61,123 nt of DNA, filler included, from Globobulimina sp. (GCA_003354225.1; 15 parts of 15 records of this genome joined end to end with filler, not necessarily neighbours in it); one strand, 5' to 3'. Positions 1 to 61,123 are shown, counted from the whole stretch's first letter. Made by a program: numbers and translations. The notes: generated by a model from the sequence alone, not told the origin.

Positions 1-1459
1 CCTCAACAATTTTAGATTTTTTTTATCATTTACACTCCTTTTTTTTGGTATTTTTGCTTTTGTTTGTCCAAAATATACAATTTCCGAACGTGGCAATGCA
101 TCCAAAGGTAGCATATAGAGCCAATATCGCAACTCTTTATTCATTACCGACTCTTTATAGTTTCTATGAATATATAACTTAAACTGTAAAAACTCTGTAA
201 CCGATAACAAATTTTCCATACTAAATTCCGAACTGCAATCAGCAACGAAATGGAATAAAATAAAATCATTACAAACGTACACAAACACAAATTACAAAAA
301 CGTACCTGAGATGTTGTATAAATGCATCATATCCAAATTTATTCCTCAACACATGTTCGATTTTCATTTTTTTGGGCACCGCTCTGGGCGATTCAGCCCG
401 TTTTGTTTTCGATCGTGTCATTTCAACGGAAAATTCTCTGTCTTTGGAGGTTTCAGAATGTTCTCTCACACTCATCCTCGAAAACGCTAATGACTTTTGT
501 AAGGGATAGAAAATAATCACGTACAGCATCAACATATTACTAAATGCAATGACATGGAACAATATTATTATTTCATTAAAAAAATGGTCCTCGTACACGT
601 TGGAATTGCTTAGCCCCAAACCAAAAACCACTATAAATACAATGTAAATTATCAGAAAAAACATCATTGTTTGAAGTATATTGGATAATTCCTTACGAAT
701 ATATAGCGAATCATTAAAATCGGGCGAGCGGCAATGTAGAAATAATAAAATCGACCATAGCACGCCAAATGCTCCATATATAAGCGCCGAGATTGCTAAT
801 TGGACCCAACCGAACTTAGCCGGGAACAATTCATATGGATTATAGTTGATATATTCTGCAGATATTAACATAATTAACAGCAAAATCAATATACATACTG
901 CTCTCCGGAAACACCATCGGTAATTTCCTAATGTTGATTTATATTTTAATACGAATGCGGTCGAATTAATTCTGCTTTGCATTTGAGTCATAATGTCGTA
1001 CATTGCATGTTCAGTGTTTTTTTGTTCGTCGTTTATATATTTGCTGTTAATTATTTTTTTCCATCCATGATTTTCAGCCATCATTTCAAATTTCATTCGA
1101 AAATGGATTAACCAGAAACGTAATGTCAATGATAACGTTATGATGAATTGCGTGGTAATGTGCAATGAGGAGGAGATTGATATTAATATCGATTGGTATT
1201 TTTGTTTATTGTACCAATCGCTATACACAAATATCCAGAGGGATAGGTCAAAAAATTGAATAAGATATGCAATCGATGCCATTAACGATAGCGAGGAATA
1301 TCGTTGTTGTAAGAACACACACGATTGGACATCTTCTGCTTGTTTGACAAGGTATGTTTTGGAATATAATTTCCAAATATAATGTAGTGACAATGGAATG
1401 TAAAAGGCTATCAATACAATTATGGTTAGTACCACTCCAAAATCACGAACGTTGAACAT
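1..1459 (-). CDS. 7TM-RGS protein (seven hydrophobic helices followed by an RGS domain), 3' partial
   Basis: About 7 TM segments in 306-1459. Removing GT-AG intron 233-305 gives GYDAFIQHLSSEFSMENLLSVTEFLQFK, the RGS FxxxLxxExSxENL signature. The frame runs on toward the contig edge. Confidence 0.8.
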
Positions 1460-1540
1460 TAGCTGAAAGGAAGGATGGTGGCTGAACTACAGGTTTTTGC
1501 TTTAAAAAACTCACCAATAATGTGATGTTTTTGTTAAGTT

Positions 1541-2813
1541 TCAGATAGGATCATACGCCTCATATTGGAAAACATTTCTTTCTTTTTCAGTTCCTGACCA
1601 AAAATCATACACTCTTGTTTTCCTGTCTTTAGATCGATTGATATTATTTGAACCAGCATCGTCATCCCAATATGATTCTTGTCGTTTTAGCCATAACCAT
1701 TTAACAGACGGACATATCACAAATATGCTTAATATCCACACGCAACAAACAACAAAAACCCCGCACATTCCGCTGATTATAAAACATAACATTAACAAAG
1801 CACACAAGCCAATAATGGTCAATCCGACAAGACAGCAATAACTGCAACATTTATTTGCAATTGATCTGTCATTATTTTTTGGAGCGTGCAATTTGGCTGA
1901 AACGCACATCAAAACCATACCACCCGCTATAGAAACAACAATCCATCCAACAAAAAATTGCTGTGATGGAATGTAATAATATTCCATTGATCTTTCATAA
2001 CATGACCATTGAGAGCAATATGATTCAGTTTCAGAAATAATGGATGGCATTACACATTTACAAGAACCAATTTTCCATTTAGTAAGATCTACATATTCCA
2101 AATCACAATGCATATTACAAATAAATATATGTAAATATACCTAAATTATTTTTGTCTGCCGCCCAATGCCAACAAAAGGATGCATTTCTTGTTACAAACT
2201 CTTGGAAAAATGCGGATGTTACATCAGGTTTATCGGACAAACACATATACGATGCATTATAAATTATAGAATGATCTGTTGTGTTACGCACAGACATTAT
2301 ATTTGGATATTTGTCGTCGTATATTTCAGTACAATTCCACTGAGCGCATGTTTTATTTTCATGTGTGTTTAGTGCTTGTTTGTAATGCACACACTCGCAT
2401 TGTGCTGTAGGTAAAAAATAAATATTATTTTTAATATTTTGAGTGGAATGGCATCTCCAATTTTGACACGTTTTGTGCGAATTTGAATTGCAAATACAAG
2501 TCTGATTCATGTTTGGATGAATGATTGATGACGTTGTCCATTTTGAGCATGAAGTTTGAGCTGATATTGATTGGTTACATTGTGATGTTGTTTGTATTTC
2601 GCGGCTCCAATATGTGCTGTAATTAACCCATTGCCAACCACCTGCAAAGAATGGGAACTCGTGACATAAAAAGCCGCTTCGCTCAATTGCATCTACTATG
2701 GAACAGTTGTAAAGAGTACAAGCTGCAGTATTTGCTTTACAGTTATATATATCGTTTGGCCTGGAATTTGCATCATAGATTATAAAGAAAAAAGCAAGTA
2801 CCACCAAAGTCAT
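1541..2813 (-). CDS. Secreted Cys/Trp-rich ectodomain protein with 2-3 C-terminal TM helices
   Basis: Signal peptide MTLVVLAFFFII. Intron 2089-2140 joins the two ORFs in frame. Repeated CxC...CxxWxC units. Confidence 0.7.
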
Positions 2814-2953
2814 GCTTTGTATGAATCTTTATATCTTGTGAAAAAATGACTAGATTACTTCAAAAAGTTTAAAGTTTTGGAGCAGAGATTTCAACAAAAT
2901 GTAGAAAACGAGCAATGCAACAGACAATTGAAGCAAATTACACTCACAAAATC

Positions 2954-3652
2954 CTATTTATATACAGCCATTACATATACTTGAGAACTTTGTTTCGAAT
3001 TAGAATTCGCCTCTGACTCTTCAGCCATTTTAGCTTTAATTACAAGTATTAATCGGGTATTCCATTCATTATTTTGTGGATCGGTAACATCCAATGTATT
3101 TAACGATTGTTCAAAATTACATAACATTTCATTTAATAATCTCTGTTTTTTTTTTGATTGAAGTTTCTTCAACAACAATAATAACAAAAAAGCGGCACAT
3201 CCGCCAACTACCATCAATCCAGCTGGAAATACAAGAGGTTGCATGCCATTCCCCTTTGCATAAACATACAATGCAATGCCACCAAATATGCATAGCAATA
3301 TCAATATAAATCCCCAAAACGATGAATCATTACAACACGTTGCTGATTTATATTGTTTTTCATGTTTTGTTTGTATTACATTACATAAATGTTTTGCTTC
3401 TTTTTGAAGCTGCCAATATAATTCTTCTTCAATAGAATTGCTTTGTTCATCTGGGAAATCTGAATGGGAATAACTTGATTTTGATCCTGTACTTTCAGTA
3501 TTTGTTCTCCAGCCAATTGTGGTGGTTTCAAACTTCACTTTGGGACACATTGGAATGTTAATCTGCAATTGTGCATCTTGTGAGAGCTGCACCTTTGATC
3601 CAGGAAGTTGTTCGAATTTATTACTGTGTTGAACATCCGTTGTCACATACAT
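2954..3652 (-). CDS. Hypothetical two-TM membrane protein
   Basis: ~230-aa ORF with two hydrophobic helices. The start is uncertain. Confidence 0.55.
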   Translation of the reverse strand: MYVTTDVQHSNKFEQLPGSKVQLSQDAQLQINIPMCPKVKFETTTIGWRTNTESTGSKSSYSHSDFPDEQSNSIEEELYWQLQKEAKHLCNVIQTKHEKQYKSATCCNDSSFWGFILILLCIFGGIALYVYAKGNGMQPLVFPAGLMVVGGCAAFLLLLLLKKLQSKKKQRLLNEMLCNFEQSLNTLDVTDPQNNEWNTRLILVIKAKMAEESEANSNSKQSSQVYVMAVYK

Positions 3653-3723
3653 TACTAACACATGACGGATATACTTGGATTTGTTAAAACTTTGCTTTGA
3701 GTTTGCATAAAAACTTTAGGTTA

Positions 3724-3986
3724 TTAGTCAACAGAAAAATCAGTCAATGTTATACTTGATTTTATTGACTCATTTGACAACAAACATACAGCAATGCAAT
3801 ATCGTTTTGATTCATCCACAATGACATTCTTAAAACAGCCATACTCACATGTTTGAGCTCGATAATCATAAAATCTTAACGTATTACACCATAATCGCAA
3901 TTCCATCGTTATCATACAATCTGTATCAAATCCGTTGGACTCAAAAATCTGTTTATCCCAATACAATCCATCGTATCCCGTTGAAT
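3724..3986 (-). CDS. C-terminal fragment of a SPRY/B30.2-like domain protein
   Basis: ITMELRLWCNTLRFY...YGCF...RYCIAVCL resembles the C-terminal strands of SPRY. Truncated by the contig edge. Confidence 0.45.
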
Positions 3987-4086
3987 NNNNNNNNNNNNNN
4001 NNNNNNNNNNNNNNNNNNNNNNNNNNNNNNTTAATTAATTAANNNNNNNNNNNNNNNNNNNNNNNNNNNNNNNNNNNNNNNNNNNN
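3987..4086. other. Artificial contig spacer (first of 14)
   Basis: N44-TTAATTAATTAA-N44, giving stops in all six frames. Identical spacers at 8072, 12156, 16240, 20324, 24407, 28489, 32570, 36651, 40732, 44811, 48890, 52969 and 57047. Contig lengths fall from 3986 to 3977. Confidence 0.99.
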
Positions 4087-4510
4087 TTATTATTTTGTAC
4101 AAATACTATGGATAATTAATATGTATTTTATATAATATGGATAGAATCTGGATAGGAAATGGCGAACGGAATGCAGAATATCACTGCTTATGCCTTAATC
4201 AATGACTGGGTGAAATTTATAATGGAATTGGAGCAAATGATCAACCCTTAAAAGCTATGGGGAAAACAACACAGAAACGCTATAATTAAATATATTCTGT
4301 TTTGGTGTCGGTTTTACGGATTAATTGAAAAATAAAATGTTCATTTTATGCAAGCGAATATCCGTCAATAGGCACGTGGCAGCGGTTAGATAAAGTGAAA
4401 ACGTTTAGGGATTCGCTTTGACGTTCAAAGATTTCTGTCGCTATGAGATCCAACATTTACATTATTCTCAAAAACATAAAATTAATGCAACGTGTTAATG
4501 ATGTTATAAC

Positions 4511-7500
4511 TCATAACATCTGATTAAAAAACTGCAATTTAACCTCAACTGCATACGAATTATCTCCTTCATTATCTACACACAATTTTGTAATTGCTAA
4601 ATTCGCACATTTTCGAAGATGATTACCTTGATTGTCATGACTAAAACTGATTATTTCATCCCATTTATCATTATCCATCCAATTAAACTCAAACGTTTCA
4701 AATTTTTGCATATAGTTTGTCAATTTGTCATTACCAAACATTTCAAATTTATCCACTCGGTCGAAATATATTATAACTTGCAATTGATTGATATCCATTT
4801 TCAAACAAACACAAAACGGCAATGATAACGTACCCGTACCATTACCATGGCCACATTCAAAGTTTTCAAAAATTTCATCTAATATGAATTCATATTTATA
4901 AACTACAAAATGATGAATATAATCGTCAAACATTGCATATTGTCCATATTTTATAACCTCATTATTTAAGTTTTTATTCTTAAAATGTTTATAATCCATC
5001 AACTCATATTTCCAAACATTAAAACCGAGATTTGCTACAAATATATCATTTATTGTATCCTTGTTAGTATCGATCATATCTCTCGAGTTAATATTTTTAT
5101 TTCCTTCCATTTCTAATTTTAATTCCTTTCGTTGTGGTATTACAATATCGAATGAAATAATATCATTTCTCTCATTGTATCTCATGCATAATTCCCCAAA
5201 TGCTGCATCAAATTTACATTTAGATATTTCAACAAAATGTGTGTTTTCATCCATCAATCTTCGACGTCCACTTATTCCACGTATTAGCCCTTCTGCAGCT
5301 GATTGCATCCCAGGCGGTAAAGGCGGTATTGGCGGTAATAATGGTGGACGACGGTTAAAATGAGCAAATTTTGTCCATCTCGTTTCATAACCGCGTCCAT
5401 CTACGCCTGGTTTCGTTAACATACCACCTCCGCCTGGCCCTGGTTTCAGTGCTGGTATTTGTGGCTTTTGTGGTTTGGGTGCCGGTTCCTTTGCTGTTTT
5501 ATACAAATTTTTAAATGCCATTAAAAATCCTTTTAACCCATTCATTAACTGTACAAAATATCATATAATTATATATATATATATAATGAAAACGTGATAT
5601 AAAACAAAAACAAATGAAACCTGATATTGTTCATCTAATTTCATTTGATGTTGTTGTTGCATTAATTTTTCCCTTTGTTGCATTCGTTTTTGTCGTGCAA
5701 TTTTCCGCTGTTGCTCCCAATTCACCTGCTTCTGCATAATATTATTTGTCTGTTTCTCCAACTCAGCTCTTTGTTTTTTACTGCCCTCCAACATTTTATG
5801 TTGTATTTCTAAATCACTTTGTTGATGTTTCAAACCATTAATTTGCTGCAACAGCATTGTCTGTTTATTATTGTTCTTAAAACTATTTTTCATTTCTGCC
5901 AATAATGCGCTTTTCATTCCAGTCATATGTTTACTCATTGTCTTTCTATGTGTTCGCATTGCTTTATTTAACTGCTTGGCCCGTTGTTTTTGCATCGCAG
6001 CCAATTTATTGGTCAATTGTTTCCTATGCTGTTCTTGCTTTTTTTTAATTTCATTTAGCCCCTTTTCGTGCTCTTGTTTCATACTTTTGTAATGTTCCTG
6101 TTGTTGATTTTTCAATTCGCCCATACGTTTCTGTTGTTGTTGCATAGCCTCTTCCTGTTTTTCTTTTAATCGCGCCAAATGAGCTGCACTTCCTATCAAA
6201 AAATTCATGCTGCAGTACACATTAAATATAATTGTATAACACATACCAATTCCGCACATAATTTGGTTTGGGCCCCATTGCTGATTTGCTACATCACGGT
6301 CATATATAGTACACACAGTGTTATCCGCGTGGTTTTTATCTCCGCCAATGGGTGCCCATGAAAACGATTTACAGTCATGATTTGCGACACAATTTGCGTT
6401 ACATTGTTGAACAGTATCTATTGTGTATCGTTTGTCACAGCCATCCAAGCCACAGCCACCAATGTCATTCATGGCACCTTGTTCGCCGATTTTTTGTGTG
6501 CCGGTTGGACACCGCATACCTGTTCAGTTGTTTTAATATTTAATTTGTAATATATTATACAATTGAAGTGAAAAAAGTACATACCAATTTTGCACATAAT
6601 TTGATGTGGTCCCCATTCCTGATCAGGGACATCATTGTCATAGATGGTACACACGGTTTTATCCGCATGATTCTTATCCCCTCCTTTTGGTGCCCATGAA
6701 AAGGATTTACAGTTAGGATTTGATTCGCAACTTCCTTTACATGCAACAACATTAGATATCGTATATCGTTTTTCGCAGCCACCTAATCCGCAACCTCTGA
6801 TGTCATTCAATCCGCCTTGTTTATTAATTGCAACAGTACCAATGGGACATTTTGCACGCGTTCCTGTTGTTAATTGTTGTATAAATAATATGGCAAACAT
6901 ATAACATGCACGGTCGAAAATAGCATACCAATTTTGCACATAATCTGATTTGGCCCCCATTCCTGATTTGGCACATCATTGTCATAGATGGTACACACAG
7001 TTTTATCCGCATGGTTTTTATCCCCTCCTTTCGAGGCCCATGAAAAGGATTTACAGTTTGGATTGGTCATACAATTTGCGTTACATTCATCAATACTGTT
7101 CATCGCATATCGTTTATCGCAACCCTCCAATCCGCAGCCACCTATGTCATTCAAACCACCTCGTTTCCCTATTTCAGTGGTTTGCGCTGGACATTGTAAT
7201 ATAGGGAAACGAGGTTGAACTTGAAAAATATCATTGCCCCATCCACCGCCATGATGGTTTGCCGGACAGGAGTCATATTTCCCGTACTTGGTAGCATGCG
7301 CAAAATCATTGTCACAGCAACACCAGGAACGATGCTGCAACGCAAAATATTTATATTGTGCTTTACATGTTTCGTAACAGGATTGAATTGTATAGCCATA
7401 ACGATGAGGACCATATCGTAATGCCCGATTCCCAGTATCCCTAAAACAGCCGAGCCATTTGTATGGTTCACCTGTAGCCAATAACAGTCTCCGTTTGCCT

Positions 7501-7841
7501 GCTCCTGGTGTTGTTGTTAAATATTTATATGATATGTGGTGAAATTGTGTATTGTCAAGAAAGTGTAATGAAATGACATCATTGATAATATAGGACAACA
7601 TGGATGAATTCACAGTGGTGATGATGGCGTTTTTGTTGTTAATTAATATATTTTTGTTTGGTATTTGGATGAGGTCTTCATAATTAAATTCATAGTGATG
7701 TGATTTATAATAGAATGTGTAATCAGTTACATCGTATATAGATTGTGTACTATTGTTGTTTTTGTGTTTATGAGATGCACTAATTAATGGGGATAATGCT
7801 ATTAATGATACAGAAAATATCCAAAGGAAGGTGAATTCCAT
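4511..7841 (-). CDS. Secreted ~1024-aa protein: signal peptide, WSC domain, 3 PAN/Apple-like domains, coiled coil, Pro-rich region, C-terminal domain
   Basis: Exons 7841-6929, 6863-6585, 6519-6247, 6192-5621 and 5548-4511, all GT-AG and frame-compatible. WSC: YKWLGCFRD...CYETC...YFALQHRSWCCC. PAN-like: CxxxCxxxxxCKSFSW...CTIY, three copies. Confidence 0.8.
6247..7197 (-). repeat. Three tandem ~275-bp PAN/Apple-like coding repeats, each ending at an intron
   Basis: Near-identical NDIxGCGLxGCxKRY...CKSFSWAxxGGDKNHADxTVCTIYD...WGPxQIMCxIG units, each followed by a phase-1 GTATG intron. Confidence 0.9.
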
Positions 7842-8171
7842 TGTTAATGTAATTGTTGTTGTTGCTTTCTGAAGATCTCCATTGTAATTGTGGTGAAAGC
7901 AAAGATGACGTCGGATTTTGCAATTTGCATTTTTCCTGTATAAAAGATTTAGGTTTTATAACGAAAAGACATTTATTTTTTGCGACAATTTAGGAATGAT
8001 GAAAAACTTATTATACAATCAATAATTCCATGAACAATGATAAATTCCATTAATATATTTTTAATAATTTGNNNNNNNNNNNNNNNNNNNNNNNNNNNNN
8101 NNNNNNNNNNNNNNNTTAATTAATTAANNNNNNNNNNNNNNNNNNNNNNNNNNNNNNNNNNNNNNNNNNNN

Positions 8172-8496
8172 AAGGATTCACGTGAATTTACTGCATAAAC
8201 AATCAAAAAACCATCACCTTCACGAATCCCTTTATATATTTATATTATTTATACATATACGCACATACGCACATACATTGGTCTTGTAATGCAGCATATT
8301 CCTCTTGGCCCGCAGTGTCTAATATGTCGAGTAATGCGGGTTGACCATCAATTTGTACTTGCTTCCTGTAACTATCTTCAATCGTAGGATCATAATTTGC
8401 TTCATAGGTCCCAGTGATTAGACGGATGGTTAGCGCGCTTTTACCAACACCTCCTGATCCGAGCACTGTGATTTTATACTCTGTTTGTGCTTGCAT
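8172..8496 (-). CDS. Ras-family small GTPase, 3' partial
   Basis: [17 protein letters not shown] and DTAGQEE present. Intron 8230-8276, then [14 protein letters not shown]. Confidence 0.95.
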
Positions 8497-8630
8497 GGCG
8501 AGGACTGGCTTACTCAGTGAAAACTCTAATATCACTTTATGCCGTTAGCTCATCAGAAATAAAATACTATTAATCCGAACATTGTCATAATTTGTGCAAG
8601 GATACATGTATGGAATGCATTGAATAATGA

Positions 8631-9272
8631 CTATTTTTCAACATCGTACGTTGTTTTGAATATAGCAGTGTCATTGTCACCAAATGCATACTTTATAGAA
8701 TCAATAAGAAGTTCAGATTCAATTGTAAAATGCATAGAAAATTGATCTTTTGTTGCAATCCAAATTGTAAAATTATTCGTTTCTGTATTACATAAAAATA
8801 TAATGTCATCACCTTTACTTACTTTTAATTTACCGACGGCTTCAAAAAATAATGAACCTGTTCTGGTATTTGGAACATCAGTGTGATATTTGGAATCTCG
8901 GGAGAATTTTAACATTTCTCCCTTAATTAAATTGGTTAACTCCGTGCCAGTATAATTCTGTAATAATATCATACGAAAAAGTGTTACCGAATTTGATGAA
9001 TACTGACCCATTGCAAATTCCTTTGAAATGTATTTCTGTTTCAAATATGTCCACGTAAGTTTTGATGGTGGCAATGGATATGATAAACGAGTTAATGAAT
9101 GAGAAAATTTCGTTTTCAATCCTGGATAAAGCGGCATAGAATATTCATCATTGAATTTTATCTGTGTTTCTGGTTCAACGACAATAGCACTATAACTCAA
9201 TAAGGATGAAATACCAATGCACGTTCGCCATCTCCATCTGGATATAAATCGAGTAGCTCTCATACTTGCCAT
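8631..9272 (-). CDS. Probable mitochondrial chalcone-isomerase-fold protein (Aim18/Aim46-like)
   Basis: Arg-rich N-terminal presequence, VVEPETQIKF, and C-terminal KGDDIIF...IESELL pattern. Family resemblance is from memory. Confidence 0.4.
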   Translation of the reverse strand: MASMRATRFISRWRWRTCIGISSLLSYSAIVVEPETQIKFNDEYSMPLYPGLKTKFSHSLTRLSYPLPPSKLTWTYLKQKYISKEFAMGQYSSNSVTLFRMILLQNYTGTELTNLIKGEMLKFSRDSKYHTDVPNTRTGSLFFEAVGKLKVSKGDDIIFLCNTETNNFTIWIATKDQFSMHFTIESELLIDSIKYAFGDNDTAIFKTTYDVEK

Positions 9273-9564
9273 GTTACCTAGCTTTAAAATAAAACCTTCT
9301 GCTGAAATATCCACGAAAAGTGTTTGCTGACGAAAAGTATATCTGCTATACAAGTTGTATGCAGATTAGATTTGTGCTATGCCAGATAAAGGGACGAAAA
9401 GACTTATTTATTTAACAATATTTTAAACGGTACGTCTATTGGCGTGGTACAACCATACAAGAGTAGAGAAGGTCAAATGAATATAATTTCATTACCAACA
9501 TTACATATTTTTTATTAGTAAAAAAAAAGAAAAGCTATGAATTATTAACAAGATAACAGTTTGT

Positions 9565-10158
9565 TTATCTTCCACCAGTTGGATATTTATGGAACCGTGA
9601 TCTTTCTCGAACTTTTTTGAAATAAAATGGCCGATTAAATTTATTCTCTTCCAATTTTTTACGTTTTGCTTCGCGTATTTTTTCATATTTTCTGGCTGGC
9701 GCAAATAATGGATTTACATAGCCCTCGGGAGGTCTAATTATTTTATATGTATATTATTTTTATTGTTTTTAAGCATCGCAAAATCGCATCAATGTATGTA
9801 AATATATATAATTGTGCAAGGATAATGTCAGTATATACCTCCATGGATACTCAGCATCATAATCAACCGGAATGGGGGGAATTGTCCTTCTTCGAAAAAT
9901 ATAATCGTATACACCATGTTGTTGGAATAAGAATAAGGTGGGGATCCATCCCATACCTAACCACCACACTCGCCATCCAATGGGCCAATCATAAAACCAA
10001 CAAGCTGAGGATAGGCGTTTTTTGACATCAGTTCCATCCTTTAAAAATCCAAAACAATCCCACACTTGCTTTGATACTCTACGTGTTTGCAATGTGAATG
10101 GTTGGTAGCAACGATTTAATAATGGCTTATAAACACCATTTCGTCGTAAAACATTCAT
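9565..10158 (-). CDS. Small single-TM protein, probably mitochondrial
   Basis: Basic presequence-like N-terminus and one TM helix. Intron 9734-9838 continues YPWR-PPEGYVNP to a stop at 9565. Confidence 0.6.
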
Positions 10159-10241
10159 GTCTATGTTGGATTGTTTCCAAATGTCACGTACTTTTTTTCC
10201 TGAAAAAACTCTGTATTTCTAGCTGAAAATATCAACAGGCA

Positions 10242-11880
10242 ATGAACAACACCTTCATGACTCAGGATGATAAGGACGTGATTAAAGAAGGCATTGTGTT
10301 TAAGAAAGGTGAAGGATTTATGAGTGGGTGGAAAGAACGTATGCCTTTTTATATATTTTATTGAATAAAAATTATATGTTTTTTTTTATTAATATAAGGT
10401 TATTTAATCTTATATACTGGCCAACGTTTATCATATTTTGTCATTGATGGTTTAGAACTTAAAGGATCAATATACATAAATAATCTGTCTTCGTCAAACA
10501 TTACATCATCAAACAAATGCAATAAGTCGGAAGGTGCGAATTTTGGTTTTTCTATACAAACAACCAAAAGAAAATGGGAGTTTGCCATCAAATCATCCAA
10601 AGAAAGAGAGGAATGGATAAAGAAAATACGTCTAACCGTAGCAAACCAAAAAAGACACTCCAATTTATATGCAAAAAAAGTAAACAAAGCTAGCGATGAT
10701 CAATCAATACAACTCATACGGTCCAATACGAGTAATAGTATGGGTGTTGATTTCGCGCGAGTGCAGACACGGAGTTCCTCGAAATCTGCAATTGCTGCTC
10801 CAATGCATCCATATTATCAACAATATGCTGCGCAATCGCAACAATACAGCAATAATTATAAACAGGCACAACAGCAAAATGGACAGGGATATAATAACCA
10901 TTATAATTACGCACAATATAACCATTATCAGCAACAGCAACAGCAAGCACAGCAACTGCAGCAAGCACAGCTACATCGCAATTCCTCTTTCACTCAGAAT
11001 GGATATAATAATTATCAACAACAAGCCATAGCAGCCGCAGCAACAGCAACATCATGGAACGCCAATACTAACCATCAGCAAAATAAAGCAAATAAACCAT
11101 ATAAATCATCGCTAAAAAGTGTTTACAAGGGTATGGCTGATTTATTTTTGCGACTTTGCGAATATAAACATGCTTGAAAAAGGGTTTAAGATCAAACGAT
11201 ATGATAATACGACGAGATTTAGTCATTTGCTGCGTGGCTATATACGGAAATGTATGGAGGAGGAGAATAAATTTGGATTGAAATTACAAAATTTATGCCA
11301 ACAATATACAGGGTTTTTGTTGACAGGAAATGTGTCACCACTTTCAAATTCTCGATTGTTCCAAAACAACGAGAAAATGGCGACGGCGATGGTGACATTA
11401 TTGTGTGACGGAATGAATAAATATTTTTTAAATGATATAGAATTGCTATATAGAGGAAGTAGGGACGGGTTGAAAGCAAAAGCATTTCATTCGAAATGTG
11501 ATGGACATCCAAAAACATTGGTTTTATTGTATACAAATTTTGGAAATATTTGTGGCGGATTTACCGACGTGGCATGGTCGACGGATAATAAATATCATGC
11601 GGATAAGAATGCATTTTTATTTGTTTTGAACAGTGATGGTGATGGCGGTGAAATATTTCACTTAAAACAAGGTGAAGATAGAAATGCAGTGTTGCATTAT
11701 AAGGATTATGGTCCGACATTTGGCAAAGGACACGATTTAGCCGTGTTTTCGTTATCTGATAATAATATGGATACACAAGCATGCAATTATTCATTCTCAT
11801 TTATATCGAATAAATTTATTGGTGGCTGGATGTATTGCAAAGTTATGGAATGCGAAGTGTTCCAAATTCATACCCTATGA
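10242..11880 (+). CDS. PH domain - Gln/Asn/Tyr-rich linker - TLDc domain protein
   Basis: Exons 10242-10338, 10399-11130 and 11183-11880. PH: KEGIVFKKG...WKERYLIL...EREEWIKKI. TLDc: LLYRGSRDG...FHSKCDG...GGFT...YGPTFGKGHDL...EVF. Confidence 0.88.
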
Positions 11881-12256
11881 TATTAGCTTTCGTCTGATCA
11901 TATATTTCTTTCTTTTTTCGTTTTCTTTTTTTGTTGTTGTGGATTATATCTTTTTATTGTTATTTTATATATTAATTTGTTTTCTGATATTTTTTAGGAA
12001 AATGAATGTGAAACATTAACATCGAGGAGCACTTATTTTGTATTGGTTAATTATAGTCATTTATAGAGGATGGATGACAGAGAAAGGCGATCATATAATT
12101 TCTTTACCAAAGCATAAGTTTAAATATCAACAACTAACAATAATCACAATACAATNNNNNNNNNNNNNNNNNNNNNNNNNNNNNNNNNNNNNNNNNNNNT
12201 TAATTAATTAANNNNNNNNNNNNNNNNNNNNNNNNNNNNNNNNNNNNNNNNNNNNA

Positions 12257-15200
12257 TTGATCCAAACAGTATTCATAACTTACGACTCGAAGGCAACAAT
12301 ACATTCAAAATACAGTGATATTGCAGCCATGCAGGCGAGCGGAGGCACAAATTTCCAATCCGCTTTTGATAAAATTAAAGAAATATTAATTAAGTATAAA
12401 GCTGATTGTATGGAAGGTCGCATTAATGAGAATATCAGCATTTGTTTTTTAACCGATGGCCAAGATAACTCTTCATCAAATCGAAAAGAATTAGTTCCAA
12501 ATTTTAAAAAGATTATACGAGATTATTGGGTCAAATATAGCCACGGCAGCAATGGCAATGTGGTTGTTCATGCGATTGGGTTTGGCAGTGGCTGCGATAA
12601 GCACTTTTTGGAGGAATTACGCAGTGACAAATTGGGTACGTTTCGATACGCGGAGCCGAGTGATTTGGATGAAATGTTATGTTCGAAATTGAAAGCATTA
12701 TTTGCTAAAATCAGTGCATCGACGGCTATCCCAATTACATTGGATTTAAAAGATTGTGAGAAATTATTTTCATTTTACAAAGCAAAAAGTGACATTGTTG
12801 GTGCTGAGGATGACCAAAAAGACAATGTGATGGCTGTTCAGTTCCCAGTGAGTTCAGACAAATGTGGTGTGTTTACACAATGGATTGAATTGCTTGATGT
12901 TGATATTGATGATGAAAAAAAGAGAGATGGATATAATATTTATATAAACAGTGAAATGGATAAACATAAATGTGTAAATATTGAGATATCGATGGATGAT
13001 AACAATATTAATCAAGAAAGCAATATGGAACTATTCAATAAATGGATGTTAACATTAACAGATGATTTGGCCGCACAAATTTATAATTTAAGCAATGAAT
13101 ATTATACAAATTATGATGAAATTACATTTGATTTACACTGTGCTTTAATCCAACAAAACTGCCAAGTCTTAGAAGAGATTATCAATGTGGACAATAAATC
13201 ATTTCTGCAGTTAACTGATAAAATCGAATATTTATTAAATTCCATCATAGCTTTACGTCAGGGTTTATCCATAAATATGGGCAAAATTTCAGATATGAGA
13301 TTTGCATCACAGTTTGCCTCATCTTCGCGGCTGGCAACCTCCAATAAACACTGTGATCGACGAGAACAGTTAGAAGAGAAATATCGACAAATTGATTTGT
13401 TTGGGGAAGAGAAAAAAAGTCAAATCAAACGCGAAATATTACACAAATATGCATTTGATAACAAACACAAAGACAGGAATAAGTTACAAACAATGATTAT
13501 GGACATGTTGAATGATAAAGAAATCATTGCGTTTCTAAATAGTGAGAATATCGACGAAAAGGATATTTTATATGTTGATAATGATGGAAATAACGCTTTG
13601 CATTTATGTTGTTATGCTGGTAAATTTAATGTGGTCAAAGAAATATTATCAAAATATGGGAAACATATTGACATTGAATATGAGAATCCGGAGATTGAAA
13701 CTGCACTAACTTTAGCCATAAAAAAACGTGGTTATTATCAAACGATCCGAGTTTTATTGTCGTATCAAGCCAAAATTGATCCAGCTCGGTCTGAAGCATT
13801 GGAGCAGTTTGCCATTAATAATAATTATGTTATCACTGCGAAATTAATTCGGGATTTACGGACAAATTCGTCAGATCCGAATAAATTTATGAGCAGAGAG
13901 TATTTAATATATTTATATGAAGACGCAATGCAAAACAACAAAGAGATTGATGTACAGAAATATTTGCAATTATTTCTATCAAAACAAATGACAAAATATG
14001 TAAAGTTAATGATTAATAAACATAATGGAGTGGTTGACATAGATATGTTATTAAAATATTGTATTCCTCCAAAACCAGATGGCGTTGAGACGGAAAAATA
14101 TTTGAATCTCTCGAAAATATTATTGAATAAAGACAAAACATTGCTCAATCAACAAAATAAGGCGTTAGAAACGGCCTTATTCAAAGCTGCAGAAAAAGGA
14201 GGTTTGGCGCACTGTGAATATTTTCTGTCCTTAGGCTGTGCGGTCGACACAGTCAATGAATTGGGAAACACACCACTTTGGATATCAGCCGCAAAGTTGT
14301 ATCCGTGTATTATGAAATTATTAATCTCGCACGGCGCAGACGTGAACCATCAAAATATAAAAGGCAATCCGCCTCTGTATAACTTCTGTATTCGTGGCAA
14401 TGAAAAAGTTTGTAATCTGCTATTGTCGACAAATCGCGTGCAAATTGAAAATATGACAAACAAAAATGGCGATACGTTGATATTAATTTGTTGCAGAAAT
14501 AAAAATTGGAAGATCTTACCGTTGCTATTAAACTATGTGTCTTTGGAATTTGTGAATTTTAGGGCTCATATTGACGGATTTAACGCAATTTTTGCATCGG
14601 TTGAAACAAATTCTGTCGAATGTATAAAAATATTACATTCTTTTGGCGTGGATTTGAACCAAAAAACAGAGGATGATAATGCGATATTAGCGGGTGCCAC
14701 ACCTTTGCATTTGGCGTGTTATTATAAACGCTATGAGTCAGCAAAAGTATTATTGAGTTTAGGAGCAAATGTAAATGCAATGGACAATATTCATAAACAA
14801 ATTCCATTGACTTTAGCTGTGATACAATTGAATATTGAAATTATTAAATTGTTGGCGCGAAAATCAAATATTTCATTGAAAGATAATTATGGTAATACTC
14901 CGCTGTCGTACTGTCAAAATAATATTGAAATTCGCAAGTTATTAATCAATCCGTTATTGGATGTATTAAATAGTTTATGTACCGGCAAATTTAGAGAAAA
15001 TAAAGAAAGAATTGCTTGTAATGTATTGAGAAGATATTGTGGTTTAAGTGGTGGATGCTTTGCAACATCGTCAGCTGTAAATATTTGTGATTCTGACGGT
15101 ATGACTCCATTAATTTATGCTGTAATAAACAAGAAATATAATATTATTAAAACATTATTCTCATTGAACGCTGATCCAAACATAAAGAATAAATATGGAG

Positions 15201-16239
15201 TAAATTGTTTTATTTTCAATAAATGGATAAAAAATATTCAAATACAGCAAATATTGGCAAAATATTACGATGCGTTGTCGCAAAATCAACGCAAATATGT
15301 GGAAGCTGCAGTGAATAGATTGGAAAAAGCAAATAGTTTGTCATGGTTTAACTCTTTTACTTTAAATATGAATGCAGCGAATGATGGTATTTTCACTGTG
15401 TTGACGTATTCGGGAATTGCAGAAAGAATGCAAATGTTTATTCAAAATGTTACAAAAGCAAATGATTCGAATGCAATTCGGCAAAAGTTATTAGCTTTGG
15501 ATTTAGAGGAAATTAATAAAAAATATGACGAAAATGCTGTAGAAGGCGCGTTTAAATTTAATGATAAACAATTTGATGAGAATAAATATTTAAATATAAT
15601 ATTAAATTGCAAATTATTTACAATTAATTATATTGCCGGTGAAGAATATGGAGGAAACAAAGACGAAGCGGTTTTATCCGAAGCCAAAGATATATTTTTA
15701 TTAAATTTATACACAAATAATGACATATTATGCAGTTCAATGAATTATGAAATAATAAATAATTTGGCGAACCCAAATATAAATATTTTATATTCCATAA
15801 AATTATTAAATAATATATTAATGCAATTGGCCAGTTTTATTGGCGAAGTATTTGTTGGATGCAATAAAAGAATCGATCGAAGTTTGTTTTTAGTCAATTC
15901 TGTATTTTCATGGAATGCTTTTATTTCATGCAGTTCCCAGTGGCGAATGGCAATAAATAATTTACCAGATTTTACTACGAAAAAAAATGAAGGAACTGTT
16001 TTTTTAATTAAATCAAAAACGGGTAAACATATTGGAAGATATTCACAATTTTCATTTGAATCGGAAGTAATTTTCAAACCAAACACAACATTTAAAGTGA
16101 CGCAGTGGTACAAAGGTGATGTTATTTGTTTGGGACAAGAAAATATTCGAAAAAATACATTTGGAATTCAATTTAATGAAGAAATGAATAAATATTTAAA
16201 TTCAAATAAAGCATTAATTATTGAATTGGAAGAGGTTTA
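12257..16239 (+). CDS. VWA domain - ankyrin repeats - ADP-ribosyltransferase (R-S-E clade-like) protein, 5' partial, intronless
   Basis: VWA: GGTNF, FLTDGQD, VHAIGFG. Many ankyrin motifs (GNNALH, GNTPLW, GATPLH, GMTPLI). ART: LYT...FISCS...GTVFLIKS...ESEVIF. Probable stop TA[N] at 16238. Confidence 0.82.
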
Positions 16240-16339
16240 NNNNNNNNNNNNNNNNNNNNNNNNNNNNNNNNNNNNNNNNNNNNTTAATTAATTAANNNNN
16301 NNNNNNNNNNNNNNNNNNNNNNNNNNNNNNNNNNNNNNN

Positions 16340-16768
16340 CACTGCTATTAAATCAATGGCGGCGCGTTCAGACGACCGGAAGTATGGCGCTTTGATGGAG
16401 GCCATGAAATAAAATTTATCTGCGCTCATTGCATAGGGATATTGGTCATATTCGGGCGTACCACGTAGTGATAATGTTACATCTGTTTTTGGCGGTGATT
16501 TGGAGTCTTCGTCGCCTCCGTCAATGGTGTTGTTGTCGTTGGATTTCTCTTTTTCTTCTAATTTTTTTTGGATGGCGGCTAATTGAGCATCTTTTGCGGC
16601 CAATAATTTCTTCATTTCTTCTAATTCTTTGTCTTTGTCATTTTGGTCGTTGTTTGGAGCAGCTGCGGCTTGCGGTGCTTGGTTTGATGCACCTGGTTCT
16701 GTGGCAAATACCTGGTCGAAAATTTGTTCACTTACTTTGTCTAATTCTTCTTTTGTGGCTTGTGCCAT
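16340..16768 (-). CDS. N-terminus of a probable VWA-domain protein
   Basis: Coiled coil, then MASIKAP...ERAAIDLIAV, the usual lead-in to a VWA DxSGS motif. Truncated by the contig edge. Confidence 0.55.
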
Positions 16769-16912
16769 AATTGCTGGTTAATAAATGTACCGACCAGTGT
16801 GGTTTGTAAAGACGTTCTTTGTTGCTGTGGTCAGGATTATTTTGAATGCAGCTTGGGTTTGAGTTTTTTTTTTGTGCAGTTAATGTTTTTTATTTACATA
16901 TCTCACACCATC

Positions 16913-17761
16913 ATGTCAAAGAAACGAGGTTTTAAACAAATAGGCTGTGTTTCTTTATTCCCAGCGAGTAAACGAAGAAAAATATGTAAGGCTGATAATG
17001 AACACAAAGAAGAGGAATTTGGGCAATTGCAATTTCGATATTGTATGGATACAGACAATGAATCAATTGCTTCTGTGGTGGAATCAATAGATTCATTGGA
17101 ATCGGATATGGAGTATATGACTAACAATGACAATCAGAACGAGGAACAATGCACAGATTTGCTTTGCAAATTACAATTTAATTCACAATTTGTGATTCCA
17201 TCGAATCATTTTACTCAAACTATTTGTATATTTGGTGGTAATTATAAAATATTAAAATTAATGTTAGCAGACATTACAAACAATTTAGTTCAAATAATCA
17301 GTGATTATAACTTTAAATTACAATTACTTCATACAAATATAAATAAAAAGAATGAAAACAAAACAAAATTAATAAATACAATGGTGGCGCAACAATTATT
17401 GCAACATAAAGATACAGCAACGGTTGATACGATATCCACGTATCAAAATTGTGACATTTGTGTTGTATTTCCGGATAATAATATTAATATTTTATGTCAA
17501 GTTATTAATTTCATCAATGCACCAAAACAAAATAATATGCAAAACGTTAACAGGCTGGACATCATCGAGCAAAATAAGAGACTGTTGCTTGGAGACTATA
17601 AAAAAAGGATATTATTGGTAAATATTGCGGGCTTTTTTAATGGCTTACGATTGCAAATAATGAACTTTAACGACACGAAGGATTTGCCAAACCCAACAAA
17701 TATTTTGTTTGTTGATGGATTTAATGATGCAATGAAACAACTTACACAATGGAGCAGATGA
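16913..17761 (+). CDS. Hypothetical protein with basic NLS-like N-terminus
   Basis: MSKKRG...KRRK followed by an acidic patch; ~280-aa ORF. Confidence 0.6.
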   Translation: MSKKRGFKQIGCVSLFPASKRRKICKADNEHKEEEFGQLQFRYCMDTDNESIASVVESIDSLESDMEYMTNNDNQNEEQCTDLLCKLQFNSQFVIPSNHFTQTICIFGGNYKILKLMLADITNNLVQIISDYNFKLQLLHTNINKKNENKTKLINTMVAQQLLQHKDTATVDTISTYQNCDICVVFPDNNINILCQVINFINAPKQNNMQNVNRLDIIEQNKRLLLGDYKKRILLVNIAGFFNGLRLQIMNFNDTKDLPNPTNILFVDGFNDAMKQLTQWSR

Positions 17762-17902
17762 TCTATTTTATATAAACTTATTTCTTTCCCCTCACATGAG
17801 TCACATTTATTTAACGCTGTGTTTAGTAGTCATTCTATAACCAAACTTTAAGGGTATTAAATTAAACAATTTTAAAATAGTAAAATAAAAAAAAAATACG
17901 AG

Positions 17903-18414
17903 TCAATCACAATGAAATTTCTTTGAGTGTTTATTTAAATTTGATATGGATGCCAACCAAACATCGCATTGCTTGCAATGGTATAATTTTCGATTATTTG
18001 GGTTTAAATGCGTATGCAAATGTTTTTGTAATGAGTCTTTTCTATTAAATTGTTTCTTGCAATGTTTACAAGTCCATGGTCGTTGTACTGTGTTATGGAT
18101 GTTATTAATATGCGTTTTCAACTTACTTGGATCAAATTTCATTTTACAAAATTTACAGATTGATTTTAAATGTTTTTTATGTATTCTTTGGTGAATTTTT
18201 AGATCATGACTTGTTGCAAAGGATTGATTGCAAATAGGTCTATGAGGGCATTTAAATGATTTTGAATTATCGTTCCTATCAAAATGTTTTCTATATTTAT
18301 TTTTATCATTTTTATATTTCTTAAGTTGATATGGATGATGATCGAGTTTTTTCTGATGCTGTAATAATGAGTGTCTATCTTGGAATATTTCAAAACAATG
18401 CGAGCAACAAGAAA
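17903..18414 (-). CDS. C2H2 zinc-finger protein (4-5 fingers); 5' exon not resolved
   Basis: The frame is open upstream of the called ORF: CSHC..HQKKLDH, CPHRPIC..HQRIH, CKFC..HINNIH, CKHC..HLHTH, CKQC..HSKKFH. Confidence 0.8.
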
Positions 18415-18822
18415 CTATAAACAGTTTATGTTATAAGTAATTTCCAGAATATTCCTAAGAAGTTTAGACATACAAAATACATACATTTAAATCGGCAAAT
18501 GGCTTGATGTGTTTTGATGGATAAATTATTTCTATTTATTAATGTGGAGCAAATACATTTTGATTTATCTCCGAACACATGAATTGACTGTGGCTCGCCG
18601 AGGGAGTGTGTAATAATTATAAACTGATAATGATAAACTGTTCTTGTGTTGTTTTATAATATGATCCATTTCAATTGTGTTGGGTTATAATATCTTCTTA
18701 GTGTTGTTTTATAATATGAAAGGTGCTATTATCGGCGAGGATACTCTTACTAAGTAAGTTAAGTTTGTTTTGTTTTTTTTTTGCACAGCGAAAAAACGTA
18801 TTTACTTATTTTCTGTTATCAC

Positions 18823-20323
18823 TCATTTTTTCTGTTTCTGTGCTTGTAACTGAGCCCTTATCCATTTAAACCTTTCCACACATTCCTTTTTGGTTTTACC
18901 CGGCACCATTTCCGCCAATTTATCCCATTTCTCATTGGCCGGCAATGTCCTAACCGCTCTCAATGCATTCTCCAATGCACTCTGTTGTTCCTTTGTCCAT
19001 ATATCCATATCCTCGCTGTCACTCTCCTCATCTTCATCACTTTCATCATCTTCCTCCATTTGTGCGCTCTTCGCTTTCTTAGCCACATTCTGTTTGCCCT
19101 TCTTATTCCGACCCTTTTTGGTCAAATCCTTGACTTTTCCAATGATATCCTCCACGCTCCGATGTCTCCCAATCGTTTTTTGAATCTTTTCCCATCGATT
19201 CATAGTGCCGCCGGGGAACCTCATCACTGCATTCACCAACAAATTAACCTCCTCCTCACTCCATGGTTTACCTAATTTCTTCTGTTGTTGTTCCAATTCT
19301 TTTTTTCTCCGTAATTTCTCCGCTTTTTTCTTCTCTTTTTTTACCTTTTTCGCACTCACTAAAACTGCATCAAATCTCTCCAATTGTAACTCATTGCTAC
19401 TTTCATTCAATATACTTTTTATAGCCTCAATACTCGCATTAAAACAGATAGTGTCAATATGTTGACCCTTTATGTGCGAACTACGAAAATATTCCTCATT
19501 GCACAAAGTGCGCAATTTCAATGGGATTTGCACTTTTTCCTGTCGCATTTGAGCCATTTCTCGTTTTTTTTTATTATCAATCGCTAATTGCGCCAGTCTC
19601 AATTTCTCTGCTTTGAGAAAAATAGCATGTTCTTTCTCCTCTATTTCTCGTTCTTTTTTTAGTTTGCGCTCTTTTTTCATCTTCAAATCGTATAAAAACA
19701 CTCGTTTCTCCTCACATAACATACGCGTAACTCTCGGGTCGCGCACATATGCGTTTTCCACCATTTCTTGCACCTTTAATGACTCTTCTTTTTTATACGG
19801 TGCCTGTAACAACGCATTCTCTTTCATCATCCATTTCTTTTCCTTGTTATTTTCAGCGTTGTTCAAATCAAAAACGTTGGCTTCAATTTCAGCTTCGTGC
19901 AAAAACAAGCGCCATGACTTGAAATTGCGCCAAGATTGATAGAATTTAGAGACATAGCCAGGGCGTGATTTTTCATCGCCTAATAACATTTTGGTGCCGT
20001 AGCGGCTCCATTTTTTAAAATATGGTGCGAATAGTTCATAAAATTGTGCTTCGTTTACAGTTAAACGATGTTGTTCCATTTCAGCGGAATTAAATAATTT
20101 TACATTTTCTTCATAGTCACTATCGTTTTCTAAATCTGATGGTATTTTTTCATATTCGTCGGTGTTTGACGCTATTTTACTCATTGCAATCTGGCCTGGG
20201 ATATCGTCATCAAATTCGATTTGAGAGTCATGTTTTTGTTTTTCGTAGGGATCGGATAGTGTATCAAATGCTTTTTGGATTAATTTATAACGCGCTTCTG
20301 CCTGTTTTCGGTGTTCTTGTGGT
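18823..20323 (-). CDS. DNAJC2: DNAJC2/MPP11/zuotin ribosome-associated J-protein, 5' partial
   Basis: End of J-domain (YKLIQKAFDTLSDP), zuotin-homology FYQSWRNFKSWR and AYVRDPRV, and two SANT/Myb domains (WSEEE...RWEKI; WTKEQQ...KWDKLAEMVPGKTKKEC). Confidence 0.92.
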
Positions 20324-20423
20324 NNNNNNNNNNNNNNNNNNNNNNNNNNNNNNNNNNNNNNNNNNNNTTAATTAATTAANNNNNNNNNNNNNNNNNNNNN
20401 NNNNNNNNNNNNNNNNNNNNNNN

Positions 20424-22098
20424 CCATTCGCAATGCAAACAATTTATTGATTTATTAAATATAAATATGAAACTAAATAAGTATTCCATTCAATTTATGA
20501 ATGTGTTGCTGCAGTTTTATAATAAAATGGATGATATTGATAAGGTACAATATATATTTAATGGAATTGAGGATAAATATAAAAATATTTCCTGTATTAA
20601 CATAATGATAACTTGTCTTAATAGAAATAATGAGTATCGACAAAGTGTAAGTTTATATAAAGAATATGGGGAAATATTAAAGAATGATAATATGTCCAAT
20701 GTATTATTCATAACAGCATCCATCAAATGTAATGATGGGGAAATAATGAAACAATGTCTGTATTTTCTCACTTCATTAGATTTAGATATTAATGAACTAA
20801 GTATTGAATTTGTAACGAGTTTGATTCATTTCTATGGCAAAATAGGTGATATTTATAAAGCAGAAAATGTTTTTAATGAAAGAAATGAATTATTTAAAAT
20901 GGATATAATTTGTATCAATGCAATGATGAATGTTTATAATCAGAATTTGCAATATAATGAATGCATAAATCTGTATGAAAAATACAGGAAAATAACAGCA
21001 AATAATGATAGCTCCAATGTGTTGTTTATGAAAAGTTGTCTGAATATTTGTGATTATGAGAAATGTCAAGAAGTAATCAACAAAAAAGCATTGACAAACA
21101 TGAATATTACCAATCATAGCATTGAATTTATTAATATTATCATGGATTTTTATGGAATAATTGGTGATTTGAATAATGCAAAAACATTATTTGAGAAAGC
21201 CATGCAAAATAAAGGAGATATTGTCACAATTAATGCAATGATGAAAGCTTATAATGATAATAATAAATATGAGCACACATTGCAATTATTTAATTGTATC
21301 GATATCGCATTAAGAAAAGATAAATTTTCATATATCCATTCATTAAATGCATGCGCTCAACTTTTATGTTTACAAAATGGATTAAATATTATTAAAGAAA
21401 TCGAATGTGAGATATTGGAGGATTTGATGGTTCAATCTTGTCTCATTCGATTATATTCCAAATGCAGTCAATATGGCATTGCTGAGGATATATTTGATGT
21501 GATCCATAATGAGATTGATAAATATTTAAACAAATCGAATGAGAATAATAATGGGGTCATATCCATCTATTGTGCTGTGATGGATTGTTATGCAAAGAAT
21601 GGAGAGATTGGTAAATTATTGTTACTCTTCAATGAATTAAAAACATTCAATTTGAAAATACCACACAGCATTTATTGTATTATTTTAAATGCATTCACTC
21701 TTTATTCAAATCATAATGATAATTATATTGATGAATGTATGTTAATTTGGCATGAAATAACAAATAAAAATAACAACAAAAATAACAGTATCCATCCACA
21801 TATTATTAATGCTATTATTGATTATTTTGGAAAACATAATCATTTGGATAAAGCCGAAGATATTTATAATAAATATTGCGACGGAAATAAGCGTATTTAT
21901 CCAAAATTAAAATTACAAATATTATTATCAATGCTCTCAACTTGCAACATTTATAGTAATCGCATCTGTGCGCAACGTATTCAACTTAAAATGAGAGATA
22001 TAATACAAACAAACAAAACCAAACATCTCCGAAAGGAAATAGAATCAATGAACAGTTTATTGTCCAATGTTTTATCCGATAATTCTGGCCTCAGTTAA
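20424..22098 (+). CDS. Pentatricopeptide-repeat (PPR) protein, probably 5' partial
   Basis: Repeated ~35-aa units such as FVTSLIHFYGKIGDIYKAENVF and IYCAVMDCYAKNGEI. Confidence 0.88.
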
Positions 22099-22227
22099 TA
22101 ATTTAGTTATTGTTCCATATTTCAATGTTAAAATTATCAAACTAAACATAAAACATTTTTCTTACTTCTTTCAACTAAACCAAACCTTGCGCAGCAAATT
22201 AAACATTTTCATATTTCAATAATAATA

Positions 22228-23193
22228 ATGAAGAGACGATTACCTGATGTTGATTGTATGAATTATATTTCCCTATGAAAAATTAAATATTTTGATGCAT
22301 GCACGTTGTTTTTCTTTCAAATTCATGCATTTGTGTACATACTATTGCTTGATTAACGTAAATAATTATATTTGCAATAAATAAAAAAAGATTTGTCGTC
22401 GTTTTATGAAACAAAGCAAAATTTAGAATCAGCCCATAAACGACAACGGATATTCGCTCATCCAACTTCAAAAAGTAAGCTCTTACGGCAACACATGTAC
22501 CAATTCATAGAGAATCATAACTCAAATATCGACACCCAAATAAACGACGCAATTACCAAATTAGTGAGTATATTAAAAGGCGTTATTATTGATAATAATA
22601 TCGCTAAAATGCAAGAATTAGTATCTCACGGCATATTGGCTGAAATCAACAATTCGATCAATTCATATAATAATAATAATAATGACAGCAACGATACGAA
22701 CGGGATTAAAAATGTGGTCACGGAAATTCTTGGCTGCATTTTAGAGTACAATCGAGAGGAATGTTTATTAATTATATCGCCATTTATTGAATGTAAATAT
22801 TTCGATATAAATAAATTCGACAAACCAATATTAAACGATCCGTATAAAATTATTTTGTTTTTACATTCCAACTCATTTATTAATTTTCTCGGCGATAACG
22901 ATGGTCCAACACCGATGGTATTTGGTGTTGGTCGTAGAAAATGTGGCCGTTTATATTTTGGTTTTAAATTATTGCTATTATTGTCCTCCTCCTTTAACTC
23001 ACGAAACTTTCTTTTCTTGTTTTTCGATCGTAAATTATACGGCGGATCCTCCTCACTTTCAGTCTCCTCTTCCTCTGCGTCGATATTGTCATTATTGTTA
23101 ACCACCGAAGCTATGGACGCTAAATGTTTCAACGAAGTGGAGGAATCGCATGCAATTTCAATAGTTTTTGCATTCGCATTATTACTGTCATGA
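22228..23193 (+). CDS. Hypothetical protein with NLS-like N-terminus and helical/ARM-like segment
   Basis: MKRRLPDVD can splice (intron 22256-22390, phase 1) onto the ORF at 22393. The 3' third overlaps an opposite-strand ORF. Confidence 0.4.
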
Positions 23194-23874
23194 TTAGTGT
23201 GATTTTGAACTAATTTCTGTTCCAATTCATTCACGTTTTTGCAGCCGTGTTTGTTGCATAACGTAGAGAATGGCACAGCGTGCCGCAGTGAATTGGTATT
23301 TATGTCACTTCTAAACACCTTCGCTACGCTGTTGGTGGCACGCAAAGTGACAATGAATGCCAATTTGTTGTGTATCAAAGTGCAGTCATGGACTGCTTGA
23401 ATCTCACCCAAGGTCAATTTACGATTTCTCTGTGTATATTTTATGGATTTGTGGGTTTTTTTTAAATGACACAGCAAATGTTATAAATAAAATAGATTTT
23501 ATGATGTGCAATTTGTTGACGGTGAAAATCCGTGGACCTATGCTTAATAATAAAAGTTATGATGCATTAATTGTAAATGTGGCAAAGTGCATGCAATATT
23601 TGCAGAGGTAAATTGTAATGAGACGAAAACATGTATAGTGTGAATGTTGTATGTAGTTTGTGCCGTGTTTGAGGTAACATGTGTTGCATTTGTGCTAAAT
23701 TTGAATATGCAGCAAATATAAATTAATGCAACGTACCTTGATGGATGCGATCGGTATTGTTGTTGTGTCGGTTTTATCATCAAACGGTGTGGTAAGCTCC
23801 GATAATGGACAACTTGATGATATGGAAGGTACTGATGATGATTTGCTATTGCTGTCTTGATCCATATTTGACAT
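22626..23874 (-). CDS. Hypothetical multi-exon protein with acidic and basic low-complexity segments
   Basis: ORF 22626-23477 plus a likely upstream exon MSNMDQDSNSK. Splicing not fully resolved. Confidence 0.4.
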
Positions 23875-24034
23875 TATTAATAAGTCGATTTTGTTTTCAA
23901 TGTTAAACCAGGTATCAATGTACTTGTATCTCCACTTGAAACAAACAGTTTGATGATTAAATAACTAGTTGATAATCACTACAAGTTTTTCAGTAACATT
24001 TACTCGCATTTCTTGTTACATTAAATAACATGTG

Positions 24035-24406
24035 ATGGGGAATCATCATCAAAAACACCCAAACGATGATAAAAGCAGCAACACAGCCAAACCAAGCATT
24101 GATTTTAATTTTTTTTAAAACACAGAGATAAATGATATCGATAATAATCAATTGCAATGTAAATGCGCGACAATCAGTGAATGCAAATCAGTTCAAAGAG
24201 TGGTGAAAGCATTAAAATATTACGAAAGCTTAAATAACACAAAAAAGGAAAACAGTAACGGACAGGCAATATTCAGTGAGTTTTTAATGGAAATTTATAA
24301 ACATTATTTAGATGATATTTGTCATATTGTTGTAGGGCATGACGGCGATTTGGAAGTAATCAATAATTTATTATTAAAATGTAATGCCGATAATTGTTTA
24401 CTGAGT
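24035..24406 (+). pseudogene. Multicopy family member with in-frame TAA at 24116; paralog of 36337-36650
   Basis: Highly similar to 36337-36650 at the nucleotide level, but the aligned TTA codon reads TAA here. Confidence 0.55.
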
Positions 24407-24506
24407 NNNNNNNNNNNNNNNNNNNNNNNNNNNNNNNNNNNNNNNNNNNNTTAATTAATTAANNNNNNNNNNNNNNNNNNNNNNNNNNNNNNNNNNNNNN
24501 NNNNNN

Positions 24507-26562
24507 TTTGTAATGAACCTGGTATTGAACCAGCTGCAGAATATATTTCTATAAATTGAGGCAAACAATTTAATTTTGATGCTAATTTCTTTCGTAATAA
24601 ACCAAAATTCCATAAAGAACCGCATTCAAACGAATAAACATTGGAGGAATTCTTAATAAATTGATCAATATTATTAGCAGTGTTACTATGTGTTTTTAAA
24701 TATATTTTCTGTAATGATTGATATCGATTATGTGTAAGTTGATCGCTTGATAATTTAAAATTAATTTTAAATTTGTTATAATCAGAAATAAATGTTTCGC
24801 AAAATCTGTATGTTTTAGCTAATGTTTTACTTTCTTTTTCCATTATTTTTTGTTCAAAATATGGATGATTTGCATTAAATTGGAACACAAAAACTTGTTT
24901 TAAACATTTATCGCTGTGACAATCACTATTTAATACCTTTAGTACAGATAAAGATATTTTTTCATTCATATCGATATTCTTGGTTTTACCATGACCACTT
25001 TCAATGTATCCATCATATTTACAGTGTGATATACATGAACCATATGCATTTAATTCAGATAACTGATTTTTAAATTTCTTGTACCATGTCCGCCTATGTC
25101 GCAGTCGATTTGCTGTATTTAATGTATATTTAATATCAAAATGATTCTCAATGTAGTCGAATAATTGCATAAATGTCACATCACAGGAAATACAAATAAA
25201 ATTAACCACATCCAATCTTTGATCCATTATATCAAAATATTTTATTGTTAACAATGAATAATTATTATTATTTGTGGTTGGATAAATTACATTTGGTTTC
25301 GTTTTATTATTATTATTATGTTTATGTTTGATTAATTCGTTATATTTATACATATTGGAGATAATATGTGGTGTTAATATGGTTATATTTTGCATATCAA
25401 ATAATAAATATGGTCCTCGCATTGACATTGCATTTGAAGATGTAATCATTGGTGCTGCCCTCCAATGATATTTACAGGTTGAATCAAATCGAATCGATGA
25501 TTTGGCAGTATTTGAGATGGATAAATCTGTCAACTGATTGTAATTATTCATATCTTTTGCTGTGGAAATGGCAAATTGATAATCAAATGGATTATACTCA
25601 CAAATTAATTGTCGATGAATCGGAATATAAAAATATCTGTCCCATTCTTCATATATTGTTGATATTGGTATATTTGGGAAATATCTAGAAAATGACATAA
25701 AATGTTCATCATTTAATTTAAATAAATCTTTATTTTCAAAATTAATTAACTTATTCATATCATATACACCAATATTAAACTTAGACATTTCTTGTAAGCA
25801 AATTATGGCAATCTTAAAATTTGTTGCTTTAAACAGCAAAATATCTGTTTTTTGCAGAAAACCACAAACATTTACAATTTCTACACATGATAACTGTGTA
25901 AATCCTCTATAAACTGAAACATTGTGTGTTTGCTGCGTAGGGACATTGTCATGAAATGTAACGGATTTCCAATATTTTAGATACATTTTAGCATACGATA
26001 TTGTTGCTGGTCCTGGATAGCTTGGATTACTACTATTAATATTTGAAATATTTTGACATCTCTGTAGTGGCCAATCTTGCTTCCATTCTGGATATATAAC
26101 ATCCCAATGTTGCTCCATTTTAATTGCTTCGTCCATTGTAAATAAATCTAATTCTTTTGGTACATGATCAATAATAACAATATCATTATCATCACCATCA
26201 TCATCATCATCATCTCCATCATCATTGTTTATGTTTGTATTTGCATTTAATTTTATTGTTTTTAAAACGTTATAAATATTTATTAATTGTTTGCTATCGG
26301 CATTGGTAATAAAACATGATAAAATTGTATTGATATCACCAAATGCATTGATAAATTGTTGTTTGTTTGTTTCTAATAATTGCTGATCACAATGATTTTG
26401 TGCTTTATCCTGTTTATCTATGTCGTAATTAAATTCCATGCTTAATAGATGACGAACTTTCATCCACATTTGAATATGTTCATTGTCTCTATTTCCGGTA
26501 TAACAGCATCTTGATTTTTTTGCAATTCGTTTACGACGTGAATGTGTCAGACGAACAGGCAT
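24507..26562 (-). CDS. Large hypothetical protein with a possible F-box-like motif and USP7-type ubiquitin-like segments, 3' partial
   Basis: >680-aa ORF. LSCVEIVNVCGFL...ATNFKI is F-box-like, and LLTIKYFDIMDQRL resembles USP7 C-terminal Ubl domains. Confidence 0.55.
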
Positions 26563-26707
26563 TGTTTTTAGAAAATATTCAAAATTGTTTTTTCTGATTA
26601 TCCCTCACAGCCTCGAATCATGATTGAATTTTAACTACTATTATTTATAGTGGTTAATATGAGCTCGAGGGCATTAGAATATTCAAAATTAAGTATGTAT
26701 ACTCAAT

Positions 26708-27985
26708 TTAAATAATTTGCCAGAGTTTAACACAATTATCGTTTTGCAAGCCTCCGGAAGCAAACACAACAGGATCATTATCATTATGATTATGCTTAAA
26801 GTTTGTAGCAATAACCACATCATTATGTGCTTTAAATTTCTTTACAATATTTTTAGTTTGAATATCCCAGAAATATATATATCCATCTTCCGACCCACAA
26901 ACAATGCAATTCAGATTATTATTCCTTTTAATATTAATAAAGTCTGAAAATAAACAAAACTTCTCATTTTTATGCCCTTTATATGTTTTGACTGTTTTCG
27001 CAGTTTGAAAATCCCAAATCCTTATTGTATTATTCAATGTACCGCTTAATATATATTGTCCGTTTGGTGTCCATTTAGCAAACGATATTGGTGTTGGATC
27101 AAAACCCAATGTTTTAATACATCTCATTGAGGACATATCCCATCCTCGAATTAATCCGTCATAGCCTGCGGATAATAGCATTGTACCATCGGCACAAAAT
27201 GACAAACAGCACACTGGATCGCTATGAGCCGATAATATTTTTATATGTTTGGCACTGCGCACATCCCATAAAATTACTGTTTCATCAAAACTGCCGGACG
27301 CCATTATATTGCCCTGGCCGTTGAATGCCAAACATAATATGTAGTGGTTATGAGTAACATTCTTATTTATAGCCATATTGCTATTTTGCGTGACTTGCGG
27401 CACTTGTTTGCATTCTTCATTTGTGTTGCTGTTATTTGTGTTGTTTGCATTGTTGTTTTTGCTGTTTGCGTGCTGGTGCAAGGACGAATAGATTTGATTT
27501 TCAATAAAAATATCATGCAAAAACAACCCACCATTCATCTCTTTGTTGTTTAATAATTTTGTGTTAATATCTAAGTTGTTTGGCGATGGAAACAGATGGA
27601 TTGGTTTTCCTTTTTCAACATCCCACATAATAACTAATTGATTATCAGAACATGAACACATATAATTAGAATCCGATGACCACACAAAATCTGATATTCC
27701 CTTTGCATGACCTGATAATGTTTGGCATTTAATCCATTTGTTGGAGGAACATGATCTCGAATACAAATTGATAAAAGAGTCTGCAGCTAAGTCAATAAGC
27801 AACAATGTACAGTACATGTTAGTTGATAATAATTATTAAAAGAAACATACATTAACATTTTATGACATACAGCTTGATGCTAAAATACGTCCATTTGGGG
27901 AAAAGGATACTTTGCTTATTCCACGTTTATGATCTTTGATAGATTGGAGCGGATGAACTTGTAATTGACATGAAACGGTTGCCAT
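26708..27985 (-). CDS. WDR5: WD-repeat protein 5 (COMPASS subunit Swd3/WDR5)
   Basis: Intron 27787-27870. GHAKGISDFVWSSDS, AHSDPV, KTYKGHKNEKFCLF, GSEDGYIYFWDIQTK and NDNCVKLW match WDR5. Carries a long Asn-rich insert. Confidence 0.88.
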
Positions 27986-28060
27986 GCAGTGCTCACACAA
28001 GTGTAAGTTTTGGATGTTGGGTGAAACTTTAAATTCGAAAGATATTTTAATAGAAATTAT

Positions 28061-28488
28061 TCAAACGTTGGTACTATCAAAATACTTTTTACATTCAGCA
28101 AGTTTAGACTTATACACATCATTTATCTCAGGCTGATGGTTTGTCAATTTGTCATCCGTTAAAAATGTGAGTTGTCCAGAATCCAAATTAACAGAACATG
28201 AATGGCCAACAGCATGCAAATTAATGTGCGTATTATTCGTTTCTCTGCTTTTGTGATGAAAAGGGCATTCAATATGTCTCTTTTCATCAATCATTTCCGA
28301 TAATGTTTTCCATGATTTGTCACATTTAACTTTATGATCATATTTCTTATTTTTCCAAGCTATTTTTTGGCATTTTTTACTGCAGTAATATTCCTTACCA
28401 CATCCTTTACATATTTTCAATTTGCTTCGTTTCGTATTCCTTTTCCCACAAACTGTGCATCTCAATTTCTCCAAATGTTTATTTACTT
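28061..28488 (-). CDS. MYND zinc-finger protein, 5' partial
   Basis: CTVC...CKGC...YYCSKKCQKIAW...HKVKC. Confidence 0.88.
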
Positions 28489-28961
28489 NNNNNNNNNNNN
28501 NNNNNNNNNNNNNNNNNNNNNNNNNNNNNNNNTTAATTAATTAANNNNNNNNNNNNNNNNNNNNNNNNNNNNNNNNNNNNNNNNNNNNAAATCAAAAAAG
28601 CAAGCCAAATGACGAAAGAGTTAGTGTGCTGATACATAAAACACAACACAAAAAAAAAAAAAAAAGACAAGGTTCTGAAAAAAAAGTAGAGTGGGATGAA
28701 AAACTGTATGCGATGAAATGGTCGAACAAATAGCGGCGAATATGAATCACAGCTTGGATTTGGTTGGACCACTACGCGGAATTTTATTATTATACAAAAT
28801 ATGTAATACATAATACGTAATTTGTCGCGTAACCAACTAATTTTTGAATCGTTTGAACAAAGTCAAAATATATTGAAATCAAAAAAAGTGGGAATGTAAA
28901 TATTATAGAGAATACAAAATTAGATTAGATTTAACATAAACAATGCAATAATTCGCAATGT

Positions 28962-30104
28962 TTATAATGGGATTAATGACTGATTTTCAACTTCACTGTC
29001 TAATATTGCATCAGATGTAACATTATCAATTTGCTGATATGGCATAACATTATTTCTTTTGTTCACATAATGACAATATATATCTTCACATAATGATAAA
29101 CAGCAAGCAATTGCAACTAAAAATATACCAATAATTTCAAATGTATTTGGTGAATCTTGGAATACAAATGTTTGGTATAAATATCCAAAAATAATTATAA
29201 TGTATTCCAGCCACGCAACTTTTGTGGCATCGCCATATTGAAAACCAACCACATTCAGCGCTAAACCAATAAAACCCAATGTACCAATCAATAATAAAAT
29301 AATTATTGATTTAATATCAAATGACCATTCCGTAATAGCTAAACCACCAACAATTTTAATATGAAAAACAAATTCATTAAAGATCATCAATAATGGTATT
29401 GCAATAAATAATAATTGGGCAGCACTCGCAATTTCTAATTGTAAGAAATGTGCTTCTTTTGCTTTCCTAACTAACACAACCGATATGCTCCACGTAATTA
29501 ATGTAACAATCATTGATAAAACACCATCAATACGCAATGGTTCCATGTGTTGCGTTTCAAGTATTGCTGCATCAGAATTATTAATAATATTCGAATCATC
29601 ATATATTAATTTCGTATATATTTTGATTAAAAATGATGGTTGAGATATAAATAAAATGCCCGTTACTCCCAATGTAACAATTATAGGTGTTACTTTTGGC
29701 AATTTTTCATTTAAAAAAAACCAGGCAATTATTGCAATTACGATTGGTGACTGATAATAAATAGTTGTTGCGTCTCCAATTGGTAGTGTTATGAAGGCAT
29801 AATAGCCCGTTAACATACTTATTGTATACATCAAGCCTCTCAACCAAATATTTGTGATATATGGTTTGTCGCCATACCAATTTGTAGAATTATTTGGTTT
29901 GTTTAGCAACCACCAAAAAATTGCAATACCAAATTGAACAAAATACCTTCCGCTTAACAATTGTGATTCTTTTAAACCAGAAAATTTAACCATTGTATCA
30001 TTTGTTGCAAATAATAATTGGCCAAATGCAACACAACAACTTCCGATAATTGTGTTTCGAAGTGTTTCTGGTAACGAAGTAGTTTCTTTTTTATTGGTCT
30101 CCAT
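28962..30104 (-). CDS. EamA/DMT-superfamily transporter (SLC35G-like)
   Basis: About 10 TM helices, LPIGDATTIYYQSPI...AWFFLNEK, and a two-repeat architecture. Confidence 0.88.
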   Translation of the reverse strand: METNKKETTSLPETLRNTIIGSCCVAFGQLLFATNDTMVKFSGLKESQLLSGRYFVQFGIAIFWWLLNKPNNSTNWYGDKPYITNIWLRGLMYTISMLTGYYAFITLPIGDATTIYYQSPIVIAIIAWFFLNEKLPKVTPIIVTLGVTGILFISQPSFLIKIYTKLIYDDSNIINNSDAAILETQHMEPLRIDGVLSMIVTLITWSISVVLVRKAKEAHFLQLEIASAAQLLFIAIPLLMIFNEFVFHIKIVGGLAITEWSFDIKSIIILLLIGTLGFIGLALNVVGFQYGDATKVAWLEYIIIIFGYLYQTFVFQDSPNTFEIIGIFLVAIACCLSLCEDIYCHYVNKRNNVMPYQQIDNVTSDAILDSEVENQSLIPL

Positions 30105-30392
30105 AATAGTATGTTACCAGCACCCCGTAATAACAAAGGTGTAGCAACCGAATGATGGGGGTGTTATCTTTTGGAATATCTCGTTGAAACTTTATTAGAA
30201 ACACTCTATACACAGTGCCATGTACCGGTATAGTATACTGCGTTTAGTGGAAAAGTATGTTGAATAATTCAACTAGGTATGGCTGACTATGGCTAACTAT
30301 GGCACTAGAAAATACAGAAACACAAGAAATTATTTTCTATTGCTTGGACTCATGTTAAGTATATAACAATTGTCTGGTGATATATATTTAAG

Positions 30393-31832
30393 TCATTCAC
30401 GCAAAACAAAATCTGCACAAAGTCCATAATGATCCGATGGTAAAACAGACAAAATTTGATGCACTTCCTTTCCATTTCTTTTCGCAACTTTATGATAATT
30501 TAAATTTGGAATTGCTTCTCTTCCCACTATTTTTATTGATTTCAAAGTCAACTCATTATTGGCCTTCCTATACAAAATTCGATCCAATCGTCCGCTTAAA
30601 TTTGATGTCAACATAGCATTTGATGGGGCGTCATAAGTATAGCCAGTATCATTTGGATATATTTCTTTGTATCCATCAATCCAATATTCACTCAAATATT
30701 CAGTTATATCACCATCATTTTGTTTATATTTTGTCGGTTCACACCAATTGAAATCCGCACCAAATATAATATTATCATTCTTACATAAATTCCTATCATT
30801 TAACACATCCATACACATTTTTAACTCTTTTTTTCGATCACATGAATTTTTATTCGCATCTTTACCCACCGCTGATTTCAAATGACTGGTAGCAATATAA
30901 ACTATTTTATCATAATATTTTAATTTAATTGGAATCAAAATTAAATGTCGAATCATTGATGTTCGATTAAACTGTTTCCAATGCAATTGATTCGAATTAA
31001 ATTCATGTTTTGTTATAATAACATTCCAATATTTTCGATGTTTTGCACCAAATTGTGGTGCTAATAAATGACTAATATCAATGGATTGATATCCTCCATA
31101 TATAAACCATTTGCTTTGTTTTATCATTTCTAATGTCAAATATGTCACTTCTTGCAAACAAATAACATCGCAATTATTACATTCTATAATATCTCCAATG
31201 GCTTTAATACGATCCACTTGTCCTATTTTCGTATTATACCAAATATTCCATGTCAGAAATCTAAGAGTAATAAAGCAATGATTTTTGTTTTTATGTTGTG
31301 TCATTTTATTGATTTTAATCATTTTATCGAATGTTTGCTTTCTTTGATGGAAAAATAAATCAAAATCAATTTTATCACAGTCACTATTATCAATATCCAC
31401 TATTTCAAGCTCCTCATTTATTAATGTTTGCGTTTGATTATCATTCATAATAAATATCATTGAGTCTGTTTCATCATTGTTTTCTTTAATATTTGAATCA
31501 TTTTCGTTTTGTATATTATTTGATAAACAACCATAATTTATGTATGTTTGTAGTGATTTTAATGATGAACGCGGCTTTGAGCGAAATGTAACATTTGCAA
31601 TGTCATATTGATAGTAATTATAATATTTAAGTAATACATTATTTATTAGTATTGGAATATTAATATTAAGGAAAGATTCAATTCTTTTGATGTATCCATA
31701 CACAATATATTTAGATTCGTTTCGTTTGATATGTGTTGCAATTGGTTTTGTACATTTAGGTACTTTGTCTCTTAAGTATTGTAATGTTCTTTTTGGCAGT
31801 TTTCGACGGTATTCTATAATATCCACATCCAT
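30393..31832 (-). CDS. TDP2-like endonuclease/exonuclease/phosphatase
   Basis: FLTWNIW, DVICLQEV, SHLKS, FGADFNW, GYTYD, RLDRI and PSDHYGL. Confidence 0.85.
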   Translation of the reverse strand: MDVDIIEYRRKLPKRTLQYLRDKVPKCTKPIATHIKRNESKYIVYGYIKRIESFLNINIPILINNVLLKYYNYYQYDIANVTFRSKPRSSLKSLQTYINYGCLSNNIQNENDSNIKENNDETDSMIFIMNDNQTQTLINEELEIVDIDNSDCDKIDFDLFFHQRKQTFDKMIKINKMTQHKNKNHCFITLRFLTWNIWYNTKIGQVDRIKAIGDIIECNNCDVICLQEVTYLTLEMIKQSKWFIYGGYQSIDISHLLAPQFGAKHRKYWNVIITKHEFNSNQLHWKQFNRTSMIRHLILIPIKLKYYDKIVYIATSHLKSAVGKDANKNSCDRKKELKMCMDVLNDRNLCKNDNIIFGADFNWCEPTKYKQNDGDITEYLSEYWIDGYKEIYPNDTGYTYDAPSNAMLTSNLSGRLDRILYRKANNELTLKSIKIVGREAIPNLNYHKVAKRNGKEVHQILSVLPSDHYGLCADFVLRE

Positions 31833-32755
31833 TTTTCAGTATACAATTGATAAGTTTGCATTCAATACAGAAACGCTGTTCAAACCGTCGACACTGTAAA
31901 TGTTTTTTCGTTTTTGTAGGGTATGGAAAAGGATCGGAAAAGTTACTAAAAAGTTACAAAATAGTTACTCATAACTTTGTGATATATGTTACAAAATATT
32001 TATAATTTTGTGTTCATAGCCAACTATTTTTTATAAAATTGCACTATGTTTTATTTACAAACGGATATATGTCAAGTTATTGACGTACGCGTTTCTGCCA
32101 TTATACAATGGCTGCACAAATAGAATGATTATGAAAATATGTATAATAATAATATCATGTATTAAATACAACGCAAATAGATACCAATCAAAAGTAATAA
32201 TACAATAATAATTATACTTCATTGTTAACTTAATCTCATTCATTTCTGTCATTAAAAAATAAAAATGCACATATCCCAATACCACATAACAATGGATTTA
32301 CAGCCATTATATAAATAAAAATTCCAACTATGAGCATATTTTCTTAATGTGATGCAATTTGATATTTTTTTAAATCTTGTAATAACTGCTGATATTCTGC
32401 ACTCTCCGTGTTAACCGAATGAGAATCAAATGCATACATTAAACGTGGCTAATGCAGTCGACAGGTTTCTAATGCAATGCGTCCACGTACATAATACATG
32501 AAACAACACATCATCTGACCACATAATATAAATGTCATTAACCATAAAACAGTCCAATTAAAACTGCCCNNNNNNNNNNNNNNNNNNNNNNNNNNNNNNN
32601 NNNNNNNNNNNNNTTAATTAATTAANNNNNNNNNNNNNNNNNNNNNNNNNNNNNNNNNNNNNNNNNNNNGAAAACTACTCTATATTTGATTTGAACAAAT
32701 GATTTTTTTGCCACAAAATGTTTTTATTTCATGACAATTATTTTTGCTCGATGGC

Positions 32756-33198
32756 AATCCTGTGATTCAAACATTGTATAAAATACTTACTTTAAATAAT
32801 ATGTTTGATTTGGAAACAAAAACAAGAGAAAGTTGTACAGCCACTACCAAAGAGGTTTAGATGATTTATGACCACAATATATCATTGAAAACAACTCCGT
32901 TATTTCCAATATACATTACACCATTCCTCTACGGCTATTAATTAGAAACACTTCTAGCAAACAAATAATAAACCTGGTTCTCACAACTATAATGAAATCA
33001 ATAATTAACAATTATCTCTGCAAATGTGAGTGTTAGGGTTTGATCATCCGTTCTAATTATATGGCATTTGCTAGCAATGCCAACCATGATACTGTACACT
33101 TTCTCTTTTTTTTCCTTTTTTTCGCATATGTACATATAATTTGATTGGTGAACAATGTGACTTTTTTATAGTTTATACAATGTTTGAATCACGGGATT
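32756..33198. mobile_element. Non-coding ~443-bp element bounded by 27-bp inverted repeats (MITE-like)
   Basis: 32756-32782 AATCCTGTGATTCAAACATTGTATAAA versus the reverse complement of 33172-33198: 26/27 identical. No clear target-site duplication. Confidence 0.5.
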
Positions 33199-33318
33199 AC
33201 TCAATACCCATCAAAACGCGATATGATTATACACTAAAAAGAGGTGAATAGAAATCCGGGAGATCATTTCAAAAAGATTCCATGGCATTTGCTAGCAATG
33301 CTAATCATGATACTGTAC
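33061..33318. repeat. 37-bp direct repeat, two copies (33061-33097 and 33282-33318), with palindromic core TTGCTAGCAA
   Basis: 35/37 identical; each copy is followed by a pyrimidine tract. Confidence 0.85.
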
Positions 33319-33426
33319 GCTTTGGAACTCTCTTTCTTTTCTTTTTAGTGATAAAATTATAGGATGCAATGTATTTCTCTGTCAAGTTTATATATAATAT
33401 ATACATTTACGAAAAAATAAATAATG

Positions 33427-34349
33427 TCATCTGTTTGTAGTGGCGTAAAAAGCCAACAACATCCTTTCTGGCACTTGTTCCGCCGAATCTGCTCTCAAAA
33501 TAAAGGCCCAATCTGCCTTAGAACTCACTGGAATGAAATTTGGTAACTTTTCTATCATTGCAAAGATTCCTTTTGATTCAGGATTTAGATCCACTCTCAA
33601 ATCAATTTCAATATATCTCTTCTTTTTACTTTGAAAACATTTTGAATTTGCGACGTCTAATTTATTTCGAGTGTTCTTTGGCATCATAGCGGAAAACATT
33701 TGCGGCACTTCTTTAACAGCAACATTGACATCAAACATTTCTAATTTCTTAGCAGCGTCGCCTTTTGTTCCTTAATTAAGAAATTAATGTTTTATTCCGA
33801 GGATTTTTGTTACGGACAACCAATTTTGTTGAATGCATTATTATCATACCGTTTATTTTTAAAAAATCAGCCAACAAAACGTATGCTGGTTCGGTGTGAT
33901 ATTGTTTTATTTGATCCAAATCAATAATATTGTACGCGACAATTGATCGTTTAAATGGTGGATATTGCAAATTAATCACAATCAAAAATTCATGGGATTG
34001 TAAACTAACTGTTTCATATAGTTGTGGTCGCACAGAAATAATATGGTTAATTACCGTATTTGTTTTCACTTCTTCAACTTTTAACAACTTTGCAATGGGA
34101 TTTGCGACTTCAATGCTTTGTTGTGTCTGCAAAAAAAAGATTAGATTGTTCAAGGTTAATGCATCTAAACTGTAAAATAATTTGGACCATGAAGCCATAT
34201 CGGAGATTGTAATCTCTTCCACTTTAATTAAATCAATATCAATATTTATGCCAGTAAAAGATAAATGCATTACATACCACAAACCCACTGCATAAACTTG
34301 CAAAGAGAAGTATGAATGTGAATGTGATGCATATTTGCTGTGCTGCCAT
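33427..34349 (-). CDS. EDR2 C-terminal (DUF1336)-like domain protein
   Basis: FLIVINLQYP, RYIEIDL and DWAFILRADSAEQVPERML. Intron 33771-33849, plus a probable short first exon from ATG 34349. Confidence 0.62.
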
Positions 34350-34400
34350 GCAAAAAATCACTAAGCTAAGTTTTGCGGCTAGCTTTAATATCAATCGTCA

Positions 34401-35930
34401 ATGATATCATCATCGCCTGGAATCATCAGCATATGCATCATCAGCATCTGGTTTCTTTGTTGTTGTGTTGAACCTGCTTTTAATGATAGATTTGTTGAAG
34501 TTGAAGCTGATGGAAGTCTCATATCACACTATCCCGAATTATCACTAACAGACAAATTTGAGGTTCAATTTGAAAATAAATCGGGATATGATTGTATTTT
34601 GTATTGGGCCAATTCAAGAACAGGTGCATACGTTGAACAGTCAGAGATGTTGTTCCCTTCTTTCACCACAATTGGGACATTCCCAGGACATTTATTTATT
34701 TATGCATTGAAATCGGATCCAAGTGTCATATTATATAGATTTACAATGTCGCCATACATAAATATTGTTACTTTATTACCCAAACAGCGAATGGATACAA
34801 TAAACGACAATGACAAACTGCAATTTTATAAACATTATTATGTCCAAACAGGCCGACATTGGCAAAATTATTATCCACGAAATCCGTTAATTTATTCATA
34901 TTTAAATATAACACATATGGGACAGACCATTTATGCGTATTCAAATCATACCAAATATTACAAAATGACGCCAGGAATAGAAACAGTATTAATTTCCAAT
35001 AATAACAGCTTCAGTGAACAGTTAACGGCGCATAAAGCATCCACGCAGTCTCATTGTGGCAACTTACAATTAGCAGACATTGACCACCATGAATTTGAAC
35101 ATAGTCATCATTATGTTTTAACATATAATCACACCGAATTTTATCGCAATAAAATAGATGAAAACGCTTATAAATTAAACGTATTATGCACAGCGCCAAA
35201 CGTCGTCCAAATACTTGACTTTTTGAGCGACGATGAATGTGAACACTTAATATCATTGGGACTGCAGTCTGAAATGTTGAGGTATTTAAATATGTAATTT
35301 TTATATGCATTGCATATATTTTTACTGCATTTTTGAAGGTCAACTGTTGGCGAAACAAAGTTAACAAATCTGGCAAGAACGAGTTCGCATATTTGGCTCC
35401 ATAGAGATTTATCCAAAATAGTGGATAATGTAATAAATCGCATCGGTGATATGGTTGGCATTGATGGTTCTGTGTTGCACTCAAATTTGAGTGCAGAAGA
35501 TTTGCAGTTAGTACATTACAATGAAGGGGAATGTTACAAACGACACTATGATTACGGCACAGATCAAGAAAATAACCGATATGTTACAGTTTTGTTGTAC
35601 TTAAATGAGGTGGGATATGGCGGTAATACATCATTTCCAGTGGCAAGTAAGGAATGTAAAGAGAATAATAATTATTTTGGAGTGCGACCAATCAAAAGAA
35701 GTGCAGCGGTGTTTTATAATATGTTGCGAGATACAAATGTTGATGTTTTGTCCCAACATGAAGCTGAACAGCCTGTTAATGGCAGTCATAAATGGATGAC
35801 TAATTTAGTATGCTTCTTTTTTGTCTTATACTTTATTGCAATATTTCTTGTTATATATATATATATTCAGTGGATATGGGATCCGTATTTTAAACATGTG
35901 TTTAGTGGCCATGGCTATGAGAGCAATTAA
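34401..35930 (+). CDS. Secreted prolyl 4-hydroxylase-like 2OG-Fe(II) dioxygenase with N-terminal VHL-beta-like domain
   Basis: Signal peptide; introns 35282-35338 and 35808-35870; FLSDDECEHLI, RTSS, HYD, LLYLNEV..GGNTSF, HEA and KW motifs. Confidence 0.85.
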
Positions 35931-36336
35931 ATGGTTCTTGATTCTTGATTGGAGTGGATTCGATTTCATTTGCAATGAATATAAACATTAAATATATTCA
36001 AACATACTCATACCTGGACATGTTTTATTTTGTGAGTTCGTAATTTCAACCAAAAATTAACGTTTTTCAGCTGTAATTGCCACCAAATGGAAAATTTCAA
36101 AAATGTTTCTGGTGCAAAAATATCCTATACTGTATATTGGGAACTTTTGTAAACGTTTTTCACCATTCAGCTGAGGCTAATTCCTTTTCGAAAGATTATT
36201 TCCAAAACTTCGACATTGATAACTTATTAACATTTGTTTTACAGTTCTCACTACTACACTAACTTCACATTTTTCCCACATTACCATCCCCTTTTTTTGT
36301 ATCGTTTCGTTCGACCACGAATTTATTAATTCGTGA

Positions 36337-36650
36337 ATGGAGAATCATCATCAAAAACACCCAAACGATGATAAAAATAGCAACACTGCCACACCAAGCA
36401 TTGATTTTAATTTTTTTTTAAACACAGAAATAAATGACAGTAATAACTGCGTAGTAAATGAATGCAAATCAGTTCAAAGAGTGACGAAAGCGTTGATGTA
36501 TTACGAAAGCTTAAATAACACAAAGAATGAGAACAGTAACGGACAGGCAATATTCAGTGCGTTTTTAGTGGAAATTTATAAACATTATTTAGATGATATT
36601 TGTCATATTGTTGTAGGGCATGACGGCGATTTGGAAGTAATCAATAATTT
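36337..36650 (+). CDS. N-terminus of a multicopy lineage-expanded hypothetical protein
   Basis: Paralog of 24035-24406; the contig breaks inside it. Confidence 0.6.
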
Positions 36651-36750
36651 NNNNNNNNNNNNNNNNNNNNNNNNNNNNNNNNNNNNNNNNNNNNTTAATT
36701 AATTAANNNNNNNNNNNNNNNNNNNNNNNNNNNNNNNNNNNNNNNNNNNN

Positions 36751-37855
36751 CATCGGATTCCTCATCTGCACCGCCAACAATATACAACGAATTGTTGTAA
36801 ATCGCACATTCAATGCACAGCTTATTATTTATCTCAGTTAATTCTTGAAAATCATTCAAAACAAATAATTTATCCTCGCGTTGTTTATACTGACATTGCA
36901 AGGCAACGCCACCGCCGCTCTCATAAAAAAGCAAGACACAAAAGCAACAAATACCGTGTTCGTGTCTGTATTGGTAAAATAACAATTTATTCCCGTTATT
37001 AATGTCATGATGCGGCAAATCTAATACTTGCTTGTCGTGGATCTGATAATTGATGTTGTGATTGTGGCTGCTGTTAAATCCAGACAATAGGAATAATTCT
37101 AAGTGGCCAAAATTGTCCAAACAGCCAATGATGGTCCGGGACGCCACGGGTTTGTAATATGCCATGAATGTATAATTGAATATCCTTTGCGGCGCGGCTG
37201 TGGACGGGAAAAATGATGAAAATAAGGATAATGCGGTATTGGTGTCTGGTGCATGCGCAGTGTTGTTATTTTTGTTGATGATGAAATTGTTGTTATTGTT
37301 ATCCGCGCGGTTTACAACCAGTAATTGGTTGGATGAGCATAATAATATTTTGTGTACATCGAACATTTTAAAGCTGGTTTTGCGATTAAATGGCAATGTA
37401 TTGTTTATCTTTGATATTAATTGATATTGCAATGGCGCCGTTTGCTGGAAATTGTGGAACACCGATAAGTTTGCGTTGGACTCATGAAATTGTTGCGGGT
37501 GAAACACATTAAATTGATATAATTTCCAATTTGATGCAATTAAGTAAATTGCAATTAGATTCTGTCCGTTTTTCTGATATTCAATGAACTCGATTTGAGA
37601 CTGTAAATAAAATCCGCTATTCTCATTTTGATTTACTGCAAAATTATAAATAAATCGATTATCTTTTAGTTGTTTTGATGATGTTATTTCATGTATTTCT
37701 AAGGTTGTATCTGATATTTTCCATAAAAAAAATGATTCCCGTGATCCACGCTTCAAATTACTCGGATTAAAGGTTCCGGATTTATTAAACTTGGTAGCGG
37801 AATATCTACCATCTGCTAATAGTGGAAATGACGCCTCTTCTAACTTGGAGTACAT
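36751..37855 (-). CDS. Nucleoporin Nup160/Nup120-like N-terminal beta-propeller, 3' partial
   Basis: FFLWKISDTTLEIHEI...LKDNRFIYNF resembles the conserved Nup160 N-terminal motif (from memory); beta-rich ORF. Confidence 0.55.
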
Positions 37856-37974
37856 TCGACGAGAAGAGACGGGATGGTGCAAACTGAAGCAGTGTATTAC
37901 ACAAATTCAACTTTTTTAATGCGAAAGGAATAAAGAATAACAACAATAATATCATTTCTAAATATATATAGATC

Positions 37975-39966
37975 ATGGCTTTGGTATGAATATAAATTGG
38001 CACTTTCATACGATATGAATGCATGTTTCATTTTATATTTAGTTTGGATTACCAGACGGCGATGGAAACTCATGGTTTGGGCAATTATTTGTGATGGCAT
38101 GTTATGGCTTTATATTATACAAAGCAGCAGTATTAATTGGAGATGGCTCCGAGAAATTATTATTAATATACGGACCAGGCATTGTGGGCGGATTACTAAT
38201 CCCGATATTGGGCGCAGTGCCTGATGGCGCCATAGTATTAGTGTCGGGATTGGGGAATAGAGCACAGACACAATGCCAAGTGTCCACCGGTGTCGGTACC
38301 TTAGCCGGTTCCACCATAATGTTACTAACTATCCCCTGGGCAATCTCATTATTTTTAGGCTGCCGCGATCAAGACCTAATCACTGGAGTTGCTGCTTCGA
38401 AGCCAAACGGCAGACCCAAATACATCGAAGGATTCAAACCCTTAAAATCATGCATCACCACTTATGCCAATACTGTTTCCGGTGCGAAAATCATGATTTT
38501 CACGGCTATCTCGTACTTAATTGTATTGATACCGGCTATCATTGAGAAAAACGCGCCCACTCAGCAACAAATACAAGAAGAACACTATCCCGCTTTGGTT
38601 GGCTTTATTGTCTGTGCTGTGGCGTTCGTGGCATATTCTATATTCCAACTCGTTGACAGCAAAGCTCAAACTACGCAGGAAATGCAACAGACTAAATTGA
38701 AATTTTTAAAGTGGCAGCAATCGGTGGGCAGAAAAATCGCATCCACTGATGTTGCTATCAAAATGGCCTTCGACAAATTTGATAAAAACAGTGATGGTAT
38801 GATATGTTATCTGATTATATTTATATAATACACATCCTTGCACTGCGATGACATGATTAAGGCACTATTGATAGAGAAGAGTTGCAATCAGGTTTTAAAC
38901 AGTTGGGATTGGTGATGGATAGAGGCGAGATTGTGAAGTTAATGAGCGATTATCAACAGGATACTGATCGACATACATTGACAGAGAAAGAGTTTGGTGA
39001 CGCGATCAGGAAATGGTCGCGCAATGTACTCAAAAGACAAAATACGAATTACGAGGGTGTGTTACAAATGAGCACCATACATAGGGTGGACATAAAAACA
39101 CAGAAAAGCCAAGCCGTTATCACTGTGGATGTAGAGGACAGCGGTGATAGTAATACGAGAAAGAAAGATGATAAGTCATCGTTGTTAGGCAAAGGTAGCA
39201 AACGTAGATCATATAACAGTGTGGAGGATGATAATGAGGCACAAGAAGAGAAATACTTAATTAGTGATAAAAAAGAGGACTTTGCTGCTGTTGATATTGA
39301 TGATGAAAAGGAGCAAATGTTGGAAGATATGTGGAAGGAATTGATTATGGAACAGGAGATGGAGCAAGAAGAGGATGACGAAGGTGATGAGGAATATGTA
39401 CATTTGACTGACACACAATTGATTGTTCGCGCAGTGGTGCAGTTATTGTGTGGTACATTGATTTGTTGCATATTTTCGGATCCCATGGTAAGTGTTATTG
39501 GAGTTTTTAGTGAAACTATAGGCGTTTCGTCATTTTTTGTATCGTTTATAGTGACACCAATAGGTATGATTTTGTATTGTTTCTTGAACGTCAATCGCAC
39601 CATTTTTTGTGTATATATATATAAATAGCATCGAATGCGGCGGAAATATATTCATCGATATTGTTTGCAAAGAAAAAAACAAAGGAAGGTGTTTCAATGG
39701 GTTTTAGTGCTTTATATGGGGCGGCTTGCATGAACAATACATTTGTATTATGTATATTTTGCGCTTTGATATTTTTTAGAAGGTTGCAATGGACGTTTAT
39801 TGCGGAAACATTGGTGATATTATTAACTGTTATTATTGTGGGAATAAATGGAATGAGAGAAACTGTAATTGTATGGCAGGGATTTATTGTTATTTTATTA
39901 TTCCCCTTGTCTTTGGTGTTGGTGGCTGTATTGGATCCATTGTTGGACGATGTTACCAAATGCTAA
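37975..39966 (+). CDS. EF-hand-containing Ca2+/cation exchanger (NCL/EF-CAX type)
   Basis: GGLLIPILGAVPD, GVGTLAGSTIMLLT, spliced EF-hand DKNSDGTIDREEL (intron 38797-38861), FSDPMV, VTPIASNAAE and LYGAACMNNT. Confidence 0.9.
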
Positions 39967-40053
39967 AATGGCATAGTATTATATAACTATCATATGTTTT
40001 GTATTCCATGTTATATAACTAGATTGACACACTAGTGCGATGTGGAGTTGCTT

Positions 40054-40731
40054 TTGTATATATTAACATTAATATAAATTACATATACATTTTATCTGTC
40101 AGTTTTTCTGGCTAAGTCTGGCAGCATAGACTAGCTCTTGCGTACTAAAAAACTACAATGATCCGTACAGCGAAACGTTCCTCTGACACTACAAGCACTC
40201 ATAATGATGAAAAAGACATTGAGCGAAGTTTCTCGTCAGAAAATATTCATCAAGATCTTATACATCTAATGATTAACTCTGCATCAAATGCATCGGATGC
40301 CAACATGGTAAGAATGCCAACTGTCGAAGAAGAATTATTTGAAGAACTATTGTATTTGAATAAAAAACCAATATGTGTCTGTGGCCGCGCATTGCGTCCA
40401 ATTAAAAACAAATTTGTTGGTTTATATTGCCACAGCTTTGATGATGCGGATGTATATCCATCATGTTCTGAATGCAATGCATCTTTCGATCCTAATGCAA
40501 ACACAAAACTTACAGTTACAGCTGATGATATTATATGGCTCTGTCCTTCCAAACAATTATACCCTCATTTATTTGGCTTTTTTTTATGTAAAACATGTTG
40601 CGTTGAACAAGTTGAGTTATATATTTTATATCTTATATTTATCTCTGTTTCATTGTATATATTAACATTAATATAAATTACATATACATTTTATCTGTCA
40701 GTTTTTCTGGCTAAGTCTGGCAGCATAGACT
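40054..40731. repeat. 79-bp exact direct repeat at 40054-40132 and 40653-40731 (period 599 bp)
   Basis: Identical TTGTATATATTAACATT...GCAGCATAGACT. The second copy runs to the contig end. Confidence 0.92.
40158..40676 (+). CDS. Hypothetical Cys/His-rich zinc-finger-like protein
   Basis: CVCG...CSEC...WLCP...HLFGFFLCKTC. Confidence 0.55.
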   Translation: MIRTAKRSSDTTSTHNDEKDIERSFSSENIHQDLIHLMINSASNASDANMVRMPTVEEELFEELLYLNKKPICVCGRALRPIKNKFVGLYCHSFDDADVYPSCSECNASFDPNANTKLTVTADDIIWLCPSKQLYPHLFGFFLCKTCCVEQVELYILYLIFISVSLYILTLI

Positions 40732-41092
40732 NNNNNNNNNNNNNNNNNNNNNNNNNNNNNNNNNNNNNNNNNNNNTTAATTAATTAANNNNNNNNNNNNN
40801 NNNNNNNNNNNNNNNNNNNNNNNNNNNNNNNAAAATCATCAACAGTTTTATTATCGTAATAATTTGGAATGTTGTCAATGTTTGGTAACTTTGGTTGTTC
40901 CTTTCTGTAATGTACCAAAGAATCAGTATAATTAAAAGAAAATACTTTTAATGTTCTGTAGAAAATATATATAATCGAAATAGAGTGCATGCCAAACAAC
41001 AAAATATATAACACACATAAGTGACACAACATAAATTTAAATATAAATTAAAAATAAAAATGTCAATATTATTCCTGAGCGGAAGGGGAAGC

Positions 41093-42057
41093 TCATACCA
41101 ATTCATTTCGTAAAATATATTTACAATTTCCAGCAAATGATATAAACGGAAAATATGGTGCATTCGATTGTAAACTCAAACATTTGCGTACTTTTTCTCC
41201 ATTAAATAAAAATCTTATTTTGAAACAATTTAAATCCAAAATCACTGTAATTATATCGCCTGTGCGCCATCTCATTTTTTTTGCTAAATCCTTGTAACAT
41301 CGTATCTTATTATTTTCATTATAACTTCCATAATACGCTGAATTTGTTGATAACTGATTGCCAAAAACAGCTCTTGCTTTCATCTCCGATGTTTCTTTAA
41401 TTCCATTACTATCAATCTCAATATTATCAATAACTGAAATGCCAACAACACCAACTTCCTGTAATAATACATCACATTGCAATATCCCAAACATATTTTG
41501 TGATTATTTTTGTTGATTGAACATTTATTGAAACAAAAAAAATCTGCCGTTTGTTTCGTGGTCGTATCCATCACAATGTGGCCATTGATAAATAAATTGA
41601 TATCGGATTTAATATTGGTGTGATTTTCTACACTCTGTTTATAATCGGAGAACGATGAAATATAATGTAGCATTTTGGGATTGTAATCTGGTCCAATCGG
41701 ACTAATTAATATTTGTTCATTACTCAATTTATCATTGATTGCTTCTATGTCATCAATGAGACTGAATTCTAGCTCTGATTCATCCTCTGCAAATTTGCAA
41801 AATGTAACATAAAATGGTAATGTTTGGCTGTTGAGTGATTTAGAAATGTCTGATATTGACATATTCGATACAGATTGATTATTAATTGCAATTAATTCGT
41901 CTCCAATTGATACTCCTAATACATCAGCAATGGAATTATGCACCACTCGATCCAATACAAATATGGTATGTTCAATATTATCCGAGTCAATGTCAGATAT
42001 GCCAACTAAACTGATTCCAAAAGGCTTTCCTGTGATTTTGACACTGTATTCTGGCAT
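41093..42057 (-). CDS. PDZ-like plus SPRY-like domain protein with an apparent frameshift near 41486
   Basis: PDZ: KPFGISL...GVSIGDELIAIN. SPRY: QEVGVVG...WRTGDIITVILDL...YFPFISF. The two halves lie in different frames. Confidence 0.65.
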
Positions 42058-42123
42058 TGAATGCAATCTGTGTTATCACCAAAAAGTTTTTCTTGCATGT
42101 TTTTAATAAAACTATAAATAATA

Positions 42124-43716
42124 ATGTCACAGCTTTTATTGATTTCTGTTTTTTTATTCTCAAGTGTTAAATGCTTGGACAATTCAGACTTACTCGATGG
42201 TAGTAATGAATTTGGTTATGACTTAGCAGACGAATTATATACCGATTCATCCACAAATATATGGATATCACCTTTTTGTATATCATCATGTTTTGCATTG
42301 GTGTATGCCGGAAGTAACGGCGATACACAAACACAAATTGCAAATGTCTTCGGCTATCCCTCGAGCTCAAACAAAGCAGACGTCACAAAACAATTCTTTG
42401 CCATACAATCATTGATTGAGAGCACATACAATGGAATACGAGCCAATGAAGCATCAATCATTGGAATTGCAAATAAAATCTATTCATCACAATCGTTAAC
42501 ATTGAAGCAGTCCTATATTAATGCACTAAATGACGGAACACAATCATTTATCGATTATAATTTTGATTTTTCTGCAAATAACGCCACCGCAATCATCAAT
42601 AAATGGGTCAGTCGAAATACAAACGGTTTAATTCAAAGCATAATCAATGAGAACACAGATATTTCCAACTGGCGTTTCGCGGCTATCAATGCAATTTATT
42701 TAAATGGCACATTCCGAAAACAATTCGATACACAGTTGACTTCATTAAATAAATTCTATCCAAATCCATCACGAAATACAGAAACAAACACTCAAAATAC
42801 AAATTGTCATTTAATGCATCAAATTGATTATTTCGAATATCATTCCAATAATAACTATCAATTTCTAAAATTTCCCTTTTCTGATTATAACGATTTGTTT
42901 GTTTTATTTGCATTGCCAATAAATAGCGACCTATCTACAGATAACAATGCATTAATTACTGACGCAGATATAATCAAAACCGCTGTAAATAATCTTGAAT
43001 CCAAATATATTGCCTTAGCTCTACCAAAATTATCCATCACTGCCACCTATGCATTAAACCAACAATTAATAAATTTGGACATGACTGATGCATTTAATTT
43101 TGCTGCAGCTGATTTCAGCGATATTGCCGACGCACAATTGTTTATTGACATAGTTGTGCATAAAACTATGGTTGAAATGGACGAAAATGGATTGGTGGCT
43201 GCCGCAGTTACTTTAATTGCGATGGATGAAAGTGCAATGGTCACAACTGTGCCGACGCCAATATTATTCAAAGCAGACCATTCCTTCCAAATGTTTATCA
43301 TTGATGGCGAGCATGACGATGCGATATTGTTTATGGGACAGATTAACGATCCGGGCCTGGTGGAAGGAGCGGAGACACCTTATAATGAATCGAGTGATGC
43401 GCTGTGGACTAATTATGACTTAATGGATGTATCTGGTCCTCGTAGTCACAGTGCTAAACTTAACCGGGAGTCTTTGATTGCGGTGGTTTGTGCAGTTTGT
43501 GTGGTTATAATTGCGGTGTTGGTGTGGTTTTTTTTGGGCCGTAGACAACAAAAGGAAATATATATTGAGAAAATCTCGAGTAAGAATTTTGTAGAATTAA
43601 AGGCTACGATGACCAATGAGAAAGTGGTGGAGAAGGAGAAAAATGATGTTGTGATAGTAACTAAGGATGAGGATGATATTGAACTTGGTGATACGCTTCA
43701 AAACTCTTTGAGATAA
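42124..43716 (+). CDS. Serpin with signal peptide and C-terminal TM helix, intronless
   Basis: NIWISPFCI, INKWVSRNTNGLI, NAIYLNG, LPKLSI, hinge MDENGLVAAAVT, FKADHSF and LFMGQINDP; TM at 43474-43539. Confidence 0.92.
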   Translation: MSQLLLISVFLFSSVKCLDNSDLLDGSNEFGYDLADELYTDSSTNIWISPFCISSCFALVYAGSNGDTQTQIANVFGYPSSSNKADVTKQFFAIQSLIESTYNGIRANEASIIGIANKIYSSQSLTLKQSYINALNDGTQSFIDYNFDFSANNATAIINKWVSRNTNGLIQSIINENTDISNWRFAAINAIYLNGTFRKQFDTQLTSLNKFYPNPSRNTETNTQNTNCHLMHQIDYFEYHSNNNYQFLKFPFSDYNDLFVLFALPINSDLSTDNNALITDADIIKTAVNNLESKYIALALPKLSITATYALNQQLINLDMTDAFNFAAADFSDIADAQLFIDIVVHKTMVEMDENGLVAAAVTLIAMDESAMVTTVPTPILFKADHSFQMFIIDGEHDDAILFMGQINDPGLVEGAETPYNESSDALWTNYDLMDVSGPRSHSAKLNRESLIAVVCAVCVVIIAVLVWFFLGRRQQKEIYIEKISSKNFVELKATMTNEKVVEKEKNDVVIVTKDEDDIELGDTLQNSLR

Positions 43717-43864
43717 ATTCTAAAGGCTGTTTTAACTTTGCTTGTTGCTTCTTTTTTGTTTGGTTTGTTTTTTCGTATTTTTAGTTTTTTATTCACTTCA
43801 AGAAATCTAAAAAGAAATCCTTCTGAACGATTTTCAGTTTATTTTCAAAAAAACTGTTTAACAC

Positions 43865-44810
43865 ATGAGTGCTTTGACTCGCGTGCAACTACTAATAAAT
43901 GGGTTTATCAAATTATATATAAATAAACAAGCAAATCTATTCATTCCCGACGATATTTTGACATTAGTTGGCAAATTTTATATGCGTTACGTATTAGGTC
44001 TTATCATGGATATGTATTTGCTGGCTATCACAAACAAACCTCCATCCAAACAACTGCAGCTCTTTAACATATCTACAAAGCAGTCTTATAAAATAGCATC
44101 TTTCTCCGAAATGGAAACATTGAAACAAAATGGAGAGCACCGTTGGTCGAACTGCACATTAAACAATATCTCATTACCTTTTATGTTTAAAAAGAAATTA
44201 AAACAATGGGATCCAGGTTCAGTGTTTATATCAAATGCTGCTATGAATGCGAAATGGTCCATGGCTGCGTATATTGGTGGCGGATTTTCAAAAAGTGTAA
44301 GTACTTCAACAATGGCCAGTGCCTCCTGTAGCATTGATGCGTTTTGCAAGACACAATTACTTGATTCATGTGATAATATCGATGGATACAATTTTAATAT
44401 TCCAGTACTGCCAAAAGCCATGGCTGGATTATCAGTTATTTATGACCATTATGACAATACCATATACGGAATGAATTCAAGCTGTTGCAATAATTCAACA
44501 TCAATCTATGCATTAAATTTAAATGCTGAAACAAAGGGAGGATTCACATGGCATGAAATAAAAAATGGTTTACTGACAGTTAGATTTAATACAAGTGTAT
44601 GTATGGTGGATAAGGGGAGGTTTATTGCAGTTATTGGCGGAAATTCAAAATATTCACACAAAATGATGAAAAATGCGGAAATGTATGCAGTGAATGCAAA
44701 AAAATCCTGCAGATTACCAATGACCAGGAATGGCACAAAAAATGCAGCCAGTGTTTATAACGACGCATTCCATCAAATTGTTCTTGCCAGTTCTAATTTT
44801 TTTGAATTAT
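43865..44810 (+). CDS. Kelch-like repeat protein, 3' partial
   Basis: YIGG and IAVIGG...AEMY Kelch-like blades after an N-terminal LLINGFIK...IPDDI motif. Confidence 0.65.
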
Positions 44811-44910
44811 NNNNNNNNNNNNNNNNNNNNNNNNNNNNNNNNNNNNNNNNNNNNTTAATTAATTAANNNNNNNNNNNNNNNNNNNNNNNNNNNNNNNNNN
44901 NNNNNNNNNN

Positions 44911-45572
44911 ATTAACACTTGAAAATATTTATTATTTTGCATCATATATCTACAATATGCTATTAATATTTTCTTTAATTCTTGAAACAATACTATTCGT
45001 TGTTCGGTCTTTTTATTTATCAAATAACCACAAATTAATTTATTTAATTCACTTTCAGAGAGTATGAATGGCGGTTTATCATTATCTCCATCGTCAATTT
45101 TGAAAATATTTATTTTTTGAACAAACGTTCCATATTTTTTTTTGCATTCAAAATATTTTTTCCCTTTTATTGTACCATTATTTTTCCCTTTAGGTAATTT
45201 TAATGCAATTCCATACCAAATCCGAGTCGCAAATGTTGGATATCCAATATAGCGAACAATTCCACCGCATTTAAATTTTGATACCCTCACATTATCACCA
45301 ACTGTAATTCGGGGACGGCTCATATTATTGCTACAACTATGATTTATAATTTGTTTATTGGCTACAAATAATCCTGTTTGTTTATTATCGGTTGTATTAA
45401 AATATGCTATGCCATTCAAACTGCCATTATTTTTGCCTTTATTAATATATTTCTCATTCAATTCAATACCATAAAATATTTGTTTTTTGTTCTTAATTTT
45501 ACCAATAAATTTCACAATTCCTTGTGTTTTGGAAAGAGCCACTTCATCTCCCACAGTGATAACATTTGACAT
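44911..45572 (-). CDS. Tandem CAP-Gly domain protein, 3' partial
   Basis: Two copies of VGDxV..G.V.[FY]IG...YGIxL...GKNNG...YF. Confidence 0.92.
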
Positions 45573-45687
45573 AGAGCACTTCAAAAAACGTCAATCAATA
45601 ACATTTGAGGTCGAAACGTCAAACATTGTAAATCAGATAGTTTAGATCAACTCTTAACCGCCAGTCCGCCACTATCGTCCAGTTTAG

Positions 45688-48151
45688 ATGTTGTCGCGTT
45701 TCCATTTCCGTAGATTATCATTTCTGGTTTCATTGATTTGGATTGTAAGTGTTAGTGGATATCGTATTTCCAATAAATATCATCCACAAAATCGTATTTC
45801 CAATAAATATCATTCACGATATATACCACATCGATACGCATATGCAAAAACTGTTGATTATGACAAATTATTGAAATGGCAAGAAATGGAAGACATTGAA
45901 AATATTATTGAAGGTATTATGTAGTCTATACGCACACAAATTGATATATTATATATAATATATAAATATTTGTAAATAGAAAACGAATTTGAAGTAGAAG
46001 AGGAAGAAGATGTAAGTCGAACTGCTATCGCCAATGCTGCCAATAACTTGGGAGTAGTAGCATTAACAGGCCATCACACTGCCACTGCGGTTACATTATT
46101 TAGAAAAGATGGTGGCGTATCAGCCACTACGGGCGTATTACAAGTTCATTGGGCACGTTTACCCAATACAAAAGGTGGTGGTACAAGTCATGATCCACCA
46201 GCTGCTGCTGAAGCAAGTGGCGCAAATCATGTTTATTACGAAGGTTGGACAAGTTTTAAATGGGAAGAGTATTTAGACCGATATAATGAGGGTATATATC
46301 TTACCAATGGGTATTATCCAGAGTTATATAAAAGAGTATTAAAATTTAGAAATGAAGTAATGGTTAAATTATTGGGAGATACTGGAGGTTATTTGGGCAA
46401 TACACAATGTTTTGATAATATGGGCAGTGTAAAACCAAAATCAGATTTAGATTTTACATTTGTACGCTGGGATGAACCTCAGAATGTTGTTGGATGGTTG
46501 ACACATTTTTATAAAGAATGCTTTGCAGTATGTTGTATGTTATAAAATTGGATCGAATTGCATTAACGTTTAATATCTGCTCAACAAACTACATACGCAA
46601 ATACGCACATTAAAATTATTAGATTAAAAGCTTAGAACCCGGCAACACGTTTTTTGTTTGTATCTTACTGATTCATATAATATTAAACGTTGCAATTCGA
46701 TTTTTTGACATTCAGAAAACGTAAATAAGGGAGCTCGTCAATATTACATCATCGATATATTGAAAGTGACTCTCCCACATAGCGATGATGTATTAAATAT
46801 TGACGAGCTAAATAATAAACACTGCACACAGGCAACTGGCGTGTATCCAGCGAAATTTGGAGATATGAATTTTTATATTGCATCACCATATGCTTCTAAA
46901 AAGCCACGGACTGATAAGGCAACCGATTTTATGGCAATTGGTACCGATCGAGATTGTCTTGGCACAGTACCAGCGGATATTAAACGTTTTTTCAGCCGAG
47001 TTGATGTGGGCAACCCAGGTTATGAATTGTGGGCATTTGCACAAGAATACCATAATGCTGAGAATTATAAAAAGGATTTATTTATGGCATTTTATTTATT
47101 AGATTTGAGATTTAAATCATCCAAACCATTGGATGCTCCCTTTGCATTACAATATTTAATAAAATTCTCAGTGGTATTTTATAATGAAATGGTAAGAGCT
47201 TTACCCACAAATGCGGACGTTCCAGCAAATGATATGAATAAATTATATACACATTCGTTATTATATTGGATGAATTATCATTCGGATGAATCGTACATTA
47301 CAAATATTGCATTAATTGACATTTGGTTTGCAATGAAATCTGAACTCGGTGCGTTGCTTGCTGGCTTACCTAACCCCCTTCCGGGATGGGCCACTGTTCC
47401 CACACCGTCACAAGTATTCATTTTGATGTTAGATCAATTTGCTTTTGTTAAATCATATTATGAGAAAGCAAAAGGCAAAAAAACGTTAAGTGACTTAAAA
47501 AAAGTGGTTCATTTTATTGATCGAACCTGCAAATATATGGATAGAATTTATGATTTCGCGAATACGTTTATTGGTGGTTGGGCTGGTACTGGCCCAAAAC
47601 AAGGAATTTCAGAAGCAATCAGAAAGAAATTTAATGATTTCCGAGCCGTTACACATCCATACAGTGAGCATAGAGGTAAAGTGGCTGAGAGCGATGTACT
47701 AAGAGCTAGACGAAATGCAGCTGGTTCACGTGAAGAGAAATGTGCTATGGTAATATACCAAGCTACAAAAGGTAGTTTAAAAACGGGAACAGATGATATG
47801 ACTCTTAAAGCGTTGTGGGATACACATATTGATGATTTAATTAAACAGTTAAAAGCACATTTCGATGATAACTCGTTTTTACCTGCAAAGATGAGAAAAA
47901 ATATTGGAGAGGGAATGAAAGTTATTTATAATAAAATTGATAGTCTTATTAAATTAAAAGATGATCATATTACATTTATGGATGGTGAAACAAAGAAAGA
48001 TGGCACTGATTGGGCAAATACTGTTGAAGGCAATCGCTTAAAAACAAAGGCAAAAAAATCAGCATCGGAGGCGCTTAAGAAAACATGGGAAAATGATTTA
48101 GGAACAAATATTTGGTTGAAAATGCAAGGAACAAAGAGTTGGAATAGTTAA
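45688..48151 (+). CDS. Secreted protein with acidic pro-region and putative Pol-beta-fold nucleotidyltransferase domain
   Basis: Signal peptide; exons 45688-45913, 45980-46527, possible microexon 46636-46648, and 46716-48151. Motif GSVKPKSDLDF at 46423-46455. Confidence 0.6.
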
Positions 48152-48375
48152 GATGTTATTTTCTGATTTTCAGATGTGTTTTTTGATTTTGTTAATTATT
48201 ATTTATAAATAATATAATTATTATCCCTTGAATCTTGATCCTTGCGCTGTTTACGAATTTGAATGCGATGCAATTATACAAATGAAATTGAAAAAAAAAC
48301 AACAACTGAAGTTACTGAACGCTAAAATACCAAAGTAAACAATTTATAACTGTTATAACTATCACATGATTCACA

Positions 48376-48889
48376 TCACATAACATAATTTGAGCTTTCT
48401 CCGAGAAGCTTTTGCCTGTTTTGTTTGGGCGTATTTTGGAATAAATACATGGCGTCCACCAAATTATGTTTACCCATCAGATTTACAATATCTTCAATAT
48501 TTTTAATGTGATGATAAAATAACTCGAATGTAATAATACCATTCTTTTCAAAAATCGCGTAATAATCACCAAACAATTTCAATGATTGCAACCAACTGGA
48601 AAATGAAGAAATATCCTTCTTAAATTCATCAATCTTTTTTAACATCATCCTAATGTGTAACTCATTCATTCTTATATTATTTTTTAAAAACGTATAATCA
48701 ATAAATTCAATTAAGCGGATATCATTTATCTGTTTTTCATTAAATCTGTCCACATAAAATTGCCCAATTGCACCCAAAGCAACTTTTTCTTTGATAAATC
48801 GCTCAAACTCAATCTCGTGAATTTTTGATTCATTTTCAAAATTTTCACCAGCGTCAATTTGAAGATATTCACTAAAATCATCACATAAA
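48376..48889 (-). CDS. C-terminal fragment with SAM-like domain(s)
   Basis: FSSWLQSLKLFGDYYAIFEKNGI; truncated by the contig edge. Confidence 0.5.
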
Positions 48890-48989
48890 NNNNNNNNNNN
48901 NNNNNNNNNNNNNNNNNNNNNNNNNNNNNNNNNTTAATTAATTAANNNNNNNNNNNNNNNNNNNNNNNNNNNNNNNNNNNNNNNNNNNN

Positions 48990-49198
48990 TTATAATCAGA
49001 ATTGAAAAACATTAGTTGTGCCCTATTCATTGTTGATGGGAAAATAACCCCTGAATTCGAATTATTATTAATGGTATCTAAACCCTTTATCATCAATAAA
49101 CAACTGCCATCATCATACAGGCCTTTGTAAATTCCCTCCAAATCACTGACAACTAAAGAAAATAAACTAATCAGTTTCAGAATTATTAGTGTCATCAT
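48990..49198 (-). CDS. N-terminus of a secreted or membrane protein
   Basis: Signal-peptide-like MMTLIILKLISLFSLVVS; truncated by the contig edge. Confidence 0.45.
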
Positions 49199-49271
49199 TA
49201 TTACTCCAACTCATTGTCCATGGTTAAAGTATGAAAAACATCTTTTAAGTGCAGGTGACGTACAATACATA

Positions 49272-51499
49272 ATGCCAAAGAATAACGTAAAAGATGGATG
49301 GAAATCCCATTGGTTGGGTTCACAAGAGATTGTATTTGAGGCCTTTATATTGGTAGCAATATTTGTTGTTGCATTTGGTTTACGATTATTTGCCGTTATT
49401 CGATTTGAATCAATTATTCATGAATTTGATCCATGGTTTAATTTTCGATCAACACGCCATCTGGTAGAACATGGTATCTATGAATTTCATAATTGGTTTG
49501 ATAATAAAGCATGGTATCCGTTAGGCCGTTTTGTTGGAGGCACGGTATATCCCGGATTAATGTGGACGGCCTCTTTAATACACTATATAGCACACAATTT
49601 TCTTAATATCCCTCTAAATATTCGTGAATTTTGTGTATTTACTGCACCAATATTTGCTGGTTTAACTGCTATTGTTACTTATTTATTTACCAAAGAGGTT
49701 TGGTCATCAAATGCAGGTTTATTTGCTGCCTTTTTTGTATCTCTAGTGCCGGGATATGTTTCAAGGTTTGTAGTCTAACTTTTGGTTTGTAGTCTAACTT
49801 TTGTAGTGCGCACAGATCTGTTGCTGGTTCATATGATAATGAGGCAGTTGCTATATTTGCTATGATGTTAACATTTTGGTTATGGGTAAAATCAGTTAAA
49901 ACCGGTTAAGTTCTATTAAAATTTATGATTAATCCTTGCACTTAAACTGATCTGATGTGTAATTGTAATGTATATAATATTAAAATAGGCTCTGTTTTCT
50001 GGGCAACTGGGTGTGCCTTGGCATATTTTTACATGGTAGCGGCATGGGGCGGATATATCTTTATAATTAATATAATCCCCGTTCATGCTGGATTTTTATT
50101 ATTTTGCGGTAGATTCTCATCCCGTTTGTATGTATCATACTGTATATTTTATATAATTGGCTTAATCTCATCAATGCAAATACAATTCGTATCATTTAAG
50201 CCAGTGTCCTCTCCGGAACATTACTTATCCCTCATCGTGTTTGTATTATTTCAGATCTATGCATTTGGCTTATTTTTACGCAAATTATCCACTATTGAAC
50301 ATGAACGCATTTTTTTACAATTTAGCATCTTATTATTAATTGGCGTGCTATTTTTACTGAGTGTCATAGCATATTTGGGTTACATCCCTGGATTAACCAT
50401 GCGGTTTTTAGCACTCTTAGGTAGTGACAGCGCCATAGTTATTGTTAAATCCGTATCCGAACATCAACCAACCTCATGGGGCACCTATTGGTTTGATGAG
50501 CACATATTAACATTCATGACTGCAACTGGCATCTTGTTGTGTTTTTGCAAAGTATCGGATGCAAATCTCTTTGCTGTCCTCTATGGCATATTTAGTGGCT
50601 ATTTTAGTAATATTATGATCCGCTTAATGTTGGTGGTGTCGCCCGCAATGTGTGTATTGGGTGCAATTGCTGTGTCGGAATTCATTAAATCCTCATTTGA
50701 AGTTTTAATCAAAAAAATAAAGACCGGCATTGGTAGTCAAAGTAAATCAATATTTAATAAAATCATATCGCTCGCAAGCATGATAATAATAATATATTTT
50801 TTATTTTTATTCACCATTCATTGCGTATGGGTGACATCCATCGCATATTCGTCGCCTTCCATTGTGTTGCAAGCACGCGGCGGTGCCACACCTGTCATAT
50901 TTGATGATTTCCGGGAAGCGTATCAATGGTTATACCATAATACCGGTGAAGAAGACAAAGTATTGTCATGGTGGGACTATGGCTACCAATTAACGGGTAT
51001 GGGCAATAAGACTGTCATCGTGGATAATAATACAAGGAATAATACCCATATTGCCACCGTTGGATTGACCATGGCATCGCGCGAAGAAGCGGCATATCCA
51101 ATTTTAAGACGTTTAGATGTTAAATATGTGGTGGTTATATTTGGTGGAATGATTGGTTATTCATCCGATGATATAAATAAATTCTTATGGATGGTGCGGA
51201 TATCCGGTGGCGTATTCCCGAGAGTGGTTGAATCAAATTATTATAATTCGCGGGGAATGTATACTGTGGATGGTACTGTTTCTGAGACGATGAAACATTC
51301 GATCATGTATAAAATGTGTTATTATAGATTTTGTTCGGTGTCTCAAAATTGTATGGATAGAACACGTGGTGTCTCCATTGGACATAAAAATTATAAACTA
51401 AAATATTTAGAAGAGGCGTATACTACGGAACATTGGATGGTGAGAATTTATCGCGTTAAAGATATTGATACACTGTCGAGATTTTCTTATACAGTCTAA
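49272..51499 (+). CDS. STT3: Oligosaccharyltransferase catalytic subunit STT3
   Basis: [39 protein letters not shown] and DINKFLWM; introns 49766-49815 and 49905-49988. Confidence 0.98.
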
Positions 51500-51581
51500 C
51501 TTTGACTCTTAGGCTTAGCCTTACTTAACATCCTTTTAATTAACATTAACTTGTCAGAGTACAGTACCGTACCGATATAAA

Positions 51582-52968
51582 ATGGGCACTCAATCTTCCA
51601 AATCAAAACGCAAATTGAAACAAGAGATTGGAATCCTCGATCAAATATTTCATGAGATGGCGGTCCGATCGCCAGATGATACAATAGCAAAAGATACCTT
51701 TCTCAAATTCTTTGATTTGCCTGGTTTGATACATTTTTATTATTTATTTTTTTCAAGCATTCGATACAAACAACAGATTTTTAAAAGGTGTTTTAGGTGA
51801 TCGGTTATTTGAAGTATTTGATACAAAAAAAACAGGAGTTATAGATTTTGAAGAATTTATTGATGGCTTTCAAATATTTTCACGAGGTGATCCATCCAAA
51901 AAAATGGATATGTTATTTCAATTATTTGATCTCGATGGAAAAGGCGGTATCACCAAACAGGAACTATCCACTGTTTTGATGTCCATTGTAACACCGCCAA
52001 ATCAAGTGGTTAATGGTCCAAATAATAAATATAAATCACGGCGTAGTTCTGCCATTGTATCGCAAACCCCAACCCCACAATTGCTACCGCAACAAAATAG
52101 TTCTCCAAATTCTCCACAATCACCAATATCGCCAATATCTCCAAAATTAATAAACAATAATAACACGACATTACAGCCATTAGGAGGCGGAGGAGGAGGA
52201 GGAGATACTCCGGCTCTTGGTAATAATGACAGTAGTTTTATTTTAGATAAATTACAATCTTCATTTATCTCTGAAACAGAGACACAACCATTAAATATCG
52301 AAATGGTGCAGCAAAAAGTGGATCAAATTGTGAAACAGGCATTTGCTGAATGTTATGTTGATAAATCGTCTCGTTTGGATGCGCAAGAATTTCGAAATTG
52401 GATAAAAAATAAACCCGAAATTATCGATGCCTGCGAGGAATTATTTGTGCAGTTAGCATGGAATGGACCTCAAATTACATTGAGAAATAACTGTTACGTA
52501 TAATTACGTTTTTATCCTTGCACTTATAATAATAATAATAATATTATTATTTATTATTATATGCCTATACAGTCAATATGGAGAATGCAGAGAATATGTC
52601 TATGTATGATACCATTGATTTAGGATCAAATAGAAATGTTCACAGTGAATGTAGTGGCGATTGCAAGCTTCGCTTTGTATGCTCTCGTGATCAAATACCA
52701 CCGCCGCCAGAAAACAAAGAAGAGAAAGAGAGGGAATTACAGTATGATTATATAATATTAACTCATTCCACCGATACGCAACAAATATTTAATTTTTGTC
52801 CAAAATGCGGTAAGTCATTAATTCATCCATCCAATCCACCAAAGTCCAATATAGCATTGCAAGCACTCGCCAGCGCCTCGCCCAATTTATCTGTAAATAA
52901 TTCATCGGCCATGCCCATGACTGCCATGTCGCTGTCTCAGAGTATGAGAGGTATCGGCGGTGTGGACC
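51582..52968 (+). CDS. Probably myristoylated EF-hand protein (CDPK7/USP32-like N-terminus), 3' partial
   Basis: MGTQSS start; introns 51724-51787 and 52493-52572; LPGVLGDRLFEVFDTKKTGVIDFEEF and DLDGKGGITKQEL; downstream CxxC pair. Confidence 0.75.
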
Positions 52969-53068
52969 NNNNNNNNNNNNNNNNNNNNNNNNNNNNNNNN
53001 NNNNNNNNNNNNTTAATTAATTAANNNNNNNNNNNNNNNNNNNNNNNNNNNNNNNNNNNNNNNNNNNN

Positions 53069-53402
53069 AAGTTCTTGATCTATCGTTTAGATTTGAAAAG
53101 GTTGTGTTGTTTGTAAGGTTTGTATTGTCATTGATATTGTTAGCTGTGTTGATAAAATTAAGTGAGGAATCATCATTTATATTGTGATTTGTGTTAATAA
53201 TATTAAGGGTGGAATTATCTAATTTCGTCGCAATCTGATCCAAATTATCAATATTCATATCAATATCATCTTTATTTGCAACATTTGAAACTTCAATTTC
53301 TGAATCTTGTATTTCTACGCCACTGTTTTTCAAAGATTTCCATATGTCTTGAGTTTCTTGAATCAATTTGTCGAGTTCGTCATCGTTTGTGGTTGTGTCC
53401 AT
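53069..53402 (-). CDS. N-terminus of an Asn/Asp-rich hypothetical protein
   Basis: MDTTTNDDEL... open to the contig edge. Confidence 0.5.
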
Positions 53403-53466
53403 TCTCCTTTGCGCCACTAGCTGATATTTTTCAATCGTTACTGAGTAACGAAAACTGTTCAAGACA

Positions 53467-54264
53467 ATGACAGCAAATCCAGGAGAAACAGCGACTATCG
53501 ATCCAGATCAAGAATGGTGTGTTGCTAAGAATGCAAATTATAGGTCAACATCATGGTATTCGTCCGGCGATGGAAGTTTTGAAACAAAATTATCCAAAGA
53601 ATCACCATTGGATAGTTTTAGTGGATTAAATTATAACAAAATTGCAGTGAATTCCAATGAATATTATGGTCGTCACGAAGCGCCATTATTTAAATATGAA
53701 TTCGACGAAGATGAGTATTACACAAATTTAACTCCATCGAAAACAAACGAACAAGTTCAAGCTGAATTAAATGAACCTGGCGAGAAAATGGAAGCTAAAT
53801 TACAGGAATTTTTAGATAAAGGTTTGTAAAATAAATATACCATCGCAAAAACGCAACATTTTATATGGAATTTGCATATATCCATCCTTGCACTTTGTAT
53901 GTTTGTTTTAGGTGAAGATATTGTATGGACGCCAGCATTGGAATATATGTCAACAAATTGTGCAGTGCCGGTTGCGCGAGCCATACAATATGAGATAACA
54001 CCGTATTTTCAATTGAATACATTGGGATATCGCAAGAATTGGGCCAATACAAGAATTTGTGAGTATAAACCAGCAAAAAGATTGCAAACGAAATGGTATA
54101 ATGTGAACGGTGATTTCTTTTTTAGATTTCAAATGATGCGATGGAATTTAACTTCCAAAATGCGAATGAGATATTGGAAAATGATAATGGCCGCCGGTTT
54201 TGTCGGATTGATGCTCGATCATCGATATGCGAGACAATATAAACGAAAATTAAAATGGCATTAA
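53467..54264 (+). CDS. Hypothetical protein with C-terminal TM helix, possibly a mitochondrial inner-membrane subunit
   Basis: Intron 53822-53911 joins the two ORFs in frame. Ends in TM plus KRKLKWH, loosely like the C-terminus of ATP synthase subunit f. Confidence 0.55.
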
Positions 54265-54421
54265 ACTATACTGTATATGTTAGACATCTCGCTGAGACAA
54301 CAGACATATTTCCATTTAACTGTTGAATTCTCAATAATTTCTCATATCAGTCACTAAGATCAAGACCTTAAACTTTCAAAAACTTTTTTCAAGTAACGGT
54401 TAGTAACCTAGTCATCATAAA

Positions 54422-55690
54422 TCATGCAAGAGCCTTTAAAGCAAACGTGAGATATCCAGTATGTCCAAATGTCTTTCCAACAGGCCGCGATGTTACCATT
54501 TTTTCAAATGTATTATTTTCATCTTTACATTTCGACTTTGGCCGACTCCGTATTGTATGAATAGAATTGTTTGTATTCAAATCAAGTGCCGGGAATATAT
54601 GCTCCTTTATTAAAAGATCACGTTCCAACACCTCAAAAGTCCTTATATCCACAAATCCATTCATGCCTAAAACCTCACACGTTTTCTGCACCTGTTCAAT
54701 GCACGGCGAAAACGAACATATTTTGCCGTTATATTTCAAAACATTATACGCAGACTTTATAACTTTCCACGGCTTTGGCAAATCCAAAAACACGCCAGAC
54801 ACAAATTCCTTGTTCAACGCATTTAATTTTAATACCCAATCCTGTAAACTGTCCATTTTTTGCTGTGCCAACCATGAGAATTCATCAAATTTATCTGAAC
54901 CTCCAATGGAATCCGTATATTGAAATACATTTTTGTTTGCAACATCTTTTTGTTTATCCACCGATAGAATATTACTTATGAGCTGTATCAATTCTTTTTT
55001 ATTTGGGAAACCATTTTGTATCACATTTCGATGAATCACTGTAATTAAGTTATCAATTAATAAGTTTTTAAAATCAAGTCTTGCATATTCTGCACGGAAT
55101 TCATTGAATTCGAACGTGAATAATTGACCAAAGGGACTGATTACGCGTGCAAATGAGGTGGACAATGAACCGGAACCTGTGCCACTTTCAAAGATAATGT
55201 CATTTGGTTTTATTTGTAATAGAAAAGTAATCAATGATTTATCCGCATCGTATGATATTTGTGTCCGATGTAAGAGAGCCAATGTCCATAACTCACAGCT
55301 TGGACGCAATAAACATATTTCTCCATACCTTTGCATTGCAGTGCTTTTATGTTTCAATTGCGGATATTTTCTTTTTTTGCCAATGTGCTGATTTGTGTTT
55401 TTATTTTGATGATTTGATGATGTATCATTGTCACTGTTGTCATTTGATTTTTCTTCGTTTTTAGCTTTGTGTTTATGGTTTTTGCGTAGTTTTGATACAA
55501 TCCACGAACCAAATGGTATTCCAATCATATCATCGTGAGCAAAATGACCAAACTTGCAATTATAAATTTGTTTTGCTTCAAGCCGTATGGCGTGATAATG
55601 ACTCCGTGCTCCTGTCACAATGACCACATCACCATCTTTCGATAGCGTCTGGCGTTTGAAACGACGTTCTGAGCCTCCACCGTAATTCAT
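54422..55690 (-). CDS. TRM61: tRNA (adenine-58-N1)-methyltransferase catalytic subunit TRM61/GCD14
   Basis: ELWTLALLHRTQI, ESGTGSGSLS, TFEFNEFRA, VFLDLPKPW, SFSPCIEQV and GHTGYLTFA. Likely start ATG 55690. Confidence 0.95.
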   Translation of the reverse strand: MNYGGGSERRFKRQTLSKDGDVVIVTGARSHYHAIRLEAKQIYNCKFGHFAHDDMIGIPFGSWIVSKLRKNHKHKAKNEEKSNDNSDNDTSSNHQNKNTNQHIGKKRKYPQLKHKSTAMQRYGEICLLRPSCELWTLALLHRTQISYDADKSLITFLLQIKPNDIIFESGTGSGSLSTSFARVISPFGQLFTFEFNEFRAEYARLDFKNLLIDNLITVIHRNVIQNGFPNKKELIQLISNILSVDKQKDVANKNVFQYTDSIGGSDKFDEFSWLAQQKMDSLQDWVLKLNALNKEFVSGVFLDLPKPWKVIKSAYNVLKYNGKICSFSPCIEQVQKTCEVLGMNGFVDIRTFEVLERDLLIKEHIFPALDLNTNNSIHTIRSRPKSKCKDENNTFEKMVTSRPVGKTFGHTGYLTFALKALA

Positions 55691-55922
55691 GGGGTTAAAA
55701 TTAAATAATAAAATGTGCTTTTCGCGCAAAAAACCGCCAAGATCTTGTAGATAAAATTGCCGATAGAACATTAAATAAACAATGAAAATACAAAATCTAT
55801 CCTCTCCGTTTGCCTCTACCTCGCCCTCTTCGTTTGCCCTTCCCCCGGCCAGCATTTCTCCGCATATTGGATTTGCCCTTATTTTTCTTCCTGTGATTTT
55901 TGATATCTCTTTTCTGTTTTTT

Positions 55923-56581
55923 TTAGTTTTCGATGTCTTTGATTTCCTTTTGTTTGGCTTCAATCATTTCCTTTCTTTTTGCCACCATTTCTTTCTGTCG
56001 CTCGAGTCTTTTTTTCCGCGACTCCAACTTTGGGATCATTTTCCCCAAAGCAATGAGCAACGAATATCTATTTGGAATGTCATCTCTTCGCAAATTCCCA
56101 TCCGCGTCTTTCAATAATACGCGAACCCGACTTCGACAAAAAAAATCGCGCGGATGGCTCTTATTTAACTGTCACATGCAATGCAGTGCAGTGCAAGGAT
56201 TGCAATTCAATGGAAATAGAATTTAACTTCCATGTAACAGGGGAATCCCAAATATTTGCACACTTCTGCAATATCCTGCGGGTGAGGCTGCTGCACACAG
56301 TACTTTTTGCAAATTTTCCTGCCTTCTTGAAGGGTTTTCATTACATTGAGATAGCACGGATACACACATCTGTTCAGTTTAAATGCACAGTCAATGCTTA
56401 TTTGTGTCACATCATTGTGTATATACCTCCATTTTTTTGGATCCACGCCATATTTTTTTTCCAATCCATCCAAATTTTGGGTCATTCCAGGCATTCTGGC
56501 GAATTGTGGGCCTGGTCCGCCGGGAGGCATTTTAAATCCCGGAGGCATTTGGAAACCTGGAGGCATTCTTGGCATTGCCAT
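55923..56581 (-). CDS. SRP19: Signal recognition particle 19 kDa protein
   Basis: Introns 56370-56426 and 56169-56227 give KKWRCVYPCYLN...EGRKI...KSHPRDF..RSRVRVLLK. May extend to 55797 (see findings). Confidence 0.92.
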
Positions 56582-56662
56582 TTTTGTGAGGTGTGGATAT
56601 ATAGTTTAAAGTTTTGTAAATTGAACAAAAACTCAAAGATTCTAACAATATTCCATTGAAGC

Positions 56663-57046
56663 ATGGAAGCTCCAGCTCACTCCGTTGTGCCATTACAAGA
56701 ACAATCCAACCCAAGTCAAGAATCCCCACAAATCTCCCAACAGCAACCACCGCTCCAACCATTAAATCCACTCAACATAATTCCCAACAACAACAATGTT
56801 GCATCAATTGCTACCGGTACAAATAATGAAATTGAAACCTCCCAAAATGAGAAACAAACTCTAACACAAATTTTAGAATCATCAATTCAACAAATCATAA
56901 ACAACATAACTATTCCCGCAGAAGCAAAACAATTTACATTCGGATGTCAAATCATGATAATTGGCTTAAATTCGCGCAGTGAATTAAACAAGAAATTAGG
57001 TTTTGTAGTTGGTGATTTCAAACCGTATTCAAAACGGATTCCCGTT
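56663..57046 (+). CDS. Hypothetical protein N-terminus with an SH3-like GLxxxxELNxxxG module
   Basis: IMIIGLNSRSELNKKLGFVV; truncated by the contig edge. Confidence 0.5.
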
Positions 57047-57147
57047 NNNNNNNNNNNNNNNNNNNNNNNNNNNNNNNNNNNNNNNNNNNNTTAATTAATT
57101 AANNNNNNNNNNNNNNNNNNNNNNNNNNNNNNNNNNNNNNNNNNNNC

Positions 57148-60100
57148 ACTATTAACATACCAATGGAGACTGCAAATGGTAACACCGATGTTTATAAACT
57201 TTGTTGCAAAACGGAAGGGTCATTGACCGTTTCTATTCTAATCAAATATTCATTGGCAACACCTTATGCTGCAGGCGTTGAGGCTGAATTAGAAAAGGAA
57301 ATCACACCAATTTTAAATTCAATACAATATCAAATTCATAATTTTTTTACTTCATCAAAACAAATACCAATATACATTCTGTGCATGCGATGCCATCTGT
57401 TGATCCAAAAAGAATTGACGTACTATCAAACCAAAAGAGTTAAAGCAATGCATTTCTACTGCTGCTATTTTAATTTTATGCGGCAAACATATATAGAATC
57501 GCTGCTGCAATAAAATAGAAACAGTATCAAGTCAAGATATGAACAGAATGCAGTTAGAAATGGAAATATACCACAAAGAAACTGCGCATTGGACGGATAA
57601 ATTAGCACTGGAACTCTCCAATTATGACAATACTACTTCGCAAACAACACAGTTCCATCCAGTAAGCAGACACTGGGGAGGTGGCCATATTATTGTGTAC
57701 TCCATCACATCGCCAGCCACATTCGAAGAGGCGAAACAAACATATCAGCGAATATGTCGCATTTCAGATGACAAAGATGCTCCACCAGCAATATTATTAG
57801 TTGGTAACAAATGTGACTTGCGACTGGACAGACAAGTGTCCACCGACGAAGCGCAAGAATGGGCGCGCGAATTGGATATACCGTTCATAGAAACCAGCGC
57901 AAAAACAGGGATGAACCATATGCTGTGCGCTCAGGAAATGGTGCGTGAAATTGTAAGGAAGATATTCCAAGATCCAAGAGATGCTATTATGATGTTTGAA
58001 AATGGAGCAGTTCCCGAGTTCAATATGGTGATGCAAGGAGGAGGCGGTGTGGGTAAGTCAGCATTGACCATTCGTTGCATCACTGGGGAATGGATGGAAA
58101 GCTATGATCCAACAATCGAGGATTCCTATCGTGCGCAGATAATGTTTGATGGTCGGAAAGTGTTGATTGACATTTTGGACACAGCGGGCCAGGAAGAATT
58201 CTGTGCTATGCAGGATAGCTGGATCCGACAGGTTGTTACTTGTATATAGAATGTCTGGAAATTGATAAACATGCATATGTAGGTAGGTTACAGTCAAATT
58301 TCAGCAAGTTATGACAAGACAAAGCATGCTAAACAAAAAAGACTGATTGATAATATTTTTGGTGATTTGGAAAATATGTTTTATTTGTTGAGTGATTTGG
58401 TGTATTTGAGTATGAATAAAGGGCGATATTTTGCTGTTAAATTAGCTAAATTGTTGCTGGAGATATTGTTTATTTATCCATTGGTTGTTGTCATCTCTGT
58501 GTTGATGGTGTTGCCGTCGTGTTTTTTTTTATTATTTGTCCGAATGAATAAAATTGAGTCTGATACAAAACAGGTTGAAGTTCGACAGGAAATTATTGAG
58601 AGGGAAACATGTATGCAGAGATTCAATAGAATTATCAACCAATGTTTGAGGTCATTGTTCATGGTGTGTTTGTTGGTTATATTGCCCATATTTATCACAT
58701 ATGTTATAATTCCAAATGCGCGAAGTGGTGATAATGGCGTTGATATCGTAGTAATTGGTTTGTATTTATGTGTTATTTTATTGTTGCAGATATTTGGAAC
58801 GTATCGAGGTTTAAAATCGTTTGAAACAAAGAAAAAAGAGACAGTCAATGCAGAGACTGGCCATAAAACTGAATTTAAACTGCAAACTTTCAAATGGAAT
58901 TTAGGTTCAATGATTGCAGTTTTCCTGTTATTGCTGGAGTTGTTTCAAATGGCATTATTTGTATTTCATATAAGTGAGAATCAACAGCAACCAGATCTAG
59001 ACGCTATGGCTGTGATTGCACCGCAAGAAGAGCAACAACCTGTGTTTGAGATTGAAAATGAGCGATTAATTAAAATTAATAATGGATTAAAAGCGTTTTT
59101 TGAAAAGTTATCATATATTTCTTTCGATATGGCGGCGTCTATATCCTTGGCGGATTATTATATGATATTTTCAATTGTTTTTGTTGGCGCATTGTTGGCA
59201 TTCTTTATTTTTCGATTTATTTACGAATTAAGAAAATATGCAATTATGAAAAGAGGCGATAAGGATATTGCTGGATCGCGGCAATTTTATTTTTATTCAT
59301 TTGTTGGTTGTATAATTTATGGACATGGCACACTTAAAAACGTTAATAAATTCTCCGCAAAGATTATATCATTGTTGTCCGACACTTTATTTTTAGGCAT
59401 TTGCGAGAAGTTAATTTTATTACTGTTATGCAACAAATCTGATGTGGATAATAAATATTATATGATGTTAGATCCAGATATAAAATGTTGGAGTGGCAAA
59501 CATCAAATCTATGCGACATTGTCGCTCATTCTCATCGGATATGTTATGTATATATTTCCTGCAACAAATATTAAATCATTTTCTATATTAAAATATTTAG
59601 TATATCCCAATGTGCACAATGATTGCTCCAATGTTTGATGAAATTCCTGGCGAGAATGAGCAAGATGGAGATGAAGAGGACGAGGAAAAGAAAGAAGAGG
59701 AAAGCAGTAAAATAAAGCAATTATTATCATTTGACAATGATGTTGATTTTGTTCGACCATTCATCTCAACCATAACCGTCACCAAATGCTTTATGTTGAT
59801 TTTTGCAATTTTTATATTTTCAGGCGGTGTGATTGCTACAATTATCAGTGAATTTGTATCATGTTTTGCATTGATGGTATTTACGTTATATTGGAGTTTT
59901 GCTAATTTACGTTTATACGGATTGACACAAAATGAGCCTGGTTTTCCGTTCGGTATTTGTATGATTCGGGTTTTAGGATTTTTTTGTGGAATTTGTGGAT
60001 GTTTTATACAGATATTAGTGTATAATAATATTATTCATTCAAATGTAGATTTTATAGTGCTTTTTATTGCTATGGTGATGGCATCAATTATTATCGGAGT

Positions 60101-60221
60101 TGTATTTGTAAAATATTATACTAAATATAATAAATTTGACGATAATATCAATCAATATTTGGCAGTTAGTTTTGATAAAAATGAGAAACAATTAAAATTG
60201 GTAAAAAATACCACACCATAA
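57148..60221 (+). CDS. Circularly permuted Ras GTPase fused to a multi-pass membrane domain (>=968 aa, probably 5' partial)
   Basis: Exons 57148-57438, 57497-58231, 58283-59542 and 59601-60221, joined by phase-0 GT-AG introns of 58, 51 and 58 nt. Motif order [33 protein letters not shown], then ~11-12 TM helices. Confidence 0.82.
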
Positions 60222-60239
60222 AATTTTTATTTTTCTTTA

Positions 60240-60647
60240 TCATTTTTTGAAGAAAATCTTGATAATCATTGCACCGAATAAAGCCATCAAAGCTAACAAA
60301 CACGAAATAATGCAATCTGATGCACTAATATTGATCCCTATTTTTATTTCATCCAACGGATTTGATGCAATTTTCTTCAAACACACTTGTCTTTGGATTT
60401 TAAAAACTATATCGCACTCTTTTAGTATCTTTTTTTGAATTTCCATTTCTTTCTGCTGAGAATATTCATGTACAGAAATTTCAAACAGATCACCGAATGT
60501 TTGGATCCATTTCGGAATTACACCTCCGACATAACAAAGATTCACTGACAATAAATTGTTGTATCTTATCAGTGGATTTGCAATTAATTTTTCTAGTTTG
60601 CTCTTGGCAGATAGTATATCCCATAAATCACTCAATGGTATAAGCAA
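60240..60647 (-). CDS. C-terminal part of a hypothetical tail-anchored protein
   Basis: ORF ends in a hydrophobic helix plus KK; upstream exons not resolved. Confidence 0.4.
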   Translation of the reverse strand: MLIPLSDLWDILSAKSKLEKLIANPLIRYNNLLSVNLCYVGGVIPKWIQTFGDLFEISVHEYSQQKEMEIQKKILKECDIVFKIQRQVCLKKIASNPLDEIKIGINISASDCIISCLLALMALFGAMIIKIFFKK

Positions 60648-61123
60648 ACAGTATTTATATCTCTTTAATATTATAATAGCATCATAATAATAAGTTATAG
60701 ATCACAAATTGTGTATATTGTGTGGCAACTCTAATAATGATCCATATTTTGCATGATATCTTTGTATGTTATTTGAAATATACATATGGAAGGATACATA
60801 TGACGCTGAAAACAGAATGCAAAAAATGATAGAAGTAGGTTTTTCAATCTTTTTTTTTTAGTGGGCTGAGCCTCAGCTGAGGCATCCGTTCGTAAAAATG
60901 GATGATTGCAAAGATAGTATTTTTAAGATATTAAACATCGATGCATACAACGAAGAAAACAGACTATTATTTGCTGAAACAGACGAAAGAACGAAGAAAA
61001 AAGACAGTGCAGAAAGATTATTATTTATTTTAAAAGTGTATTCCGAATGGATCAAATACCACAGAAACAGTAAGGGGATGGCTCAAAAGCATAAAATGAT
61101 GAATATGTATGATATTATTTGCG

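Follow-up and report, generated by a model that had tools for sequence, protein, structure and literature searches.

The signals of U12-type introns are among the closest described counterparts of the word reported here: conserved sense-strand words with an ATCCTT or TCCTT core, carried by a subset of introns that is under 0.5% in most species. They are kept by pairing with an snRNA (PMC3584512). Such pairing can hold an intron word nearly invariant, the precedents being the U12-type branch site and, in Physarum polycephalum, a TTTGA branch motif that co-evolved with a U12 snRNA of core GCAAAGAA (10.1101/2020.10.12.336362). The Physarum introns keep U12-type donors, stand 9–12 nt from the acceptor at this motif and have a known snRNA partner. 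Another described element, the USSE, also contains a word resembling the U12-type 5′ splice site that is not a splice site, and acts from non-coding RNA on U2-type sites; it is a tandem pair, known from two particular genes, and depends on the minor spliceosome. Introner-like elements place a common sequence in many introns of unrelated genes, and the likeness among introners extends over their full length, ends included. Finally, the U1A/SNF heptamer AUUGCAC is described in U1 stem-loop II and in the U1A 3′-UTR element by PMC2203988.

How does the decamer ATCCTTGCAC compare with these? Like the U12-type signals it is a sense-strand intron word with an ATCCTT core. Unlike them it is internal, keeps no fixed distance, has GCAC for [G/A]AC, and sits behind U2-like donors (GTT.., GTATG.); it is carried by six of 46 predicted introns (about 13%, about one in eight). 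With Physarum it would share the lineage-specific rewriting of a pairing-based intron word over a large share of introns. In contrast to the USSE it is single and occurs in unrelated genes (STT3, an EF-hand protein, SRP19, membrane proteins); in contrast to introners, only 10–11 nt are common to its hosts. With the U1A/SNF heptamer, as PMC2203988 describes it, it has UUGCAC and a location in non-coding pre-mRNA in common. The decamer is not a splice site, nor is it a repeat; it looks like an RNA signal that has not been described before.

A sense-strand decamer in short introns

The window, by which we mean the whole stretch of DNA analysed (59,723 nt, or 59.7 kb, spacers not counted), consists of 15 unrelated foraminifer contigs of about 4 kb (3977–3986 nt each) with artificial spacers between them. 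On its two strands ATCCTTGCAC matches exactly seven times, where an order-3 Markov model expects 0.099 copies (Poisson p = 1.7e-11). In the Markov ranking of over-representation it comes first among the non-simple words of the window at K = 10; words derived from it lead the non-simple words at K = 9 (8 copies against 0.25 expected) and at K = 11 (5 against 0.025), and it is the sole enriched word. When up to one mismatch is allowed there are 10 matches against a shuffle mean of 3.62 (sd 1.83, maximum 9), a number attained by none of 100 dinucleotide shuffles. Four of the 15 contigs carry the exact copies (2, 1, 2 and 2), and the letter that follows is T in five copies and A in two.

All seven exact copies lie on the sense strand of the local gene and none is antisense. 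Six fall within predicted sense-strand introns of the short GT–AG type, one to each intron. Predicted introns occupy 4001 of the 59,723 nt (6.7%), so that placing six of seven copies in sense introns has a probability of about 1e-8. The non-random, sense-only and intronic character that an earlier note had ascribed to the word is thus borne out. The copies and their host introns are:

49932..49941, plus strand: exact decamer in intron 2 of the STT3 gene, starting at intron position +28, with 47 nt to the intron end
49905..49988, plus strand: its host intron, 84 nt, GTTAAG...ATAG, skipped in contigs of X6, X7 and X8
52514..52523, plus strand: exact decamer in an intron of the EF-hand gene, starting at +22, with 49 nt to the intron end
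52493..52572, plus strand: its host intron, 80 nt, GTTACG...ACAG, supported by spliced contigs
53884..53893, plus strand: exact decamer in a small conserved membrane-protein gene, starting at +63, with 18 nt to the intron end
53822..53911, plus strand: its host intron, 90 nt, GTTTGT...TTAG, phase 1, supported by homologues
56191..56200, minus strand: exact decamer in the SRP19 intron, starting at +28, with 22 nt to the intron end
56169..56227, minus strand: its host intron, 59 nt, GTTAAA...ACAG, supported by Pfam continuity and an HMM model
38834..38843, plus strand: exact decamer in intron 2 of a membrane-protein gene with an EF-hand loop, starting at +38, with 18 nt left
38797..38861, plus strand: its predicted host intron, 65 nt, GTATGA...TAAG, from an HMM model and reading frames
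9814..9823, minus strand: exact decamer in an intron of a small gene, starting at +16, with 80 nt to the intron end
9734..9838, minus strand: its predicted host intron, 105 nt, GTATAT...TTAG, from an HMM model that joins ORFs in different frames
8594..8603, minus strand: exact decamer in a 134-nt spacer between genes on the same strand

The spacer at 8594 is bordered by the stop codon of a minus-strand gene (8631-8633) and by the ATG at 8496 of a Ras-family gene (Ras by Pfam). Its decamer is preceded by GT (GT+ATCCTTGCAC), alone among the copies reads GTATCCTT, and is non-intronic by prediction; it may belong to a 3′ UTR, to a 5′ UTR or to an intron of the latter.

Support for the host introns

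How secure are the six host introns? Four are backed from outside, by spliced contigs in two cases, by Pfam in one and by homologues in one. Runs X6, X7 and X8 were guessed to be RNA, and X1 is a DNA run. Contigs of X1 read through the 84-nt intron of the gene identified as STT3 by its PF02516 matches (GT..AG placement by eye). Downstream of an exon with EF-hand Pfam matches, records 11, 14 and 20 of X6, X7 and X8 join 52492 directly to 52573. Over the junction at 53822–53911, all five full-length homologues, one of them from Elphidium margaritaceum, read ..LDKGEE.., and the flanking ORFs of the window align up to and from the G of this string. In SRP19, positions 1–50 of the Pfam profile fall on the upstream ORF and positions 49–94 on the downstream one, beginning with its residue 3. 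The remaining two hosts (38797 and 9734) are predicted from reading frames: around the former the ORFs ..FDKNSD and TIDREELQ.. appear, by eye, to restore an EF-hand loop over the junction, while the small gene hosting the 9814 copy has no Pfam match.

The position of the decamer is free. Its starts (+16, +22, +28, +28, +38 and +63) agree with the 15–62 nt from the donor given before, and 18 to 80 nt remain between the word and the acceptor. The GTT donors remarked on earlier are likewise present (GTTAAG, GTTACG, GTTTGT, GTTAAA), the other two donors being GTATGA and GTATAT. The suggested link between the decamer and weak donors is not specific, however: GTT donors begin four of the six hosts against nine of 34 other introns (p = 0.07), and two motif-free introns of the same genes, supported by X6–X8 contigs, also begin with GTT.

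Sharing among the copies is confined to 10–11 nt, and in-register flank identity is 6–17 of 30 over the 21 pairs. Since the flanks differ from copy to copy, what is conserved is the word and not its surroundings. These differing flanks, together with DNA contigs of X1 that cover 49932 and 52514 unchanged, dispose of the possibility that the decamer is an adapter artefact.

Comparison with U12-type introns

Do the hosts belong to the U12 type? The likeness of the decamer to both the U12-type 5′ splice site [G/A]TATCCTT and the branch site TTCCTT[G/A]AC, pointed out previously, is real (consensus: 10.1101/2020.10.12.336362). Taken as a branch site, TCCTTGCAC would be the consensus TCCTT[G/A]AC plus one extra C, with an unpaired A available; its position 1, on the other hand, is A, the consensus having T there. 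The complement of the decamer holds GCAAGGA, with a U-to-C change that the Physarum U12 snRNA core also shows. Relative to the acceptor, the A of GCAC lies at -20, -20, -24, -49, -51 and -82 in the six hosts. Three of these distances are 20–24 nt and the other three 49–82 nt, against an optimum of 11–13 nt (PMC3584512). None of the six hosts begins with a [G/A]TATCC donor, and GTTAAG and GTTACG are fixed by spliced contigs.

Nor was a canonical U12-type intron found elsewhere in the window when its [A/G]TATCCTT matches were inspected by eye. The match at 8594 shares letters with the decamer copy, and no verified intron contains it; the others are coding, antisense, or outside same-strand predicted genes. 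The window holds a single canonical TCCTT[AG]AC, at 19127(+), outside predicted introns and antisense to a predicted minus-strand gene. As reported by PMC11347168, 2.1% of the introns of Reticulomyxa filosa are ‘minor-like’, and its own search found no minor snRNAs in Rhizaria. The tandem U12-type 5′ splice-site words that U11 binds in a USSE-type enhancer were not found either; a second, partial word accompanies two copies only, those at 53884 (ATATCC just upstream) and 9814 (GTATCCAT 24 nt upstream).

A possible snRNA partner

What might read the word? Our preferred reading, held tentatively, is that ATCCTTGCAC may be an RNA-level element of U2-type introns that is read by base pairing with an snRNA. 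The element ATCCTTGCAC(T) would then be a cis-element of the pre-mRNA, present as a single sense copy in a subset of short U2-type GT–AG introns and in at least one untranslated spacer, and would act on the RNA during splicing. It would be read through snRNA pairing rather than as the usual short protein footprint; that all ten positions are intact, with no degenerate copies, favours pairing over a protein. The additional intron–snRNA contact could anchor or time the spliceosome on introns that are AT-rich and have weak signals of their own. The sample behind this proposal is the 59.7 kb of the window only.

Two candidate partners may be named: (a) the U6 segment whose usual partner is the 5′ end of U4 and which afterwards makes up the loop and the 3′ strand of the internal stem-loop, and (b) a U12-like branch-site-binding sequence. 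In U4/U6 stem II the U6 segment reads ..CUG[C/U]GCAAGGAUGA.., and the decamer is the exact complement of its U-variant; from textbook pairing, the U4 of U-variant species presumably reads like the decamer at its 5′ end. The Rfam U6 consensus (RF00026), which reads CCCCUGCGCAAGGAUGACAC, complements nine of the ten positions, and U6 genes reading CCCCUGUGCAAGGAUGACAC complement all ten. This pattern is matched by 115 metagenome stretches; the U6 spacing is present in 65 of 117 metagenome pattern matches, and an Rfam U6 match lies at the pattern site in 14 of 23 loci tested. The earlier suggestion of an snRNA-pairing element therefore stands as the best lead and has gained a concrete candidate, a natural U6 snRNA variant (…CUGUGCAAGGAUGA…) that is a perfect complement of the decamer but is metagenomic and not tied to a foraminifer. 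A search of the 59.7-kb window for snRNAs returned no match.

By our own estimate, a 9/10 complement would arise by chance within about 1.3 kb of snRNA with a probability of ~0.04–0.08. The decamer has several other likenesses (U12-type 5′ splice site, U12-type branch site, U1A loop), which indicates how readily a 10-mer acquires such likenesses. Normally the U6 segment is taken up by U4/U6 stem II and then by the internal stem-loop, which speaks against its pairing with an intron. To our knowledge it pairs with U4 or within U6 and not with introns, and we know of no precedent for intron pairing at this segment. Position 11, T in five of the seven copies, is left unexplained by pairing with the U6 variant, which has U opposite. 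Introns of the window contain no decamer variants of the kind that G–U pairs would tolerate, whereas a constraint by pairing would lead one to expect them; two such one-mismatch copies are coding and 3′-flanking. The free position of the word (+16 to +63; 18 to 80 nt before the acceptor) is just as compatible with a protein site or with a DNA element.

It is rather improbable, in our judgement, that the decamer is specifically a ‘U4-mimic’ pairing with the stem-II/internal-stem-loop segment of U6, or that its partner is a U12-derived snRNA that outlived the rest of the minor spliceosome. If either were true, the decamer would provide a third, position-free RNA contact between spliceosome and intron, a new kind of snRNA–intron interaction, used by about one intron in ten across an entire phylum.

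Other explanations

Might a protein read the word instead? It is possible, though we consider it doubtful, that the decamer is the site of an RNA-binding protein and serves to enhance or silence from within the intron, or to signal retention or processing. Its free intron position and the copy in an untranslated spacer suit a protein, and one candidate is an RRM of the U1A/U2B″/SNF type: the last seven letters, CUUGCAC, match the loop heptamer AUUGCAC at six of seven positions, and the one-mismatch copy at 60265 holds the exact heptamer. U1A is described as selecting AUUGCAC in linear RNA too, and as using this heptamer in its own pre-mRNA, within the 3′ UTR (PMC2203988, PMC5992148). A single RRM, however, reads fewer than ten to eleven invariant letters, and unlike the U1A/SNF heptamer the decamer has four further invariant ones. 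All seven copies have C for the essential A1, at which, by the account in PMC2203988, a change to G costs 5 kcal/mol. No consistent hairpin surrounds the copies, and an A1-containing heptamer in a C–G-closed loop was not found at them. Nor is TTGCAC enriched without the ATCC part, all five sense TTGCAC in the scored introns sitting in decamers.

Intron-mediated-enhancement signals are the comparison for a word that acts as DNA. That the decamer is an orientation-dependent regulatory word of transcribed promoter-proximal DNA, like such signals or a transcription-factor site in first or second introns, seems unlikely to us. All six intronic copies do lie in the first or second predicted intron, about 350–950 nt from the predicted start, the seventh lies 98 nt upstream of an ATG, and ten exact base pairs are typical for DNA-binding proteins. 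But most introns fall less than 1 kb from the start anyway, because the genes are short. Moreover, none of the seven copies is antisense, and only one is intergenic, even though introns are no more abundant than intergenic DNA.

The relic of an intron-generating element envisaged in the earlier note found no support in the flanks, and we hold it quite improbable that the decamer is the surviving core of an introner-like mobile element, or of another copy mechanism, shared by descent and not by function. As in young repeats, the copies are exact and lack degenerate relatives, and three of the four positive contigs carry two copies apiece. One pair stands out: the introns starting at 49905 and 56227 share the donor GTTAA[G/A]TTCTATT and a 27-nt spacing to the decamer, with flank identity of 17/30 upstream and 14/30 downstream. 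The other 20 pairs, however, share 6–16 of 30 flank letters, the AT-rich background; similarity over a whole element is not seen. The hosts differ in length (59–105 nt) and in decamer position, and have neither terminal repeats nor target duplications; in a decayed repeat, ten letters would not stay intact in seven of seven copies unless under selection.

Least probable of all is that the hosts are true U12-type introns with TCCTTGCAC as a lineage-specific branch site, a reading largely refuted for the canonical class, since neither the 5′ splice site nor the branch-to-acceptor distance fits.

Single-mismatch copies

Three copies with one mismatch complete the set:

27476, minus strand: one-mismatch copy in coding sequence
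48238..48247, plus strand: one-mismatch copy ATCCTTGCGC, 87 nt past a stop codon, of doubtful membership
60265..60274, plus strand: one-mismatch copy ATCATTGCAC, 44 nt past a stop codon, of doubtful membership

Three is about the number expected by chance. Outside the window the decamer is uncommon in eukaryote-like DNA: the 637,669 nt of metagenome loci from the U6 search contain just one extra copy.

Occurrence of the decamer

How far does the decamer ATCCTTGCAC depart from chance? The seven exact copies reported in the earlier note were all recovered, coordinate for coordinate, against 0.099 expected when the window is modelled as an order-3 Markov chain (p = 1.7e-11). Simple repeats aside, the decamer tops the window's list of over-represented words at 9, 10 and 11 letters, and its copies are spread over 4 of the 15 contigs. 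Allowing up to one mismatch raises the count to 10, whereas 100 shuffles average 3.62 ± 1.83 and never reach that number. Taken by themselves, the three one-mismatch copies are close to the chance level; one is within coding sequence, and the other two follow stop codons at 44 and 87 nt. The letter after the decamer is T in five exact copies and A in two, and no further letters are common.

Eukaryote-like metagenome contigs that had been retrieved as loci of U6 genes, 637,669 nt in all, served as an outside control; the decamer occurs there once beyond the U6 genes selected for. A literature text search for the word (as a 9-mer, and as the 10-mer together with “intron”) returned only PCR primers and unrelated sequences among the matches listed.

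Introns were predicted with a small HMM gene finder whose parameters were learned from the window itself. Its output is noisy: 51 introns were called, 46 once opposite-strand shadow genes were removed, and at one intron the acceptor was wrong, as fixed by spliced contigs. Six of the seven copies fall inside predicted introns, each on the sense strand of its gene, which bears out both the orientation and the intronic count first claimed from the sequence. Introns make up 4001 of 59,723 nt, so that this placement has P ~1e-8 when sense-strand intron positions are counted and ~6e-7 when strand is ignored.

Introns carrying the decamer, and the seventh copy
49905-49988, (+): STT3 intron; absent from contigs of three guessed-RNA runs, read through by DNA-run contigs
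52493-52572, (+): intron of the EF-hand gene; absent from contigs of three guessed-RNA runs, read through by DNA-run contigs
56169-56227, (-): SRP19 intron; Pfam SRP19 profile breaks at position 49/50, exactly between two ORFs
53822-53911, (+): 90-nt intron; 5 of 5 full-length homologues read ..LDKGEE.. over the junction
38797-38861, (+): intron whose removal restores an EF-hand loop, judged by eye
9734-9838, (-): intron called from ORF structure alone
8594, (-): seventh copy, in the 134-nt spacer from a stop codon to the start codon (ATG) of a same-strand Ras-family gene; reads GT+ATCCTTGCAC

Evidence of splicing from outside the gene finder exists for four of the six hosts: spliced contigs for two, continuity of a Pfam profile for one and homologues for one. 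Run contigs were compared with one window contig, 48990-52968. The RNA label of the three runs (X6-X8) is a guess, not a listed run type. Two further introns of the same genes, both motif-free, are missing from their contigs as well (~49766-49815 and ~51724-51787), and transcripts are the simplest source of contigs with four precise GT..AG removals. In exons they are 90-99% alike to the window, the differences being mostly third-codon-like transitions and small in-frame indels; their source is therefore a strain or species related to that of the window. Expression data thus exist for a close second species or strain, whose exons differ by about 5-7%, and could be used for intron comparison.

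The earlier note had put the seventh copy between a neighbouring gene's stop and the Ras start, and the spacer is indeed there. At 8497-8630 a mere 134 nt separate one stop from the next ATG on the same strand, which leaves the 3' end, the promoter and the 5' UTR either overlapping or tiny. Downstream of GTATCCTT in this spacer, GCTAAC...AAAG would permit a 5'-UTR intron of ~70 nt.

We conclude that the decamer is a real feature, found on the sense strand within introns and specific to this genome.

Relation to the splice sites

Is the decamer tied to either end of its intron? It starts at +16, +22, +28, +28, +38 and +63 in the hosts, and 80, 49, 47, 22, 18 and 18 nt lie between its end and the intron end. 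Fixed to neither splice site, it varies in distance as had been noticed at the outset. The hosts are 59-105 nt long; the median of other introns is 64.

The host donors are GTATAT, GTATGA, GTTAAG, GTTACG, GTTTGT and GTTAAA. The unusual donors remarked on in the earlier note are thus present, but they are not host-specific: GTT donors occur in 4 of 6 hosts and 9 of 34 others (p = 0.07), a comparison confounded by the clustering of GTT donors on the last three contigs. Motif-free introns backed by spliced contigs have GTTTGT and GTTTGA. A link to weak donors was accordingly dropped.

The GTT donors deserve mention for themselves. The four introns backed by spliced contigs (49766-49815, 49905-49988, 51724-51787 and 52493-52572) begin GTTTGT, GTTAAG, GTTTGA and GTTACG. 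Donor position +3 is a purine in the introns of most eukaryotes; here it is T in all four. In the HMM set, GTT donors account for 8 of ~10 introns on the last three contigs, and GTATG. dominates elsewhere. The first STT3 intron, 49766-49815, holds a tandem duplication of GTTTGTAGTCTAACTTTTG, so that donor plus CTAAC branch-like site is present twice; one minor X8 contig has its cut moved by 2 nt there.

The acceptor is the first AG 3' of the decamer in 6 of 6 hosts. Internal AG is nearly absent from those introns, and for that reason the rule carries no branch-site information. In 31 motif-free introns an EM motif search detected no strong consensus for a branch site; all it gave was a weak TGCATA-like pattern. 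Strand-biased intron words (ACTG, 14 vs 2; ACTGC, 8 vs 0; also TGAT) suggest that other introns may use ordinary ACTGA-like branch sites. No common local RNA fold was found, the decamer having a pairing probability of 0.23-0.62 against intron means of 0.43-0.64. Nor did the hosts, judged by eye, hold common C/D or H/ACA boxes, and the snoRNA-host or mirtron idea was set aside.

What might read the decamer?

Our tentative preference is for an RNA-level intron element read by snRNA pairing. The reverse complement, GUGCAAGGAU, is one letter off a segment of U6 (Rfam consensus CCCCUGCGCAAGGAUGACAC). This segment is first base-paired to the U4 5' end; afterwards it folds into the U6 internal stem-loop, of which it makes up the loop and 3' strand. 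A metagenome collection was searched for U6 variants with the pattern ACAGAGA, 10-24 letters, TGTGCAAGGATGA. The pattern was found in 115 stretches, and 65 of 117 matches have the U6 spacing of 16. Rfam U6 was hit at the match (64-112 bits) in 14 of 23 loci scanned and was absent at the other nine (L016, L020, L025, L032, L065, L066, L074, L099 and L109). U6 genes whose internal stem-loop has U for C in its loop (..CCCCUGUGCAAGGAUGA..) are widespread on environmental eukaryote contigs of 17-61% GC. Variants with U at that place mean that a natural, perfect 10/10 partner of the decamer exists. By standard U4/U6 pairing, the decamer would be what the U4 5' end reads in species with such a U6.

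Do these variants belong to foraminifera? Two loci, L026 and L080, carry the accession prefix that PMC6783311 reports for unassigned contigs of a foraminifer-associated metagenome. A PAP2-like ORF on them has five relatives, their GC is 44% as against 28-36% in the window, and 0 of 87 window ORFs match any of the 115 loci; assignment to foraminifera failed. Further snRNA genes were absent from the 23 scanned loci, which hence give no U4 sequence. Within the window no snRNA reached the Rfam gathering threshold, with three chance-level hits at E up to 5. The search for a complementary small RNA that the earlier note proposed has thus produced U6 genes in metagenomes, but no snRNA in the window and no foraminiferal tie. 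Caution is needed, for a match of this kind somewhere in the snRNAs had a few percent chance beforehand. The U6 segment in question is normally engaged already, pairing with the variant leaves the eleventh letter of the decamer context unexplained, and G-U-compatible decamer variants are absent from introns. Pairing with U6 is a lead from sequence likeness, not a finding.

Could a protein bind the word instead? We think this doubtful. CUUGCAC has six of the seven letters of the U1A/SNF heptamer AUUGCAC, which also functions when placed in a 3' UTR or in linear RNA (PMC2203988, PMC5992148); against this, the A1 essential to U1A is replaced by C in all copies. That the decamer acts in DNA, as a promoter-proximal intron word, we consider unlikely. 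More improbable still is a relic of an intron founder: 30-nt flanks on either side agree in register at just 6-17 of 30 positions across 21 copy pairs. Only the pair 49932/56191 stands out, with a common donor stretch GTTAA[G/A]TTCTATT and an equal 27-nt spacing to the decamer.

Least probable of all is that the hosts are true U12-type introns. The likeness noted at the start is genuine: the core ATCCTT is that of the 5' splice site [G/A]TATCCTT, and TCCTTGCAC is the branch site TCCTT[G/A]AC plus one additional C, by the consensus quoted in 10.1101/2020.10.12.336362. Yet membership fails on several points. No host (0/6) has a U12-type donor; in 3 of 6 hosts the distance to the acceptor is 49-82 nt, against an optimum of 11-13 nt (PMC3584512); position 1 is A where the branch consensus has T; and no minor snRNAs were found in Rhizaria by the pan-eukaryote survey PMC11347168, which also scores 2.1% of Reticulomyxa filosa introns as “minor-like”. 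The decamer might account for that score although no such snRNAs are found. The main text of another pan-eukaryote survey (PMC10639083) is silent on Rhizaria and foraminifera, and the only statement on introns in two foraminiferal genome papers (PMC6783311, PMC3079666) is that splice sites are canonical.

Two weaker likenesses were set aside: 6-7 nt shared with the complement of the 18S 3' end, and a 3' splice site with CAC for CAG. That one 10-mer resembles four spliceosomal words is a warning against over-reading any single likeness. The remaining weight we leave to a reading not thought of.

Near-invariant intron words are rare and, to our knowledge, have so far always meant direct contact with the splicing machinery; examples are the U12-type signals, the yeast branch site and the rewritten system of Physarum. 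If ~1/8 of introns hold a ten-letter word, sense-only and independent of both splice sites, gene structure in Foraminifera, a phylum with barely explored genomes, would have a major feature that has gone undescribed. Knowledge of it would improve foraminiferal gene prediction. If its partner is truly U6 or a U12 relic, it would represent a new mode of intron recognition.

The window contigs

The 15 contigs are 3977-3986 nt each, ordered by length and joined by N44-TTAATTAATTAA-N44 spacers, and range from 28 to 36% GC. The largest ORF of the STT3 gene has as top named relatives the foraminifera Ammonia sp. (84% identity) and Reticulomyxa filosa (69%); a second gene has a relative in Elphidium margaritaceum. 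The source organism is thus a foraminifer. The 3984-nt contig at 12256-16239 is, in the HMM prediction, a single (+) coding segment open at both ends and devoid of predicted introns, apparently a fragment of the gene for a very large protein. At 40054-40132 and 40653-40731, 599 nt apart, lie the copies of a 79-nt exact direct repeat, the second reaching the contig end. The repeat is due to tandem segmental duplication or else to overlap in the assembly; an intron-exon stretch falls within it, and the “same” intron is therefore predicted twice.
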